From positions 448,001 through 512,000 of the forward strand of contig CBDEFO010000007.1 of assembly GCA_965237525.1 (NCBI GenBank): a stretch of DNA of 64,000 bases, read 5' to 3'. A program made the translations under genes and the position numbers. The first letter of the stretch is position 1, and each line of letters begins with the position of its first letter. Shown here one piece after another: positions 1 to 64,000 of the stretch. The notes under the pieces are model-generated. The model was not told the DNA's origin, did no database searches, and saw only the letters and a program-made list of their open reading frames with translations. Origin of the DNA: Candidatus Latescibacterota bacterium (GTDB lineage Bacteria > Latescibacterota > CBDEFO01).

Positions 1-1
1 A

Positions 2-838
2 GTGGATGAACTTTATGGGCTCTGTGAGAAGCTGGACGAGCACGGTTTGTCAGCAATCCCAGCGCCGGAGAATCTGGCCAGAATGACCGATGAGGCCTGC
101 GCCAGGTTCGGCTTGAAGGCGCGTGACCTCGGCATGGTGGTGGGTGAGGCAGGTATGTGGCAGAACCTGATGACCGATGACGCGGAAGCGCGCCGCGAAC
201 GGATCGAGACTGTGCGTGCCCTGTTGCGCAAAGCGGAGGTGATGCGATGTGGGTGCGTGGTGACGCTGGTGGGCACCAAGGATCGCTCGGATGCAGTACT
301 GGCTCCACACCCGTACATGTATACGGACGACTGCAGGCGGGAGTTCCGGGACATCGTGCTCCGCATCCTGGACGGGCTGGACTTGCAGGCCACCAGGTAC
401 GTCATCGAGCCGTGGCACAACACATTCTTCTACCAGCCGGAAGACATCCGCGCCTTCATCGATAGCGTTGACCATCCCGCCTTCGGCCTGCACTTGGACC
501 AGATGAACCTAGTGAGCCAGAAGTACTTCTACAACACGACCGAGCTCATCGACCGAACGTTCGACCTCCTCGCCGACACTGTGGCCAGTGTCCACCTGAA
601 GGACATCCGCTGCGACCATCGCCATATGTTCCTGAAGTGGGACGAAGTCCACATTGGGGACGGCGTGATGGACTATGCCACCTATCTCAAGCACCTCAGC
701 CAGCTACCGTCGGACACGCCTTGTTTCTGCGAGCACATGCCCGAAGAAAGCGACTACGTGCTGAACTTCTCACGTCTTCATGATCTGGCAGCAGAGCTGG
801 GATTGCGATTCCTCAGGCGCGGTGAGTCAGCCACATAA
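2..838 (+). CDS. Sugar phosphate isomerase/epimerase (xylose-isomerase-like TIM barrel), probably 5'-truncated by the window edge
   Basis: Metal-ligand pattern IEPW...LHLDQMN...VHLKD...CEH typical of the AP_endonuc_2 family. Confidence 0.8.
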   Translation: MDELYGLCEKLDEHGLSAIPAPENLARMTDEACARFGLKARDLGMVVGEAGMWQNLMTDDAEARRERIETVRALLRKAEVMRCGCVVTLVGTKDRSDAVLAPHPYMYTDDCRREFRDIVLRILDGLDLQATRYVIEPWHNTFFYQPEDIRAFIDSVDHPAFGLHLDQMNLVSQKYFYNTTELIDRTFDLLADTVASVHLKDIRCDHRHMFLKWDEVHIGDGVMDYATYLKHLSQLPSDTPCFCEHMPEESDYVLNFSRLHDLAAELGLRFLRRGESAT

Positions 839-842
839 ACAC

Positions 843-900
843 TCAAACAGACGCTCCAGCAGACGCGAAGAAGCTGCGCCGCTGAGCTTTGCCGATGAGA
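843..900 (+). other. Degenerate attC-like hairpin
   Basis: CAAACAGACGCTCCAGCAGACG...GCCGCTGAGCTTTGCCGATGAG just after a stop codon. Inner arms resemble the attC at 13147, but both core sites deviate from consensus. Confidence 0.4.
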
Positions 901-926
901 TTCCATAAAGACGAGGAAATGGAAGA

Positions 927-2651
927 ATGATCAAGAACGCGAAATCCGCAGAGGAAGAGGTCGAGATTCTGAACGTCACAGTCGGTAAGCCGACCAAATT
1001 GAGCGATCTGACCTATTTGAATAGCGCCAGTCTGTCGGTGTCACGGAGAGGCGTAGCGGCAGCGTTCTATCCAAAGCCGGAAACGGGGCCGAGGTTCTAC
1101 AGAACTTCGACCGATGGCGGTGAAACGTGGGGAGAGGAAATGGAATCGCCACATCAACTCGCCGGCGGCGCCAGTAGCGTGGCGCTGCGCGACGGCGGCG
1201 TACTCAGATTCCTCACCAGTGACTCCTCGTTTAAGGGCGAGGCCGAGTTCCACAAATCGCCTATGGAGGGCGAGTACAAGGCTGGCTGGCTTACGCTCCA
1301 TTCTACCTTTGCCTGGTTCAACGACGACTATACACAATTCGAAGCCAAAGCGGTCCAGGTCTACATGCCCGATGCGGTGACGACCAAACAGGCGCACCTC
1401 GGAGTTTCCACTTGGCCGATCTTCGATAAGGGCAAGATTCTACAGCTTCCCAACGGGGATCTGTTAGCGCCGATGTACGGACTGTTTAAGGGGGACACCC
1501 GCAGTCGCGTTGTTCTATCCGTCTCGAGTGATCGCGGCCACACGTGGCGCTATTACGCGACTGTGGCCGACGGACGCGTTGATCCGAACCCCGAGTTGCC
1601 GGGCCAGTACAACGGCCCGTGTGAGCCGAGCATCGAATTGATGTCCAATGGGCAGATGATCTGCGTCATGCGGACGCAATACTCGCACCTCCCGAGCGAG
1701 TATCGGCCTATGTCCGTCAGTTGGTCGGATGATCTGGGAAAGACGTGGACGGAGCCGCGGCCGACTAATCCGCACCTGATGACGATCTGGCCAACCGTTC
1801 AGATGCTGGATAACGGCGTTCTGGCGTGTGTATATGGGCGGCCGGGTTTCCACGTAGCCTTCAGCACGGACTACGGACGCACCTGGCGCGATCGCATCAG
1901 CTTTTCGCATGCGCCCGAACCGGTTGTCACCGGTCAGGTGGACGGTATCAAGGTTGGCCCGAATAAGCTGCTGTCGATCGGTGGGACGGAAGGGGGAGCG
2001 CAGGTGTTCCCGGTGACCGTTGAACGGGTGAGGATCTCACCGACGCGGATCACGTTGTCCGGCCAGGTCGTTGATGTAGGGGGCGCGCCGATTCCTAGTG
2101 CTACAGTGGAGCGAGGTCCGAATCGTTACGTAGCTGACGACTGGATAGAGGACAAAGAGACTGAGCTGGATCTCTGGAAGGCTGCGCCAAGGCTCATTGG
2201 CAATCCCCGCCTTTCGTATCGATCGATACAGAGCGTCAATGGATATCCAACCGCCAAGTCGGAGGTGGACGGGCGGTTCCGATTCACCGATGTTGAATTG
2301 GGTGAGTGTGTTTTAACGGTGGAGGCGGAGGGCTGCGTGCCGCAGCATCGACACGTTAGAGTCGGGCTTCAGGCCGAGCCGCAGGACTTTACACTCAAGC
2401 AGGGCCGACTTGTCCGCGGACAGGTCGTCGATGAGCGCGGCAAACCAATCGGTGGTGTCTGCGTCGTGTTGAATCGCTGGCATTGCCACACTGACCCGGA
2501 CGGGTATTACCATTGGGCGGTCAAAGCTCCCGTGCCGGAGCAGGTAACGCTGAGAATCTACAAGCGGTACAGCGATCGGTACGAGACGTTGAAAACGACG
2601 GTTGCTCTGTCGCAGCTCGAACGTCAGCCGACCGCCTTGAAGAACAGATAG
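927..2651 (+). CDS. Sialidase-like BNR/Asp-box beta-propeller protein with C-terminal carboxypeptidase-regulatory-like beta-sandwich domains
   Basis: Four Asp-boxes (STDGGETW, SSDRGHTW, SDDLGKTW, STDYGRTW); C-terminal LSGQVVD..G.PI and VRGQVVDERGKPI motifs. Confidence 0.75.
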   Translation: MIKNAKSAEEEVEILNVTVGKPTKLSDLTYLNSASLSVSRRGVAAAFYPKPETGPRFYRTSTDGGETWGEEMESPHQLAGGASSVALRDGGVLRFLTSDSSFKGEAEFHKSPMEGEYKAGWLTLHSTFAWFNDDYTQFEAKAVQVYMPDAVTTKQAHLGVSTWPIFDKGKILQLPNGDLLAPMYGLFKGDTRSRVVLSVSSDRGHTWRYYATVADGRVDPNPELPGQYNGPCEPSIELMSNGQMICVMRTQYSHLPSEYRPMSVSWSDDLGKTWTEPRPTNPHLMTIWPTVQMLDNGVLACVYGRPGFHVAFSTDYGRTWRDRISFSHAPEPVVTGQVDGIKVGPNKLLSIGGTEGGAQVFPVTVERVRISPTRITLSGQVVDVGGAPIPSATVERGPNRYVADDWIEDKETELDLWKAAPRLIGNPRLSYRSIQSVNGYPTAKSEVDGRFRFTDVELGECVLTVEAEGCVPQHRHVRVGLQAEPQDFTLKQGRLVRGQVVDERGKPIGGVCVVLNRWHCHTDPDGYYHWAVKAPVPEQVTLRIYKRYSDRYETLKTTVALSQLERQPTALKNR

Positions 2652-2730
2652 TTGGACGGTGACGAGTAGCGTCGAGGCCAAAGTGACCGTACCCGGATCA
2701 GGGAAGCTGCAGATAATTTAGCTCTTTACC

Positions 2731-4032
2731 GGTTGAATATCAAATGAAATCGGTGCACCTAATTTGATCTTTGTTTAGAGTATTAGTAGATTAAGTTGAG
2801 TTGATTGTCTTAACTTTAATCTACGGAGTCCTATGGACAAAGAGAGATTGGCCGTATTAAGACAAGAAGTCAACGAGATGTATTTTAAGAAAGAAATGTC
2901 AAAGCGAGAAGTTATCAAACAAGCGAGAGTTTCCAATGATTTCGTTACGGCTTGGACTAAATCTCCGGATCAGGATTTTGCCATGGATAATCGGGGTTGG
3001 CCAAAAGGAAAAAGGCGAAAATTGGCTAAAGTTGACGAACAGAGAATCAAAGAGATTTACCATAGCTTAGAGGACGATCCTTATCAGTTCTATTCAGGAG
3101 CCACTGTTATTGAACAAGAATGGAGGAATCGATATTCTAGCACCCCTCCTCCGTCGTTGCCGACTATCGGCAGAATGCTTTCAGATTTAGGACTTTCCCA
3201 GAGAAGGAAGAAAGGTAAAAACAAGGGTGCATCTCGTTATCTTTGTTATCCAGAGTATACCATTTACTATCTTTCAGGAGGCAGAGTCCTAGAATCAGAC
3301 TTTATTGGTAAAAAGTATCTTACCGGCAGAACTGAGCCGGTCAACTTCGTTGGATTTTCCTTTAAGAAAGAGCCTAAGTTAAGGTATTTTCGGCGGGTTG
3401 ACGGTCAAACAGCAACTAACTTTATCGAGAAGTGTCAGTCTTTCTTTGACAGGTTTGAAAAACCAGATTTCGTTAAGGTGGACAATTGCTCGGCGACTAT
3501 TGGCAGTGTTTCAGGTAAAAGGAATGTCAGCAAAGCAATGCAGTTTCTCTTGAAAAATCAAGTGATTCCGATATTTGCCGTTCCCAGAAGGCCCTTTTCT
3601 CAAGCATCTATAGAAGGCAACAATTCTGTATTTTCAAGGAAGTTCTGGAACAGAATTCAGTTCAAAAGCTTACAAGAAGTTGATCAGAAGTTAGAATGGT
3701 TTAATCTTTCATCACAGAGATACACCGGCTACCGTCCACCTAAGCAAGAGAAGTCAAACGAGAAAGATTTCATTCCCAAGACCTATTTTATCAGACAAGT
3801 CAAACAGGACACAGAACAGACAGATAAAGCCTTTATCGATGTCCTAAATGAGAAAGTATCTCTTCCCTCCTCTTACACCAACTACTTTGTCCTGGCTGAA
3901 TGGAACCTAAAAGAAGAACAATTATACATCCATTTTGAAAAAGAACAGAAACCAAAGATTGTCGAAAACCTATCATTCAAGATCAATCAAAGATCGAAAG
4001 AGAAGTGCACCGATTTCATTTGATAAATAACC
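2731..4032 (+). mobile_element. Insertion sequence copy 1 (1302 bp; integrase-core DDE, IS481-like or unclassified)
   Basis: 28-bp TIRs GGTTGAATATCAAATGAAATCGGTGCAC / GGTTATTTATCAAATGAAATCGGTGCAC (3 mismatches); 6-bp TSD TTTACC at 2725-2730 and 4033-4038. Confidence 0.92.
2833..4023 (+). CDS. DDE transposase (integrase core domain)
   Basis: N-terminal HTH-like region; ESDFIG, KVDN and SIEGNN triad; lies between the TIRs. Confidence 0.85.
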   Translation: MDKERLAVLRQEVNEMYFKKEMSKREVIKQARVSNDFVTAWTKSPDQDFAMDNRGWPKGKRRKLAKVDEQRIKEIYHSLEDDPYQFYSGATVIEQEWRNRYSSTPPPSLPTIGRMLSDLGLSQRRKKGKNKGASRYLCYPEYTIYYLSGGRVLESDFIGKKYLTGRTEPVNFVGFSFKKEPKLRYFRRVDGQTATNFIEKCQSFFDRFEKPDFVKVDNCSATIGSVSGKRNVSKAMQFLLKNQVIPIFAVPRRPFSQASIEGNNSVFSRKFWNRIQFKSLQEVDQKLEWFNLSSQRYTGYRPPKQEKSNEKDFIPKTYFIRQVKQDTEQTDKAFIDVLNEKVSLPSSYTNYFVLAEWNLKEEQLYIHFEKEQKPKIVENLSFKINQRSKEKCTDFI

Positions 4033-4296
4033 TTTACCAACTAGGTAGTTGCCCGCCTGGCCGTCGGACGACGGCAGTTCGTTGTCAGGCTCAGACGTGA
4101 CTTTCAAGCACGGCTCTACCACCTGTGGGTGGCAGGTAACTGATAGCTCTTGCTTCGGAGGTGAGCCCATGGACCTGCCTACCAAGACAAATCCACAGGT
4201 GGATATTGGAATAAAGGGCCCTCATCTGGGAAAGTGAATTGGCCGGTCGCAGCGTGCCAACAAAACGGATCTTAACTCGCTGGAGGGAGATGGAAC

Positions 4297-6861
4297 ATGA
4301 AAAAACGGAGCATGGTTGCCTATGCAGTCGTAGCCGTCGGATTAACAGCCTTCAATGTCAGAGGAGAGGGGGAAGCCAACATGCAGGATAGTTCCGTTGC
4401 GCCTATGGAGTGGATGAAACTGGATCGAGACAAGGGTTACGTTGTCTTTAATTACAGCACGCTGAAGAACCTGCCGCCTTCGCATGTGCCCACTCCGGAC
4501 GACGTTGTGAAGAAGGTTTCGTGCGCCTTAGCCAGGGATGAGTACGAGTCCATTCAGATCGGCGTGCACGCGATCTCAGACGGCGTCAAGGACGTCCGGA
4601 TCGAGGTGGAATCGGACCTCGAGGTGACCGTTTACCATCGCATCGACCCTGGCGTCAAACAGAAACTAGCTGAAACGGACATGCCGTGGCTGAGCACGAT
4701 ACCCGGAGAAGTCTTTCTGCAGCGGGGTGATGTCGTAGCCGACCTTCCCAGGGGCACGAGCGTCAATTTCTGGCTGACGTTTCTTGCGGATCGCGAGACA
4801 TCCGAGGGTCCGCACGCGGGCAAGATCCGCATCAAACCCGCGGGCAAGCCGGTGACGGTTGTTGACCTCAACGTACGGGTGCGACCCATAGTGCTGCAGA
4901 CGCCGCGCGCCGCGTTCGGCATGTTCTATCGCGGGGGTTCCCTGCCTGACTATAGGGACATGGCGGTGCACGGGCAGAACTCGGTCACGTTCTACGGGGC
5001 GGGAGACTTCAGTGAGTCGCCACCCAAGAGCAGCCGGCTGCCGAAGTCCCTGGGGCTGGCGAAGGAGGCGGGACTCATCCACCCGGATGTGCCGTGTCTC
5101 ATTCTACAGGGCAACATCCCGAACATCGAGGAAGGACAGAGAAGAGCGGCAGTGGCGTGGCTGGAGGCGCAACGACTGGAGCAGGGATGGCCGGAGATCA
5201 TCGTATACGGCTGGGATGAGCCGCCCTATCCCGCGCCCGGGTTGAGGGAAGAGTATCTTCCTATGCGCGACGTGTCCATGCGGTTGGGGACAGGCATGTC
5301 TGGCACGGCGGCGTACGCGCACGGTGACGTCCACGATGTGTGGATCGTTCATGACGGACATATCACGCCCGAGATGCGGGCCGAGGCGGAGCGCCGCGGA
5401 GCGCAGGTCTGGACGTATTCGTATCGCATACTGAGAAAAGGTTACAAGCCGGTTCGGCAGCGTTACTATGCGGGACTTTACACCTGGGCGCACCGGCTTG
5501 GGGGGAATGTCGTATGGGCCTACACCGACGGAACCCGCCACGGCCATGTCTGGTGGTTGCCCGGCAGTGACGAGCCGATGCCCGTCACCGGCTGGGAAGC
5601 GCGTCGCGAGGGCGTTGACGACTATCGCTATCTCCAGATGGTCGAGGACTGCGCGGCGGCGAACGAGGGTGATCCCCTAGCCGTGGAGGCGGCCGCATGG
5701 CTCGAGGCCCTGCGGGCCCGCCTGACCCCGTTCGATCCCTACCTGGCCGAGGCGGGAAAACCGTTGACCTTCGATGAATACGACGAGATCCGGGCAACGG
5801 CGTCCGACTATATTGAGAAGCTGGGCGCGCCGACCGGACGCGTTGAGCCGTGGCCGGTCACGAACCTCAAGGACGAGGCCGCTTCTTTCCGCGACAGGTC
5901 CGTAAAAGAGTGCATTGCGGGGTTGGGGGGTTCCCATGCCTCCGAGCGTCGAAGCGCTGCGTGGGTGCTCTTTGAGATGGGGGCGGAGGCAGCCCCTGCC
6001 GTAGATGCGCTTGTCGCTGCGCTTGAGGACCCGGAGGTTCGCATCCCCGCTCTGCGAGCGCTTGAGGGTATCGGCCCGGATGCGTACTCAGCGGCGCCGA
6101 GAGTTTCGTCGCTTCTGTCGCATGCCGATGCCTACGTGCGTCTGGGTGCAACGTTTGCCCTCACCGGCATGACGCGTCCCCCGAGCTGGGATGAAGATGT
6201 AAAGGGCTACCTACCGGATGAGCTGTCGTTGTATGCTCGCACTGTTGTCGCACCGCTTCGCCAGGCGCTGCGAGACGGGGACCGCTCGGTCGTGCAGATG
6301 GCCGCACTCGGGCTGTTCCTCTCCGGTGAGGCTGGTGCACCCGCGCTGCCTGACGCGATGGCTCTGCTGGGACCCCACAAGGAGTTCGGTTTACGGGTGC
6401 TATCGGGGATAGGTCCGGGGGCTGCGAGCGCCGTTCCCGTCCTCGTAAAGACGTACGAGGAATCCAAAGGCGGAGGAGACTGGCTCACCGCCCGGACGCT
6501 GGCGGCGATCGGGCCGGCGGCCTCTGAGGCCGTCCCGATTCTGGAGGAGTATCTCACGCCGGAAAACTGGTACCTGGCTGACGCCTGCTACGCCCTCTAC
6601 TGCATTCGTGGGGGCGAGTCGGAGCTCAAGACCCTGGCGGAGATTGTGGGAGAGAAGAGCCGTCCAAGAGGCGGCGCAGAGTGGCGGGCTGCCGCCAGGT
6701 TCCTCTCGGCCCTGGGCAGCGAGGCCGCGTCTGTCGTCCCCCTGGTCAGGGAACGGCTACCACTTCTGGATACCGATCCTTCGCTAAGGCGCTACATCGA
6801 GGACGTTTTCTTCAAGAGAGTGGAGGAAGGGGCGCCGCCTCTCAGATTGCTGTTGCGGTGA
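4297..6861 (+). CDS. G1: secreted GH123/DUF4091-like glycoside hydrolase fused to HEAT repeats
   Basis: Signal peptide MKKRSMVAYAVVAVGLTAFNVRG; LARDEYESIQ; YGWDEP; WEARREGVDDYRYLQM; C-terminal LxxIGPxAxxAVPxL repeats. Confidence 0.7.
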   Translation: MKKRSMVAYAVVAVGLTAFNVRGEGEANMQDSSVAPMEWMKLDRDKGYVVFNYSTLKNLPPSHVPTPDDVVKKVSCALARDEYESIQIGVHAISDGVKDVRIEVESDLEVTVYHRIDPGVKQKLAETDMPWLSTIPGEVFLQRGDVVADLPRGTSVNFWLTFLADRETSEGPHAGKIRIKPAGKPVTVVDLNVRVRPIVLQTPRAAFGMFYRGGSLPDYRDMAVHGQNSVTFYGAGDFSESPPKSSRLPKSLGLAKEAGLIHPDVPCLILQGNIPNIEEGQRRAAVAWLEAQRLEQGWPEIIVYGWDEPPYPAPGLREEYLPMRDVSMRLGTGMSGTAAYAHGDVHDVWIVHDGHITPEMRAEAERRGAQVWTYSYRILRKGYKPVRQRYYAGLYTWAHRLGGNVVWAYTDGTRHGHVWWLPGSDEPMPVTGWEARREGVDDYRYLQMVEDCAAANEGDPLAVEAAAWLEALRARLTPFDPYLAEAGKPLTFDEYDEIRATASDYIEKLGAPTGRVEPWPVTNLKDEAASFRDRSVKECIAGLGGSHASERRSAAWVLFEMGAEAAPAVDALVAALEDPEVRIPALRALEGIGPDAYSAAPRVSSLLSHADAYVRLGATFALTGMTRPPSWDEDVKGYLPDELSLYARTVVAPLRQALRDGDRSVVQMAALGLFLSGEAGAPALPDAMALLGPHKEFGLRVLSGIGPGAASAVPVLVKTYEESKGGGDWLTARTLAAIGPAASEAVPILEEYLTPENWYLADACYALYCIRGGESELKTLAEIVGEKSRPRGGAEWRAAARFLSALGSEAASVVPLVRERLPLLDTDPSLRRYIEDVFFKRVEEGAPPLRLLLR

Positions 6862-7037
6862 AGCAAGAGAACACTCCATGTCCCTACACATTGTCGTCTG
6901 TAGGATCTCCCAAAACGTATCAGGAAAGATAGGGGGCCTTTTCGGTGGGGAAGTCAAGCAGTTCCGGGAGGCTTTGATAGTTGAAGGTGTGGAGGGTCCA
7001 GCCAAGCGTTATGCGGATAGGTTCCCGGAGAGATAGC

Positions 7038-8204
7038 ATGACAAAAGAGGGCAAGATGGTATTCACCGGCGGGGGCTGGGTGATCGAGAGTGCTTCGCAG
7101 AGCCAGAAGCGAAGCAAGATCATCGACGCGCACTACCACATCTTTCCCCGACTCGGTTCACAGCGCAAGGGGATCGACCCAGAGCTGTTCCTGAAATTCT
7201 GGCAGATTCACTCGCGCGAATCTAACAGCTTCTGGCGAAAGGACGACGGCACGCGCGTCAGCGAAAAGTTTCTGCAGTTTGAGTCCTACAAGATAGACGA
7301 TATGCCGAAAGTGAATTTCCGTCTGACCGACTATGGACAGGCAGAAATCACAGTTGCCGGGGTGGATTACGTCATGCAGCTTTACCCGCCCAGCCTCGCT
7401 AACAATGAAGCCCCGCCGCAGCGTATGGTCGCCGAGATGAATCTGGCTGGCGTCGATACAGGTGTCCTCCAACACGATCACGTCTACGGCGATCTGAACG
7501 AATACTTCGGCCAGGCGATGAAAGATCACCCCGGCCGATTCATCGGGCTGGCGCAGATTTGGGAACCGGAGGCTGACAACCGCCGGCGCCTGGAGGACGT
7601 TGAACGGGCGATCTCTGAGTACGGCAGCAAAGGTTTGTACTTCAGCGTCGAGCCTTTCTCAGTGTTGCAGCAGTATTTCATACTCAACGACCCGAAATTC
7701 GACCCCTTGTGGGGCCTCGTGCGGAAACTCGAGATTCCGATTTTCTGGTACCTCGACGACCGGACGATTGATCGCGTCGATATGTTCATGAGGCGAGTGG
7801 CTGAGTTTGATGAATGGGCCCAGAGACATCCTGATATTCAGTCGGTCATCACCCACGGACTTGTCCCCGCTGCGATTATTCATGACATCGGCATCCCCGA
7901 TGAAGTGATTGCATTGCTGGATCGCCCAAACATCTATGCGGAGGTTTTGTTTCCCGCCAAGTCGCCGGACTATCCGTATCCACTTGGCCAGCAACAACTT
8001 GAGCAATTGCGCAATCGGGTAGGCGCTCACAAACTGCTCTGGGGAACGGACAGTCCCTACGGGATGGCCATGTGGTGCACCTACCGCCAGGCATTGGATT
8101 TCATTCGCCTGCACTGCGATTTCCTGTCGCAGGAAGAAAAAGACCTGATTCTCGGCGGCAACGCGGCGAGGCTGTTTGGCATTGCGCAATACCACTCAGG
8201 ATAA
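7038..8204 (+). CDS. Amidohydrolase family protein (amidohydro_2); start uncertain
   Basis: IIDAHYH, LLWGTDSPY and ILGGNAARLF motifs. Confidence 0.85.
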   Translation: MTKEGKMVFTGGGWVIESASQSQKRSKIIDAHYHIFPRLGSQRKGIDPELFLKFWQIHSRESNSFWRKDDGTRVSEKFLQFESYKIDDMPKVNFRLTDYGQAEITVAGVDYVMQLYPPSLANNEAPPQRMVAEMNLAGVDTGVLQHDHVYGDLNEYFGQAMKDHPGRFIGLAQIWEPEADNRRRLEDVERAISEYGSKGLYFSVEPFSVLQQYFILNDPKFDPLWGLVRKLEIPIFWYLDDRTIDRVDMFMRRVAEFDEWAQRHPDIQSVITHGLVPAAIIHDIGIPDEVIALLDRPNIYAEVLFPAKSPDYPYPLGQQQLEQLRNRVGAHKLLWGTDSPYGMAMWCTYRQALDFIRLHCDFLSQEEKDLILGGNAARLFGIAQYHSG

Positions 8205-8326
8205 TCTGTAGTGACAGGAGTTAGAGCTCTCTGGACAGTTAGAAGGTGGAATCCCAATCTATCTGGTCGATAGATGTTGGCAATCCTATTTTCAACAGGA
8301 GGTGCAAGATCACACAAACGAAAAAG

Positions 8327-9139
8327 ATGTCAGGCAAACGTGTGCTCGTGACGGGTTCGGGCACCGGAATTGGCAGGGGCGTCGCACTGGAGTTTGCGAA
8401 GGAAGGAGCTTCCGTCGTTCTCCATTATGCTCACAGCGAGACAGGAGCCCGTACGGCAGTAGATGAAATCAAGCGCGACGGCGGGAAGGCAGAGGCATTC
8501 AAGGCGGATTTCTGTGACATCCATCAGGTTCGGGGATTGGTCTCAACGGCGATGGATTTTCTAGGCGGGATCGATGTCATTGTGAACAACGCCGGCATCA
8601 CGATGAACAGGCCATTCCTGAAGGTGACGCCCGAGCAATTCGACACGCTCTACAACGTAAACATACGTGCTATGTTCTTTGCGACCCAGTCGGCCGTGCC
8701 TGCTATGATCGAACAGGGTCAGGGTGTGGTGATCAACCTGAGTTCGGTGCATGCGTTCACTGGCATGAGCGAGCATACGGTTTACGCCGGCACCAAAGCG
8801 GCAATCGTGGCTTTCACACGTGTTCTGGCGTTGGAACTGGCGCCCAAGGGCATTCGCGTTAACGCGATTGCACCGGGTTGGATTCTCGTGGAAAACCATC
8901 TAAAAGTACTGAAGGACTTGGACCCGGAAGCTGCCGGTCGCACGATTCCCGCGGGTATCATTGGAGACCCCTGGGACATTGGACGGTTGGCTGTCTTTAT
9001 GGCGTCTGAGGATGCGCGGTATATCATTGGCCAGACGTTCATCTCCGACGGGGGCCAGAATGGGATCATGCCGCTGACCGGGGATTTCCGTGAGCCGCGG
9101 CAGGAACAATGGGGGCAAGGTTACGTGCCTGGCCTGTGA
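8327..9139 (+). CDS. SDR family NAD(P)-dependent oxidoreductase
   Basis: TGSGTGIG, NNAG, YAGTK and NAIAPG motifs. Confidence 0.92.
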   Translation: MSGKRVLVTGSGTGIGRGVALEFAKEGASVVLHYAHSETGARTAVDEIKRDGGKAEAFKADFCDIHQVRGLVSTAMDFLGGIDVIVNNAGITMNRPFLKVTPEQFDTLYNVNIRAMFFATQSAVPAMIEQGQGVVINLSSVHAFTGMSEHTVYAGTKAAIVAFTRVLALELAPKGIRVNAIAPGWILVENHLKVLKDLDPEAAGRTIPAGIIGDPWDIGRLAVFMASEDARYIIGQTFISDGGQNGIMPLTGDFREPRQEQWGQGYVPGL

Positions 9140-9717
9140 CTGGAGCGGTAAGTGGACAATTCGTCCAGCCTGACTGAATCTATACACAACAGGACAATCT
9201 CGACTGCCTTGAACCGTTGACGCTCATCGCAAAGGAGTGGCGCTTCAGTTTCAACGCTGGGTATGATACTCTCCATTTGACGGTGATGGTTGTCACGCTT
9301 AATCGCACGCGGATCGGCGGCGAGTGCTGGCTCCAATTGAGCACCGCGGGGCGTACAGATCAAGACGAAGTCGAGATCATCGCGCAGAAGTGGAACTCGA
9401 GGCGGCCTGCACGGGGGCAAGACGGACAGCAAAGCAGATTGCGCGGACACTGGCCAGTAAGGCGGCCCAGGCGAGGCATTTGTCGTCCCCGGATGGGGTC
9501 ATCGTTCTGCTGTGTCAGCGTTGGCTGATCTCATACAGTCTGGGCGGGTGTGAGCTGTTCCGGATGCTGGCGTTTGGAGCCAGGACGCTGTGATAGCGGA
9601 CTAGCTTGAGGCTTCGTGGCCGTAACAGAACGGCGAGCTTTTCTATGAATATACCTTGTGTGTCGTTATCTCCCGATGCTTCTGTCGAGTCGCCCCAAAA
9701 TTGTGAAGGTCCTAAGA

Positions 9718-9850
9718 AGATATCGAAAGATAATCTCCAACGGTATCTTGCCGGTGACGCTTCATTGAATGTGTGTGCTCTAAAGTGCGGTTCTAAATGG
9801 TATGATCGAATTCACAGAAAGTGTTGAAATTATGGAAATGGATTCTCCCG
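9718..9850 (+). repeat. Diverged direct repeat of 10751-10880 (3' end and downstream flank of the next gene)
   Basis: AAAGATAATCTCCxACGGTATCTTGCCGGTGA...TTGAATGTGTGTG...CAGAAAGTGTTGAAA occurs at both positions. Confidence 0.85.
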
Positions 9851-9873
9851 GTATTGGTGATGAGGATTGGCTT

Positions 9874-10830
9874 ATGAAGATCGTATTGGCTTTTGATTTA
9901 GGTGAGGAATTCGTCCGAGATTTACGGGCAACTTTCCCGGATGTCGATTTCCGACCCGCCTACAACCTTGAGGATGAGGTGAAAGAGGTAGTTGACGCTG
10001 AAGTCCAGTTTGGATTGATCAGCCAAGGCGCCTTCCAGGAAGCAAATTGCCTGCGCTGGTTCCATTATATTGGTATGGGTTTTGACAATATTTTGAAAGA
10101 AGTACCGGAAATCGTTGAAAGCGATATCCTTTTTACGAACACATTAGGAACTCACGTCATCCCTATGGCGGACCATACCTTTGCTATGATCCTGGCGTTT
10201 GCGCATCACATTCCCGAATTAATAGCCGACCAAAAAGCTCATCGTTGGGACACACAAAATTACATGGATGTGATGATAGAATTGGCAGGTACTACTATGG
10301 GGGTAGTTGCGTTGGGCGATGTGGGCAAGGCCATTGCTCAGCGAGCGCGTGGCTTCGATATGGACGTTTACGCTGTCGATATTCACCCAATGTCACCCCC
10401 GCTGGGTGTCCGGGAAGTGTGGGGTATGGAACGCTTGGACGAGCTCCTGTCTCTATCCGACTGGTTGGTTGTTACTGCTCCCTATACTGCTGAGAGCCGT
10501 AATATGATTGACCGCCGGTGTATCGAGCGCATCAAGCCGGGCGCCCATATCATCGTGATATCAAGAGGGGGGATCGTAGACGAAGAGGCGTTGGTCGATG
10601 CCCTTCGATCGGGACACATCGCAGGAGCTGGATTGGACGTTTTGGCCCAGGAGCCCCCGCCTTCTGATAGTCCCTTATGGGATGTGCCCAATGTTCTTCT
10701 ATCTCCCCATGTATCCGCACACTCTCCGCAGCTCTGGGTGCGTCGTGGGCAGATATTCAAAGATAATCTCCGACGGTATCTTGCCGGTGAACCTTTATTG
10801 AATGTGTGTGATCTAAAGGCCGGTTTTTAA
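9874..10830 (+). CDS. D-2-hydroxyacid dehydrogenase
   Basis: VALGDVG Rossmann motif, ISRGGIVDE, AGLDV..EP, SPHVS; start chosen at MKIVLAF after GAGGA. Confidence 0.9.
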   Translation: MKIVLAFDLGEEFVRDLRATFPDVDFRPAYNLEDEVKEVVDAEVQFGLISQGAFQEANCLRWFHYIGMGFDNILKEVPEIVESDILFTNTLGTHVIPMADHTFAMILAFAHHIPELIADQKAHRWDTQNYMDVMIELAGTTMGVVALGDVGKAIAQRARGFDMDVYAVDIHPMSPPLGVREVWGMERLDELLSLSDWLVVTAPYTAESRNMIDRRCIERIKPGAHIIVISRGGIVDEEALVDALRSGHIAGAGLDVLAQEPPPSDSPLWDVPNVLLSPHVSAHSPQLWVRRGQIFKDNLRRYLAGEPLLNVCDLKAGF

Positions 10831-10879
10831 TGGATATCAAAGTGTCAGAAAGTGTTGAAACCGTGGAAATAGGTTCTTC

Positions 10880-11064
10880 CGCTGGAACACGTATCATCTC
10901 CTTCTACGGCGACGATCTAGCCCGAACCGTTGCTGACTTGGAGGCGAAGCGTAGAGTTCGCAGACAAGATCACGGATGCTGGTTTCTGCCTCATCACTCA
11001 ATGTCGGATGCCAGGCGGAATCGTAGCCGAGCTCTATAAGCCGCGCTACAAACCGGAGTATTAG
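10880..11064 (+). pseudogene. Frameshifted C-terminal fragment of a VOC/glyoxalase-like protein
   Basis: ISFYGDDLARTVADLEAK, then after a frameshift VEFADKITDAGF...MPGGIVAELYKPRY; ends just before an attC. Confidence 0.6.
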
Positions 11065-11073
11065 TAGGTCACG

Positions 11074-11137
11074 GCCTAACAGCGGGATGCAGCTGACGGA
11101 GCGCTTGGCGGTTCCGCGAATGCTCGAAACGTTAGAG
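11074..11137 (+). other. attC site (partly degenerate)
   Basis: GCCTAAC AGCGGGATGCAGCTGAC ... GTTAGAG, 64 bp, directly after a stop codon. Confidence 0.65.
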
Positions 11138-11221
11138 GCGATTAATTAACCGACCATTGTTTCTATTTACTTCGGATGTGTAACAGGTAGTACATAAACT
11201 AAGCTTAAAGGAAGCACACAC

Positions 11222-12268
11222 ATGAAAAGTGTTGTCTCAAGTATCATCGTTTGGAGTATAGTCAGCGCTTTATACTTACTGGTTCGATTTGTGGGTTCCG
11301 AATTCAGACCTGACTGGGCATCTACGAATAAAGCCCTCGTTTCGATGTGGATATTTGCAAGTGTATTCCTGGGTATATCATACTGGTTCAGCTTGGGTCT
11401 ATCTGAAAGACCCAGTGTTCGCAGAAGCTCCTATTTTTACATAATTGTGTATAGAGTCATTATCGTTTTGTTATCGATGGTAATATTAGTTTTCGCTTCA
11501 AGAATGCTGGTAATAATTCAAGACCAAAGTTCCTGGTCACAATTGTTGCCTTCGTTTGCAAGAAGAGTTGCTAAGCCACCTGCCATCGTAGCATTAGCCT
11601 ACTTAGTCACAGCTACTGCTGTACTATCGTTTTTTGACCAGATGGGAAACATGGTGGGGAAACGGGTACTGATAAATCTTATGATGGGTAAGTATCACTT
11701 CCCAAGAGAAGAAAAGCGCATATTTATGTTTTTGGATCTGAAATCCTCAACTACACATGCCGAACGACTCGGACATATCCAGTTTTCCAAACTGATACAG
11801 GACTGTTTCAGTGACCTCACAAACGCCGTAAGAAAGCATGATGTCGAGATATACCAATATGTGGGAGATGAAGTGATACTTACTTGGACAATTGAGGATG
11901 GCATTAGAAATAAAAACTGTATAATGGTATTCTTTGAGTTTCAGAGGGAATTGAAGTCAAAATCAACCTATTACAATGAAAATTACGGAATCGTCCCCGA
12001 ATTTAAGGCCGGCATAAATACAGGTCCAGTTACTGCAGCGGAGGTAGGGGATGTAAAAAGAGATATCGCTTATCTGAGCGATGTTTTGAATACGGCTGCC
12101 AGAATTCAGGGAGAATGCAATAAATACAACGAACCCCTTTTGGTCTCTGCTTACGTGAAAGAGCAACTCCTACAGGATGCAGAGCTTGATTTTGTTCTTC
12201 ACGGAGCCGTGGAGTTACGCGGAAGGATGGAAAAGGTAGAAATATACGGCGTAAATCTGGGGTCCTGA
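11222..12268 (+). CDS. Membrane-anchored class III adenylate/guanylate cyclase domain protein
   Basis: N-terminal TM helices; FLDLKSST, YVGDEV, DVLNTAARIQ and LRGR motifs; AT-rich. Confidence 0.88.
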   Translation: MKSVVSSIIVWSIVSALYLLVRFVGSEFRPDWASTNKALVSMWIFASVFLGISYWFSLGLSERPSVRRSSYFYIIVYRVIIVLLSMVILVFASRMLVIIQDQSSWSQLLPSFARRVAKPPAIVALAYLVTATAVLSFFDQMGNMVGKRVLINLMMGKYHFPREEKRIFMFLDLKSSTTHAERLGHIQFSKLIQDCFSDLTNAVRKHDVEIYQYVGDEVILTWTIEDGIRNKNCIMVFFEFQRELKSKSTYYNENYGIVPEFKAGINTGPVTAAEVGDVKRDIAYLSDVLNTAARIQGECNKYNEPLLVSAYVKEQLLQDAELDFVLHGAVELRGRMEKVEIYGVNLGS

Positions 12269-12646
12269 GATGTCGTCCATAGTTTTCCATTACTCGACTA
12301 TTCGATGAACTTCAGGACAGCGTGTAACGTCAAGTTAGCGCCGCGCAAGGCGGCTTGGGAGATGGTTATGATATTCGCACAGTTCAGGAATTACTCGTCC
12401 ATAAGGATGTCAAAACGACAATGATTTATACTCACGTTCTAAGCCGTTGAATTGGGGTTTTATACAGTCTGTATATAATTCCTACAAGACTTATGCTAAT
12501 TATGACTCAACAGAATGATATTTTTAATATTGCAGGTTTCTTCTTAATATTTCAGTGGGGTCTTATATAGCTCACATAGCTGTATATAGGTTCTTAGCGT
12601 AGAAAACTGTACAAGCCCTAGTTAGGCGCAAACAAGAACGAAGGAG

Positions 12647-13144
12647 ATGATATTGGATCAGATTATTTTAGATAGAATCCTGCCATTTAATTTAGCACTG
12701 AGTACGATCATATTTTACTGGGCAGCAATGATATATTTGATGCCAAAGTTAAAAGAAATATCTGCTGCAGCTATATTTGTTCCAATATTGATATTGCATT
12801 CGCTGAGACATCTTGGTCTTATGTTTATGACATCTGGTGCGGTGTATGAAGGCATGCCCCCACAATTTGCGTACCCTTCTGGGATTGGTGACTTTATATC
12901 AGCATTACTGGCGCTGTTTGCGTTATATGCAATTAGGCAAGATAAGCTGTTTAAGATAACAGCTATGTGGGTGTTTAATGTGGTTGGCACAATTGACCTT
13001 ACATACGCCATTTCTATGGGAGCACTACACAACATTGGGCCATATATGGGTGCTTCATACTGGATACCATCATTTTGGGTTCCTGCCCTTCTAGTCACCC
13101 ATTATATTGTGTTTAAGAAACTGTTATTGGATAAGTCAGTATAA
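12647..13144 (+). CDS. Hypothetical multi-pass membrane protein (gene cassette)
   Basis: Hydrophobic 165-aa ORF with AAGGAG RBS, bounded by GTTAGGCGC (12621) and GCGCCTAAC (13145). Confidence 0.75.
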   Translation: MILDQIILDRILPFNLALSTIIFYWAAMIYLMPKLKEISAAAIFVPILILHSLRHLGLMFMTSGAVYEGMPPQFAYPSGIGDFISALLALFALYAIRQDKLFKITAMWVFNVVGTIDLTYAISMGALHNIGPYMGASYWIPSFWVPALLVTHYIVFKKLLLDKSV

Positions 13145-13146
13145 GC

Positions 13147-13218
13147 GCCTAACAAGACGCTGCACCTGAGCGCTATTCCGCTACGCTCCATAGCGGCAGG
13201 TGAGCTTGGACGTTAGGG
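13147..13218 (+). other. attC site (intact)
   Basis: GCCTAAC AAGACGCTGCACCTGA..GCTAT..ATAGCGGCAGGTGAGCTTGGAC GTTAGGG; imperfect palindrome with R''/R' core sites. Confidence 0.88.
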
Positions 13219-13241
13219 CGCGCACCAGCACGAATAACTTT

Positions 13242-13715
13242 ATGAACGTGGAAGCATCATCAGGGCTTGGAATCCGTATTCCGCCGCCACTAATCTACCT
13301 GGCGGCGCTCGCTATAGGATCCGTGCTCAATTACCTATGGCCTACGTCGCCTTTATCAGGCTCCTTGAGATACGTTATCGGGTCGGTTGTTATTTCCGTT
13401 AATTTGCTAATAATGCCGTCCGTCCTCAGGCGCTTTCGTCGAGCGGGTACACCGTTCTTCAACCTACGGAAGCCGGCCTCGGCTTTGATTAGGGAGGGAC
13501 TCTATCGGTTCTCGCGTAATCCTTCCTATGTATCGTTGACGCTTTTGTACTTGGGTATTGGAATCCTCCTTAACAATGGCTGGATCTTAATCTTGGTGGC
13601 ACCAGTGTTCCTTGTGATAGATCTGTGGGTGGTGCGTAGAGAGGAACGTCACCTGGAGGCCAAATTTGGTGAGGAATTTTTGCGTTACAAGGCTGCTGTC
13701 CGTCGGTGGCTATGA
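13242..13715 (+). CDS. Isoprenylcysteine carboxylmethyltransferase (PEMT/ICMT) family membrane protein (gene cassette)
   Basis: RIPPPLIY, GLYRFSRNPSY and EERHLEAKFGEEFLRYKAAVRRWL motifs; followed by attC left arm GCCCTAAC at 13725. Confidence 0.88.
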   Translation: MNVEASSGLGIRIPPPLIYLAALAIGSVLNYLWPTSPLSGSLRYVIGSVVISVNLLIMPSVLRRFRRAGTPFFNLRKPASALIREGLYRFSRNPSYVSLTLLYLGIGILLNNGWILILVAPVFLVIDLWVVRREERHLEAKFGEEFLRYKAAVRRWL

Positions 13716-13789
13716 ACACGCGTGGCCCTAACACTCGCTGCAGCCGACCGTTGGGCGGGCTTTCTGTTCATCTCCGGAGTTGGACTGAA

Positions 13790-14010
13790 GATAGGGCGTA
13801 TTCAATTTATACCTTGGCCCAGAAACCAGAGTTTCGCCACCAGATCGACCGACTGAGCGACGAAGCCTGGCCTCCCTTTCTGCTGCATGGCAATATCTAC
13901 CACTGGCATCTGTTGTTCGAAATGTTCCCGGATTATCAACTCTTGCTTTGCGATTCAGCGGATACCTTGATTGCCGTGGGCCAAGCGGTTCCCTTCATCT
14001 GGGATGGGAG
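13790..14010 (+). pseudogene. Truncated gene fragment, possibly the N-terminus of an acetyltransferase-like protein
   Basis: YTLAQKPEF...EAWPPFLLH...FPDYQLLL...AVPFIWDG reads as protein, then is cut by unrelated sequence. Confidence 0.35.
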
Positions 14011-14033
14011 TTTCATACCGCTCCCTCACTTAG

Positions 14034-14414
14034 AAAAGAGCCATTGGACTCGAAGATACAAGGGAGCTTGTTTTTGACGTAATTAGAAAAGCTTGTGATT
14101 CGTTCGAGTATCCATTTGAGATAGTTCGAGCCGAGCAACAGATTAGGGCTATCGATCTGTCCAGCAACATTCAGGAAAGTATTAAATCTTCGGATATGGT
14201 TCTAGCAGAACTCTCGGAGAGAAATCAAAATGTCTATTTTGAAGCGGGACTGGCAATGGCACTTAATAAGCCGCAAATATTAATTACCCAGTCGCCAGAT
14301 ATTATTCCATCAAATCTATCAAGGCTATTATATATACAATATACACTAAATAAGGAAGGTCTCGAATATTCGGTAGATAGGCTGAGCTTAGCCGTTAGCC
14401 AGAGAAGACCATGA
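14034..14414 (+). pseudogene. Fragment of a nucleoside 2-deoxyribosyltransferase/TIR-like domain
   Basis: IKSSDMVLAELSERNQNVYFEAGLAMALNKPQILITQ; no proper start; runs into the attC right arm GCTGAGCTTAGCCGTTAGCC (14381-14400). Confidence 0.55.
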
Positions 14415-15166
14415 AGAAATGCGTAATAGTAACCGGTGGTGCAAGTGGAATCGGGAGGTCAGTAGCTGAAGCCTTGAGTCAAGAAGGGCATAACGTCGTC
14501 GTTGCTGACAGGACGGAGGAGGAGGGTCTTTCGGTAACCGAAAAGGTCGGTGGTTATTTTGTCAACGTTGATCTGACTGAACGCGAATCGTGCCGACACT
14601 TGGTCGATGCAACGGTTAGCGAATACGGAAGAGTCGACATCCTGGTAAACAATGCGGGGTTTCAGCATGTCTCTCCGCTTGAGGATTTTCCAGAAGAAAA
14701 ATGGGATCAAATGTTGAGAGTGATGCTGACAGCGCCCTTTCTGCTGACCAAATATGTGTGGCCCCACATGAAAACTCAAGAATGGGGTCGTGTTGTGAAC
14801 ATCGCCTCAATATATGGACTGGTTGCTTCCCAGAACAAGGTTGGATATATATCAGTCAAACATGGTCTAATAGGATTGACCCGTACGGCCGCCCTTGAAG
14901 GTGGGGCTCATGGGATAACCGTAAATGCCCTTTGTCCAGCCTATGTACGGACTCCCTTAGTTGAAAACCAAATCGCCGATCAGGCCAAAATACACCAGAT
15001 TCGTGAAGAAGAGGTAGTGGCGAACATCATGCTCAAATCAGCTGCCATAAAGAAATTAATAGAACCAAAGGAAGTTGCCGACCTTGTGCTCTATCTTTGT
15101 TCTGAAAAAGGCGTATCAATAACTGGAGCATGTTGGACGATTGATTGTGGCTGGACAGTCCAATAA
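14411..15166 (+). CDS. bdhA: 3-hydroxybutyrate dehydrogenase (SDR)
   Basis: NNAGFQHVSPLEDFPEEKW, KHGLIGLT and CPAYVRTPLVENQI signature. Confidence 0.8.
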   Translation: MKKCVIVTGGASGIGRSVAEALSQEGHNVVVADRTEEEGLSVTEKVGGYFVNVDLTERESCRHLVDATVSEYGRVDILVNNAGFQHVSPLEDFPEEKWDQMLRVMLTAPFLLTKYVWPHMKTQEWGRVVNIASIYGLVASQNKVGYISVKHGLIGLTRTAALEGGAHGITVNALCPAYVRTPLVENQIADQAKIHQIREEEVVANIMLKSAAIKKLIEPKEVADLVLYLCSEKGVSITGACWTIDCGWTVQ

Positions 15167-15323
15167 CAGAGTACCGTCAACAAGCGTCCTAACAACGGGA
15201 TGCACCTGACTGAGCGATGAGGGACAATTATATTCCCCCTCTGCGAGGCCGGGATGTCCCACATGCGCCTGCCAGGACACTGCTCACAACAGGTGAGTGG
15301 TACTCACCGCGAAGGGATATCGT

Positions 15324-16295
15324 ATGGAATATCGCGTGCTCGGCAATACAGGACTAAAAGTGTCGAGGATTGGTCTCGGCACAGCCGGTCTGGGTAGTGC
15401 GGAGCTGCCAGATGCCCACGTGGAAAAGGTGCTCAATGAGGCCTTGGCCCTGGGCATCAACTTCCTTGACACTGCTGCACTCTATGGTCTGAGTGAACAG
15501 CGCATTGGCAGGTTGCTGACTCAGCGAAAGGATGAATTCACCATCGCTACCAAGTGCGGCAGCTATTGGGTGGAAAGTGACGGCAGACGAGAGATCGCCG
15601 AAGACTATACGCGCGAAGGTATCCTCCGGACTGTGGACCAAAGCAGGCAGAAGCTGCGTGTGGATATGATCGATCTGGTGCAGTTCCACGGCCTTCCCCC
15701 CGTGGGACAGGTGGAGCAAGCCTTCGAGGTTCTTCTGGGCCTTAGGGAGAGGGGCTGGGCCCGCTTCGTCGGGGTTTCGGCTGATGGGCCTGCGGCCGGG
15801 GCCTTTGTCGGGAAGCCAACCGGTGAGCTAGATGCCGCTGAACTCGTTCGGCAGTGGCCGGTGGACACCTGGCAGTTCACCTACAACTTTCTGTCTCAGG
15901 AAGCGGTCACTGAGCTGATTCCGGCGCTTCAGGAAAGCGGAGTTGGCACCATCGTAAAGCGGCCAATCTCAAATGTAGTGTGGGACCTGAAGGAAGAACC
16001 CGAGGACGACTTCTATCGGAAGCCGTGGCAGCGGGCTCGCCAGTTGCCTCTGGAAGAACTCGCAGGAGACTTATCCATGGTGGAATTTGCGTTGCACTTC
16101 ACACTCTCACACGCTGATGTAGATACAGCTCTTCTCGGCTCGACGAACTCTCAACATGTGGCGGAGGCCGTGCGGTTCTCGAAAAGGGGGCCGCTGCCGG
16201 ATGAAACGCTCGAGAGAGCCAGAGGCCTCTTTGATGGTGTCCGATGGGTAGCGAGACGGTCAAGGCCGGTCTCCGGATGCCAGGCCGCTTTTTAG
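15324..16295 (+). CDS. Aldo/keto reductase
   Basis: MEYRVLGNTGLKVSRIGLGT, GINFLDTAALYG, IATKCG and IDLVQFH motifs. Confidence 0.92.
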   Translation: MEYRVLGNTGLKVSRIGLGTAGLGSAELPDAHVEKVLNEALALGINFLDTAALYGLSEQRIGRLLTQRKDEFTIATKCGSYWVESDGRREIAEDYTREGILRTVDQSRQKLRVDMIDLVQFHGLPPVGQVEQAFEVLLGLRERGWARFVGVSADGPAAGAFVGKPTGELDAAELVRQWPVDTWQFTYNFLSQEAVTELIPALQESGVGTIVKRPISNVVWDLKEEPEDDFYRKPWQRARQLPLEELAGDLSMVEFALHFTLSHADVDTALLGSTNSQHVAEAVRFSKRGPLPDETLERARGLFDGVRWVARRSRPVSGCQAAF

Positions 16296-16302
16296 TAGAC
16301 TG

Positions 16303-16327
16303 GTCCCCGAATGAATCTATCGGGGAC
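16303..16327. repeat. Short palindromic repeat (PIDSIG element)
   Basis: GTCCCCGAATGAATCTATCGGGGAC; a degenerate second copy lies at about 16379-16402. Confidence 0.8.
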
Positions 16328-16420
16328 AGGGGCACCGCGTCCCATCCCAGCTTGGGTCATTGCGAGTCACAGATTGAACCCCCAATAAATTCAATTGGTG
16401 GTTGGGGGCAGGTAGAGCCA

Positions 16421-16606
16421 CTACTCAAAGGGGGCATATTTGCATCTCTTGAAGTAGCTCAAGACACTGCTTCTGGGTAGGAGGAACTGTTTCCCCGGTT
16501 TGTGGCTGCGACCAATCCAGACTCTATAAACATTGTGCACGTGCCTTTCCAAGCACCTTAAGAACTGGGCTTCCTCTTTGACTGTAACGAGGTCTTAAAC
16601 ATTCAT
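16421..16606 (-). pseudogene. Excisionase-like HTH (HTH_17) pseudogene
   Basis: GGGAGG RBS; MNV*DLVTVKEEAQFLRCLERHVHN..(shift)..KPGKQFLLPRSSVLSY. Confidence 0.55.
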
Positions 16607-17033
16607 TTTTTCCTCCCTTGAGAAAACGTTCCCTGGCTATTACGTTTTTTTGTCCAGGGAGACTGAAGAGATTGAAGGGTTTTCTATGAACTTTTCCAGA
16701 AAAAAGAAAAAATGTTTTTGAAAAAGTTACTGTCTAAGGGTTCAAACCCTTCAGTCCTTCACTATTCTCTCTATGTTTTTGAAGCCGGAAACCACGATAG
16801 TAAACGCTACCGCCGTTCCTCTATCCCAGCCCGCGAAGCCCGGCTCATCAGGTGGATATTGGAATAAAGGGCCCACATCTGGAGAAGCCAATTGGCCGGT
16901 CGCGGCAGGCTGACAACTCGGATCTTAACTCGCTGGAAGGAGATGGAACATGAGAAAACGCAGCATAGTTGCCTATACGGTCCTAGCCGTCGCATTAACA
17001 GCTCTTGATGTCAATGGAGAGGGGTAAGCTAAC

Positions 17034-19571
17034 ATGCAGGATAATTCAGGTGCACCCATGGAGTGGATGAAACTGGATCGAGACAAGGGCTACGTAGTAT
17101 TCAATTACGGTACGCTTAAGAACCTGCCGCCTTCGCACGTACCCACTCCGGATGACGTTGCGAAGGAGGTTTCATGCGCGTTAGCCAGGGATGAGTACGA
17201 GTCTATTCAGTTCGGCGTGCACGCGCTGTCGGACGACATCAAAGATATACAGGTGAAGGTGGAATCAGACCTGCAAGTGACCATTTATCATCGGATCAGC
17301 CCGCGTGTTAAAGAAAAACTGGCATCCGAACCAGCCGAATTGGATGAGATTGCGCGGCGGACACCAAGTCAGATACATCTGCAGCGAGGGAACGTGTTTG
17401 AAGAGCTTCCGACAGGTCAGAGCGTCAACTTCTGGCTTACGTTCAGGGCGGATGCCGAGACGACAGAGGGTCTGCACCGGGGGAAGGTCCGGATAGAAGC
17501 TGTGGGCAGGCGGGGGACTGTGCTGGATCTCGAGGTGAAGGTGCGGCCGTTCCAGCTTCAGCGCCCCAGAGTGCCGTTTGGCGTGTACTTTCGAGAAGAC
17601 ATGCTTCCGAAACGTTTTGGGGGCTTGGCGACGCCGAAGGAATCGGTACTGGCCATGTACCGGGACATGGCGGAGCACGGCCACAATTCCAGTTGGTTCT
17701 ACCCGACCGGAAGCTTTCGCGACTTGCCGCCCAGGAACGGCCATGCGCTTGATAAGCTGATCCCGCTGGCCCAGCAGGCCGGCCTCCTTGACCCGGAAGT
17801 GCCCAGCTTTATCTGCGGCGGAATTCCCGGGGGCCTCAATGATGAGCAACTGAAGGCGGCGGCTGCCTGGTTGGAAGCCGAGCGAAGGCAACGGGGATGG
17901 CCTGAGTTGATTGTATTTGGCACGGACGAGCCGAGTTACCCGCGGGACTATGATGCTGTCAGCAGAGAGTTGAGGAATCTGCGCGGTTTTCCCGTGCGTG
18001 TGGCCGTGGATCTGTCCGGAACGTCGGCATACGGGTATGGCGGCGATCTTTGCGACATCCAGAACGTGATGGATGGAATGATCTCGCCTGAGATGCTGGA
18101 CGAGGCGAGACGCATAGGAACGGAAATCTGGACATATTCGTTTCGCATATGGCGAGAGGATTTCCATCCTTTCCGCCAGCGCTACTTTGCGGGCCTCTAC
18201 ACCTGGACATACCAGCTCGGGGGCAATTGGGTCTGGGCGTATCACCACGGCCCTCACCGGCATGTCTGGTTTGCGCCTGAGAGTCACGAGCCGATGCCCG
18301 TAACTGCCTGGGAGGCCCGGCGGGAAGGGATTGATGACTACCGATACCTGCAGATGGTCGAGGACTGCGTTGCGGCCAATCCAGACGAGACACTGGCGAT
18401 TGAAGCGTCAGCGTGGTTGCAGGCCCTGAGGGTCCGTCTTTCGGCCACCGTTCCCAACGAAGTGGAGGTCGGCAAGCCTCTGGAGCTTGATGAATACGAC
18501 CAGATTCGAGCCAGGGCGGCCGACTATATCCAGAGGCTGGGTCCTGTTTCGAACGAGGCTGTAGCTCGTCCGCCGATATCGCACGCCAAGGATGAGGCAG
18601 CATCTTACCGGGGTAAGTCGGTGAGACAGTGTATCGCCGGCCTGGCCAGTTCGGATGTGTCAGAACGTCGCGCTGCTGCCTGGGCACTCTTTGAGCTAGG
18701 ACCGAAAGCGGCGCAGGCCGCAGAGCCGCTGGCCCGGTTGCTTGATGATCCCGAGGTGCGAATACCCGCCCTGCACGCACTTGAGCACATCGGTCCGGAG
18801 GCATTTCGGGTAGTGCCCGAGATAGTACGGCTACTGAATCATCCCGATTTCTACGTTCGTGTGGGTGCCGTCTTGGCTCTGGGTGAGATCGGGTGCCCGT
18901 TGAATAAACGCGACCGCAGCGGGCGCAGATCGCCTTCGGAATGGGTCGCGATCGTCGCCGAACCGTTGATGGTCACCTACCGAGATGATGATGCATCGCT
19001 GTCATCCCAGGCCGCGGGAATGCTCTCCGTCATGGAGAATCTAGCCAAGCCCGTTCTGGCGGAGGCGATCACAATGCTCGATGACCCTTCTCACAGGCGT
19101 CAAAGCGCAGCAATCGGCCTCATCACTGGACTGGGTCCGGATGCCGCAGCAGCAGTGCCAAAGCTTATCGAAATGCACGAGAACAAATCTGAGGACATCA
19201 GGTACATTAACACGCTGGCTGCTATCGGTCCGGCTGCCAAATCGGCCATTCCGGTTCTGGAAGAATACGCTGCAAAGGAGGACTCCGGTCCTAACCGGGC
19301 AGAGTCATACTATGCGCTTTTCTGTATCCGGAATGAGCTTTCCGACCTCCGGAAAATGGTCGAATTGCTAAAGGACGCGGATGAGGACCTCGAGACGAAG
19401 AAGCGGGTTGTAAAGCTGCTCAATGAACTGGGAGCGAAGGCCGCACCTGTTGCGGATGAGATCCGCCAGATGGTCGAGTCGGGGAAGTTTTCCGATTGGG
19501 AAGAGGACCTGGAGTCTTTCCTTGACAAAGTGAAAAGGGGAGAGGTGCCGGGTGTTTCTTTCAGGTGGTAG
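17034..19571 (+). CDS. G2: GH123/DUF4091-like plus HEAT protein; its signal peptide (ATG 16950) is cut off by an in-frame TAA at 17025
   Basis: FGTDEPSYP, WEARREGIDDYRYLQM, HEAT repeats; GGG TAA GCT here versus GGG GAA GCC in G1. Confidence 0.7.
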   Translation: MQDNSGAPMEWMKLDRDKGYVVFNYGTLKNLPPSHVPTPDDVAKEVSCALARDEYESIQFGVHALSDDIKDIQVKVESDLQVTIYHRISPRVKEKLASEPAELDEIARRTPSQIHLQRGNVFEELPTGQSVNFWLTFRADAETTEGLHRGKVRIEAVGRRGTVLDLEVKVRPFQLQRPRVPFGVYFREDMLPKRFGGLATPKESVLAMYRDMAEHGHNSSWFYPTGSFRDLPPRNGHALDKLIPLAQQAGLLDPEVPSFICGGIPGGLNDEQLKAAAAWLEAERRQRGWPELIVFGTDEPSYPRDYDAVSRELRNLRGFPVRVAVDLSGTSAYGYGGDLCDIQNVMDGMISPEMLDEARRIGTEIWTYSFRIWREDFHPFRQRYFAGLYTWTYQLGGNWVWAYHHGPHRHVWFAPESHEPMPVTAWEARREGIDDYRYLQMVEDCVAANPDETLAIEASAWLQALRVRLSATVPNEVEVGKPLELDEYDQIRARAADYIQRLGPVSNEAVARPPISHAKDEAASYRGKSVRQCIAGLASSDVSERRAAAWALFELGPKAAQAAEPLARLLDDPEVRIPALHALEHIGPEAFRVVPEIVRLLNHPDFYVRVGAVLALGEIGCPLNKRDRSGRRSPSEWVAIVAEPLMVTYRDDDASLSSQAAGMLSVMENLAKPVLAEAITMLDDPSHRRQSAAIGLITGLGPDAAAAVPKLIEMHENKSEDIRYINTLAAIGPAAKSAIPVLEEYAAKEDSGPNRAESYYALFCIRNELSDLRKMVELLKDADEDLETKKRVVKLLNELGAKAAPVADEIRQMVESGKFSDWEEDLESFLDKVKRGEVPGVSFRW

Positions 19572-20197
19572 TCCTGATGTCACTTTGGAATTGCTGGCCG
19601 AATCAGACGGGACGGTTCTATTTGATCGAATTGCCGTCAACTGCCCCGTCAAGATAGGCAATGGCTTGCATAAAAAACCTCTATCAGTTCCTGTGCGGTT
19701 GGTCAGTTGTTTCCATGTCATTGGAGGCGAACAAAGAGATCAGGGCCAATAGCATTCGGCGTGCTCATTGCTGCCCGGCGTTCAGGGTCGAATTTTGATT
19801 GTGCCGGCATAGATGCTGGTTATGGGCTTGGTGGCGTGGGCGATCCTGGCGCCGTTTGTCGCCTTGGCGGAGGCCGGCGAGGTCAAAGTGACCGTACCCA
19901 GACAACCGAATCTGGAGGTAATTGATCTCTTCACCAACAAGGTAGTGGCTCGCCTCGACGCCGGACCTTCGACGTCAAGCTTAGACGGAACTTCCAGGGG
20001 AGGCTCTACCACCTGCGGCTGGCAGGTAACTGATAGCTCTTGTTTTGAAGGTGAACTCATGTCCCGGCCTAGCAAACCGGATCATCAGGTGGATATTGGA
20101 ATAAAGGGGAAATAAACGGCCCATATCTGGGAAAGCGAGTTGTCCGGTCGCAGCGTGCGGACAACTCGGATCTTAACTCGCTGGAAGGAGATGCAAC
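19572..20197 (+). repeat. Array spacer module (dead gene end plus conserved leader); other copies at 25757-26195 and 28740-29362, partial copies at 2671-2730+4033-4296 and 16845-16949
   Basis: Shared blocks such as GAGGTCAAAGTGACCGTACC, CAGGTGGATATTGGAATAAAGGG and CGGATCTTAACTCGCTGGA. Confidence 0.9.
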
Positions 20198-22801
20198 ATG
20201 AGAAAACGCAGCATAGTTGCCTATACATTGCTGGCCGTTGGATTAACGGCTCTCAATGCCTGTGGGCCCATGGAGTGGATGAAACTGGATCGAGACAAGG
20301 GTTACGTTGTCTTTAAGTACAGCACGCTTAAGAACCTGCCGCCTTCGCACGTGCCCACGCCGGGCGACGTTGCCGAGAAGGTTTCATGCTCGTTAGCCGG
20401 GGATGAGTACGAGCCGGTTCAGATTGGTGTTCACGCGCTGGCAGGTGGCTTGACCAACATCCGGGTCACGGTGATATCTGACCTCAAGGTGACGGTCTAT
20501 CACCGCATCGATCCAGGCATCAAGCAACAAGTGGCCTCAGAACCCGGCGCGACGGTGCTAATGCGGGTGCCAAGCGAAGTGTATTTGCAGCGAGGAGAGG
20601 TTGTTGGCGAACTTGCTAAAGGCGAATCCATCAATTTTTGGCTGCTGTTCCGTGCTGATGCTGAAACTTCTCCCGGCGTGCATCAGGGTAAGATCCGCAT
20701 TAAGCCGGACGGGCGGGCAGCGACGGAGTTGGACCTGGCGGTGCGCGTCAGGCCTTTTCAACTGGCGGCACCGCGAGCAGTATTTGGCATGTGGTTTCGG
20801 GAGGATATGTTACCTGAGCGATTTGGATCCTGGGAGATAGAGGATCAGGATGCTCTGGCGATTTACCGGGATATGGCGGCGCACGGCCAGAACTCGGTCA
20901 CATTATATCATGCGGGACACTACGCCCAGTTGCCGCCACGAGGCAGCCGGATGATGGACAAGTCCCTTGCACTGGCCGTCGAGGCGGGGCTTATTCGCCC
21001 GGAAATTCCTGTTGTAGCCGTGCAAGCCGGAATCACCGGCCCGGCGTTTTCCCAAGCGCAGACGGAAGCGGCGGTGGCGTGGCTGGAGACGGAGCGGCGC
21101 AAGCGCGGCTGGCCGGAAATCATAATATTCGGCCGGGATGAAGGGCTTTATCCAGCGCCTGGGCTGAGAGAAACCTACGCTCCTCTGCGCCCGTTGCCCA
21201 TTCGCCTTATGACGGACACGGGTCACATCTCGACGCCGTACGCGTATGGTGATTTTCACGACGTGTTGAGCTTAGCCGATGGTATAGGCCCACCCGAGGT
21301 GCAGGCCGAGGCCAGCCGGATGGGCGCAGAAGTCTGGACCTATTCCTATCGCGTATGGAGGGAGAACTACAGCCCGCTTTGTGAGCGATACTATGCGGGG
21401 CTGTACCCGTGGGCACACAGGATCGGCGGCAATATGGTCTGGGTATACTCGGGCACCGGGGTTCACAGTCACGTCTGGTGGAAACCAGACAGCAACGAGC
21501 CGATGCCCATTACGGGTTGGGAGGGCCGCCGCGAAGGCGTTGACGACTACCGCTACCTTCAGATGGTCGAGGATCTTGTGCAGGCGAAGACGCCCGCCCC
21601 GTTAGCCATCGAGGCGGGGGTATGGCTGGAGGCGCTGAGGGCACGCCTCGCGCGCACGGCCATCAAAACGTACGATGTGGAGGCCGGCAAGCCCCTGGAT
21701 ATCGAGGAATATGACGCGATTCGAGCCACGGCGGCCGATTACATTGAGAAGCTCGGCCCGGTGGCGGACCGAGAAGAGCCACCCGTAGTCAGGGGTCTGA
21801 AAGACGAGGCTGCCGCCTTCCGCGGCAAATCGGTGGAACAGTGTGTCGCGGGACTGGGTGGTTCTGATGTCTGGCAGCGCCGGGCGGCGGCGTGGGCCTT
21901 GGTTGAACTGGGTCCCCAGGCCGCTCAAGCCACACCGGCGCTTGTCCGATTGCTCGATGATCCGGAAGTTCGCTTCCCCGCCTTGCGCGCACTTGAGGCG
22001 ATCGGCCCCGAGGCGTATCCGGCGTCGTCGAAACTAACCTCGCTTCTGTCACATCCCGATGCTTTCGTGCGCCTGGGCGCGACTTTTGCCTTGGCCGGCA
22101 TCGCTGGCCCACGGAGCTGGGATGTCGCTGTGAGCGGATATGCACCCGAGGATGTGTCGCCGTATGCTCATATGGTCGTGGCGCCGTTGCGGCAAGCGCT
22201 GCGTGATTCGTATTTGGACATCGCGCGGGTTGCTGCGTACGGGCTATCCCGTTGCGGCGAGGTCGCTGCACCGGCACTTCCCGACGCCATGAGGCTGGTC
22301 GCGGGCAAACCCACCGACGCGTCCACCGCCGCGATGCGGGTACTGGCCGGGATGGGACCGGCAGCCGCGGCTGCCGTCCCCCTTCTGATCAAATCTTACG
22401 CGGCCGCCGAAGGAAAAGATCGCGCCATCACCTGGACGCTGGCAGCCATCGGCCCGGCTGCGTCCGACGCCGTTACGGTCCTGGAGCAGTACCGCACGCC
22501 GGAAAACCCGCACCTGGCTGACACCTGCTACGCCCTGTTCTGCATTCGCGGCGAGGAATCAGACCTTAAAACAATGGCCGGGCAGCTGGGTGACAAGAGC
22601 CGGCCGGGGGGTTCCTCAGAATGGCAGGACGTCATCAGATTCCTCAATGCCCTCGGCGCCCGAGCTGCACCCGTCGTCCCCCTGGTGCTAGAGCGATTAC
22701 GGCTCCTGGACTCTGAACCTGATCTGAAGCGCCAACTCGAGTCGATACTTCTCCAAAGAGTCAAAAAAGGTGAAAGTCCCCTCAGATTGCTGCCGCGCTG
22801 A
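20198..22801 (+). CDS. G3: GH123/DUF4091-like plus HEAT protein with a lipoprotein-like signal (LNAC)
   Basis: MRKRSIVAYTLLAVGLTALNAC; FGRDEGLYP; WEGRREGVDDYRYLQM; HEAT repeats. Confidence 0.7.
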   Translation: MRKRSIVAYTLLAVGLTALNACGPMEWMKLDRDKGYVVFKYSTLKNLPPSHVPTPGDVAEKVSCSLAGDEYEPVQIGVHALAGGLTNIRVTVISDLKVTVYHRIDPGIKQQVASEPGATVLMRVPSEVYLQRGEVVGELAKGESINFWLLFRADAETSPGVHQGKIRIKPDGRAATELDLAVRVRPFQLAAPRAVFGMWFREDMLPERFGSWEIEDQDALAIYRDMAAHGQNSVTLYHAGHYAQLPPRGSRMMDKSLALAVEAGLIRPEIPVVAVQAGITGPAFSQAQTEAAVAWLETERRKRGWPEIIIFGRDEGLYPAPGLRETYAPLRPLPIRLMTDTGHISTPYAYGDFHDVLSLADGIGPPEVQAEASRMGAEVWTYSYRVWRENYSPLCERYYAGLYPWAHRIGGNMVWVYSGTGVHSHVWWKPDSNEPMPITGWEGRREGVDDYRYLQMVEDLVQAKTPAPLAIEAGVWLEALRARLARTAIKTYDVEAGKPLDIEEYDAIRATAADYIEKLGPVADREEPPVVRGLKDEAAAFRGKSVEQCVAGLGGSDVWQRRAAAWALVELGPQAAQATPALVRLLDDPEVRFPALRALEAIGPEAYPASSKLTSLLSHPDAFVRLGATFALAGIAGPRSWDVAVSGYAPEDVSPYAHMVVAPLRQALRDSYLDIARVAAYGLSRCGEVAAPALPDAMRLVAGKPTDASTAAMRVLAGMGPAAAAAVPLLIKSYAAAEGKDRAITWTLAAIGPAASDAVTVLEQYRTPENPHLADTCYALFCIRGEESDLKTMAGQLGDKSRPGGSSEWQDVIRFLNALGARAAPVVPLVLERLRLLDSEPDLKRQLESILLQRVKKGESPLRLLPR

Positions 22802-22899
22802 AGAAGGGCTCGTCGCCGCGGTTGCTCATCTGGAATCAGAGGGAGATAATACTTATATACAGGCGGGACTGCTTGTTCAATTATTTCCGCGTTGAAAAC

Positions 22900-22928
22900 T
22901 TGACCGGGCTTTCCGATAATGCTAAAAT
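22900..22928 (+). promoter_or_regulatory. Sigma70-type promoter upstream of G4
   Basis: TTGACC-17 nt-TAAAAT with extended -10 TG. Confidence 0.55.
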
Positions 22929-23146
22929 TCAGAATACTGGAACAAGACAAAGTCTCAGAAAAACATGTCCGACCCTGGCTGAAAAAACTAGCTTCGTGTC
23001 ATTTCACCGGCCGCAAAAGAGTTACCTAATTATTGAGCCTTAACAAAAGCGACCTTTTTTTATTGACTCAAACCGACGGCAAGGGCAAAACAGTCCTTCA
23101 TGCGAGGACAATCCGGAGTAACGCCGAGCGAAAGGAGAGAGGCAAG

Positions 23147-25756
23147 ATGAGAATGTATAGTCTTATGGCAACAGTATTGTTGATGGGACGCAGTCTGGGA
23201 GCAGGGACGGGATACGCCGAGAACGGTGAAGGCGGGCCGGGGACAAACTGGACGGCAGCCGAAAAGCTGAAGGGGTACGTGGTCTTTGAGTACAGTACGC
23301 TGGAGAATCTTCCGCCCGCTCACGTACCGACTAGGGAGGCGATCGTGGACACGGTCTCATGCGCTTTAGCCAGGGATGAGTACGAGTCTATTCAGTTCGG
23401 CGTGCACGCGCTGGCCGATAGCTTGACGAACATCCGGGTCACGGTAGTATCTGACCTCGAGGTGACGGTCTATCACCGCATCGATCCAGGCATCAAGCAA
23501 CAACTGGCGTCAGAACCAGCCGAATTGGATGAGATTGCGCGGTGGGTGCCGAGCCAGATACATCTGCAGCGAGGGGACGTGTATGAAAAACTTCCGGCAG
23601 GCCAGAGCGTCAACTTCTGGCTGACATTCCGGGCGGATGGTGAGACGCCAGAGGGTCTGCACCTGGGGAATATCCGAATAGAGGCTGCGGGCAGGCGGGG
23701 GACTGTGCTGGGTCTCGAGGTGAAGGTGCGGCCGTTCCAGCTTCAGCGCCCCAGAGTGCCTTTTGGCGTGTACTTTCGAGAAGACATGCTGCCGAAACGT
23801 TTTGGGGGCCTGGCGACACCGAAGGAATCGGTACTGGCGATGTACCGGGACATGGCGGAGCACGGCCACAATTCCAGTTGGTTCTACCCGTTGGGAAGCT
23901 TTAGCGACTTGCCGCCCAGGAACAACTATGCGCTTGACAAGCTGATCCCGCTGGCCCAGAAGGCCGGCCTCCTTGACCCGGAAGTGCCCAGCTTGATCGC
24001 AGGCGGAATTCCCGGGGGCCTCAATGATGAGGAACTGAAGGCGGCGGCTGCCTGGTTGGAAGCAGAGCGCACGCAACGGGGATGGCCTGAGTTGATTGTA
24101 TTTGGCACGGACGAGCCGAGTTACCCGCGGGACTATGATGCTGTCAGCAGAGAGTTGAGGAATCTGCGCGGTTTTCCCATGCGGGTGGTCGTGGATCTGT
24201 CTGGAACGTCGGCATACGGGTATGGCGGCGATCTTTGCGACATCCAGAACGTGATGGATGGAATGATCTCGCCTGAGATGCTGGACGAGGCGAGACGTGT
24301 GGGAACAGAGATCTGGACGTATTCGTACCGCATATGGCGCGAGCATTTCTATCCTTTCAGCCAGCGCTACTTTGCGGGGCTCTACACCTGGACATACCAG
24401 CTCGGGGGCAATTGGGTCTGGGCGTATCACCACGGGCATCACCGGCATGTCTGGTTTACGCCTGAGAGTCACGAGCCGATGCCCGTAACTGCCTGGGAGG
24501 CCCGGCGGGAAGGGATTGATGACTACCGATACCTGCAGATGGTCGAGGACTGCGTTGCGGCCAATCCAGACGAGACACTGGCGATTGAAGCGTCAGCGTG
24601 GTTGCAGGCCCTGAGGGTCCGTCTTTCGGCCACCGTTCCCAACGAAGTGGAGGTCGGCAAGCCTCTGGAGCTTGATGAATACGACCAGATTCGAGCCAGG
24701 GCGGCCGACTATATCCAGAGGCTGGGTCCTGTTTCGAACGAGGCTGTAGCTCGTCCGCCGATATCGCACGCCAAGGATGAGGCAGCATCTTACCGGGGTA
24801 AGTCGGTGAGACAGTGTATCGCCGGCCTGGCCAGTTCGGATGTGTCAGAACGTCGCGCTGCTGCCTGGGCCCTCTTTGAGCTAGGACCGAAAGCGGCGCA
24901 GGCCGCAGAGCCGCTGGCCCGGTTGCTTGATGATCCCGAGGTGCGAATACCCGCCCTGCACGCACTTGAGCACATCGGTCCGGAGGCATTTCGGGTAGTG
25001 CCCGAGATAGTACGGCTACTGAATCATCCCGATTTCTACGTTCGTGTGGGTGCCGTCTTGGCTCTGGGTGAGATCGGGTGCCCGTTGGATAAACGCGACC
25101 GCAGCGGGCGCAGATCGCCTTCGGAATGGGCCGCGATCGTCGCCGAACCGTTGATGGTCGCCTACCGGGATGATAATGCATCGCTGTCATACCTGGCGGC
25201 GGGAATGCTCTCCGTCATAGGTGGGTTTGCCAGGCCCGCTCTGCCGGAGGCGATCACAATGCTCGATGACCCTTCTCACACGCGTCAAAGCGCAGCAATC
25301 GGCCTCATCACTGGACTGGGTCCGGATGCCGCCGCAACAGTGCCAAAGCTCATCGAAATGCACAAGAACAAATCTGAGGACATCAGGTACATTAACGCGC
25401 TGGCTGCTATCGGCCCGGCTGCCAAATCGGCCATTCCGGCTCTGGAAGAATATGCTGCAAAAGAGGACTCCGGTCCTAATCGGGCAGACTCATACTATGC
25501 GCTCTTCTGCATCCGGAATGAGATTTCCGACCTGCGGAAAATGGTCGAGTTGCTAAAGGACGCGAATGAGAACACCGATACGAAGAAACACGTTGTAAAA
25601 CTCCTCAACCAACTGGGAGCGAAGGCCGCACCTGTTGGGGATGAGGTCAATCAGATGCTCAAGTCGGGAGAGTTTTCCGACTGGGAAGAGGACCTGCAGT
25701 CTCTCCTTGAGAAAGTTGAGACGGGAGAGGTGCCGGGTGTTTCTTTCAGGTGGTAG
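23147..25756 (+). CDS. G4: secreted GH123/DUF4091-like plus HEAT protein
   Basis: AAGGAG RBS; distinct signal MRMYSLMATVLLMGRSLGAGTGYA; body nearly identical to G2. Confidence 0.7.
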   Translation: MRMYSLMATVLLMGRSLGAGTGYAENGEGGPGTNWTAAEKLKGYVVFEYSTLENLPPAHVPTREAIVDTVSCALARDEYESIQFGVHALADSLTNIRVTVVSDLEVTVYHRIDPGIKQQLASEPAELDEIARWVPSQIHLQRGDVYEKLPAGQSVNFWLTFRADGETPEGLHLGNIRIEAAGRRGTVLGLEVKVRPFQLQRPRVPFGVYFREDMLPKRFGGLATPKESVLAMYRDMAEHGHNSSWFYPLGSFSDLPPRNNYALDKLIPLAQKAGLLDPEVPSLIAGGIPGGLNDEELKAAAAWLEAERTQRGWPELIVFGTDEPSYPRDYDAVSRELRNLRGFPMRVVVDLSGTSAYGYGGDLCDIQNVMDGMISPEMLDEARRVGTEIWTYSYRIWREHFYPFSQRYFAGLYTWTYQLGGNWVWAYHHGHHRHVWFTPESHEPMPVTAWEARREGIDDYRYLQMVEDCVAANPDETLAIEASAWLQALRVRLSATVPNEVEVGKPLELDEYDQIRARAADYIQRLGPVSNEAVARPPISHAKDEAASYRGKSVRQCIAGLASSDVSERRAAAWALFELGPKAAQAAEPLARLLDDPEVRIPALHALEHIGPEAFRVVPEIVRLLNHPDFYVRVGAVLALGEIGCPLDKRDRSGRRSPSEWAAIVAEPLMVAYRDDNASLSYLAAGMLSVIGGFARPALPEAITMLDDPSHTRQSAAIGLITGLGPDAAATVPKLIEMHKNKSEDIRYINALAAIGPAAKSAIPALEEYAAKEDSGPNRADSYYALFCIRNEISDLRKMVELLKDANENTDTKKHVVKLLNQLGAKAAPVGDEVNQMLKSGEFSDWEEDLQSLLEKVETGEVPGVSFRW

Positions 25757-26195
25757 CCCTGATATCACTTTAGAATCGCTGGCCGAATCGGACGGGACGG
25801 TCTATTTGACCGAATTGCCGTCAACTGCCCCGTCAAGATAGGCAATGGCTTGCAGAAAAAACACCTATCAGCTCCTGTGCAGTTGGTCAGTTGTGTCCAT
25901 GTCATTGGAGAACGAATAAAAGGATCAGGGCCAATAGCGTTCGGCGTGCCCATTGCTGCCCGGCGTTCATGCTTGAATTTTGATTGTGCCGGAATGGCTT
26001 GGGGGCGTGGGCGATCCTGGCGCCGTTTGTCGCTTTGGCGGAGGCCGGCGAGGTCAAAGTGACCGTACCACGACAACCGAATCTGGAGGTAATTAATCTC
26101 TTCACCAACAAGGTAGTGGCCCGCTTGGAGGCCAGACGACGGGCCTTCGACGTCTGGATTAACGGCTCTCAATGTCAACGGAGGGGGAAGCTAAC
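25757..26195 (+). repeat. Array spacer module with an internal deletion removing the leader and signal-peptide start
   Basis: TTCGACGTC is joined directly to TGGATTAACGGCTCTCAATG at about 26155. Confidence 0.85.
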
Positions 26196-28739
26196 ATGAA
26201 GGATAATTCAGGTGCGCCCATGGAGTGGATGAAACTGGATCGAGACAAGGGTTACGTTGTCTTTAATTACAGCACGCTGAAGAACCTGCCGCCTTCGCAC
26301 GTGCCCACGCCGGGCGACGTTGCCAAGCAGGTTTCATGCTCGTTAGCCGGTGATGAGTACGAGCCGGTTCAGATTGGTGTTCACGCGCTGGCCGATGGCT
26401 TGACCAACATCCGGGTCAAGGTGGCATCGGATCTCGAGGTGACGGTCTATCGCCGCATTGATCCAGGCCTCAGGAAACAGCTGGCTGCAGAACCCGAGTC
26501 GGTGGTGCAGGAGTTGGTGCCAAGCGAGGTGTATCTGCAGCAAGGCGAGGTTGTCGGAGAACTTGCTAAAGGCCAATCCATCAATTTTTGGCTGCTGTTC
26601 CGTGCTGATCCTGACACACCTCCCGGGGTGCATCAGGGTAAGATCCGCATTGAGCCGGACGATCGGGCAGCGACCGAGCTGGACCTGCGGGTGCGTGTCA
26701 GGCCGTTTCAACTGGCAGAGCCGCGAGCCGTATTTGCCGTGTACTTTCGTGAGGACATGCTGCCCAAGCGCTTTGGGACCTGGGACGTGGAGGATCAGAT
26801 GGCGCTGGCGATTTACCGTGATATGGCTGCGCACGGGCAGAACTCGGTTACATTCTATGGTGGGGGAGACTACCGGACCCAGTTGCCGCCGCTAAACAGC
26901 CGGATGGTGGAGAAGTCCCTCGCACTAGCCCAAGAGGCGGGGCTCACTCGCCCGCGAATTCCCGTTGTAACCGTGGCCAGCATGGTCGGTGATGACATTT
27001 CCCGAACGCAGCAGAAAGCGGCGGTGGCCTGGCTAAGGAAGGAGGGGCGCCGGCTCGGCTGGCCGGAGATTGTCTTATTCGGCCGGGATGAAGGGATGTA
27101 TCCAGCGCTCGGGATGAGGGAAACCTATGCTCCCCTGCGCCCGTTGCCAATTCGCCTGTCGACGGACATGAGTCACATCTCGCCGGCGTACGCCTATGGA
27201 GATTTTCACGACGTGTGGACCATGCACGACGGCTTGCTCACACCAGAGTTGCAGGCCGAGGCAAGACGGATGGGTGCAGAGGTCTGGAGCTACTCCTATC
27301 GCATATGGAGGGAGAGCTTCAGCCCGGTTACTCAGCGCTACTACGTCGGACTGCACACCTGGGCGCACCGGATCGAAGGCAATTGGCTGTGGGGATACAC
27401 TCATGTGCGTCACAGTCAGGTCTGGTGGAAACCGGATAGCCACGAGCCGATGCCCCAAACGGGTTGGGAAGGCCGCCGCGAAGGTGTTGACGACTATCGC
27501 TACCTGCAGATGGTCGAGGACCTGGTCGAGGCGAAGACACCCGACCCGACAGCCATCGAGGCGGGGGCATGGCTGGAGGCGCTGAGGGCACGCTTCACGC
27601 TCACGACCATCGATCCGCACGAGGTGGTGGCAGGCAAGCCCCTGGACGTCCAGGAATATGACGCGATTCGAGCCACGGCGGCCGATTACATTGAAAAGCT
27701 CGGCCCGATAGTGGACCGTAAAGAGCGGCGGACCGGTAGGCGTCTGAAGGACGAGGCTGCGGCCTACCGCGGCAAGTCGGTGAAACAGTGTGTCGCGGGG
27801 CTTAATGGTTCTGATGTTTCTAAACGCCGGGCGGCGGCGTGGGCGTTGTATGAACTGGGCCCCCAGGCCGCTCAAGCGACACCGACACTTATCCCGTTGC
27901 TCGATGATCCGGAAGTGCGCTTTCCCGCCCTGCACGCACTCGAGGCGATCGGCCCCGATGCGTATCCGGCGGCGCCGAACATAGCCTCGCTTCTGTCACA
28001 TCCTGATGCTTTCGTGCGCCTGGGCGCGACTTTCGCCTTGGCCGGCATCGCCCGCCCACGAAACTGGGATGAAGATGTGAACGGATACGCACCCGAGGAT
28101 GTGTCGCCTTATGCTCAGACGGTTGTACCGCCGTTGCGGCAAGCGCTACGTGATGTGCATCAGGATGTCGTGTGGATTGCTGCGTACGGGCTGTCCCGTT
28201 GCGGAGAGGCCGGCGCGCCGACACTGCGCGACGCAATGAAGATGGCCCAGGAAACAAGCGACAACCGCGCGGCCGGGCTGCGGGTGCTGTGTGGGATGGG
28301 TCCGGCAGCCGCGGCAGCCGTCCCCCTTCTAGTCGAATCTTACACGGCCGCCAAAGGTGAAGATCGCCCCGTCACCTGGACGCTGGCAGCCATTGGCCCG
28401 GCTGCCAAATCGGCCATTCCGGCTCTGGAAAAATATGCTGCAAAGGAGGAATCCGGTCCTAACCGGGCAGACTCATACTATGCGCTTTTCTGCATCCGGA
28501 ATGAGGTTTCCGACCTCCGGAAAATGGTCGAGTTGCTAAAGGACGCGGATGAGGATCCCGAGATGAAGAAGCGGGTTGTAAAGCTCCTCAATGAACTGGG
28601 AGCGAAGGCCGCACCTGTTGCGGATGAGGTCCGCCAGATGGTCGAGTCGGGGAAGTTTTCCGATTGGGAAGAGGACCTGGAGTCTTTCCTGGAGAAAGTG
28701 AAAAGGGGAGAGGTGTCGGGTGTTTCTTTCAGGTGGTAG
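26196..28739 (+). CDS. G5: chimeric GH123/DUF4091-like plus HEAT protein without a signal peptide
   Basis: GGAGGGGG RBS; G6-like catalytic part (FGRDEGMYP) with a G2-type C-terminus (..GVSFRW). Confidence 0.7.
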   Translation: MKDNSGAPMEWMKLDRDKGYVVFNYSTLKNLPPSHVPTPGDVAKQVSCSLAGDEYEPVQIGVHALADGLTNIRVKVASDLEVTVYRRIDPGLRKQLAAEPESVVQELVPSEVYLQQGEVVGELAKGQSINFWLLFRADPDTPPGVHQGKIRIEPDDRAATELDLRVRVRPFQLAEPRAVFAVYFREDMLPKRFGTWDVEDQMALAIYRDMAAHGQNSVTFYGGGDYRTQLPPLNSRMVEKSLALAQEAGLTRPRIPVVTVASMVGDDISRTQQKAAVAWLRKEGRRLGWPEIVLFGRDEGMYPALGMRETYAPLRPLPIRLSTDMSHISPAYAYGDFHDVWTMHDGLLTPELQAEARRMGAEVWSYSYRIWRESFSPVTQRYYVGLHTWAHRIEGNWLWGYTHVRHSQVWWKPDSHEPMPQTGWEGRREGVDDYRYLQMVEDLVEAKTPDPTAIEAGAWLEALRARFTLTTIDPHEVVAGKPLDVQEYDAIRATAADYIEKLGPIVDRKERRTGRRLKDEAAAYRGKSVKQCVAGLNGSDVSKRRAAAWALYELGPQAAQATPTLIPLLDDPEVRFPALHALEAIGPDAYPAAPNIASLLSHPDAFVRLGATFALAGIARPRNWDEDVNGYAPEDVSPYAQTVVPPLRQALRDVHQDVVWIAAYGLSRCGEAGAPTLRDAMKMAQETSDNRAAGLRVLCGMGPAAAAAVPLLVESYTAAKGEDRPVTWTLAAIGPAAKSAIPALEKYAAKEESGPNRADSYYALFCIRNEVSDLRKMVELLKDADEDPEMKKRVVKLLNELGAKAAPVADEVRQMVESGKFSDWEEDLESFLEKVKRGEVSGVSFRW

Positions 28740-29362
28740 TCCTGATGTCACTTCGGAATTGCTGGCCGAATCAGACGGGACGGTCTATTTGACCGTATTG
28801 CCGTCGACTGCCCCGTCAAGATAGGCAATGCCTTGCATAAAGAACGCTATCAGCTCCTGTGCGGTTAGTCAGTTGTGTCCATGTCATTGGAGACGAATAA
28901 AGGGATCAGGGCCAATAGCATTCGGCGTGCTCATTGCTGCCCGGCGTTCAGGGTCGAATTTTATTGTGCCGGCATAGATGCTGGTTATGGGCTTGGTGGC
29001 GTGGGCGATCCTGGCGCTGTTTGTCGCCTTGGCGGAGGCCGGCGAGGTCAAAGTGACCGTACCAAGACAACCGAATCTGAAGGTAATTGATCTCTTCACC
29101 AACAAGGTAGTGGCTCGCCTCGACGCCGGACCTTCGACGTCAAGCTTAGACGGAACTTCCAGGGGAGGCTCTACCACCTGCGGCTGGCAGGTAACTGATA
29201 GCTCTTGTTTTGAAGGTGAACTCATGTCCCGGCCTAGCAAACCGGATCATCAGGTGGATATTGGAATAAAGGGGAAATAAACGGCCCATATCTGGGAAAG
29301 CGAGTTGTCCGGTCGCAGCGTGCGGACAACTCGGATCTTAACTCGCTGGAAGGAGATGGAAC
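28740..29362 (+). repeat. Array spacer module, near-identical to 19572-20197
   Basis: Direct sequence comparison. Confidence 0.9.
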
Positions 29363-31957
29363 ATGAGAAAACGCAGCATAGTTGCCTATACATTGCTGGC
29401 CGTTGGATTAACGGCTCTCAATGCCTGTGGGCCCATGGAGTGGATGAAAGTGGATCGAGACAAGGGTTACGTTGTCTTTAATTACAGCACGCTTAAGAAC
29501 CTGCCGCCTTCGCACGTGCCCACGCCGGGCGACGTTGCCAAGCAGGTTTCATGCACCTTAGCCGGGGATGAGTACGAGCCGGTTCAGATTGGTGTTCACG
29601 CGCTGGCCGATGGCTTGACGAACATCCGGGTCACGGTGGTATCTGACCTCGAGGTGGCGGTCTATCACCGCATCGATCCAGGAATCAAGCAACAAGTGGC
29701 CTCAGAACCCGGCGCGACGGTGCTAATGCGGGTGCCAAGCGAAGTGTATTTGCAGCGAGGAGAGGTTGTTGGCGAACTTGCTAAAGGCGAATCCATCAAT
29801 TTTTGGCTGCTGTTCCGTGCTGATGCTGAAACATCTCCCGGCGTGCATCAGGGTAAGATCCGCATTAAGCCGGACGGGCGGGCGGCGACGGAGCTGGACC
29901 TGGCGGTGCGCGTCAGGCCTTTTCAACTGGCGGAGCCGCGAGCAGTATTTGCCGTGTACTTTCGTGAGGATATGTTACCCAAGCGATTTGGATCCTGGGA
30001 ACTGGAGGATCAGGTTGCGCTGGCGTTTTACCGTGATATGGCTGCGCACGGGCAGAACTCGGTTACATTCTATGGTGGGGGAGACTACCGGACCGAGTTG
30101 CCGCCACTAAACAGCCGGATGGTGGAGAAATCCCTCGCATTGGCCAAAAAGGCGGGGCTCACTCGCCCGCGAATTCCCGTTGTAACCGTGGCCAGCATGG
30201 TCGGTGACGACATTTCCCGAACGCAGCAGAAGGCGGCAGTGGCCTGGTTGGGGAAGGAGGGGCGCCGGCTCGGCTGGCCGGAGATTGTCTTATTCGGTCG
30301 GGATGAAGGGATGTATCCAGCGCTCAGGTTTCGGAAAATCTTTACTCCCCTGCGCCCGTTGCCGATTCGCGTGTCGGCGGATATGAGTCACATCTCGCCG
30401 GCGTACGCCTATGGTGATTTTCTCGACGTGTGGACTGTGCACGACGGCTTGCTCACACCCGAGTTGCAGGCCGAAGCCAAACGGATGGGTGCAGAGGTCT
30501 GGAGCTACTCCTATCGCATATGGAGGCAGAGCTTCAGCCCGATTACTCAGCGCTACTACGTCGGACTGCACACCTGGGCGCACCGGATCGAAGGCAATTG
30601 GCTGTGGGCATACTCTCACGGGCCTCACAGTCAGGTGTGGTGGAAACCGGACAGCCACGAGCCGATGCCCCATACTGGTTGGGAGGGCCGCCGCGAAGGC
30701 GTTGACGACTATCGCTACCTGCAGATGGTCGAGGACCTGGTCGAGGCGAAGACACCCGACCCGACAGCCATCGAGGCGGGGGCGTGGGTGGAGGCGCTAA
30801 GGGCACGCCTGACGCTAAAATCCATCCTGCCGCACCAGGTGGAGGCAGGCACGCCGTTAACGATTGAGGAGTATGACGCGATTCGAGCCACGGCGGCCGA
30901 TTACATTGAAAAGCTCGGCCCGATAGTGGACCGGAAAGAGCGGCGGACCGGTAGGGGTCTGAAGGACGAGGCTGCGGCCTTCCGCGGCAAGTCGGTGAAA
31001 CGGTGTATCGCGGGGCTGCGTGGTTCTGATGTTTCTAAACGCCGGGCAGCTGCGTGGGCGCTGTATGAACTGGGCCCCCAGGCCGCTAAAGCCACGCCGG
31101 CGCTTATCTCGTTGCTCGATGATCCGGAAGTGCGCTTTCCGGCCCTACATGCACTCGAGGCGATCGGCCCCGATGCGTATCCGGCGGCGACGAAAATAGC
31201 CTCGCTGCTGTCACATCCTGATGCTGTCGTGCGCCAGGGCGCGACGTTCGCCCTGGCCGGCATCGCCCGCCCACGAAACTGGGATGAAGATTTCAACGGA
31301 TATGCACTCGAGGATGTGTCGCCGTATGCTCACGTAGTCGTACCTGCGTTGCGGCAAGCGTTGCGTGATTCGCATCAGGACATCGTGTGGATAGCCGGGT
31401 ACGGGCTGTCCCGTTGCGGCGAGGCCGCTGCACCGGCACTGTCCGACGCAATGAAGCTGGTCGCAGGCAAACCGCACGATAACGTCGGCGCCGCGACGCG
31501 GGCGCTGGCCGGGATGGGGCCGGCAGCCGCGGCAGCCGTCCCGCTTCTAGTCGAGCATTACACCGCTGCCAAAGCCAAAGATCGCTATGTCACGCTGGCG
31601 CTGGCAGCCATTGGACCGGCTGCATCCGACGCCGTTGCCGTCCTGGAGCGGTACCGCACGCCGCAAAACTCACACCTGGCTGACACGTGCTACGCCCTGT
31701 TCTGCATTCGTGGCGAGGAGTCAGACCTCAAAACAATGGTCGGGTTGCTGGGCGACAAGGAGAATTGCGGGGCGTGGGAGGATGTCGTCAGGTACCTCAT
31801 CGCTCTCGGCGCCAAAGCCGCACCGGTCGCCCCCCTGGTGCGGGATCGATTGTCCCTTCTGAAGGCTAGACCTGATCTGGTCAGCCAACTCGAGTTGACA
31901 TTTTTCCGCAGAGTTGAGGAAGGCGGAAGCCCCCTCAGGTTGCTGCCGTACAACTGA
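29363..31957 (+). CDS. G6: GH123/DUF4091-like plus HEAT protein with a lipoprotein-like signal
   Basis: N-terminus almost identical to G3, centre like G5, C-terminus of the G1/G3 type (SPLRLLP). Confidence 0.7.
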   Translation: MRKRSIVAYTLLAVGLTALNACGPMEWMKVDRDKGYVVFNYSTLKNLPPSHVPTPGDVAKQVSCTLAGDEYEPVQIGVHALADGLTNIRVTVVSDLEVAVYHRIDPGIKQQVASEPGATVLMRVPSEVYLQRGEVVGELAKGESINFWLLFRADAETSPGVHQGKIRIKPDGRAATELDLAVRVRPFQLAEPRAVFAVYFREDMLPKRFGSWELEDQVALAFYRDMAAHGQNSVTFYGGGDYRTELPPLNSRMVEKSLALAKKAGLTRPRIPVVTVASMVGDDISRTQQKAAVAWLGKEGRRLGWPEIVLFGRDEGMYPALRFRKIFTPLRPLPIRVSADMSHISPAYAYGDFLDVWTVHDGLLTPELQAEAKRMGAEVWSYSYRIWRQSFSPITQRYYVGLHTWAHRIEGNWLWAYSHGPHSQVWWKPDSHEPMPHTGWEGRREGVDDYRYLQMVEDLVEAKTPDPTAIEAGAWVEALRARLTLKSILPHQVEAGTPLTIEEYDAIRATAADYIEKLGPIVDRKERRTGRGLKDEAAAFRGKSVKRCIAGLRGSDVSKRRAAAWALYELGPQAAKATPALISLLDDPEVRFPALHALEAIGPDAYPAATKIASLLSHPDAVVRQGATFALAGIARPRNWDEDFNGYALEDVSPYAHVVVPALRQALRDSHQDIVWIAGYGLSRCGEAAAPALSDAMKLVAGKPHDNVGAATRALAGMGPAAAAAVPLLVEHYTAAKAKDRYVTLALAAIGPAASDAVAVLERYRTPQNSHLADTCYALFCIRGEESDLKTMVGLLGDKENCGAWEDVVRYLIALGAKAAPVAPLVRDRLSLLKARPDLVSQLELTFFRRVEEGGSPLRLLPYN

Positions 31958-32325
31958 AGAATGAGTCGCAAGGAGCAGTAGCATGAGTGACTAAATCGTG
32001 GATATTCATAAACACCAACGGTATCGGTACACGTATTCGGCCGCCCATGAAGCGATTGCGAATGTAGAGCCAGGGCAGCGTGTACGTATTCACTGTGTGG
32101 ACTGCTTTGAGAATCGCCTGGTGCGCGAAGACCAAAGTTGTTCCGAGGTCTGTGAATATCCGTACTTAAACCCGCAAACAGGACCGGTCTACGTCAATGG
32201 CGAGGAGGGGGGCGACACCCTGCTCGTGCACATTGATGACATCGAAATTACTCGGGACTGGGCGGTTACGGGTTAGGGGTTGAATATCAAATGAAATCGG
32301 TGCACCTAATTTGATCTTTGTTTAG

Positions 32326-33844
32326 AAGCCTTGTGAAATAGTTATGTCCCAGGCAGCGTCTGAAGCGCCGATTATGGGTCAAAGAGTAGCATATCGTATC
32401 GTTTTGCTGTGGAATAAGCAAAATAGTCTTATCAGAGTTCTGGTCAGCAAGGAACAGGAGCTGTTTGAAGAACAGGATGCACTGTCTTTGACAGACAGGG
32501 CACACATAGACGCTTTCCCCCTTCTTATGAAAGATACAAGCCTCTTGAGATTCTGTACTGTTGCAACAAGATTCAACTGTTCATTCAGTGAGGCTGGTCC
32601 TCTATAACGGGCTCGTCCCATACCGTGTTGTTGCCTGGCTTCAGCAAAGATATGTTCACTGCGTTTACGGAGTCTCCGGGAGAGTTTGTAGTCAGCTGTT
32701 AATGAGATAGACCGTGCATGATTTCTGGCTTTCGCCTCTCGCACTTTTCTATCCCGTTCGGCCTGAATATGTGCTGGATTTGTCTTGTTTTTCCATGTAG
32801 GAATCGGTTCAATCTTCTCATCGGCTCGCAGAGGAATATGGGGTATGATTCCCCGGTCAAGTACATCAGCGATAAAATTACCAGAACCGTAACCGGTATC
32901 GGCACTAAGTGTCTGAATGTCTTTGGGCATGGTGTATGTTTCAAGGTCATCTACCATCTTAAGGGCACTTTCGGGCTCTGCTGTCCCTGTCGCCTGCGTG
33001 CCCTGAGTCTCAAGGATTACTCTGCTTTTTGTGTCGATCAGATCATGGCCCATAAACGAGAGAAAAGCCCCTTTGCCCTTCGATTTGCTGTATAAGCGCG
33101 CGTCGGGGTCTGTAGTCGAACGGTGTGTTTGGTTCGTCCACTTTTCACCATGAAAGTCTTTATCCTGAGGATGCCCGGACCTACCCTTTGTCTTATCACC
33201 TTCAAAACCGATTCCCTTGAGATAATCATCAAGAGAAACAGGGGGTTCTATCGGCTCAATACTTTTCACTGAAGCATCAGCTTGTATCTGAGTGCCGTCG
33301 ACACTAAGGTGTTTACCGCTCACAAGACCGACATCTATGCAACACTGGACTACCTGACGCATTATCCGTTCAAACAACCCACTGGATGCCCACTTGTGAT
33401 TGCGAAGCTTGTTGATCGTGCTCCTATCCGGAACCGCATCATCAAATGTCTGATGACAAAACAACCGATATGCCGCATGCATCCCCACTTCCTGACAGAG
33501 CCGATTCTCACTCAAATTATACAGATAGCCAATAAGGATCATTCGAACAACTAATTCAGGATCAATACCGGGTCTGCCATTGTCAGGGCAATAACAATCT
33601 GATACAACGTCTCGTACAAATGAAAAATCAACTGCCTCATCAATCTGACGAAGGATATGATCCTCGGGAACTAAATCCTCCATCTGAAAATAGTGAAACA
33701 TCGGATTTGTCTGTTCCTGCTTTTGTGGGGTCATTGTTTCCTCCATGTATAATATTATCAATAACATAATATAATACATCGGAGCTGCTTTATCAATGCT
33801 TGTTCTATACTACTTTCTGAATCTAAGGGTTTTTCACAAGGCTT
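32326..33844 (-). mobile_element. IS1182-family-like element (1519 bp) nested in IS copy 2
   Basis: 13-bp perfect TIR AAGCCTTGTGAAA; 4-bp TSD TTAG; copy 1 shows the empty site. Confidence 0.9.
32379..33779 (-). CDS. IS1182-like DDE transposase (true start probably MTPQK, about 33734)
   Basis: LVPEDHILRQID..GRPGIDP (DUF772-like), VDGTQIQA, STTDPDARL, ADTGYGS, RKRSEHIFAE. Confidence 0.88.
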   Translation of the reverse strand: MYYIMLLIILYMEETMTPQKQEQTNPMFHYFQMEDLVPEDHILRQIDEAVDFSFVRDVVSDCYCPDNGRPGIDPELVVRMILIGYLYNLSENRLCQEVGMHAAYRLFCHQTFDDAVPDRSTINKLRNHKWASSGLFERIMRQVVQCCIDVGLVSGKHLSVDGTQIQADASVKSIEPIEPPVSLDDYLKGIGFEGDKTKGRSGHPQDKDFHGEKWTNQTHRSTTDPDARLYSKSKGKGAFLSFMGHDLIDTKSRVILETQGTQATGTAEPESALKMVDDLETYTMPKDIQTLSADTGYGSGNFIADVLDRGIIPHIPLRADEKIEPIPTWKNKTNPAHIQAERDRKVREAKARNHARSISLTADYKLSRRLRKRSEHIFAEARQQHGMGRARYRGPASLNEQLNLVATVQNLKRLVSFIRRGKASMCALSVKDSASCSSNSSCSLLTRTLIRLFCLFHSKTIRYATL

Positions 33845-33902
33845 TTAGAGTATTAGTAGATTAAGTTGAGTTGATTGTCTTAACTTTAATCTACGGAGTC
33901 CT

Positions 33903-35093
33903 ATGGACAAAGAGAGATTGGCCGTATTAAGACAAGAAGTCAACGAGATGTATTTTAAGAAAGAAATGTCAAAGCGAGAAGTTATCAAACAAGCGAGAGT
34001 TTCCAATGATTTCGTTACGGCTTGGACTAAATCTCTGGATCAGGATTTTGCCATGGATAATCGGGGTTGGCCAAAAGGAAAAAGGCGAAAATTGGCTAAA
34101 GTTGACGAACAGAGAATCAAAGAGATTTACCATAGCTTAGAGGACGATCCTTATCAGTTCTATTCAGGAGCCACTGTTATTGAACAAGAATGGAGGAATC
34201 GATATTCTAGCACCCCTCCTCCGTCGTTGCCGACTATCGGCAGAATGCTTTCAGATTTAGGACTTTCCCAGAGAAGGAAGAAAGGTAAAAACAAGGGTGC
34301 ATCTCGTTATCTTTGTTATCCAGAGTATACCATTTACTATCTTTCAGGAGGCAGAGTCCTAGAATCAGACTTTATTGGTAAAAAGTATCTTACCGGCAGA
34401 ACTGAGCCGGTCAACTTCGTTGGATTTTCCTTTAAGAAAGAGCCTAAGTTAAGGTATTTTCGGCGGGTTGACGGTCAAACAGCAACTAACTTTATCGAGA
34501 AGTGTCAGTCTTTCTTTGACAGGTTTGAAAAACCAGATTTCGTTAAGGTGGACAATTGCTCGGCGACTATTGGCAGTGTTTCAGGTAAAAGGAATGTCAG
34601 CAAAGCAATGCAGTTTCTCTTGAAAAATCAAGTGATTCCGATATTTGCCGTTCCCAGAAGGCCCTTTTCTCAAGCATCTATAGAAGGCAACAATTCTGTA
34701 TTTTCAAGGAAGTTCTGGAACAGAATTCAGTTCAAAAGCTTACAAGAAGTTGATCAGAAGTTAGAATGGTTTAATCTTTCATCACAGAGATACACCGGCT
34801 ACCGTCCACCTAAGCAAGAGAAGTCAAACGAGAAAGATTTCATTCCCAAGACCTATTTTATCAGACAAGTCAAACAGGACACAGAACAGACAGATAAAGC
34901 CTTTATCGATGTCCTAAATGAGAAAGTATCTCTTCCCTCCTCTTACACCAACTACTTTGTCCTGGCTGAATGGAACCTAAAAGAAGAACAATTATACATC
35001 CATTTTGAAAAAGAACAGAAACCAAAGATTGTCGAAAACCTATCATTCAAGATCAATCAAAGATCGAAAGAGAAGTGCACCGATTTCATTTGA
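33903..35093 (+). CDS. DDE transposase, copy 2
   Basis: Identical to 2833-4023 apart from KSPD to KSLD. Confidence 0.85.
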   Translation: MDKERLAVLRQEVNEMYFKKEMSKREVIKQARVSNDFVTAWTKSLDQDFAMDNRGWPKGKRRKLAKVDEQRIKEIYHSLEDDPYQFYSGATVIEQEWRNRYSSTPPPSLPTIGRMLSDLGLSQRRKKGKNKGASRYLCYPEYTIYYLSGGRVLESDFIGKKYLTGRTEPVNFVGFSFKKEPKLRYFRRVDGQTATNFIEKCQSFFDRFEKPDFVKVDNCSATIGSVSGKRNVSKAMQFLLKNQVIPIFAVPRRPFSQASIEGNNSVFSRKFWNRIQFKSLQEVDQKLEWFNLSSQRYTGYRPPKQEKSNEKDFIPKTYFIRQVKQDTEQTDKAFIDVLNEKVSLPSSYTNYFVLAEWNLKEEQLYIHFEKEQKPKIVENLSFKINQRSKEKCTDFI

Positions 35094-35800
35094 TAAATAA
35101 CCGTTAGGTGCCGAGATTTGGCCTGCTCACGGGAAGCACGGTTATGGCAATGCTTACCGAGAGTCTTCCTGAAGTGGTGCGCAAACTACCCATTCGCGAC
35201 GACCGCGTGTGGTTTGGCAAGCTCAGCCGGCGACTATCGCGCCTTATGGGTACCGTGGGCACGGCACCCAAGCTCGAAGCCATTAATGCCCTGACGCCTT
35301 CTTATTATGGTGGCAACATGGATTGTGCTGAGACCTGTTCGGGCAACACGTTGCACCTTCCTGTCCACAACGCAGGCGGACTTTTTTTCTGTGGTGACGG
35401 GCACGCGACACAGGGCCACGGCGAGATTGGCGGCGTGGCGTGCGAAGTGCCGGTGAATCTGATTTGCCGTTTTGAGTTGATCAAGGGCCAGGCCATCAAA
35501 TGGCCGCGAATAACCAACGACCACTACATGATGGTCATCGGCAGTGCGAGGCCACTCGAGGACGCGACGCGGATCGCGTGCGCCGAACTGATTGATTGGG
35601 TTGCGAGAGAATATGATATGGATCGCACGGATGCCTTGGTATGGATCACACAGATACTGGAACTGCGTGTGGGCAATGTGTGTGACCCTAATTACTCGGG
35701 TCGTTGCCGCGGTGCCTCGAAGTGCACTCGAGAGAAGGCCTAAAGCGCGTACCAAGACATTGTGAGGAACGATTCACTGACGAAATTAGGAGGTTTGAAC

Positions 35801-38800
35801 ATGGGACACCGTAGCATGATTGTTCTTGCACTGCTGGCAATTGGTTTAGTGGCGGTCAGTACACGTGGACAAGGAGAGGCGAGCGCGAAGGACAAGTGGA
35901 CCAAAGCCGAACGGGACAAGGGTTATGTGGTCTTCGCCTACTCCACGATGAAAAACCTGCCGGCAGGCCACGTACCGCGTCGGGACAGCACTGTAAACAG
36001 GCTTACATGCGTGTCCTCGCAACAGATGAGTATGAATCGCTCCAATTCGGTGTGCACGCGATTGCTGACGATCTCGAGGCTATATCGGTGAATGTAGAGT
36101 CAGACCTTGATGTTACCGTATATCACCGGATTCTGCCAGCTGTCAAGGAACAACTGGCACTCGAACCCATGGATTCGGGGGAGGTCAGCGGCTGGATACC
36201 GAGCAAAATTCTGTTGCAGCGGGGGAATGTGTTTCCTGTCCTTGGAGCAGGGCAGAGCGTCAACTTCTGGCTGACGTTTCACGCCGACCGGGACACCAAG
36301 CCTGGTCGGCATCTGGGAAAGGTCCGGATAAGAACGGCCGGTAAGTCACCAACCTTTGTAGATTTGGCGATAACGGTGCGCCCATTCGCGTTACAGCGCC
36401 CGCGAATTCCGTATGGCATGTGGTGCCGCGAAGATATGCTGCCGAAGCGTTTCGGCGGCGTGTCGACACCGCGGGAGACGATGTTAAAGATTTACCGGGA
36501 CATGGCAGTGCACGGCCAAAACGCCGGTGCCTTCTATCCGGCCGGCAACTTTTTCCCCGTGGCGCCGGAGAACGACCACGTACTGCACAAGTTGCTGCCA
36601 TTGGCGAAGGAGGCCGGACTCGTTGATCCTCAGGTCAGCAGCACGTTGATCGGCGGCATCACAGGGGGGTACACGCGTGAGCAGGTGGAGGAGGAGGCAT
36701 CCTGGCTGCAGGCCGAGTGCCGCGAGAAGGGTTGGCCGGAGCTTGTCGGTTTCGGCCCGGATGAGCCGGACTATCCGGAGGAAGACATCGAGGTCAGGGA
36801 GGCTTGCGAGTCGATGCGCGGTACCTCGTTTCGGATGAATCTGGATCAATCCGAGCTTTCTGCAGTATACGGCTACTCCACGTATGGACTGTACGACATT
36901 CAAACGGCAGCAGAGGGCGTGGTTACACCGGAGGTCATGGCCGAAGCAAAGCGCCTGGGGACCGAGATGCAGGTCTATTCTTACACTATATGGCGGGATG
37001 GTTTCTATCCCGTGCGCCAGCGTTATTTCGCCGGACTCCACACTTGGTCGTTGGGGCTCCGTGGTAATTGGATCTGGGCCTATAATCATGGAAAGCACCG
37101 GCATGCCTGGTTTGCACCGGGCAGTGATGAGCCGCAGCCGGTAACCGGTTGGGAGATGCGCCGCGAGGGCGTCGATGACTATCGTTATCTGCAGATGCTC
37201 GAGGATGCCGTGGCGGCAAATCCCGAGAAGCCGCTGGCGCGGGAGGCGAAGTCATGGTTGGCGGGCTTGCGGGCGCGACTGGAAAAAATCACCCAGCCCC
37301 TGGACGTGGTGGCCGGCAAACCATTGGCACTTGCCGAATACGACGAAATTCGCGCCAGGGCTGCGTCCTACATTCAGCGCCAGGGCCCGATTCCACCTAC
37401 GGCTGTGGCGCGCCAGCCGAGGCTCCGCCCGACGGATGAGGCGGCTCCCTTCAGGGGCAAGTCCGTGGCGGCGTGCATAAAGGGGTTGCGTGATGCTGAC
37501 GCGTCACAGCGTCGTGCGGCAGCCTGGGCCCTTTTTGATATGGGGCCGAAGGCAGCGGCGGCGACAGCGACGCTTGCACAGCTGCTTGATGACGACGATG
37601 TACGGATGCCGGCGTTGCATGCCCTCGAGGCCATCGGTCCGCAGGCGTATCCGGCTGTACCGCAAATCGCGCGCCTGCTGAAGCATCCGGATTCCTACTT
37701 CCGCATGGGGGCGGTGCTAACGCTCGCGAGGATTGGTTGCCCGTTGGATAAGCGCGTAAAAAGTGGGCGTCGATCGCCGTCGGCACAGGCTGCCACTGTC
37801 GCCGGACCGCTGACGGGTGCCTTACTGGATGATCAACCCGTCGTAGCGCGCAAAGTCGCGACAATCATCTCAGCGTTGGGGCCGGCTGCGAAGCTGGCAA
37901 TTCCGACGGTAATCGTCATGCTTGAGTCCTCCAACCGCGCCACTCGCGCCTCTGGAGTCGCCCTGATCACCGGCCTCGGGCCGGATGCCGCCGGGGCAGC
38001 GGCAACGCTGGCGGCACTGCACGCGAAGAGTCCCGGCAACAGCGCCGTCATAAAGGCACTGGCTACCATCGGGCCAGCCGCCGAGATGGCCATACCGGCA
38101 CTAGAGAAATACGCCGCGAAGGACGATCCCGGCAACGAGCAGGCAGAGTCTTATTATGCCCTCACCTGTATCCGCGGAGGGACTGCGGACCTGTGGAAAA
38201 TGGTCGACTTGCTCAAGAACCCGAGGGTAACGGTGGTTACGAAGAATTACGTCGTCACGCTTTTCGATGAATTGGGCCCTAGAGCCGCGCCCGTTGCCGA
38301 CGCTGTTCGCAGCCTGACGAAAGACGGCAAGTTCACCAATACCAAGAGAGTATCCGGTTTCGGCAAGACGTCACCGGCCGAGGCGCACTACTTGGATGGC
38401 GCTGATTGTCGGAACCTTGTCCCGCGGTTGAGGGTCTTGGCGCGACTGCCGATCGACGGTTGGCGGTTTAAGGACGATCCCCGGGGAGTCGGCGTTGAAG
38501 AGGGATATTTCAGGCCGGATTTTCCGTCCGCAAATCTTAGCGAAATAAAGATCGCCGAGTTCTGGGACGAGCAAGGATTCAAGGACCTCAGAGAGGGATG
38601 GTATCGGCTTCGATACAAGTGTCCGGACTTGCCTGACGGCAAGCGGTTGTTCCTCCATTTCGGAGCCGTCGATGAATCCGCCTGGCTCTATGTCGATGGC
38701 AAGCTCGTCGCCTGGTACGACACCGCCGATCCAGACGAGACCTGGAGCAAGCCGTTCCTTCTGGACGTGTCGGGCAGCCTCAAGAGCCAGGGCGAGCATC

Positions 38801-38877
38801 TGCTGGCGATCAAGGTACACAACTATGCCGGTTCTGGCGGACTCTATAAGCCGGTGAGTCTGATGGTCGAAAAGTGA
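35801..38877 (+). pseudogene. G7: GH123/DUF4091-like plus HEAT plus C-terminal GH2-type sugar-binding domain; +2 frameshift at about 36011
   Basis: AGGAGG RBS and signal peptide in one frame, VLATDEYESLQ onward in another (GTGT duplication); C-terminal LFLHFGAVDESAWLYVDGK..GGLYKPV. Confidence 0.7.
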
Positions 38878-39196
38878 TTGAGGACGGAAAAGCGATGAGA
38901 AAACGAAACATGTTCGGAATTGTACTACTGACAGTTGGATTGTCGCCTGGGCAACGTGTGCGCACGCTGCAGATCGTCGGGCCGTTGGGTATCAAGGGAT
39001 TCTCCTCATAAATTCTATTATGATCTACTAAAATTCGAGTGCAAATATGTAGCATAATGCTTCTTGTGGCAAAGAACTCAAGAATTTTGAAAGAACTCAA
39101 AAAAGTTTTGGATGTTTTCTGTCTCTCATGTCACTAATTATTAGAGGACGTAGTACACAGTAAACGGTTTCGCACAGATACGACCGGAGGCAGAAG

Positions 39197-40735
39197 ATGA
39201 CAGTAAGGGAAGATATGACTTTAGTCAAGATGTCTCTGAACAGTGATCAAAGTGCGTTCGGAGAACTGATTGACCGGTACAAGAATCTGGTCTACGGCCT
39301 GCTCTTGAGCCGTATCAGAGACTTCGACCAGGTGGAATATTTGGCGCAGGACACCTTTATCGAGGCGTATGTCAATCTTGGGAAGATAAGGAAACCTGCC
39401 AGTTTCTCAAACTGGCTGTGTGGGATAGCCACGAACCTCTGCAACAGGTGGCTGGAGAGGCAAAGGAGGGAATCGGAGGTTGTAGGACAGTTGACCCCGT
39501 TCGGAGAAGAGGCAGAAGGAGTTCTAACGATCCAGAATGCGACCGTTCCTAGGACCCCTGAGGAGGAGTACGAATTGCAGGAGATGAAGGAAGCAATCTG
39601 GAAAGCTATCGGGGAACTTCCTGAGAAGAGCAGGGAAGCGATCCTGTTGTTCTACTTCAACGATATGTCCCATAGGGAGATCTCCGAATTCCTGGGAGCT
39701 GCACCGAGCACGGTCTTAAGTAATTTGCAGAACGGCAGAGAGAAGCTTGAGAGCAAGATGATTCCGTTTGTTGAGGGGACGGTAAAGGAGAAGGCATTAG
39801 GGAGGAAGTTTAAAGAGAAGGTTATGTCAGCTCTGCCTCTGATCTCATTTCCGGATCAGAAGCCTGTCGCTCCGCTTTTGAAATGGGGTTTGAGCTTGAA
39901 GGGTATTCTCACCGGGATCGGTGCACTTGCTCTGATTGGCGGGGTGACAGGCTGGCTGACGTCCAGTCAGGAGGAATCCCAACCGTCCGAGGAGGAGTTC
40001 TCTACGCCCAGAATGATGCAGACGAGGTTAGCCAGTCCTCAGGAGAAGGCTCTATTGGCCTCGAATCTCGACGAAGATATGTCTTTCTCCGAGCCCGGAG
40101 TGGCCACTTATCCCCTTAAGTGGCACAATGAACCGCTTTTGAAGACCGAGATTAGTGCCATGTTTAACAGCTTGGGAGTGGATGTCAAGCGCTATGCCTA
40201 CGAAATACCCGACTTTCACTACATCTGCCTTTTATACGAGAGCTACGTAGATGGGCAGAAGCAGGAGAGTTCGGATCCCGATTCTAAGGCTATGAAACAA
40301 GCGGTCACAGTATTGGGTACGAGAGGTGGCAAGAACATCTTGACCCTCATTCTCCGCAAAACAGACGACATGCTCCATATATGGCACGCGTCGAAGGACG
40401 GCTGGGCAGGTCTGGGTCGATTCAACGTCGAGGGCTATTACCAAAATGGAGAGGTAAGATATGGGGAATCACTGGCTGTGGGCAAAAAGTCGCTTGTTCA
40501 TGCCTGGGTTGCTGATAGCGCCAGCAGTATCGAAGGCTACTCAGAAAGAGGCCCACTTTCACCCGCGCGGCCGGTGGAAGAGATCGCCTCCGAATGGGGT
40601 CTTGTGATAGCGATATACGCCGAACTTGGATGCAAAAGTGCCGATAGGGCTACACGCAGGATGAACATAAACAAAGAGCAGATAAACACCAAAACAAAAA
40701 CCCTGAATGAAAGAGAGCATGAGTATCAGATTTAA
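39197..40735 (+). CDS. ECF sigma factor fused to a TM helix and an extracytoplasmic domain
   Basis: Region 2 (AFGELIDRY..LAQDTFIEAY..FSNWL), region 4 (LPEKSREAILLFYF..EISEFLG), hydrophobic ILTGIGALALIGGVTGWL. Confidence 0.85.
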   Translation: MTVREDMTLVKMSLNSDQSAFGELIDRYKNLVYGLLLSRIRDFDQVEYLAQDTFIEAYVNLGKIRKPASFSNWLCGIATNLCNRWLERQRRESEVVGQLTPFGEEAEGVLTIQNATVPRTPEEEYELQEMKEAIWKAIGELPEKSREAILLFYFNDMSHREISEFLGAAPSTVLSNLQNGREKLESKMIPFVEGTVKEKALGRKFKEKVMSALPLISFPDQKPVAPLLKWGLSLKGILTGIGALALIGGVTGWLTSSQEESQPSEEEFSTPRMMQTRLASPQEKALLASNLDEDMSFSEPGVATYPLKWHNEPLLKTEISAMFNSLGVDVKRYAYEIPDFHYICLLYESYVDGQKQESSDPDSKAMKQAVTVLGTRGGKNILTLILRKTDDMLHIWHASKDGWAGLGRFNVEGYYQNGEVRYGESLAVGKKSLVHAWVADSASSIEGYSERGPLSPARPVEEIASEWGLVIAIYAELGCKSADRATRRMNINKEQINTKTKTLNEREHEYQI

Positions 40736-40780
40736 CTGTTCTTATTTCACATTAGGTGCGTTTTATGAAGGAGGATCGAA

Positions 40781-41479
40781 ATGTTTAAAACTATCTGTGT
40801 CGCACTGACGGCTATCTGTCTGTTCTCTCTCGTCTTTGTCTCTGCTCAGACTGAAGAGGATACTTATCCCCTTAAGTGGTACAATGAACCGCTTTTGGAG
40901 AACGAGATTAGAGCCATGTTCTACAGCTTGGGAGTGGACGTCAAGCGCTATGCCTACGAAATACCAGACTTTCACTACTACTGCTTATCATACGAGCGCT
41001 ACGTAGAAGGGCAGAAGCAGGAGAGATTAGATCCCGCTGGTAAATCCGTAGAACGATCGCGTGGCGTAAGCGGTACGTCAGGGGGTAAGAACATCCTGTC
41101 GTTTATCTTCCGCAGAACAGACGACATGCTCCATATATCACACGCGTCGAAGGGCGGCTGGTCAGGTCTGGCTCGATTCAACGTCGAGGGCTATTACCAC
41201 AATGGAGACGTAAGATATGGGGAACCACTGGCTGTGGGAAAAAAGTCGCTTGTGCATGTCTGGGTTGCTGATAGCGCCAGCAGTAGCGAGGGCTACTCAG
41301 AAAGAGGCCCACTTTCACCCGAACGGACGGTGGAGGAGATCGCTTCCGAATGGGGTCTTGTGGTAGCGATATACGCCGAACTTGGATGCAAAGAAGCGGA
41401 GCAGGCGAAGCGTAGAATTGATAAACACATGGAGCAGAGGAAGCGCGAGATGAAGGCAAAAACGAAGACCTCTGAATGA
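40781..41479 (+). CDS. Secreted protein identical in type to the C-terminal domain of the ECF sigma factor
   Basis: Signal peptide plus TYPLKWYNEPLL...EWGLVVAIYAELGCK, matching sigma residues from 40106 onward. Confidence 0.8.
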   Translation: MFKTICVALTAICLFSLVFVSAQTEEDTYPLKWYNEPLLENEIRAMFYSLGVDVKRYAYEIPDFHYYCLSYERYVEGQKQERLDPAGKSVERSRGVSGTSGGKNILSFIFRRTDDMLHISHASKGGWSGLARFNVEGYYHNGDVRYGEPLAVGKKSLVHVWVADSASSSEGYSERGPLSPERTVEEIASEWGLVVAIYAELGCKEAEQAKRRIDKHMEQRKREMKAKTKTSE

Positions 41480-41548
41480 AGGGAGCCTGAGCATCAGGTT
41501 CAATTGCGCTAAGTTTACATTAGGTGCGTTTTACCAAGGAGGATCGAA

Positions 41549-42403
41549 ATGTTTAGAACTATCTGTGTCGCACTGACGGCCATTTGTCTGTGCTCTGTCG
41601 TCTTTGTCTCTGCTCAGACTGAAGAGGATACTTACCCCCCCCCCAAAACCCGTCCAATCATCCAGATTGTGAATAGAGGCATTGATCTAGACGGGGATAA
41701 TCGAAACGATCACGTGCTGTTCGCATGCTACTCAGCGCCATATGGGTATGGATTCCTTGATTATGATAGATTTGTTCTGGAAGTGAACCGTCAGATGATG
41801 GTCAGTCGAGGTGATAATCTCGAAGGTATGTTTTCGATTGTAGACATTGATACGACCGATAGTTATATGGAAATCGCTGTTCCGGAGGCTGGGCAAAGTA
41901 GCGACTTCGCAACCTACTTCTACTACTATACGGGCGACTTGATCACCTTCATGGGGAGACTTCCAGGGACGTGCAAACAATACGACGTGAATGAAAAAAA
42001 GCCACATGGTATAGGGTATTTCCTTTTGGACGTCGACGGATCTGGCGAGGTGCGCACGCGGCGACGAGGTAGGATATTACATACTTGGTTTTATCCAGCT
42101 CGTTACAAGCTGGATGAGAAGCATCGGTTGGAGTTTGTGGAGGAAGAGTTTTATATCATGGATTCTCCGGTTACGTTACTGAGCGAGCTTGCTCTTCAGG
42201 CATCTCCAACTGACTCAAGGACAGTTGTCGTGTTGCAGGTGGGAGATAAGGCCACAATCGTTGGGAGTGACGATCGGAAGTGGTGCTTGGTGGAAACAGA
42301 AGACGGTCACAAGGGTTGGTTTGCTGTTGAATCCAACTGGACGATTGCCGGCACAGGAAAAGAGGCAGATGAGATATTTGAGGGTCTATGTCATGCAGAT
42401 TAG
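41549..42403 (+). CDS. Secreted protein with a probable C-terminal SH3b domain
   Basis: Same signal peptide as 40781; LQVGDKATIVGSDDRKWCLVETEDGHKGWF. Confidence 0.7.
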   Translation: MFRTICVALTAICLCSVVFVSAQTEEDTYPPPKTRPIIQIVNRGIDLDGDNRNDHVLFACYSAPYGYGFLDYDRFVLEVNRQMMVSRGDNLEGMFSIVDIDTTDSYMEIAVPEAGQSSDFATYFYYYTGDLITFMGRLPGTCKQYDVNEKKPHGIGYFLLDVDGSGEVRTRRRGRILHTWFYPARYKLDEKHRLEFVEEEFYIMDSPVTLLSELALQASPTDSRTVVVLQVGDKATIVGSDDRKWCLVETEDGHKGWFAVESNWTIAGTGKEADEIFEGLCHAD

Positions 42404-42614
42404 CTGGATGCTTACTGTTGCCTAGCACTGCATGCAACGAATCCGAGGGGCTAGCCGCTTTTGAACGTTTTGGAGTAAACCAAAAATAGGACTTGCCCCT
42501 ATGTCGGGAATGGCGCCTGATACTATCGCCACACTCTTTCTGTCTCCAATGCTTGAATCTGCCTGTTAATAGCAACATCGCTGAAGAGATCGCTCCTCCA
42601 GTCACCTGCAGGCG

Positions 42615-43382
42615 CTACTTTTCTTCAGATTCAATACCTGAAGGCCTGTAAGATGTGTCAGGTTGTGAGACCATCCGCAGTCGGTCTACTTGTGACAGGT
42701 GCTGCCACATCTGCCCCAGAAACTCTTGCAGACTCCCTTCCACCGACGCACCGGTCGTGTCCAGCGTAAAGCTGCGGCTGATCAAAGAATTGTCGTATTC
42801 CTCCTGAAAGCGGTCTAACACCATCTGCACGTCCCGTTCTTTGAGAATGCACCTTGGACGGGGGTACTGGAGCATGCGCTGTCGAATGACGTCGGCCGAG
42901 GCTTTAACCATGACCAGCACGGTGTCGGGTGCCAGCCTCAGCAGCTCGCCGTCCCAGGCCCGTGCTCTCCGCCTGCGGTCAGCAAAGGTGCCCGGCTCAC
43001 CGTAGCCGTAGTAAAGCGGCGCGTAGACGGCATCAGCGTAATAACCGTTGATCGTCAAGGTATCGTCACAGTCGCGGTACATGTCGGGGTGCAGATGGCG
43101 CCAGATCATGTGGCGCTGGAACTGCTCCAGCAGCAAGGGTCTCAAGGCCAGGATCTGCTGTTCCTCTTCCACGGTGTTAAGGTCTCCAGCCTCTTTCCCC
43201 GGCACTACAAAGCACTCATTCTCCCGCGCCTGTACCACCAGATGTTGGTCCAGGTGTGGCACGACAAAGTGATTGTGCCAGCGCACGAACAGAAGTCCCA
43301 TCGCTTCTATCATCCACCTGGAGATCTCCACGGCCAGAGTCGTCTTGCCAGCATATTCGCAGCCGATGAGGATCAAGCGCAT
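42615..43382 (-). CDS. P-loop nucleoside/nucleotide kinase-like protein
   Basis: N-terminal LILIGCEYAGKTT Walker A; VLVMVKASADVIRQR lid region; AGGAAGG RBS. Confidence 0.7.
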   Translation of the reverse strand: MRLILIGCEYAGKTTLAVEISRWMIEAMGLLFVRWHNHFVVPHLDQHLVVQARENECFVVPGKEAGDLNTVEEEQQILALRPLLLEQFQRHMIWRHLHPDMYRDCDDTLTINGYYADAVYAPLYYGYGEPGTFADRRRRARAWDGELLRLAPDTVLVMVKASADVIRQRMLQYPRPRCILKERDVQMVLDRFQEEYDNSLISRSFTLDTTGASVEGSLQEFLGQMWQHLSQVDRLRMVSQPDTSYRPSGIESEEK

Positions 43383-44049
43383 CGGTAACCTTCCTTTGTT
43401 ATGACCTGTGGTGGAGTGTGTGTATATCCTGAAATTACCGTTCTTTCGTTCACTCTCACTCCTTTGGCTTCAGGACGCAGAACGGATATTAATGTTGACC
43501 TCGGTACTGCTGTTTGATTCAGAAACTTGGTTCTTGCACACAGTGTTATTGTGTATTACTCTGTTAAGAAAAGCCTTTCATCTGAACAGTACCGCCGTCC
43601 GCGTAAACCTGAAATCCATCGCCCGCACTCATCGGTAGTTTGTCTGCAACCCTAAAAGTTCCTTCCTTTCCCCATCTAAACTGCTGCGACTTATAATAGT
43701 GTACGTTGATGAAGACGACCGTGCTCTTTCCGCAGGCGTCAAGATCGTAGGTAGTGTGACCTTGCTCGTCGTATTCGTTGCCCTCCCAAACACCCTGCAC
43801 ATAGCAATTCATTATTATCGGTCAATACGCCCATGCGCTGCGTGCGGGATCGAAGTCTTAACATCTAAGCCAGATATTCAAGCATTGAGTTTCCCGCAAC
43901 ACGCGTAGGCGGTTGGGTTCTTTTACCTTTGACGCCCCCTCGCGCCGCATGAGGGTTCTTTACTTTCATAAGGCGACTCTCTTACTCTTCATGTACCAGA
44001 CGATAATCTGCTGTGTTTATTGTACTTAAGTCAACAGCTACACTTTTCC

Positions 44050-44078
44050 TTGACAAAGTAGGAATTATTGTTTATCTT
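44050..44078 (+). promoter_or_regulatory. Sigma70-type promoter
   Basis: TTGACA-17 nt-TATCTT. Confidence 0.45.
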
Positions 44079-44227
44079 GGTTGGTAATTAAGAAGTGCAA
44101 GTATCCCGAAGAGGTGTTTATACTATCCTTATCTCCATTATGGTAAAGGTGCTTCGGATGTTAGTTGTAAGCATAGGCTTGACTCCTGTTCTTTGTTCCT
44201 TGTCTTTCATTAGATGGTGACCGTCCA

Positions 44228-44620
44228 ATGGCCGAATCAGCATATCTTCAGAACACACTTTCCAAGACGCAGCTCGTGGAAAGGATGTTTGATGAGCTAA
44301 GACAACAGCCGGACACAGACCAAAAGGGATTTGCCCTCCAGGTTCAGGAAAGCGTCGAGGCAAAGCGCGTAACGGTGGTTCCAATTCTACAGCCTCAGGA
44401 AGCTCAGACATACATAATCAGGGCTTACGCCGACCACAACAGGGCTTATACCGACTACATATACAGAGAAAAGGACGAAGATGATGACTTCCTCTTGGCA
44501 GAAGAACATAATCACACAGATGAGTTCCAAGACTCAGAAGACAAAGAACAGAATAACAGTGCTTTGAGCTCCCAGGACGCCGAATCTGATAAGGGACAAC
44601 GTATAGACATCACCGGATAG
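44228..44620 (+). CDS. Hypothetical acidic protein
   Basis: 130-aa ORF downstream of the predicted promoter; ends KGQRIDITG. Confidence 0.45.
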   Translation: MAESAYLQNTLSKTQLVERMFDELRQQPDTDQKGFALQVQESVEAKRVTVVPILQPQEAQTYIIRAYADHNRAYTDYIYREKDEDDDFLLAEEHNHTDEFQDSEDKEQNNSALSSQDAESDKGQRIDITG

Positions 44621-45141
44621 AGAAAGAGGCGTAAACATGTATGAATGGATCGTTTCTCATCTTTCTAAAGCCTCGACTTCTGATGTCTATGCCGTTGTAT
44701 TTGCTCCTCTCTAACAGACCTGAACCCAACTGATTCCGCATAGAAGATCCTCGTACAGTAGTGTAATACGATCTGATTGTGAAATCTTCTGCCACAGACC
44801 CCACAATGCTGCGCAGTTTCTTGCCAAGTATCTCCAAGGGATAAGCCGCTGGATTAGGTGGCTGTTGATCTTAGAAATGTAAAAGGCTAATTCTTAGTGT
44901 AATGCCTGTTTTTTGCCGGTGTATCTTGCTCGTGTGTAAGTTGTAATCGAGAGAAAAGGTACAAAGGGCAGGTGTGAATCAATCAAAACGTAAGATATAG
45001 AAGAAAAAAGTGCATGTCAATAGAAATCGTGTAAGATAGTGTCAGTTCAGTCCTTGCGATTGGTTGCCCCGTCCAAAGCTATATTATGCGCACACTTAAG
45101 ATCTCTTAAGTAGCTTGACAAACGATTCAGTAGAGAGGCAA

Positions 45142-45415
45142 CAGTAGACAGGGAATCCCTGCTTCCGCCAAAACCGTGGTTGAGTGCGAAAGGGGTTCGG
45201 AGAACCTCTTGGGACAAAGCGAAGCAATTTCCTTCGGGGTTTTATCACTGACCGACCGGAAAGGGATTGTTATTCGGCGTTCGGTCATTCGCAATCAAGA
45301 AGAACACACCTAATCTCTGTAAATCGCAGTAGACCAAACGATTTTGCAAAAGCAGGATCATTAAGATGCAAAATAGTAGGAGGTAAGCCACCGGGGTGAG
45401 GTGCCCGGTCTACTG
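45142..45415. mobile_element. MITE-like non-coding element
   Basis: Imperfect TIRs CAGTAGACAGGGAATCCC / CAGTAGACCGGGCACCTC; a solo copy of the right end lies at 50729-50751. Confidence 0.5.
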
Positions 45416-45572
45416 ATTCAAGTTATCCCCTAGTTAGCATCCTCAAGGATATCCCGATAATCGCGAGTTGGTAGAATAGGGCAAAACAGGGCGCCATCAA
45501 AATCACGCTTTGTCGTATTTATCTCTTGTCAACGGGCTCTCTACAAAGTCCGCGCTCCACGAGGCGAACCAG

Positions 45573-46352
45573 ATGAAAACAATTGATTTTTCGCGATCTT
45601 TTTTGACCTTTCGCGTCGACACACTCAAGAAGCCCCCTACCACCGCGAGTCACAAGCCTCCAATTACCCTGAATAATTCTCGTATTCCGATCGATTGCCG
45701 CTGTGAGATTACAGATAAACGCACCGGTGAATCTGAGGAGTTTGTTCTGGGTGTTAGCTGCAAAACTGAACGGGTCGGAGTGGAAAAGGATATCTGGACC
45801 GTACCAAATGCAGATTTTGTTCCGATTTTTTCCCGGGAACGATTTATGATCTTGAAGACCTTTGACCAGGCCGATAAGCAGGTGATGCTTCATCCACCTT
45901 CGTTAGGTCCCCAGCCCCTAAGGCAGGTTGGCAGCGTGGCCGAAGCCTACGACAGCGTGCGCATAGATCTGACTTCTGTCAGCAGTGAGGTGCTGGAGAC
46001 TCCTGACCAGATCGTAGAGGCTGTCCTTGAAAATCAGATACTGGTCGCGCAGACTGAGATCGAGGAGGAACACTATATAGCCGTTCTGGACTACCCGGTC
46101 AAAACTATCAACGCCAGTGAGCGGGACAAAATCTATCAGACCGATACCGGTCCGGTGCTTCTGCCCGATTTTTCCAAGGAGTTAGAGGATATGATCAGCG
46201 GTCTGGAACTGGCCTTTTCCGCTTTTAATAACCCTGGCTGGATCGAGTTTATCGTGTGTGTTCCGACACCCGTTGCCGAGAACATAAGCGTGTACCACTA
46301 TTCCCATCCAGTGCGTTTTGATGCAAAGAACAGGATCGTACGCCTGTTATAG
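45573..46352 (+). CDS. Hypothetical protein
   Basis: GAGG RBS; 259-aa ORF with natural composition and a possible internal repeat. Confidence 0.7.
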   Translation: MKTIDFSRSFLTFRVDTLKKPPTTASHKPPITLNNSRIPIDCRCEITDKRTGESEEFVLGVSCKTERVGVEKDIWTVPNADFVPIFSRERFMILKTFDQADKQVMLHPPSLGPQPLRQVGSVAEAYDSVRIDLTSVSSEVLETPDQIVEAVLENQILVAQTEIEEEHYIAVLDYPVKTINASERDKIYQTDTGPVLLPDFSKELEDMISGLELAFSAFNNPGWIEFIVCVPTPVAENISVYHYSHPVRFDAKNRIVRLL

Positions 46353-46384
46353 TACAGAACGACCATCCTGTTAGGAGGTAAGCG

Positions 46385-48376
46385 ATGCCCGCTGCACGCA
46401 GTCGTGCTCTATCTGACCGCCGCCCGACCTTCGACTTCGGCGGTGAGATCGTCTGGAAACCGACCCCTGAATACATCGAACGCAGTCACCTGAAGCGGTT
46501 CATGGACAAGCACGGTATGGAGTCCTTCTCCCAATTGATGGAACGTTCGACAGGTGACGTGGCCTGGTTTACCGATGAGGTGATCAAGTACCTGGACATC
46601 CAGTTTCAAGAGCCCTACTCAGAGGTTATGGACCTGTCGGGCGGAATTCAACACCCTCAATGGTGTGTGGGCGGCAAGCTGAACATCGTCTACAACTGCG
46701 TGGACAAATGGGCGGAAGACCCTGCGACCCGTGAGCTTGGGGCGGTGATCTGGGAGGGAGAAGAAGGGGATAGCAGCACGCTGACCTATGGAGAACTGGG
46801 GAGGCAGGTCAACCGCTGCGCGAACGCCCTCCGTGAACTAGGTTTCGTTAAAGGCGACGCCATTGGACTGCACATGCCGATGACGCCGGAAATCGTTATC
46901 GCTTTTTTTGCGATTGGCAAGATCGGGGGCATCGTTCTGCCTCTGTTCTCCGGCTTCGGGGCCGGAGCGATCGCCGCTCGCCTGAACGATGCCAGTGCCA
47001 AAGGGCTGTTCACCGCTGACGGCTTCTTCCGGCGCGGGAAGGTCGTTCCGCTCAAACTGACCGCTGACCAGGCGGCAGCACAGGTTGGGACCGTGAAGCA
47101 CATCATCGTGCTCAAGCGGGCAGGGAACGATGTTCCGATGCAAAGCGGGCGTGACCATTGGTGGCACGATCTGATACCTGCCCAATCGGATCAGGCTGGA
47201 CTCGAAGCCACCGACGCTGAAGACGTACTGATGGTACTCTACACCTCCGGGACAACCGGCCGTCCCAAAGGAGCGGTGCACACACACTGCAGCTTCCCTA
47301 TCAAGGCAGCACAGGATATGGCCTTTGGCACCGATGTACACCCGGGTGACGTGATCTACTGGATGACGGACATGGGATGGATGATGGGGCCCTGGCTGGT
47401 GTTCGGTGCCACCCTATTGGGAGCGACATGCCTTCTGTACGACGGCGCACCGGACTACCCCGGTCCCGATCGGCTGTGGGCACTGGTCGAGCGACATCGC
47501 ATCACCGTTCTGGGCCTTTCGCCGACGCTGGTGCGCGTCCTTTTAGCCCACGGAGAAGAGCCGGTCAAAGCACACGACCTGTCGTCCATTCACCTTTTTG
47601 CTTCCACCGGCGAGCCGTGGAACCCTGATCCCTGGTTATGGCTCTTCAACGTCGTGGGGAAAGGACGTCGCCCAATCATTAACTACTCGGGAGGAACGGA
47701 GATCTCCGGGGGGATCGTGATGGGCAATCCACTTACGCCGCTGAAGCCTACGGCCTTCTCCGGGCCGTGTCCCGGCATTGCGGCTGACGTGCTGGATGGA
47801 GCGGGGAACTCGGTACGTAACCAGGTTGGCGAGCTGGTGATTCGCGCCCCCTGGATCGGGATGACGCGCGGGTTCTGGCGCGATGAAGAGCGTTACTTGG
47901 AAGCATACTGGTCGCGCTGGGAGGACATCTGGGTGCACGGCGACTGGGCAGCGGTGGACGAAGATGGGCTCTGGTACATCCTGGGCCGCTCGGATGACAC
48001 GATCAACGTCGGGGGGGTGAGACTTGGCCCTGCGGAGGTTGAGTCCGTGCTGGTCAGCCATCCTGCGGTCAATGAAGCGGCTGTCATCGGGGCCCCAGAT
48101 CCGATCAAGGGTAACGCGGTGATCTGTTTTTGCGTGTTGGCGCCTAACTTTGAGCCAAGTGAGGACCTGCGGGGGGAACTGCAAGCCAAAGTCGCCGCAG
48201 AAATGGGCAAACCGCTACGACCAAAGGAGATCAAATTCGTCTCGGATTTGCCCAAGACGCGCAATCAGAAGGTGATGCGCCGCGTTATCCGCAGCGCCTA
48301 TCTGGGTGAGGAGCCGGGCGATATCTCCAGCCTGATGAACCCAGAGACCCTCGAGGAAGTACGGCGGGCTGTGTAG
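46385..48376 (+). CDS. Acetate--CoA ligase-like AMP-binding acyl-CoA synthetase
   Basis: [22 protein letters not shown] and [12 protein letters not shown] motifs. Confidence 0.92.
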
Positions 48377-48583
48377 GTCGAGCACTGATCGTACACTACA
48401 TACGGTTGAGGCGCCGTGGCACTGCGTGCATTGTTGGGGAGTGGAGACAGCAGAGGAGGATTATGAATATTAGGGAAGGTTTGCATGTAACTTTTTGAAA
48501 TTGAAAAACGAAAATAAGAATGAAAAGTTTATAGTAACCCTCCCTACTCTCCCTGTCATCCCATCGCCTAAACTGTCATTCGC

Positions 48584-48610
48584 GACCCCCGATTAAATCT
48601 ATCGGGGGTC
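48584..48610. repeat. Short palindromic repeat supplying the stop codon of the minus-strand gene
   Basis: GACCCCCGATTAAATCTATCGGGGGTC. Confidence 0.8.
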
Positions 48611-50608
48611 TGTTTCCCGCAGGAGCCTATCAATTTCCGTCTTCATGTAGCGCTGGATGGCGGCTACAAAGGTATCGGTGGTCACACCCTTGAGCCGGGT
48701 CTCGAAGCCGTGATCTCCGAAGCCGAAGAGTACCTCCTCTTTTTCGTATCTCTCGGGGTCATCGAAATAGTACGGGCTAGTTCCGCGCAAGGCCTCAGGG
48801 ATTTCATTATTATCGTCAGGGTACACCACGGGATTGGCGATGACGACCTGTGGGCTGTCGTCGTCCAAGTCCGGGTCTTTGCGAGGCACTGTGAAATCCC
48901 CCAGGAGCACCGTCTCCTTCTGCACCGGGGCCCAGTGCGCGATTTTGTAGGTGGGTCCCGGGTCGACCCAGTCCTTCAACTGCCGCCTCACCCTGGTGAA
49001 CTCGTGCCACTTCTTCAGCTCGGGCAAGTGCTCTGGCGGCAGGGAGCTGTGGGCTTCGTACCTGGAGCCATCGCTCTGGGCGCGGATATCATTGAAGACC
49101 ATGAACCAGTTGACGTAATCGCGGCAGCCCCGGGAGAGCTGCATGATCTGGTCGCCACCCTTGGGACTGCAACTGTCGGCGATCACCACGTGAGGCATGT
49201 GCTGGTTGAGGTCTTTGACGAAATCCCTCGTGAACCCCATGCGGATGCTGTAGAAGAGTTCATGGCGGACCTTCAGACGCATGGACATGTGCGAGGGGTT
49301 GCGGAAGTAGTGCAGAGTGAAGCCGTCGCGCAGGTAGTCCTCCAGGGGCTCGACGACCCACTGCCTGCCGTAGCGGTCGTTGCCTATAACTGCGATGCGG
49401 CGGCTGGTCCTGGCGCGAAATTCTCTCAGGAAGCGGAGAAAGCCTACAGCCTCGTACGCGACGCGCCTGACTTCCACGAGGTGCTGTCCGTCCAGCTCGA
49501 ATTCTTCCTCGCAGGGCGGCGGCAATTCTTGCAACTTCTCGAACATGGCGTAGTGCTCCGAGGTGTCCAACGGGTGGTCGAATTGCCAGTTGTACTCAGT
49601 GGTGAAGCGCATGTATTCCAGTTCTTTTTGCAGTTCATTGTCCATGCGGAAGCGGCCGGCGCGGGTCTCTGATCTGAGGCGATCCAGTTCGCCTATGAGG
49701 GACTCAAAATCAGATGGTTGCGCCAGGTAGTCGGTCAGCACGGGGGTCAACGTGACACCGTCGTGGTTCTGGTTGTTGATCCGGGCAATCCACGCGCCCA
49801 GTTGCTCGAAGCGATGCAGGGCCTCGTCCCTCGAGAGGTTTTCCAGAAATTTTTCGACCTGTTCGACGCTGATGACAAGCCCGGACTTGGACGCGGCCAT
49901 CACCAGATCGGTCAGCGCCGGGATATTGTTCGACTTGAGGATGCAGCTGTAGCTTTTGTAAAGGGTTGCTTTGTCAGCCTGTACTTCCTCCTCCATCTCC
50001 TGCAAGTGCTCCAGCAGCCGGGTTTCGGCTTCCAGGATCTGCGCGGGTATGGTCTTTGCCTGGTGCTCGCTGATTTCCTCCCGGACGATGCGCCCGTACC
50101 AGTGGTCGAACACCTCCTTTTCAGCCTCGTCCTGCGTCTCCACGGGTTTGGCGCGCTGTATTTCCACGGCCAAGGCGGCCGCGCAGAGAGGGATCGAGGT
50201 AGTTCCCGCTGCGGCGAGCTGGTCCAGTTGGTCGCGCACGGAACCCGGGAAGTTCGGCCTCTGTTTCAGGTACGCTTCGAGGAACGAAGGGGCCTGTTGA
50301 GGGAAGTTGGCATAAGCTGCTTCAACAATTGTGCGAATTGTGTCGAGGGCCGTTTTGGGAGTTATGCTATCCTTTTTTGATATGGCGATGACCTGAGAAA
50401 CCACGGCTTCGAAGTGGTCGTCCCCCAGGATGAATGAGCGCCAGTCCCCGATTGAATCTATCGGGGATAAACTTCTGTCGGGGATCGGGGAGTGGACGAG
50501 GGTGGAGATGAGATCGTAGCCGGCGTGTTCGTAATGGCCTAGCTGGCACTCGTACCTGAGCAGGTCTTCGAGGGGTTTACCGATTTTTGCCCAAGGTATT
50601 TCTGCCAT
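48599..50608 (-). CDS. Large hypothetical protein
   Basis: Long ORF with GC-rich third codon positions; start placed at MAEIPW. Confidence 0.75.
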   Translation of the reverse strand: MAEIPWAKIGKPLEDLLRYECQLGHYEHAGYDLISTLVHSPIPDRSLSPIDSIGDWRSFILGDDHFEAVVSQVIAISKKDSITPKTALDTIRTIVEAAYANFPQQAPSFLEAYLKQRPNFPGSVRDQLDQLAAAGTTSIPLCAAALAVEIQRAKPVETQDEAEKEVFDHWYGRIVREEISEHQAKTIPAQILEAETRLLEHLQEMEEEVQADKATLYKSYSCILKSNNIPALTDLVMAASKSGLVISVEQVEKFLENLSRDEALHRFEQLGAWIARINNQNHDGVTLTPVLTDYLAQPSDFESLIGELDRLRSETRAGRFRMDNELQKELEYMRFTTEYNWQFDHPLDTSEHYAMFEKLQELPPPCEEEFELDGQHLVEVRRVAYEAVGFLRFLREFRARTSRRIAVIGNDRYGRQWVVEPLEDYLRDGFTLHYFRNPSHMSMRLKVRHELFYSIRMGFTRDFVKDLNQHMPHVVIADSCSPKGGDQIMQLSRGCRDYVNWFMVFNDIRAQSDGSRYEAHSSLPPEHLPELKKWHEFTRVRRQLKDWVDPGPTYKIAHWAPVQKETVLLGDFTVPRKDPDLDDDSPQVVIANPVVYPDDNNEIPEALRGTSPYYFDDPERYEKEEVLFGFGDHGFETRLKGVTTDTFVAAIQRYMKTEIDRLLRETDPR
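50445..50467. repeat. Short palindromic repeat in frame within a CDS (encodes SPIDSIGD)
   Basis: TCCCCGATTGAATCTATCGGGGA. Confidence 0.8.
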
Positions 50609-50792
50609 TGTGAGCCTGTCTTTCCTTATCTTTTCTTTACTCTTATCCACCTTACTGCTTTAGATGCCTCGCAACATAAGGAACAATAGTATCATCAATT
50701 CTGCCTCAACAATTCGATAGCATACAGGGGGGTGAGGTGCCCGGTCTACTGTTTACTATATTTAGAGCTACCGCCTTCCCCTATTATCGCGA

Positions 50793-51719
50793 TCACAACT
50801 CCAGCATCTCCGGGACGTGCTCTCGGTACAACTCTCGCAGGGTTTTTACATCCTCCTCGGTGGCAGACGGATATGGCCCGCGGCTCCTGCTACTGGTCTT
50901 GAGGAATCCAGTCGCCGCACCTCCGAGTCGGTCGTAGGCCGTGTCCGTATATCCACGCTGTCCTAACTCTTCATAAAACTTGTCCACGGACCTAAAGCGG
51001 GCCATGGACTTCTCCAGAGCGGCCCAGTTCTTCTTCACCACTAACTGCCAGATGGACAGGGTGACCCTGGGATTCTCGTAGACCATCGAACTGCAGCATC
51101 CGATTGCCCCTTGTGGCCCGAGCGTCGGCCAGAGTCGCTCACCGACAAATACATTGATGAACTCGGAAAGTTCCCTACAGCCCTTAGGCGTGGCCCCTAC
51201 AGTGCCCGCATTGGTCTTGACCATCAGATAAGTTGGGACAGCGTCTTTAACCGCCCGATGCTGGTCTAGCGTAAGCGTCTTCTTTGCCCGCGTGGTTTCG
51301 TAGATCGAGAGCGGCAGTCCGTCTGCGGCCTCGGTAACCTCCGTGAAGAACGGCACAATCTCTGCATCCCCGACCTCCATCCAGAACGGCAGCGCCACCT
51401 GGATCGCGTCGGCGCCGAGTTCAGCGGTAAAGGAGGCGCGTCGGACTGCGCCGAGTGTGTAGGTCGAGCTGCATCCCACCATAGCCGGCTTGCTATGTGC
51501 GTGGGACTCCTCCACTGTGGCCTTGGCCACGGCCTTGAACTCGTCCAATTCCATTGCATAGAACTCGCCTGTTGTTCCTCCGGTGTATACACCGGGGACG
51601 CCCGCCTTGCAGCAACGCGCTACATCTGCGCGATAGGTCTCTTCGTCGAATTGGTCATTGTCAGTCCAGGCTACCGGTAGACCCGCCCAAGGTCCGGTGA
51701 AGGTGTCTCGGGTCAGCAT
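50793..51719 (-). CDS. Dihydrodipicolinate synthase family (class I aldolase) protein
   Basis: GGTTGEF, GADAIQVALPFW, LSIY and MVKT motifs. Confidence 0.88.
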   Translation of the reverse strand: MLTRDTFTGPWAGLPVAWTDNDQFDEETYRADVARCCKAGVPGVYTGGTTGEFYAMELDEFKAVAKATVEESHAHSKPAMVGCSSTYTLGAVRRASFTAELGADAIQVALPFWMEVGDAEIVPFFTEVTEAADGLPLSIYETTRAKKTLTLDQHRAVKDAVPTYLMVKTNAGTVGATPKGCRELSEFINVFVGERLWPTLGPQGAIGCCSSMVYENPRVTLSIWQLVVKKNWAALEKSMARFRSVDKFYEELGQRGYTDTAYDRLGGAATGFLKTSSRSRGPYPSATEEDVKTLRELYREHVPEMLEL

Positions 51720-52210
51720 CTTTCATTCTCCTCTCCTGTGGGAATTGACTTTTGAAGATTCACTAGTTCGATAGCGCTCTTGCACTGGGTCATCCAGTTC
51801 TCCACTTGCCAAAGAATCCGACCTATGGCGATGACCCCCTACTGTCCCTACGCCCAACGAGGTCTTGTCCCCCAATCAATTGAAGAGGATTAGGTGCCGA
51901 TGTACTGGTCGATGACCTTCTGAGGCTCCGGTAGGGCCGCTCTCTCCCAAACCCACTGTGCCGTCGTCCGCGTGCACGACGTACACCGTGCGTGCGTGGT
52001 ACCATGGTAGTGATTGAGCTGGTAGACGATCCAGTCCTCGTATTCAAGCCAGATTTCGTGAACCTGGATCTTGGTTGCCTTCGCAGTATTTCCTCTATAT
52101 AGCCTCTGTTGCCGTTTTTCCCCGGAAAGCTCTTCAATACTTTTTGGGTGCCCCAGACCGGCACTGCGTGCTGGTCTAGATAAACTTCAGGTAGCTCCAC
52201 TCACTTCGTG

Positions 52211-52243
52211 GCAAGCCCCGGATTGGATCTATCGGGGGCTTGC
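52211..52243. repeat. Short palindromic repeat, intergenic
   Basis: GCAAGCCCCGGATTGGATCTATCGGGGGCTTGC. Confidence 0.75.
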
Positions 52244-52254
52244 TATCTCCCCAG

Positions 52255-53310
52255 CTAAGTGGCTAGGGCATCAGCAGCCGATCTTTCCAAACGGACGGAC
52301 GCCACTCGCCTCCCATCCAAATTGAATTCCTCGCCAGTTCCAGCTTCGCGAAATCCTAGGGACTCGAATAATGCTCGCTTATTTTCATCCTCGACTGAGA
52401 GAGTTGCCGAACATAGAGGTACACCGCGGGAAGCACCCCAAGACATGGCCGCCTCGATCAGGTCTTTCCAGGCGCCTATATAATTTTGATGAGTGAAAGC
52501 GTCCACCTGGCATTGAGTCCCAATAGATTCAATTGAGGGTTGACCCTCGAGGGATTCAATCGGGGATTGATCAAGTTGTGCTGTTGCTAGTCCGACCAGA
52601 TTGCCTCGATCTGTGCGAGCACCAAACCATTCACCCCGGCCTTCTCGGACGAGTGCCTCATACCGGGGATAGAGCCCCATGCATGAATGTTGCACAGCGT
52701 ATCGCGTTGAAAAGATACCCACGTTGGCGTCCAACACCTGCCAGTCGTGAGAAGATATAAGCAGTGGGATCATAGGAATACGCTCAGAGGCCGAGGCTAC
52801 CGCAGTTGTTGTTGAGCCATCTTTCCTGAAGCAGTCCACAAGAAAAGTCTCCGGTGAGTCCCCGCTTGCAATAAAGGCCATTACGTTGGCTCCTGCCAAT
52901 TTCCGCCATCCAAGACGATTGTACACTCGAGCAGCTGCAGGGTTGCCAGTCCCAAGAAAAAGTGCCTGGCCTCCCTGTGTTCGAAAATCGTCAAGCGCAC
53001 GCTCGCAGAGTTTACTGGCTAGCCCCAGACGACGAAACTCAGGAGCAGTCGCCACTTCCCCCAATCCTCCCAATTCCGGATTCGACTTGGAAATTGTCAA
53101 GTGGGAGCTGCTAGCTAATTTCTTCCCTTGGCGCACTAAGTATAGGATGTCCTGGTTTTGTGCACGTTCTGCAGCAGCGAGTACACTTCGCAGATCTTCA
53201 AAGGAAGTTTCGAAGATCACTTCCCAGAAATCGATCAACTCCTCTGTCAAATCATCGGGCAGAGGTGACTCAATTTCTAAGGAGTCCATCTGTTCATCTA
53301 ACTCATTCAT
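52255..53310 (-). CDS. GNAT family N-acetyltransferase (tandem domains)
   Basis: EVATAPEFRRLGLAS, NPAAARVYNRLGW, second LFESLGF. Confidence 0.88.
   Translation of the reverse strand: MNELDEQMDSLEIESPLPDDLTEELIDFWEVIFETSFEDLRSVLAAAERAQNQDILYLVRQGKKLASSSHLTISKSNPELGGLGEVATAPEFRRLGLASKLCERALDDFRTQGGQALFLGTGNPAAARVYNRLGWRKLAGANVMAFIASGDSPETFLVDCFRKDGSTTTAVASASERIPMIPLLISSHDWQVLDANVGIFSTRYAVQHSCMGLYPRYEALVREGRGEWFGARTDRGNLVGLATAQLDQSPIESLEGQPSIESIGTQCQVDAFTHQNYIGAWKDLIEAAMSWGASRGVPLCSATLSVEDENKRALFESLGFREAGTGEEFNLDGRRVASVRLERSAADALAT
52518..52566. repeat. Compound palindromic repeat in frame in the GNAT gene (SPIESLEGQPSIESIG)
   Basis: TCCCAATAGATTCAATTGAGGG..CCCTCGAGGGATTCAATCGGGGA. Confidence 0.7.
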
Positions 53311-53478
53311 TTTTCTTCCAAAATGACAAAGCGGAACCAACTGATCGAAAGGCCCGCCGTCGTAAAGTTCAGATGAGCTGTAACTTTATCGCCTTCCTCC
53401 TCATCTGGAAGCACAGATAGCAGGTGATACGGACTGTGAGATAAGATAACGCATGCGATTAGTCAATGTCAACGCTTA

Positions 53479-53520
53479 ATTCATCCCCGATAGAAGCAAC
53501 GGGGATGAATCTATTGGGGG
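53479..53520. repeat. Compound palindromic repeat, intergenic
   Basis: ATTCATCCCCGATAGAAGCAACGGGGATGAAT followed by CTATTGGGGG. Confidence 0.65.
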
Positions 53521-53595
53521 TCAACATAAAAGAGAAAGGGTTACACAGCGTCCACCCTGTTGTGGGGGATGACTCCTTAAATGACACACCAGTCA

Positions 53596-54646
53596 TCAGC
53601 TTTCAGGTGAAGTAGTATCTGATCCGGATTTGCCGCCCTTTTTCCCCAGTTGCACTTTCAACTCGTAGCATCTGTGAGCCAAGTCAACAAGTTCGGCAAA
53701 GCCCCACGTTCCTCGGTCTGTAAGGATACAAGATAAGTCCGAAGGAATCCCTTCCAGCCCCAGAAAGGCTCCACTGATAGCTCCAGCCATAGCGGCAGTT
53801 GTATCTACGTCTCCACCTACGGCGATTGCAGTGCAGACAGTCTCCCGATAGTCATTTGGTGTTCTCAGAAACGAATATAAACTCCACAGGACACTGCCCG
53901 TAACAACGGGGGATATCCCCTGCCACGCATCCGAATAGTCAGGCGAACCGGCTTTGGAAATTATAGTGGCCGCCTCGTGGGGAGGCAAGGGCATCCATTC
54001 CCTCAATTGCCCAATACCTGAGGCGACCGACTCTTCTATCGTCTCTGTCCACTCGACAAGCTGGGAGAGGAATTGATCTGCCTTAATTCTCTCGCTTTCA
54101 AGGGTTAACGCCACAGGACCGGCGATGGCGACCGAACCGGCTGAGCATCGTCTATCTTGATGAGTGATGCGGCTCTGATCGTGAGCCCTCCGAACAAGCT
54201 CTTTTGGGTCGTCGAAGAACAATAAGCCTACAGGGCCCGCCCGCATGGCACTGCCGTTTCCGGCAGATGGAGGAGGAGTTCCCGCTTCCTCCCACGATGT
54301 GCCCCCTGCCAGACGCCCTGCAGCTTCCTCAGTTGCCCGCCCCCGACCGACAATCCGTCCCTCTGCAAAGATAGCAGCGATCCCGACCGGCGTAATCGCT
54401 GGGATCAAACTCTTTGCAAGCCAGGTAGCTCTGTAAGAGCTCGCGGGCAAGCTGAGAGTCATCCGTATATTGACCGAATGAGAAAGGGTTGCGAGCCCGC
54501 TCTCCTCCGCGCCCTGCCTTTAAAATCTCCCTCACGTACTGCTGGCAAATTTCCGGGGGACAGCCCTCAACCGTGAAACCTAACGCATCGCCCAAACACT
54601 GCCCAATCAAACATCCGCTAAATTGCTCCTTACGGGGCGCGATCAT
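53596..54646 (-). pseudogene. ADP-ribosylglycohydrolase family, +1 frameshift at about 54383
   Basis: GDALG and YTDDSQL in one frame; GNGSAMR, ITH and GGDVDTTAAMAG in another. Confidence 0.85.
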
Positions 54647-54674
54647 CTTGTTCTTTAGTGTTGATATTTAGTTC

Positions 54675-56390
54675 CTACCTATCAGGGCCATCCATTGCGG
54701 CGTTGATCTGCTCAATCTTCTTCTCAACCATTTGCAACCCCATAGTTCTCGCACCAATGGCTAGATAAATGGCACGAGCCTGCTTTAGCAGTTCCAAAGC
54801 CTCCTGCTTCTTTCCCTGAATAGCATCATAGATGATGCCGATGTTGCTAAGGCCATTGGCCTGACCTAAAGGATTGCCAATCTTTTCGTGAATCTCAAGT
54901 GCTGACTTGTAAGACTTCAGCGCATCATCCAGATTCCCCTGATTACCCTGCTCAGCATAGACGTTGCCGATGTTAGCGAGGTCATTGGCCTGACCTAAAG
55001 GATTGCCAATCTTTTCGTGAATGTCAAGTGCCGCCTTGTGAGACTTCAGTGCTTGCTGTAACTTCCCCTGATTCCTAAGGTAGACGTTGCCGATGTTGCC
55101 GAGGTCATTGGCCTGACCTAAAGGATTGTCAATCTCCTGGTGAATGTCAAGTGCCGCCTTGTAAAACTTCAGAGCCTCCTCCAGCTTACCCTGATTCCTA
55201 TAGACGATGCCAATGCTTCCAAGGGCATTAGCCTGACCTAAAGGATTGTCAATCTCCTGGTGAATTTCATGTGCTACCTCGTGAGACTTCAGTGCCTCCG
55301 CCAACTTGCCTTGCTCAGCATATACGTTGCCGATGTTGCCAAGGTCAATTGCCTGACCTTCAGGATTGTCAATCTGCTTGTCAATCTCAAGTGCTGCCTT
55401 ATGCGACTTCAGTGCCTCCTCCAACTTCCCCTGATTAAAGTAGACGTTGCCTGTGTTACCTAGGACATTGGCTCGGCCTAAAAGATTGTCAATCTCCTCG
55501 TGAATGTCAAGTGCTGCCTTATGCGACTTCAGTGCCTCCTCCAACTTCCCCTGATTAAAGTAGACGTTGCCTGTGTTACCTAGGACATTGGCTCGGCCTA
55601 AAAGATTGTCAATCTCCTCGTGAATGTCAAGTGCTGCCTTATGCGACTTCAGTGCCTCCTCCAACTTGCCCTGACTCCTATAGATGTTGCCGATGTTGTC
55701 GAAGGCATTAGCTTGGCCTAAAGGATTCCTAGTCTTTTCGAAAATCTTAAATGCCGCCTCGTAAGACTCCAATGCTTTATCCAAATTCCCCTGCCTAAAG
55801 TATACGATACCGATGTTGCCGAGAAATATTCCTTCAAACTCCCTATCTTGTTTCTTGCGAGCAATCTGAAGTCCAGACATGAAACCATCCTCAGCTTTCG
55901 GAAGGTCTGAGACATAAGAAAGCGAAATGCCAAGGTTTAGGTAAGCAGATATCGTTGGAAGCAGACCAATAGATTTCTGATAATTGCTGGCAGCATCTCG
56001 GTAGCGGTTCGATGCAAAATCACGTTCAGCGGCATTGAAGTAATCCTCCGCTTCGCTGACGACTTCAGCCGCTGCCTCTTCTAACTCGCTTTTGAATCCA
56101 GTCAGAGTTGCCTTCTGGGTAAGTCCTCCTTGAGGATCCTGAATTAACACAATCACAGGTTCCTTCTTACCTAAGGATTCTTTCCATGCGTTTGCTATAC
56201 GGGAAATTGCTAAGAAAACAATGGCGAAAATTAACAGAAGTAGTCGATTTCCCTCAAGCTCTGCAAAGATCGGATCAAGGATCGGAAATTTTTTCAGTTC
56301 GTCTGGGGTGAAGCTTGCCCCGAACAGTAGCCCAGAAACAACTGCCAGAAACTCAAATAGATGAGTTAACAGGATCAGAACACGCATCAT
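54675..56390 (-). CDS. Membrane-anchored TPR protein with 40-aa repeats
   Basis: Two N-terminal TM helices; about nine LGNIGNVY..QGKLEEALKSH..AL.I repeats. Confidence 0.9.
   Translation of the reverse strand: MMRVLILLTHLFEFLAVVSGLLFGASFTPDELKKFPILDPIFAELEGNRLLLLIFAIVFLAISRIANAWKESLGKKEPVIVLIQDPQGGLTQKATLTGFKSELEEAAAEVVSEAEDYFNAAERDFASNRYRDAASNYQKSIGLLPTISAYLNLGISLSYVSDLPKAEDGFMSGLQIARKKQDREFEGIFLGNIGIVYFRQGNLDKALESYEAAFKIFEKTRNPLGQANAFDNIGNIYRSQGKLEEALKSHKAALDIHEEIDNLLGRANVLGNTGNVYFNQGKLEEALKSHKAALDIHEEIDNLLGRANVLGNTGNVYFNQGKLEEALKSHKAALEIDKQIDNPEGQAIDLGNIGNVYAEQGKLAEALKSHEVAHEIHQEIDNPLGQANALGSIGIVYRNQGKLEEALKFYKAALDIHQEIDNPLGQANDLGNIGNVYLRNQGKLQQALKSHKAALDIHEKIGNPLGQANDLANIGNVYAEQGNQGNLDDALKSYKSALEIHEKIGNPLGQANGLSNIGIIYDAIQGKKQEALELLKQARAIYLAIGARTMGLQMVEKKIEQINAAMDGPDR
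55387..55667. repeat. Exact 120-bp tandem repeat (about 2.3 copies) in the TPR gene
   Basis: Lines 55441 and 55561 are identical; lines 55381, 55501 and 55621 are near-identical. Confidence 0.9.
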
Positions 56391-56440
56391 ACGATGTCAC
56401 CTATCACTTCGAAAGTCCATTCGCTTTTCTATCCAATCTC

Positions 56441-56803
56441 CTACACCTTTTTTCTCACCAAATTCATCAAATCCTCCATCGACTTACAGTTGTCAATGTC
56501 GGTATGAGTAATAAGCAAAGTGATATTTTCCTCTTTCTTTACAAAGGCAGATGGGAACTCTATGTCCTTCAAATGATAACGCTTCAAGAATTCATCACGG
56601 TGTAAAAACTCAACAGGTACGTTGAGATTGTCAATGAACTTCTTCCACTCCTGCTTCATACCCATATTGTCATAAGTAATAGCGCATAAATTGCAGGAGT
56701 ACGTGTCGGGTGAGATTATCTTGTGAGCATAGTCGGTAAGCGCATTAAAAAAGCCGCTATCTGCATTATAAACGAAGACTATTGTCAAACCTGAGTTCCC
56801 CAT
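56441..56803 (-). CDS. Conserved hypothetical protein (thioredoxin-like, CxxC)
   Basis: FVYNADSG...HKIISPDTYSCNLCAITY...FLHRDEF. Confidence 0.65.
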   Translation of the reverse strand: MGNSGLTIVFVYNADSGFFNALTDYAHKIISPDTYSCNLCAITYDNMGMKQEWKKFIDNLNVPVEFLHRDEFLKRYHLKDIEFPSAFVKKEENITLLITHTDIDNCKSMEDLMNLVRKKV

Positions 56804-57128
56804 ATTAAATCCTTGTGAATATCAGAATGATATACCCGCATAATAATACTTAGAAGTAACACAGTCAAGTAAAAACAGGATCTTCTGATATATCTTAATG
56901 TTTAGCAGTATGTTAGATAAACCCCTTAAATCCCGCATCGTGAGATCACCTTTTTCATAGTTCCCTGCAAAGTTTATTAGCCTTTCTCTTTGATAGGCTT
57001 TTTCTGTTGCTTTTGAAGAGCTATATAGATAAATTATAAAAACTGGCGTGTTATATGGTCGGTAGCCGTAAACATGGGTACTGCGATAGAAATTCTGGTT
57101 AGACTCTCTGGATAAGGTGGATTCCTGT

Positions 57129-59138
57129 ATGCCCCAATTCAAGCTACGGTCGGATTACGAGCCTCAGGGGGATCAGCCCAGGGCAATAGAAGAGTTGGTG
57201 GAGGGGATAGAAAGGGGAGACAAGTTCCAGACGCTCTTGGGCGTTACAGGGAGTGGGAAGACCTATACTATGGCGTCGGTGATAGAAAAGTTGCAGAAGC
57301 CGACTTTAGTGATGTCTCATAATAAGACTTTGGCGGCGCAGTTGTACGGAGAATTTAAGGGCTTTTTCCCTGAAAACGCTGTGGAGTATTTCATAAGTTA
57401 TTACGATTATTATCAGCCTGAGGCGTACAACGCCGCTACAGACACGTATGTCCAGAAAGAGGTGGATATAAACGACGACATAGACAGATTAAGGCTCCGT
57501 GCGACGAGTTCTCTTTTGGAGAGAAATGACGTCATTACTGTGGCGAGCGTTTCGTGTATATATGGAATAGGTTCTCCGGAGCAGTACAGAAAACTGAACC
57601 TTGCTCTGAAGGTTGGGAATTACATAGAGCGGGATGAGGTTTTGCGACGATTGATAGATATTCACTATAACAGGAACGATTTTGAGCCTAAACGAGGTAC
57701 TTTCAGGGTGAGGGGAGATGTAGTTGAGGTGATTCCCGCTTATGAAAAGGATGCGATAAGGATAGACCTTTTCGGGAATGAGATTGAGGCAATTTCGGTG
57801 ATTGATACGCTTACCGGTGAGATTCTAAACGAACTGGAAGAAGTTGCGATATATCCTGCGAGGCACTTCGTGGTTACTCAACCTACACTTGAACAGGCGT
57901 GCGAAGCTATCCTGCGGGAGTTGGACGAACAGTTGGCCAAATTTCAGTCTGAGGGAAAGCTGCTGGAGGCGCAGAGGTTGGAATCCCGGACGAAGTTCGA
58001 TGTGGAGATGCTCAACGAGATAGGTTACTGTCAGGGAGTTGAGAACTATTCGAGGCACCTTACAGGAAGACGGCCCGGGGAGAGACCCTGGGTCCTCTTA
58101 GACTATTTCCCCAAGGACTTTTTAATATTCATGGACGAATCACACGTGACTGTGCCACAGATCAGGGGTATGTGGGCTGGAGACAGATCGAGGAAGGATG
58201 CATTGATAGAGTACGGATTCAGACTCCCGTCAGCATACGACAACAGACCGTTGTATTTTGAGGAGTTTGAGGAGGTTGTGAACCAAGTTGTATTCGTATC
58301 AGCCACTCCAGCCGAGTATGAGCATGAAAAATGCAACGGTGTGGTGGTGGAACAGATTATCCGTCCTACGGGGCTTGTGGACCCCAAGATTACCGTAAAG
58401 CCTGCAAGGGGACAGGTGGACGATCTGTTGGAGGAAATAAGGGCAAGGGTGGAGAAAAGGGAGAGAGTTTTAGTTACTGCGCTGACCAAAAAGATGTCGG
58501 AGCATCTTGCTGACTATTTAGATAAGATGGGTATCAAGGTGAGATACCTGCATTCCGAAATAGCCGCTTTAGACAGAGTCGTAATCTTGAGAGATTTAAG
58601 GCTGGGAGAGTTTGACGTACTAGTGGGGGTTAATCTTTTACGGGAGGGGTTGGACCTTCCCGAAGTGTCTTTGGTGGCGATATTAGATGCGGATAAGGAG
58701 GGATTCTTAAGGTCTGAAAGATCGTTGATTCAGACTTCGGGCAGGGCGGCAAGGCACGCTGCGGGGGAGGTCATCTTGTACGCGGATAATATGACAGATT
58801 CAATGAGGAGGGCTATCGACGAAACAAACAGGAGGCGGGGAATCCAAGAGGAGTTTAACATGGAGCACGGAATAGAACCTAAATCCATATACAAGTCGGT
58901 AGATGAGGTTATGAAAACTACAGCTGTGGCGGATGTCATAAGAAAGGATAGGTACCAGGTAAGGGAGGAGATGGCAGAGTACACGGCACAGATGGATAGA
59001 GAAGAGTTGATAGAGGTCCTGGAGGGTCAGATGATTGAGGCGGCGTCAAGGCTGGAGTTTGAAAGGGCTGCAAAGTTGAGGGATCAGATTCGAAGGATAG
59101 CGGAGGAGATGGAAAAAGAAGCTAATGTTTTGGATTAG
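57129..59138 (+). CDS. uvrB: Excinuclease ABC subunit B
   Basis: [26 protein letters not shown] and C-terminal [11 protein letters not shown] motifs. Confidence 0.98.
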
Positions 59139-59156
59139 TTATAAGGAGCATTCACC

Positions 59157-60050
59157 TTGAGCAGGGATATTAAGGGGTTCGATTGGGAGTATGCCGAAAG
59201 GATAGTGGAATCGGCGCTGGAGGAGGATATAGGTTCAGGGGACTTCACAACCCTTTGGTGTGTTGCAGAGGATGCTAAAATTGAATGCCGGATTGTATCA
59301 AAGGAAGAAGGTGTCCTGGCGGGGATGAATGTAGCCCGGTCAGTTTTCTTGAGGATAGATGAGGAGATAGATTTCATAGACTACTTTGAAGATGGAGATC
59401 TTATTAGCACAGGGGATGTTGTCGCTGATGTGAAAGGTAGTGCAAGGGGGATTCTGACAGGGGAGAGAACGGCTCTGAATTTCATTCAAAGGATGTCTGG
59501 AATTGCTTCTGCAACAAACAGATATGTGGATGCAGTTAAAGGAACAGGGGCTGTGATACTCGATACGAGAAAGACTGCACCGGGGTTGAGGGTCCTGGAT
59601 AAATACTCTGTCCGTGTGGGCGGAGGGAGTAACCACAGGCTTGGGCTGTACGATATGATTCTGATTAAGGATAATCATATTGAGGCAGCCGGTGGAATAG
59701 CCGCGGCTGTGGATGGAGCAAGGAGGAATATGAGGGATCGGGGTAAGGATTTGAAGGTGGAGGTTGAGGTTAAGAATATCGCTCAGCTTAGAGAGGCGCT
59801 TTCTGCGTGCCCCGACAGGGTTATGTTGGATAATATGGGAATAGTTGAGACAAACGAGGCCGTCAGGATTGTAAACGAATGGCGCCAGAGGTCGAAGGGG
59901 AAGGTGGAGATCGAGGCTTCGGGGGATGTGACTGTGGAGAACGTGAGAACGATGGCTTGTGTGGGAGTCGATTTTATATCTGTTGGGGCTCTGACACACT
60001 CTGTAAGTGCGCTGGACATGAGTCTTCAGTTCAAAAGTAGTAGATACTAG
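59157..60050 (+). CDS. nadC: Quinolinate phosphoribosyltransferase
   Basis: ERTALN, DTRKT.PG, LIKDNH, MLDN and SVGALTHS motifs. Confidence 0.96.
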   Translation: MSRDIKGFDWEYAERIVESALEEDIGSGDFTTLWCVAEDAKIECRIVSKEEGVLAGMNVARSVFLRIDEEIDFIDYFEDGDLISTGDVVADVKGSARGILTGERTALNFIQRMSGIASATNRYVDAVKGTGAVILDTRKTAPGLRVLDKYSVRVGGGSNHRLGLYDMILIKDNHIEAAGGIAAAVDGARRNMRDRGKDLKVEVEVKNIAQLREALSACPDRVMLDNMGIVETNEAVRIVNEWRQRSKGKVEIEASGDVTVENVRTMACVGVDFISVGALTHSVSALDMSLQFKSSRY

Positions 60051-60051
60051 T

Positions 60052-60169
60052 CAAGAGACAGGTGCGATCGCATCAGGAGGTTCACCCGTCGGAATGACTG
60101 AGGGGCAAAGCCAAGAGACTGAACGGGACAAATTAACCGTCGTTGCAGCCAGATCGAGGCAATCTCTTG
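60052..60169. ncRNA. Candidate structured RNA between nadC and birA
   Basis: Nested pairings CAAGAGA/TCTCTTG, CGATC/GATCG, GGTT/AACC, CCCGT/ACGGG. Confidence 0.35.
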
Positions 60170-60172
60170 GAC

Positions 60173-60211
60173 AGTAGATGAAGGGGGAAGGTTCCCCTTT
60201 GATCGTCTACT
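60173..60211. terminator. Hairpin following the candidate RNA
   Basis: AGTAGA..AAGGGGGAA GG TTCCCCTTT..TCTACT. Confidence 0.35.
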
Positions 60212-60233
60212 TGTGTATATTGCAGGGAGTCCA

Positions 60234-61208
60234 GTGGATAGCATAAGCAGGGACATACTTCAGGTTCTGCGTGAAAGGAGGGGGGAGCATCTATCCGGTG
60301 GCGAGTTGTCCGCGGAAATTAAGGCAAATACCGTGGATGTGCAGGACGAAATAGCTCGTCTCCTTTGCGCGGGATATAATATTGAGATACACCCGATTTT
60401 AGGATATAAACTCCTTTCTGCACCTGATGTTTTATCTGACGTTGAGATAGCTAATAGTCTGTCTACTAATAGATTAGGTAGGACGATCTATTCGTATAAT
60501 GAGATTGGCTCTACAAATGATGTGGCTTTGAGATTAGGAAGAGAGGGTGCAGAAGATGGGACGTTAGTTGTAGCGGAAAGCCAGGCCGCAGGAAGAGGGC
60601 GTCTCGGAAGAGAATGGCATTCGCCCGGAAACTTGGGAATATGGATGTCATTGATTTTAAGGCCGAAGATTAAGGCGGCAAAGAGTATGAGAATTACGAT
60701 GCTATCAGGCATCGCCGTAGCATGTGCGGTGCGAGAAATTTCAGGGCTTTCTGCTAAGTTGAAGTGGCCAAATGACGTTTTGACAAATGGCAGAAAGGTA
60801 GCAGGGATCTTGACGGAGACTAGGCTGGACGGCGAAAGGCTTGATTTCGCTGTGGTTGGAATAGGTCTCAACGTGAATCATAAAACAGATGATTTCCCGG
60901 ATTATCTCAAGGGTAAAGCCACCTCACTTTTTATTGAATCGGGCCGGTCATACAAAAGGGCGGAATTAGTTGGGAGGATATTGACGGAGATGGAAAGGGA
61001 AGGCCATGATTTAGAGTATGGCGAGAGGATATTGGAAAGATGGAGAGGGTTCTCAGATACTTTGAGCAGGAGAATCAGAATAAGTGAAGGTGATAGGATT
61101 ATAGAAGGCGTAGCTGTCGCCGTGGACGTGGACGGCGCGCTGATTGTGGAAGGGGATAAGGGATTGCAGCAGCACTTTTTAGCAGGAGAAATTGAATATG
61201 TGGAGTAA
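60234..61208 (+). CDS. birA: Bifunctional biotin ligase/repressor
   Basis: N-terminal HTH, STND, QAAGRGRLGREW, KWPND and KVAGIL motifs. Confidence 0.95.
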   Translation: MDSISRDILQVLRERRGEHLSGGELSAEIKANTVDVQDEIARLLCAGYNIEIHPILGYKLLSAPDVLSDVEIANSLSTNRLGRTIYSYNEIGSTNDVALRLGREGAEDGTLVVAESQAAGRGRLGREWHSPGNLGIWMSLILRPKIKAAKSMRITMLSGIAVACAVREISGLSAKLKWPNDVLTNGRKVAGILTETRLDGERLDFAVVGIGLNVNHKTDDFPDYLKGKATSLFIESGRSYKRAELVGRILTEMEREGHDLEYGERILERWRGFSDTLSRRIRISEGDRIIEGVAVAVDVDGALIVEGDKGLQQHFLAGEIEYVE

Positions 61209-61256
61209 CAGCAAGGGCGCTGTTGACCCACCCCTACATTTGGTGATATGTAGAAG

Positions 61257-62177
61257 ATGACAATTGATGTCGGAAGAGAATTAAGGGAAAGGTGCAGAGG
61301 GGAGGTACGCAGGGATGAGATGCTTTCGAGTCATACGTCTTTGCGGATCGGGGGACCCGCGGACTTTATGCTCTATCCGGCTCGCGTGGAGGATATTGTG
61401 GGGGCCTTGACGCTTACAAGGAATGAAGGGGTTCGGGTTATGACCATAGGAGGTGGGACGAATCTGCTATTTGCAGAGAGCGGGTTTAGAGGTCTGATTA
61501 TTAACATGAGAAGATCTGTCTCCGATGTGTCCTTTGACGAATCCATAGCTAAAGCTGGAGCGGGAGGCAATCTGTCCCGATTTGCGGGAAAATGCGCTGA
61601 TGCAGGACTGGCAGGGCTGGAGTTTGCGTGGGATATTCCAGGGACTGTGGGAGGAGCTGTAAGGGGGAACGCCGGGGCGTTTGACAAGAGCATTTCTGAC
61701 AGGTTGATCGAGGTTGTGGGAATAGATATGAACTCTCTAGAGTCTACTGTGTTGAAGAAGGAGCACATAAGGTTTGAATACAGGAGCGCAGATTTTCCAA
61801 TAGACATAGTGATAACAGGGGCAACGTTCAAGTTGGATAGAGGGAACACTGAGCAGATAAGGGAGAGGATGGATGAGATGCTGGCGTACAGGAAGAGATC
61901 TCAGCCACTTTCGGACAGGAGCGCGGGGTGTATATTCAAGAACTATGGCGAAAATTCCGCAGGGATGTTAATAGATAAGGCGGGCTGTAAAGGCTTAAGA
62001 TTGGGCGATGCCTGTGTGTCGGACGTACACGGAAATTTTATTATCAACCAGCGCAGTGCAAGCTCTGATAACGTATTAAAGCTGATAGACATAGTAAGAG
62101 AGAAGGTAATGGACCTTTGTGGCGTCAGGTTGGAACTGGAAATACGGATTGTGGATGAGGAACGTATGGCTCCATAA
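61257..62177 (+). CDS. murB: UDP-N-acetylenolpyruvoylglucosamine reductase
   Basis: RIGGPA, GGGTNLL, IPGTVGGAV.GNAGA, SAGCIFKN, HGNFIIN and LELEI motifs. Confidence 0.96.
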   Translation: MTIDVGRELRERCRGEVRRDEMLSSHTSLRIGGPADFMLYPARVEDIVGALTLTRNEGVRVMTIGGGTNLLFAESGFRGLIINMRRSVSDVSFDESIAKAGAGGNLSRFAGKCADAGLAGLEFAWDIPGTVGGAVRGNAGAFDKSISDRLIEVVGIDMNSLESTVLKKEHIRFEYRSADFPIDIVITGATFKLDRGNTEQIRERMDEMLAYRKRSQPLSDRSAGCIFKNYGENSAGMLIDKAGCKGLRLGDACVSDVHGNFIINQRSASSDNVLKLIDIVREKVMDLCGVRLELEIRIVDEERMAP

Positions 62178-62207
62178 TCTGTAGTCGAAGACCAAAAGGA
62201 GGATTCT

Positions 62208-62600
62208 ATGGGGACGTATCTTGAACACACGGCTATTCCTGCAAAGGATACGAAGGCTCTGACCGAGTGGTACTGTGACCGTTTCGGGTTGAGAGTTGTG
62301 TACGAGGGAGAGGGAGAAAACCCCATCTATTTCGTCAAAGGTGAAAAGGGAAGTGCGGTTGAGATCATTCCTGCGGGCCAAGGGGATTACAGAATCCCCG
62401 ATTCGGTCGATAAGAATGTCAGACATTTGTCTTTCTGGGTGGACGATTTTGACCGGGAGATTGAGAGATTGAAGTCCGAAGGGATTGAGATGGAGGATGC
62501 GTTAACGCTTTTTGATGGAGATGTAAAGGTCTCCTTTGGAAACGACCCTGAGGGTAACAGGCTTCAGATCGTATGGAGAAGAACGCCTCTTCTGGGATAG
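62208..62600 (+). CDS. VOC/glyoxalase family protein
   Basis: LEHTAI, RHLSFWVDD and DPEGNRLQI motifs. Confidence 0.88.
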   Translation: MGTYLEHTAIPAKDTKALTEWYCDRFGLRVVYEGEGENPIYFVKGEKGSAVEIIPAGQGDYRIPDSVDKNVRHLSFWVDDFDREIERLKSEGIEMEDALTLFDGDVKVSFGNDPEGNRLQIVWRRTPLLG

Positions 62601-62635
62601 TAGCCCCCGATTGAGTCTATCGGGGATCGGGGCTA
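62601..62635. repeat. Short palindromic repeat, intergenic
   Basis: TAGCCCCCGATTGAGTCTATCGGGGATCGGGGCTA. Confidence 0.75.
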
Positions 62636-62773
62636 GACAGGGAAAGGTTAGCTACCCCCCTTATTAAGGGGGGATACAGGGGGGTGACACGAAGACACTA
62701 ATTTTGTGCATCTTTGTACCTTGGTGGCTGAAGAAGAGGAACCTTCGCCTTAACATAATGGGGATATAAGCTC

Positions 62774-64000
62774 ATGGATAGAATAACTCTTCCCATGTGT
62801 TCGTGGGAGGACAGGAACATGGACCTGGAGATGCCGTCGAATTGGAGTGTCAAGGTGCTGGAGTCGAGGGAATGTCCAGTATTGACAGATGATCAGATAA
62901 GGGAAAGGTTTGCGAAGTCTATCGGAACTTTGCCTATAAGGGAACTTGCAAAAGGAAAGAAGAGAGCCTGCATCTTGACGGACGATCTGAGCCGCCCTAC
63001 TCCCTCTTATAAGGTTCTTCCCTATATCCTGGAGGAGTTGAAGAAGGGAGGGATCGATGAGCGTAACATCCTTATCATAATGGCTTACGGATGTCATAGA
63101 CATATGACGCGGTCGGAGATGGAAAAGAAGCTCGGTACGGGAATCATGGGGAGGATCGAGGCGATATGTCACGATGCTCTGAACGATTTAGAGTTTTTGG
63201 GAGAACTTTCGAGAGGAACTCCGCTCTATGTTAATAAGTATGCGATGGAGTGCGATCTGAAGATCGGCCTTGGAGGGATATATCCGCACGCAGGGTCAGC
63301 CTGGGGAGGAGGGGCTAAGATCGTGCTGGCAGGGATCGCGGGGAGGGATAGCTGTGGACATAATCACATGAACCTGAAGGCGGGAGGTCTTGCCGGGGAT
63401 CTGGAGAATGAGTGGAGGATGGATATGGAGGAGGCCGCAGGAAGAGTGGGATTAGATGCAATCGCCAATGTGGTTTTGAACAAGAGGAAGGAGATAATAG
63501 GCCTCTTTGTGGGGGATTTCATCAGGGCTCACAGGGAGGGCGTGAAGTTTGCAAGTCGTGCGTGCGCCGTGCCCCGTCCAGAGGATGCCGACATTGTAAT
63601 CGCGAATAGTTACCCGATGGATTATCAACTGATATTTGTAGCCAAGGGAAGTTGGCCCGTCCACTATGCCAAGGAGGGCGGGACCAGGATATTGATCGGT
63701 GGATGTCCAGACGGAGTCGGCTATCACAGTCTGTTAAGACCCGGAGTTGCGACTACGAAGGTGGGCAAGCATATAGATGAGGCGGAGTTTATCCTCTATT
63801 CCCCGATAATAGGTCCAGCCGAGGCGTTCAGGGTCTATCCAGAGTGCGCTTTTTATAGTTCGTGGCATAAGTTGCTGGACGATCTGTACGAAAGATATGG
63901 GAATAGCGAAGTGGATGTGGCTGTGTATCCTTATGCTGCTATTCAGATTCCCGATAAGGTAGAAAAGAAGGTTATGACGTTCAGAAAGGAATTGCAGGAA
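62774..64000 (+). CDS. LarA-like nickel-pincer racemase/epimerase family protein (DUF2088); runs off the window end
   Basis: Manual translation: DDLSRPTP, AYGCHR, GTPLYVN, YPH..AWGGGAK, ADIVIAN.YP; no stop before the end. Confidence 0.85.
   Translation, partial: MDRITLPMCSWEDRNMDLEMPSNWSVKVLESRECPVLTDDQIRERFAKSIGTLPIRELAKGKKRACILTDDLSRPTPSYKVLPYILEELKKGGIDERNILIIMAYGCHRHMTRSEMEKKLGTGIMGRIEAICHDALNDLEFLGELSRGTPLYVNKYAMECDLKIGLGGIYPHAGSAWGGGAKIVLAGIAGRDSCGHNHMNLKAGGLAGDLENEWRMDMEEAAGRVGLDAIANVVLNKRKEIIGLFVGDFIRAHREGVKFASRACAVPRPEDADIVIANSYPMDYQLIFVAKGSWPVHYAKEGGTRILIGGCPDGVGYHSLLRPGVATTKVGKHIDEAEFILYSPIIGPAEAFRVYPECAFYSSWHKLLDDLYERYGNSEVDVAVYPYAAIQIPDKVEKKVMTFRKELQE

Follow-up and report, generated by a model that had tools for sequence, protein, structure and literature searches.

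The closest known system to the repeat studied here is that of the SDR elements of Nostoc. SDR1 to SDR8 of the Nostocaceae, which Elhai et al. (2008, Genome Res 18:1484) are said to have described, are reportedly mobile, 21 to 27 nt long and of compensated structure; their reported hosts are minitransposons, heptamer tandem repeats and other SDR copies, and movement via an RNA copy and a reverse transcriptase is said to have been proposed for them. Our element shares with the SDRs its size (23 nt), its dispersal, its compensated stem and its three kinds of host, namely copies of itself, heptamer repeats and small transposons. Unlike the SDRs, it is non-cyanobacterial and occurs with identical letters across phyla, and, as far as the SDRs are known from the abstract and citing passages, it also differs in inserting mostly imprecisely, with 3 or 4 nt lost or gained at the target. 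Excerpts of later papers state that SDR5 inserts precisely within HIP1 (PMC4390886; PMC5861425) and that SDRs are not found outside the Nostocaceae (PMC5861425). The SDRs may follow a similar junction rule, and the supplements of the 2008 paper could hold junction data.

RPE-1 is much longer than the 23-nt element. Tn916-type coupling sequences are donor bases at the end of an insertion, and our element likewise has apparent donor bases at one end; unlike Tn916, it has no integrase, measures 23 nt instead of kilobases and has a second class of insertions in which target bases are lost. The coupling bases are described as few and as confined to a single end of the insertion (PMC12229494). GTAG REPs and REPINs with RAYT resemble the element in size, hairpin form, copy numbers in the hundreds and a mostly intergenic location, and an excerpt states that GTAG REPs sometimes supply a TAG stop, as our hairpin does (PMC3733652). 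Unlike them, the element lacks the GTAG tag, occurs as singlets and not doublets, and has junctions that are not C|T, while the RAYT of the source genome is flanked by a separate GTAG family. CGTC REPs, for which no mobilizer is known, and Ssn-related motifs are described in PMC3733652 and PMC11893778; the element has no CGTC end and is a passenger inside such repeats. Unlike Ssn-related motifs, it does not flank the ssn gene, which NTS-like repeats do. MITEs are 70 to 300 bp long with 15- to 30-bp TIRs (PMC3733652), whereas our element has 23 nt, 8-bp arms and no constant target duplication (4-nt direct repeats flank 25 and 3-nt repeats 39 of 552 copies). The comparison with known small repeats also drew on parts of PMC3116915. 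Judged by their defining features, GTAG REPs, CGTC REPs, Ssn motifs and MITEs do not include the element, and a search of titles and abstracts, outside most subscription papers, gave no description of it or of its junction rule. What our work adds is a two-register junction rule, the capture of donor tails and a secondary origin of the inverted arms.

The hairpin unit is 23 nt long, Y-CCCCGATAGATTCAATCGGGG-R. By a genome-wide count, the source genome (Latescibacterota, 4.58 Mb) contains 552 sites at up to 3 mismatches, 268 sites with exact 7-bp arms and 117 exact copies, and the window, i.e., the whole 64-kb stretch analyzed, contains 6 matches at up to 2 mismatches, compared to 0.34 expected. 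Among 41 genomes searched with 1 mismatch allowed, the source genome had 389 matches and its congener (G001) 382, two genomes (G009 and G024) had a single match each, and the remaining 37 had none. The first-pass annotation took the core to be 21 nt, a multiple of 3. However, the unit extends to 23 nt, because 80% of the copies have a complementary pair immediately beyond the ends of the 21-mer (T/A in 270 and C/G in 169 of 552) versus 47.5% by chance, while the second pair is complementary in 23.6%, below the 32.9% expected by chance; most gains measure +19 or +20. The hairpin folds into an 8-bp stem with a 7-nt loop (z about −3), and changes of both bases have turned its stem pair 5/17 into A-T in 20 copies, versus 1.7 expected, and into T-A in 9, versus 0.24 expected. 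Most copies (406/552) are intergenic, and 63 lie in the middle of an ORF by a rough ORF call; 111 are nested in GAGATTGC...GCAATGAC repeats of the CGTC REP/Ssn-motif type. The flanks are variable, with GTAG as the left 4-mer in 17 of 552 copies, and the 250 non-nested copies show a loose dyad, YYNR-[23]-YNRR (R at −1 in 209, Y at +1 in 209, Y at −3 in 168 and R at +3 in 182). A shorter sibling hairpin with a 3-nt loop has about 30 to 40 copies, and three events, judged by eye, give +15 for it (19 minus 4). At two loci (L204 and L211) we noticed a second 23-nt hairpin, which has TCCCCG...CGGGGA arms, a CTTG tail and another loop and lies inside an NTS-like repeat close to a copy of the element; it may represent a sister family with a +27 form. 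No Rfam family was found within the window.

At each of the eight sites listed in the first-pass annotation we found the motif, in some cases worn or nested; both orientations occur, and the cores lie at 16305, 16380, 48587, 50446, 52217, 52518 plus 52545, 53485 and 62605. The copies are not assembly artifacts, as contigs from other runs contain them (X2 over 44500 to 54825, X15 over 16224 to 16437). A T...A-type copy at 16304 to 16326 (minus strand) sits inside an AGTAGAC-heptamer/GTAGACAGGGG repeat and is absent from the congener. It had been read as a 28-nt insertion into AGTAGAC-CGGG-CACC with two empty sites elsewhere in the window, but the orthologous allele of the congener is AGTAGAAAGTAGACAGGGG, a net gain of +20, and the supposed empty sites at 45398 to 45415 and 50734 to 50751 (both minus strand) are not empty alleles of this copy; both belong to a GTAGAC...GGGCA host-repeat family with 83 matches. 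Contigs of runs X7, X13, X15 and X16 contained no outgroup allele of this copy. Nearby, at 16379 to 16401 (plus strand), lies a worn, stem-compensated CCCCAAT...ATTGG variant that the congener also has. A C...G-type copy (52216 to 52238) with GCAAG/CTTGC arms, which span 52211 to 52243 on the minus strand, lies within a GGCAGCAAGCCACGAAG-type host repeat and is present in the congener as well. At 53479 to 53520 (plus strand), a copy with ATTCAT/ATGAAT arms is nested in a remnant of opposite orientation, in a region missing in the congener and in run X7. The last copy, at 62604 to 62633 (minus strand) with an arm remnant of a nested host copy, lies within AGTAG/CTAGACAG repeats, and the congener sequence differs there. 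Beside 48440 to 48590 and 62600 to 62750, the congener has different, longer sequence (about 1.4 kb, and 341 versus 146 nt); genome-wide, alignment breakpoints were not enriched near copies (5/389 intergenic ends versus 3.6%). The window also encodes seven paralogous proteins of 845 to 993 aa that contain one HEAT-repeat patch, five of them in tandem (4297 to 6861, 17034 to 31957 and 35896 to 38877).

The claim that the element is translated in frame in two genes of the window was borne out by alignment of homologues. The first gene (48599 to 50650, minus strand) encodes a 683-aa protein, P0001, with a 10-aa element-derived insert near residues 55 to 65: its segment has 40 aa versus 30 aa in 118 of 121 proteins, and the insert is missing from 119 others. 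The reading SPIDSIGD stems from a consensus copy at 50445 to 50467 (minus strand), next to arm remnants of older nested copies at 50478 to 50491 (minus strand; TCGGGGATCGGGGA on the plus strand) that are also in frame. The same ORF receives its last codons and its TAG stop (48599 to 48601) from the copy at 48586 to 48608 (minus strand; DPR*), as had been proposed; the sequence of the congener differs here, and its orthologue ends in ETGD with its own TGA. At least 282 homologues of this protein were found at an E value of 1e-20, and it matches no Pfam or NCBIfam family. The second gene (52255 to 53340, minus strand) encodes a GNAT acetyltransferase, P0002, in which an insert of 15 aa (21 aa in the congener) derives from two worn copies of the element at 52518 to 52566 (plus strand; SPIESLEGQPSIESIGT), for which the congener has a longer nested form. 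The segment is 38 aa long, whereas 114 of the 120 proteins aligned have 23 aa; of the other homologues 118 lack the insert, these 114 included. Moreover, RelA/SpoT-like genes (family read from sequence) at Deltaproteobacteria loci read through a copy in frame. The analogy drawn earlier with RPEs thus holds in that the element, like RPEs, tolerates in-frame insertion in genes.

The element is real and mobile, and its presence or absence differs between the source genome and the congener, which supports the original reading as a very small mobile palindrome. We compared the source genome with 2.8 of the 4.54 Mb of the congener, whose flanks are about 96% identical. Among 192 unique sites of the source genome with an orthologue, 132 were shared, 42 were empty and 18 had another copy nearby; from the other side, 179 sites of the congener gave 134, 34 and 11, respectively. 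Hence, about a fifth of the unique sites are empty in either direction, although the individual events at unique sites are not polarized in a two-genome comparison without an outgroup, and the congener, a single-contig genome, holds 30 of 78 polymorphic copies of its own. We also surveyed indels across the whole alignment without seeding on the element (2,243 events in 2.09 Mb aligned), and 82 events of up to 60 nt were linked to it: 7 of +18, 21 of +19, 10 of +20, 4 of +21, 2 of +22 to +25, 3 of +26 and 14 of +27. Collapsing shared contexts left 70 events, with 20 of +19, 7 of +20, none of +23, 3 of +26 and 14 of +27; the independence of events is limited in that several of the +20 events lie in one repeat family. 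Because the +27 class comprises 8 non-coding and 7 coding cases, selection for reading frame alone is not the cause of its peak. Most indels of 14 to 45 nt that are not linked to the element are short tandem duplications.

These sizes correspond to two registers at the target. In the +19 and +20 classes the target loses 4 or 3 nt, the 23-mer replacing 4 target bases in +19 events, and in the +26 and +27 classes 3 to 4 extra nucleotides appear, which are duplicated or seemingly carried from the donor. The polarity of the loss follows from insertions of the element into itself: in 35 of 57 nested cases in the source genome, and 14 of 22 in the part of the congener compared, TAGA at one loop position is replaced, in both orientations, and since the uninterrupted allele corresponds to the consensus of the element, the events are gains accompanied by loss of target bases. 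An IS5/IS1182-like insertion sequence, represented in the window at 32322 to 33847 (minus strand) and used as a polarity control only, gives the same polarity, with 2 filled copies elsewhere (+19 and +20) versus 135 empty ones. NCGN is common among the 4-mers lost, 17 of 23 having C at position 2. Of 15 +27 events, 1 is an exact duplication, 10 have a 4-nt tail absent from the target and 4 are too diverged to be read; two of the three +26 events are 3-nt duplications. Eight of the 10 extra tails read CAGG, CCTG, CTTG or CAAG, and in 5 copies CAGGC follows one rare variant, which suggests a flanked chromosomal donor as the source; 3 of the 5 belong to a single cluster of paralogous genes. Pairs of rare variants share at least 4 flank bases in 23% of 47 pairs, compared to 2.9%. 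Tails on both sides were found in 0 of 250 copies (about 1 expected). A simple model of unrepaired overlap for the +19 class was ruled out, as arms truncated on one side (2/4 bases on one side and 4/4 on the other) are rare (12/388 copies).

The first-pass annotation presented copy-specific inverted arms as the rule. Only the first flanking pair exceeds chance, and the TAG/CTA at 62601, taken as a stem extension, adds no pair. At least 3 extra pairs occur in 30 of 552 copies, compared to about 24 expected, and at least 5 in 19, compared to about 4. In 7 of the 16 alignments listed with long arms, the copy is common to both genomes and the arms are in one only; the arms of these pairs therefore postdate the insertion. 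Long arms were gained through several simultaneous stem-perfecting changes, and the 7 pairs are as quasipalindrome template switching would give (PMC7202029).

What moves the element? It is a non-coding, mobile 23-nt hairpin, and in our view the chances are about even that it is copied from a chromosomal copy by cut-and-join with junctions offset by about 4 nt. Cuts would fall at loose half-sites, as suggested by the flanking dyad. Trimming of the offset bases would cost the target 4 (or 3) nt and give +19 or +20, and keeping them would leave 4 (or 3) nt that are duplicated or derived from the donor flank, giving +27 or +26. Folding of the single strand presumably matters, because stem changes are compensated. 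Template switching may later give a few copies longer arms, and nested composites may spread when repeats convert one another. Our first guess for the cutting enzyme is a host replication or repair function common to both congeners, as no mobile nuclease tracks with the element. We rank this cut-and-join by host machinery ahead of template switching, a transient RAYT or Ssn enzyme, an RNA route and inverted duplication, in that order.

Microhomology-guided template switching or short-patch conversion might do without a dedicated cut, the size peaks marking where short homologies lie. This process is visibly active at copies of the element, whose targets often resemble the hairpin ends or the half-site (TCGA to TC-[19]-GA in an IS copy, and the NCGN bias). 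A composite junction recurs in identical form at several orthologous repeat sites, in the source genome only, and 374 of 552 copies adjoin other repeats, compared to 22% of the intergenic background. The lack of a mobile enzyme that tracks with the element fits as well. Rare variants also tend to lie near each other, with 5 of 151 pairs less than 20 kb apart, a number reached in 2 of 300 shuffles, but this clustering rests on 5 pairs, 2 of which are in paralogous genes. Two sharp size peaks with nothing at +23, and the loss of TAGA upon self-insertion without homology to the element ends, argue against this reading, and we consider template switching as the whole explanation to be possible but rather unlikely.

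More doubtful still is a hairpin-recognizing single-strand enzyme acting in trans, either a RAYT/HUH or an Ssn-type GIY-YIG protein, whose gene would turn over faster than the repeats. As noted previously, no mobilizing enzyme is visible in the window, but the source genome encodes two candidates. The first is an intact RAYT-like gene (C8:1476118-1476648, L363; NF047646 E value of 1.8e-17, below the family cut-off) that was found by tblastn and missed by the genome search with Pfam Y1_Tnp; the second is an Ssn-like 107-aa GIY-YIG gene (L144:1413-1765, on contig C4). Parts of the literature also report 4-nt guide and cleavage sites beside hairpins of 20 to 25 nt for HUH enzymes (PMC6006769). 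However, neither gene was found in the congener despite its own polymorphic copies, and among the 41 genomes searched, 17 and 14 others encode relatives of the two although their own count of the element is 0 or 1. The expectation that a RAYT would be flanked by the motif was not borne out: the gene adjoins GTAGGGGC-type REPs with a GTAG tag, one of which, downstream, has a copy of the element nested in it, and the Ssn-like gene lies between two NTS-like hairpins. The target junctions (A^T in 20, C^T in 5 and C^A in 1 of 66) differ from the C|T or C|A given for TnpA-REP (PMC8266576). Pfam Y1_Tnp had no match in the congener, no small GIY-YIG gene was found in the congener or in G041, G042 and G043, and none of the 15 Y1 loci of the latter three genomes has a close copy (one has a worn match). 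Two side observations concern these genes: the RAYT-like gene has a REP inside its coding region, as in subclass 2.4, and the Ssn-like gene is flanked on either side by stretches that resemble each other and measure about 400 nt.

Movement through an RNA copy and a reverse transcriptase, the route reportedly proposed for the Nostoc SDRs, would account for the compensated stem pairs, and the congener has two reverse transcriptase matches; we nonetheless hold it to be very improbable, as no such match was found in the source genome or G041, both orientations occur at one site, and the copies split evenly between strands (281 versus 271 across the contigs of the source genome). Least credible is the original proposal of inverted target duplications or of pre-existing hairpins as targets, for which the excess of copies with 5 or more extra pairs speaks and against which stand the second flanking pair below chance, the arms that differ between the genomes at shared copies and the absence of inverted duplications from the clean +19 and +27 events; of hairpin targeting there remains a weak signal, as empty sites fold slightly better than intergenic sequence (median −3.2 versus −2.4 kcal/mol, 50 sites), a difference due in part to several targets being older copies of the element.

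Other candidates for a mobilizer were rejected. The IS5/IS1182-like element has 91 full copies in the source genome versus 2 in 2.8 Mb of the congener, uses a different target and has a consensus without the hairpin; its copy number reflects a recent burst. Genes for a four-helix-bundle protein (PF05635) and DUF559 do not track with the element. No recurrent neighbor was found among 111 small ORFs near metagenome copies, and, by eye, no recurrent small gene of the source genome is flanked on both sides by copies. In total, the IS5/IS1182-like element has about 140 to 155 copies in the source genome (91 full by BLAST), and its ends are embedded in YTAR-like sites. Other IS-like families there have 57, 17 and 10 near-identical copies, some with the hairpin as a passenger.

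Beyond the two congeners, the exact 21-mer occurs at no fewer than 9 Deltaproteobacteria MAG loci, at least 2 Thermodesulfobacteriota loci and at least 1 contig labeled Nanoarchaeia (L176), where it lies inside an IS256-like reading frame and the label may be a binning error. Among the matches listed, 50 of 62 exact loci belong to the Latescibacterota chromosome and are excluded from all counts. G041, G042 and G043 have 19, 6 and 3 copies, metagenome matches comprise 70 distinct contexts with a GC content of 0.36 to 0.69, and viral contigs gave no match. Copies sit inside IS-like genes in several hosts, and IS elements are a possible vehicle between lineages. At Deltaproteobacteria-type and metagenome loci, comparison of paralogues suggests that the element takes the place of 9 or 14 nt in a host repeat. 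This argues against a 4-nt offset that holds everywhere; the offset may be lineage specific. We advance only tentatively, as a reading with less than even chances, that this is a selfish 23-nt hairpin without a gene of its own that uses core host machinery with a 4-nt offset in either direction and could hence work in several phyla.

In summary, the element bears on the question of how repeats of 20 to 30 nt move, which is still posed by SDRs, CGTC REPs and RPEs. A genome pair at about 96% identity provides 70 readable events that, together with the fixed self-insertion site, constrain the chemistry (no +23, a loss of 4 or 3 nt or a gain of 4 or 3 nt, and capture of the donor flank) and supply a defined test substrate. 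If the hairpin is indeed moved by host machinery, the reaction would be one not described before. Repeats of this kind can acquire long, perfect arms secondarily, and the hairpin offers a route to new loops of 5 to 20 aa and new stop codons in enzymes.

Follow-up and report, generated by a model that had tools for sequence, protein, structure and literature searches.

Mosaic GH123-like/HEAT-repeat genes in a tandem array of a Latescibacterota genome, probably shaped by ordinary homologous recombination

The array and its neighbours

The DNA analysed here (the window) is a 64-kb stretch of a Latescibacterota genome, G000, which was compared with a sister genome, G001, and with a third assembly. 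Seven paralogues, G1 to G7, lie in it at the positions claimed by an earlier note on this DNA, and an eighth full copy, G8, is found on another contig (G000 C8:731960-734596). The genes and the elements among them are as follows:

4297 to 6861, forward strand: G1, a GH123-like/HEAT gene with a signal peptide, apart from the tandem block
16950 to 17027, forward strand: signal-peptide leader of G2, starting at the ATG at 16950 and ended by a TAA at 17025
17034 to 19571, forward strand: G2, 845 residues without the leader, catalytic Asp298-Glu299; the copy with a folded model
19813 to 20115, forward strand: decayed remnant of an unrelated gene family (a hydrophobic N-terminus and a C-terminal piece)
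20198 to 22801, forward strand: G3, with a signal peptide
23147 to 25756, forward strand: G4, a G2-type gene whose leader and N-terminus are its own
26172 to 28739, forward strand: G5, a chimera whose body is of the G3/G6 lineage and whose HEAT tail is of G2 type, without a signal peptide
29363 to 31957, forward strand: G6, with a signal peptide
32320 to 33840 (ends approximate), reverse strand: insertion sequence with a DDE transposase ORF at 32379-33779
33844 to 35106, forward strand: second repeated element, likely an insertion sequence, with an ORF at 33903-35093
35801 to 38877, forward strand: G7, the most divergent copy, with an extra C-terminal GH2-type sugar-binding domain

Leaders are present in five of the seven copies; the leader of G2 is cut off by a stop that is also present in G001, and G5 has none. 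G7 carries two surplus bases near 36013-36015 relative to its intact G001 orthologue, a frameshift that may be an assembly error in G000. The array genes have a GC content of 58-63%, as against 49% for the genome. The DDE-transposase element has 134 near-full copies across the genome and the second element 49, one of which, 99.8% identical, directly precedes G1 (2774-4036). The remnant between G2 and G3 has a second copy at 28978-29280 and a partial one upstream of G5, and the family behind it forms an intact tandem array elsewhere in the genome (C8:737651-758310), with no Pfam or PDB sequence match. A scan for promoters and terminators was uninformative (13 and 24 sites, where 10.0 and 18.1 were expected).

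Fold, active site and HEAT solenoid

Structure prediction, one of the checks that the earlier note had proposed, gave a G2 model (pLDDT 94.4, pTM 0.92) with a TIM-barrel glycoside hydrolase fold, in which the first 505 residues resemble GH123/DUF4091 beta-N-acetylgalactosaminidases in their fold: a beta-sandwich, a (beta/alpha)8 barrel and the DUF4091 helices are all present. Its best structural match is NgaDssm (8k2j; Z 26.4, rmsd 3.2, 431 residues aligned), and every one of the best 17 VIA-align rows is a GH123/beta-NGA entry. The adjacent catalytic Asp-Glu sits at the end of barrel strand 4 and, in profile alignments, matches the pair of NgaDssm (E 5.9e-18) and of BvGH123 (E 5.5e-8). The pair is present in all eight G000 copies, in contexts that do vary as claimed (WDEPP, TDEPS, RDEGL, RDEGM, PDEPD), and both residues are kept in 97 of 98 homologues. 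The pocket residues Tyr368 (95/98) and Trp401 (98/98) and the glycine before strand 8 (G397, 98/98) are also kept, their equivalence being taken from profile alignments to NgaDssm and NgaCa, not from residue-level superposition.

GH123 was reached by profiles and folds only. A single-sequence phmmer search of the G2 catalytic part against the PDB gave nothing real, identity to solved GH123-type enzymes is 10-17%, and the ESM Atlas returned only the family's own unnamed cluster (0.98), all GH123 leads staying below 0.9. At the level of Pfam the two halves of the proposed fusion fared differently: HEAT_2 was found in all seven genes (34-58 bits, cut-off 27.7), whereas at E <= 0.01 the GH123 models had no match among the seven full-length proteins. 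Against the catalytic part of G2, GH123_N scored 13.7 bits, under the Pfam cut-off of 22, and loose matches at E <= 0.1 among 54 members numbered 31 for GH123_N and 17 each for GH123_N_2 and GH123_cat.

Residues 530-835 of the G2 model are all-helical, and alphaRep proteins are among the best structural matches of this tail. The fusion itself is supported, and it is widespread, occurring in Planctomycetota, Lentisphaerota and other uncultured bacteria. A literature search found no description of a GH123-like/HEAT fusion, nor of GH123 in Latescibacterota, which agrees with the earlier note, where the fusion was not recognised as characterised. Where the sources give names to the array proteins, these are only "HEAT repeat protein" or "hypothetical", so that a multi-copy family of likely amino-sugar glycosidases in uncultured bacteria is being overlooked by Pfam-level annotation. 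The family is a source of candidate beta-GalNAcase tools, and it offers natural parents and chimeras for probing the role of the solenoid.

Mosaic structure of the copies

Recombination among the copies was evident in a PHI-like permutation test, in which none of 500 shuffles was as compatible as the observed alignment (for all sites as well as for third positions alone), and in gene-segment trees, which are incongruent. The main tracts are:

18274 to 18902, forward strand: G2/G4 conversion tract, shared with G4 24459-25087, with exact runs of 412 and 216 bases
19230 to 20800, forward strand: unit made of the G2 3' end, the spacer and the G3 5' end
23405 to 23501, forward strand: G3/G6-type patch within G4, 96% identical to G6
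28371 to 28397, forward strand: G5 crossover interval, within the shared HEAT motif TLAAIGPAA

Most of the patchwork described in the earlier note was recovered. Its near-identical stretches of G2 (18277-18900) and G4 (24462-25085) differ at one of 624 bases; this conversion tract is recent, and its G2 and G4 copies each differ from the G001 copy (pS 0.114 in the DUF4091 region). The G3/G6-type patch of G4 is also real (motif at 23423-23503), and G5 does change to a G2-type C-terminus, at 28397/28398, after which it is 95% identical to G2. In the barrel tree G5 falls with G3/G6; in the tree of the last HEAT segment it joins G2/G4 (bootstrap 100). Since three foreign relatives of the G3/G5/G6 lineage are 67-79% identical to the G3 and G6 tails and only 43-46% to that of G5, it is G5 that is the recombinant. 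The block said to recur across a gene boundary does so with 91-100% identity per 100 bases from 19296 to 20795, the unit being repeated as the G5 3' end, spacer and G6 5' end (about 28398-29950). In contrast, the "G1/G3-type end" of G6 did not hold up: its resemblance to G3 is only 80%, and it is the tail that the G6 lineage normally carries, not a recent swap. Exchanges have gone both ways among the copies. Their switch points coincide with short motifs that the copies have in common and are spread over several parts of the gene. In most cases it is a leader, a patch of the sandwich or a HEAT tail that has been exchanged, not the active-site barrel; some exchanges do reach pocket loops, as with the G3-type loop of H6.

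The sister genome has a three-gene array, and it carries the same G5 chimera (97% identity) and a G2/G4 fusion. It has no separate orthologue of G3, although its G6 carries a G3-type loop, and it also has a dispersed G1/G8/G6 chimera. In the third assembly, the G2 allele has G4's tail and shows 35 residue differences, with the G4 residue at 23 of these positions; the G5 chimera recurs with seven residue differences and G4 with three, its patch included. Run X2 has two empty depth bins over G2 (18081-19134), while the matching G4 contig has a depth of 35; this would fit a wider G2/G4 homogenisation in that strain, the missing contig cover itself being no evidence.

Explanations for the shuffling

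The copies are true mosaics and do not stem from errors of assembly. The array is not covered from end to end by any one short-read contig, and the contig over the G5 junction (28047-28424, runs X1 and X2) reaches only 27 bases beyond the last shared base, as one might expect if similar repeats or mixed strains had been mis-assembled into chimeras. Such an origin can nevertheless hardly be credited, given that the G5 chimera and the patched G4 recur in the other assemblies and that the tracts bear substitutions of their own. What drives the exchange is a separate matter. Numerous mosaics within a short evolutionary time might point to programmed diversification, through silent cassettes, a site-specific shufflon or a diversity-generating retroelement, and the leaderless G2 and G5 could then be read as donors. 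We consider this very improbable: switch points vary in place and in sequence, exchange goes in several directions, the leaderless copies are still under purifying selection, and transposases are the only recombinases seen among the 40 window proteins scanned. A retroelement was rejected, as reverse transcriptase (PF00078) has no match in G000 (96.6% complete); G001 has two, both distant from the array. That shuffling might result from a lack of mismatch repair was also rejected, MutS_I and MutL matches lying in full-length open frames of 885 and 614 residues. Six of eight other paralogue families tested in the genome show recombination, and the shuffling looks like a genome-wide habit, not a dedicated system. 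The whole is probably best explained by GH123-like mosaics that arise through ordinary homologous recombination between neighbouring as well as distant paralogues. The recombination process itself is already known and has nothing particular to this locus.

One may also consider that selection favours new combinations of pocket loop, sandwich and solenoid, as a variable toolkit against changing glycans. There is some room for this, since certain exchanges involve pocket loops and since pocket-face loops change more than back-face ones (33/560 vs 7/279 codons, p 0.038, uncorrected). Between the G3 barrel and those of G5/G6, the pocket-loop dN/dS is 0.81-0.90 while the rest of the barrel is at 0.38-0.43, the differences of three G8 alleles cluster at loops 2 and 3, and different strains have different mosaics. 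On the other hand, dN/dS in orthologue comparisons is 0-0.64 and nowhere exceeds 1, tails and leaders take the largest swaps, unrelated families are shuffled as well, and over six pooled orthologue pairs the pocket loops do not differ from the remaining barrel (p 0.13 for rate, 0.21 for N:S), so that positive selection on them was rejected as not significant. Adaptive shuffling thus appears unlikely. Short conversion from other paralogues was also rejected as the source of the distinct pocket residues of G2, most G2-only codons matching no other copy. Of the repertoire diversified by crossover or conversion that the earlier note had envisaged, the fold, the Asp-Glu, the HEAT fusion and the unequal crossover or gene conversion all stand; diversification of the repertoire by shuffling is not supported, because swaps lie mostly off the barrel, pocket loops have no significant amino-acid excess, the principal types of barrel predate the array, and the other recombining families show the same mosaicism. 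The substrate, for its part, may differ from beta-GalNAc, given the low identity to solved enzymes and the GH123_N score below its cut-off. One could go further and suppose that the GH123 fold serves another sugar or linkage, or binds glycans but leaves them uncut, the solenoid acting as a lid on the pocket. The 10-17% identity, the restriction of GH123_cat to loose matches in 17 of 54 members and the fixed solenoid-barrel geometry that the predicted pTM of 0.92 suggests would all suit such a protein. Yet the Asp-Glu, Tyr368 and Trp401 are retained and aligned with the NgaDssm residues, and among the nine DUF4091 enzymes newly tested by Sumida et al. 2024 (PMC11087588, Table 1) eight cleave a beta-GalNAc substrate, which makes this departure unlikely. 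A broader proposal, also unlikely, is of a new GH123-clan glycosidase family in which the solenoid would hold a polymer or partner clamped against the active site, in a genus that gathers lineages from several phyla and recombines them under selection into strain-specific sets; if true, combinations of barrel and solenoid would tune which glycans each strain can eat.

Proposed course of events

Under ordinary homologous recombination, events may have run as follows. Copies with a leader would be exported and would remove beta-GalNAc-type residues from glycans through substrate-assisted catalysis, an activity that the predicted fold suggests, in which the Asp would hold the acetamido group and the Glu would serve as acid/base. 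The solenoid probably forms an arm for binding or scaffolding that is rigidly attached. Monophyly of the G000 copies was rejected (p-AU 8e-6, in a quick tree of 21 rows picked after seeing a 63-row tree), and since the copies do not form one clade, most of the diversity among the enzymes arose before the array did. Older lineages, three of them at least and likely acquired from other phyla, may have come together in one catabolic region; the GC content of the genes, high for this genome, also speaks for such lineages. Unequal crossover in short shared motifs could then have produced both the duplicated 3'-gene/spacer/5'-gene unit and G5, after which further exchanges would have made some tracts alike and traded others. 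For the three-gene array of G001, a crossover between G2 and G4 with loss of G3 is the likely origin, the direction of change between five and three genes being inferred from two genomes only. Purifying selection would keep the proteins intact throughout, although a leader or the frame is lost in some copies.

Comparison with known systems

The array encodes a new, uncharacterised form of GH123-like enzymes whose shuffling follows a known process, and the three assemblies make it a clear case of within-species recombination of catabolic genes. Its proteins share with the GH123/DUF4091 enzymes (NgaDssm 8k2j, NgaCa 8k2f, BvGH123 5l7r; PMC11087588) the sandwich, barrel and DUF4091 helices, the place of the Asp-Glu and the pocket Tyr and Trp, and they differ in their 10-17% identity, in an extra HEAT solenoid of 330 residues, in being multi-copy and mosaic and, for G7, in the added GH2-type domain. 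The tails resemble HEAT_2/PBS-lyase-like (alphaRep-type) solenoids in being tandem helical hairpins that match HEAT_2; here they sit fixed behind a glycosidase-like domain. In SAR202, many paralogous catabolic enzymes have been proposed to widen the substrate range (PMC10444878), an expansion similar in its number of paralogues, although described as ancient and highly divergent; recombination or gene conversion is not mentioned in that paper, whereas the copies here are mosaic.

With regard to mechanism, the lpl cluster of S. aureus, where copy-number differences between strains were explained by unequal crossing-over (Tsuru and Kobayashi 2008, PMC2568036), is alike in its tandem paralogues, its incongruent 5' and 3' trees, its retained 3'-gene/intergenic/5'-gene unit and its switches in short shared motifs. 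There, recombination occurs mainly at one central conserved region with little between loci. In the present array the switch points are dispersed, conversion tracts are up to 630 bases long and exchange extends to distant loci (H9 in G001); its genes, moreover, encode predicted enzymes of several older lineages. The deletion-made chimeras of E. coli (icd/icdC, manB-cpsG; PMC13626634) likewise turn two paralogues into one hybrid, as we infer for H2 of G001; those were single events in laboratory lines, whereas the present case is a standing multi-gene array.

Layout and mosaic structure of the array

The earlier note had proposed seven paralogues with a GH123-like part and a HEAT-repeat tail, five of them in tandem, and all are found in this stretch (C7:448001-512000) of the genome under study (4.58 Mb, 8 contigs):

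4297-6861, + strand, G1, long paralogue
17034 to 31957, + strand, G2-G6, five long paralogues in tandem
32320-33840, repeated element between G6 and G7, 134 near-full copies in the genome
33844-35106, repeated element between G6 and G7, 49 near-full copies in the genome
35801-38877, + strand, G7, long paralogue

An eighth full-length copy, G8, lies on contig C8. Pairwise sliding identity varies strongly along the genes, G2 and G5 being about 55% identical in the barrel and 93-99% in the tail. When the eight genes were subjected to a PHI-like recombination test (1095 informative sites), 0 of 500 permutations were as compatible as the observed data, and 514 third-position sites alone gave the same outcome (0/500). 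Trees of gene segments are likewise incongruent: the barrel of G5 belongs with G3/G6, whereas its last HEAT segment joins G2/G4 (bootstrap 100). The patchwork described in the earlier note was also recovered in detail: G2 and G4 differ at one of 624 bases over the stretch said to be nearly identical, and a copying model placed the G3/G6-type patch of G4 at 23405-23501 and the switch within G5 at 28397/28398, each with short shared motifs at its borders. Both the array and the mosaics in it are real.

Spacers upstream of G3, G5 and G6 contain a decayed remnant of another gene family, of which an intact six-gene array lies about 3 kb from G8 (C8:737651-758310). Its tandem genes encode proteins of up to about 770 aa with a hydrophobic stretch at the N-terminus, which have no match to Pfam or PDB by sequence; the copies are nearly identical except in a few variable patches (recombination signal 0/500). 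The first repeated element occurs 11 times in the sister genome and was not found in four further genomes of the phylum; the second encodes a 396-aa protein with no Pfam match. Between it and G7 lies a partial acetamidase/formamidase-like ORF (35108-35743), largely missing from the corresponding place in the sister genome. Further downstream are an ECF sigma factor that has a long extension at its C-terminus (39197-41479), the last part of which is duplicated as the next gene (40106-40871 vs 40862-41639, 84% identity) and after which the sister genome is arranged differently, and a membrane-anchored TPR protein (54675-56390) with internal repeats 74-81% alike at the DNA level. Shortly before the window lie four DUF4838 genes in a mosaic tandem array (C7:435772-443419, 0/500), which together with nearby BNR-repeat genes form a wider catabolic region running into it.

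Comparison with other assemblies and proposed order of events

The sister genome, the closest relative in our search (same genus, one contig), is about 95% identical in the syntenic region, where it has three tandem genes (H2, H5 and H6) rather than five, followed by an intact G7 orthologue. H2 is G2-like up to residue 153 and G4-like beyond; H5 is 97% identical to G5 from residue 53 onward, chimeric tail included; H6 is a G6 whose codons 402-415 form a G3-type loop, although G3 itself is absent. A dispersed copy, H9, has the body of G1, one G8-type segment and the tail of G6, which shows that exchange also reaches distant loci. In a third assembly, on a contig of 761,982 bases, the encoded G1, G4, G5 and G6 each differ at 2 to 7 residues, start-site choices aside, and the G2 allele has 35 differences, 23 of which are G4's residues, tail 769 to 818 included. 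That the chimeras are artefacts of assembly, a possibility raised in the earlier note, is contradicted by the sister array, where H5 carries G5's chimeric tail, and by the third assembly. Contigs from four short-read runs cover 30/30, 28/30, 30/30 and 20/30 bins, although one run (X1) may be the assembly's source sample, no contig in the four runs spans the whole array, and the bridge across the G5 junction is marginal. The mosaics are not assembly errors.

For three foreign proteins related to the G3/G5/G6 lineage, identity is 67-79% to the G3/G6 tails and 43-46% to the G5 tail, which points to G5 as the recombinant. If a G6-like and a G2-like gene had undergone a single unequal crossover, this would account for G5 together with the repeated block of 3' gene end, spacer and 5' gene end. 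Since G2 and G4 are at pS 0 in their shared tract, each being 0.114 from H2, their conversion probably postdates the split of the two genomes. Judging by how H2 is composed and by the G3-type loop of H6, the sister genome probably lost G3 through a G2-G4 crossover; alternatively, the difference between three and five genes may reflect a gain in the genome under study.

Distribution and origin

One search recovered 188 homologues among 7992 scored candidates, in loci from Planctomycetota, Lentisphaerota, Armatimonadota, Poribacteria and others, often several in one genome. A match was present in 71 of 72 loci, many of them short; of these 71, only the sister array holds more than two copies. 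Besides the two genomes compared here, 4 of 39 genomes of the phylum have matches at E <= 1e-30, and these are far weaker (at most 175 bits vs 1100-1340). In a quick tree of 63 rows, G2/G4, G7 and G3/G5/G6 each cluster with Planctomycetota or Lentisphaerota proteins. Judged from these alignments the copies do not form one clade, monophyly being rejected (p-AU 8e-6) with 21 rows chosen after inspection of that tree, G7 represented by its sister-genome orthologue. The array genes have a GC content of 58-63% (genome 49%), and 7% of the 2168 long ORFs in the genome reach 58%. Several clades among proteins of other phyla, together with high GC, make acquisition from those phyla, as putative donors, likely.

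Predicted fold and activity

An AlphaFold2 model of G2, built on a 98-sequence alignment (pLDDT 94.4, pTM 0.92), has a predicted beta-sandwich (about 20-175), a barrel (about 180-423), helices up to 505 and an all-helical tail, in agreement with the glycoside hydrolase fold expected earlier. GH123 and related beta-N-acetylgalactosaminidases rank top in both Foldseek and VIA-align, at 10-17% identity to G2, the best match being NgaDssm (8k2j; Z 26.4, rmsd 3.2 over 431 residues). The family assignment by HMM stood in part: all seven proteins pass HEAT_2, whereas the Pfam GH123 models miss the catalytic part, with no match on any full-length protein and 13.7 bits for the catalytic part of G2, where the cut-off is 22. 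The 8k2j sequence is matched (E 5.9e-18) by a profile built from 54 catalytic parts, in which the adjacent Asp-Glu pair lines up with the corresponding pairs of NgaDssm and BvGH123. Of 98 homologues, 97 conserve D298 and E299, 95 conserve Y368, and all have W401. DUF4091 enzymes are reported to use substrate-assisted, retaining catalysis driven by this pair, with Tyr and Trp binding the substrate (PMC11087588); by analogy with the enzymes described there, the pair would be catalytic and the array proteins active.

Two shorter, distant relatives with no HEAT tail (C8:1297221-1298846 and C4:503487-505013) contain the Asp-Glu motif and are 27-30% identical to the catalytic part. G7 carries an additional domain resembling a GH2 sugar-binding domain. 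By a crude score a hydrophobic leader begins G1, G3, G4, G6 and G7, as it does 70 of 81 full-length homologues; that of G2 is interrupted by a stop codon shared with the sister genome, and G5 has none.

Shuffling elsewhere in the genome

Tandem families of paralogues are numerous in the genome, and in some of them non-identical copies share exact tracts of more than 900 bases. Eight others, picked from its paralogue list, were tested as the array was: four gave 0/500, one 1/500, one 5/500, and the remaining two (380 and 395) lacked a signal. The shuffling follows a known process that is widespread in this genome, and is probably not special to the locus.

A tandem array of eight genes lies at C6:308217-323697 (0/500), two copies having an exact tract of 913 bases in common. 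The one member scanned encodes a GT2 glycosyltransferase that carries TPR repeats, whereas the N-terminus of the first, as read by eye, is methyltransferase-like. Four GHL10-like genes stand in tandem at C8:376949-383202 (1/500), and four enolase-superfamily-like genes (family read by eye) at C4:507248-512476, with no recombination signal.

We saw no sign of positive selection or of a dedicated shuffling mechanism. Both MutS and MutL are full-length, and a search for reverse transcriptases gave no match in the genome. By region, dN/dS is 0 to 0.64 for orthologue pairs and at most 0.90 for paralogue pairs. With loop limits placed by hand from the secondary structure of the G2 model and six orthologue pairs pooled, 33 of 560 codons changed in pocket-face loops, compared with 38 of 913 elsewhere in the barrel (p 0.13); a comparison restricted to back-face loops gave an uncorrected p of 0.038. 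The N:S ratio of pocket-face loops did not differ from either (p 0.21 and 0.15, respectively).

Comparison with known systems

A search of the main texts of open-access papers found no work pairing GH123 with HEAT repeats or Latescibacterota with GH123, and GH123 is absent from the main text of a study of sponge Latescibacterota genomes (PMC12993501). HEAT-fused members could figure in the supplementary sequence list of PMC11087588. No description of the enzyme family seems to exist, and testing it would be worthwhile.

Deletions are reported to create chimeras of paralogues in Escherichia coli (PMC13626634). In the tandem lpl cluster of Staphylococcus aureus, incongruent gene halves, a conserved unit crossing gene boundaries and copy-number change through unequal crossing-over have been described (PMC2568036). 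The present array shares the incongruent halves, the cross-boundary unit and the change in copy number, but differs from lpl, as described there, in its scattered switch points and its exchange between loci.
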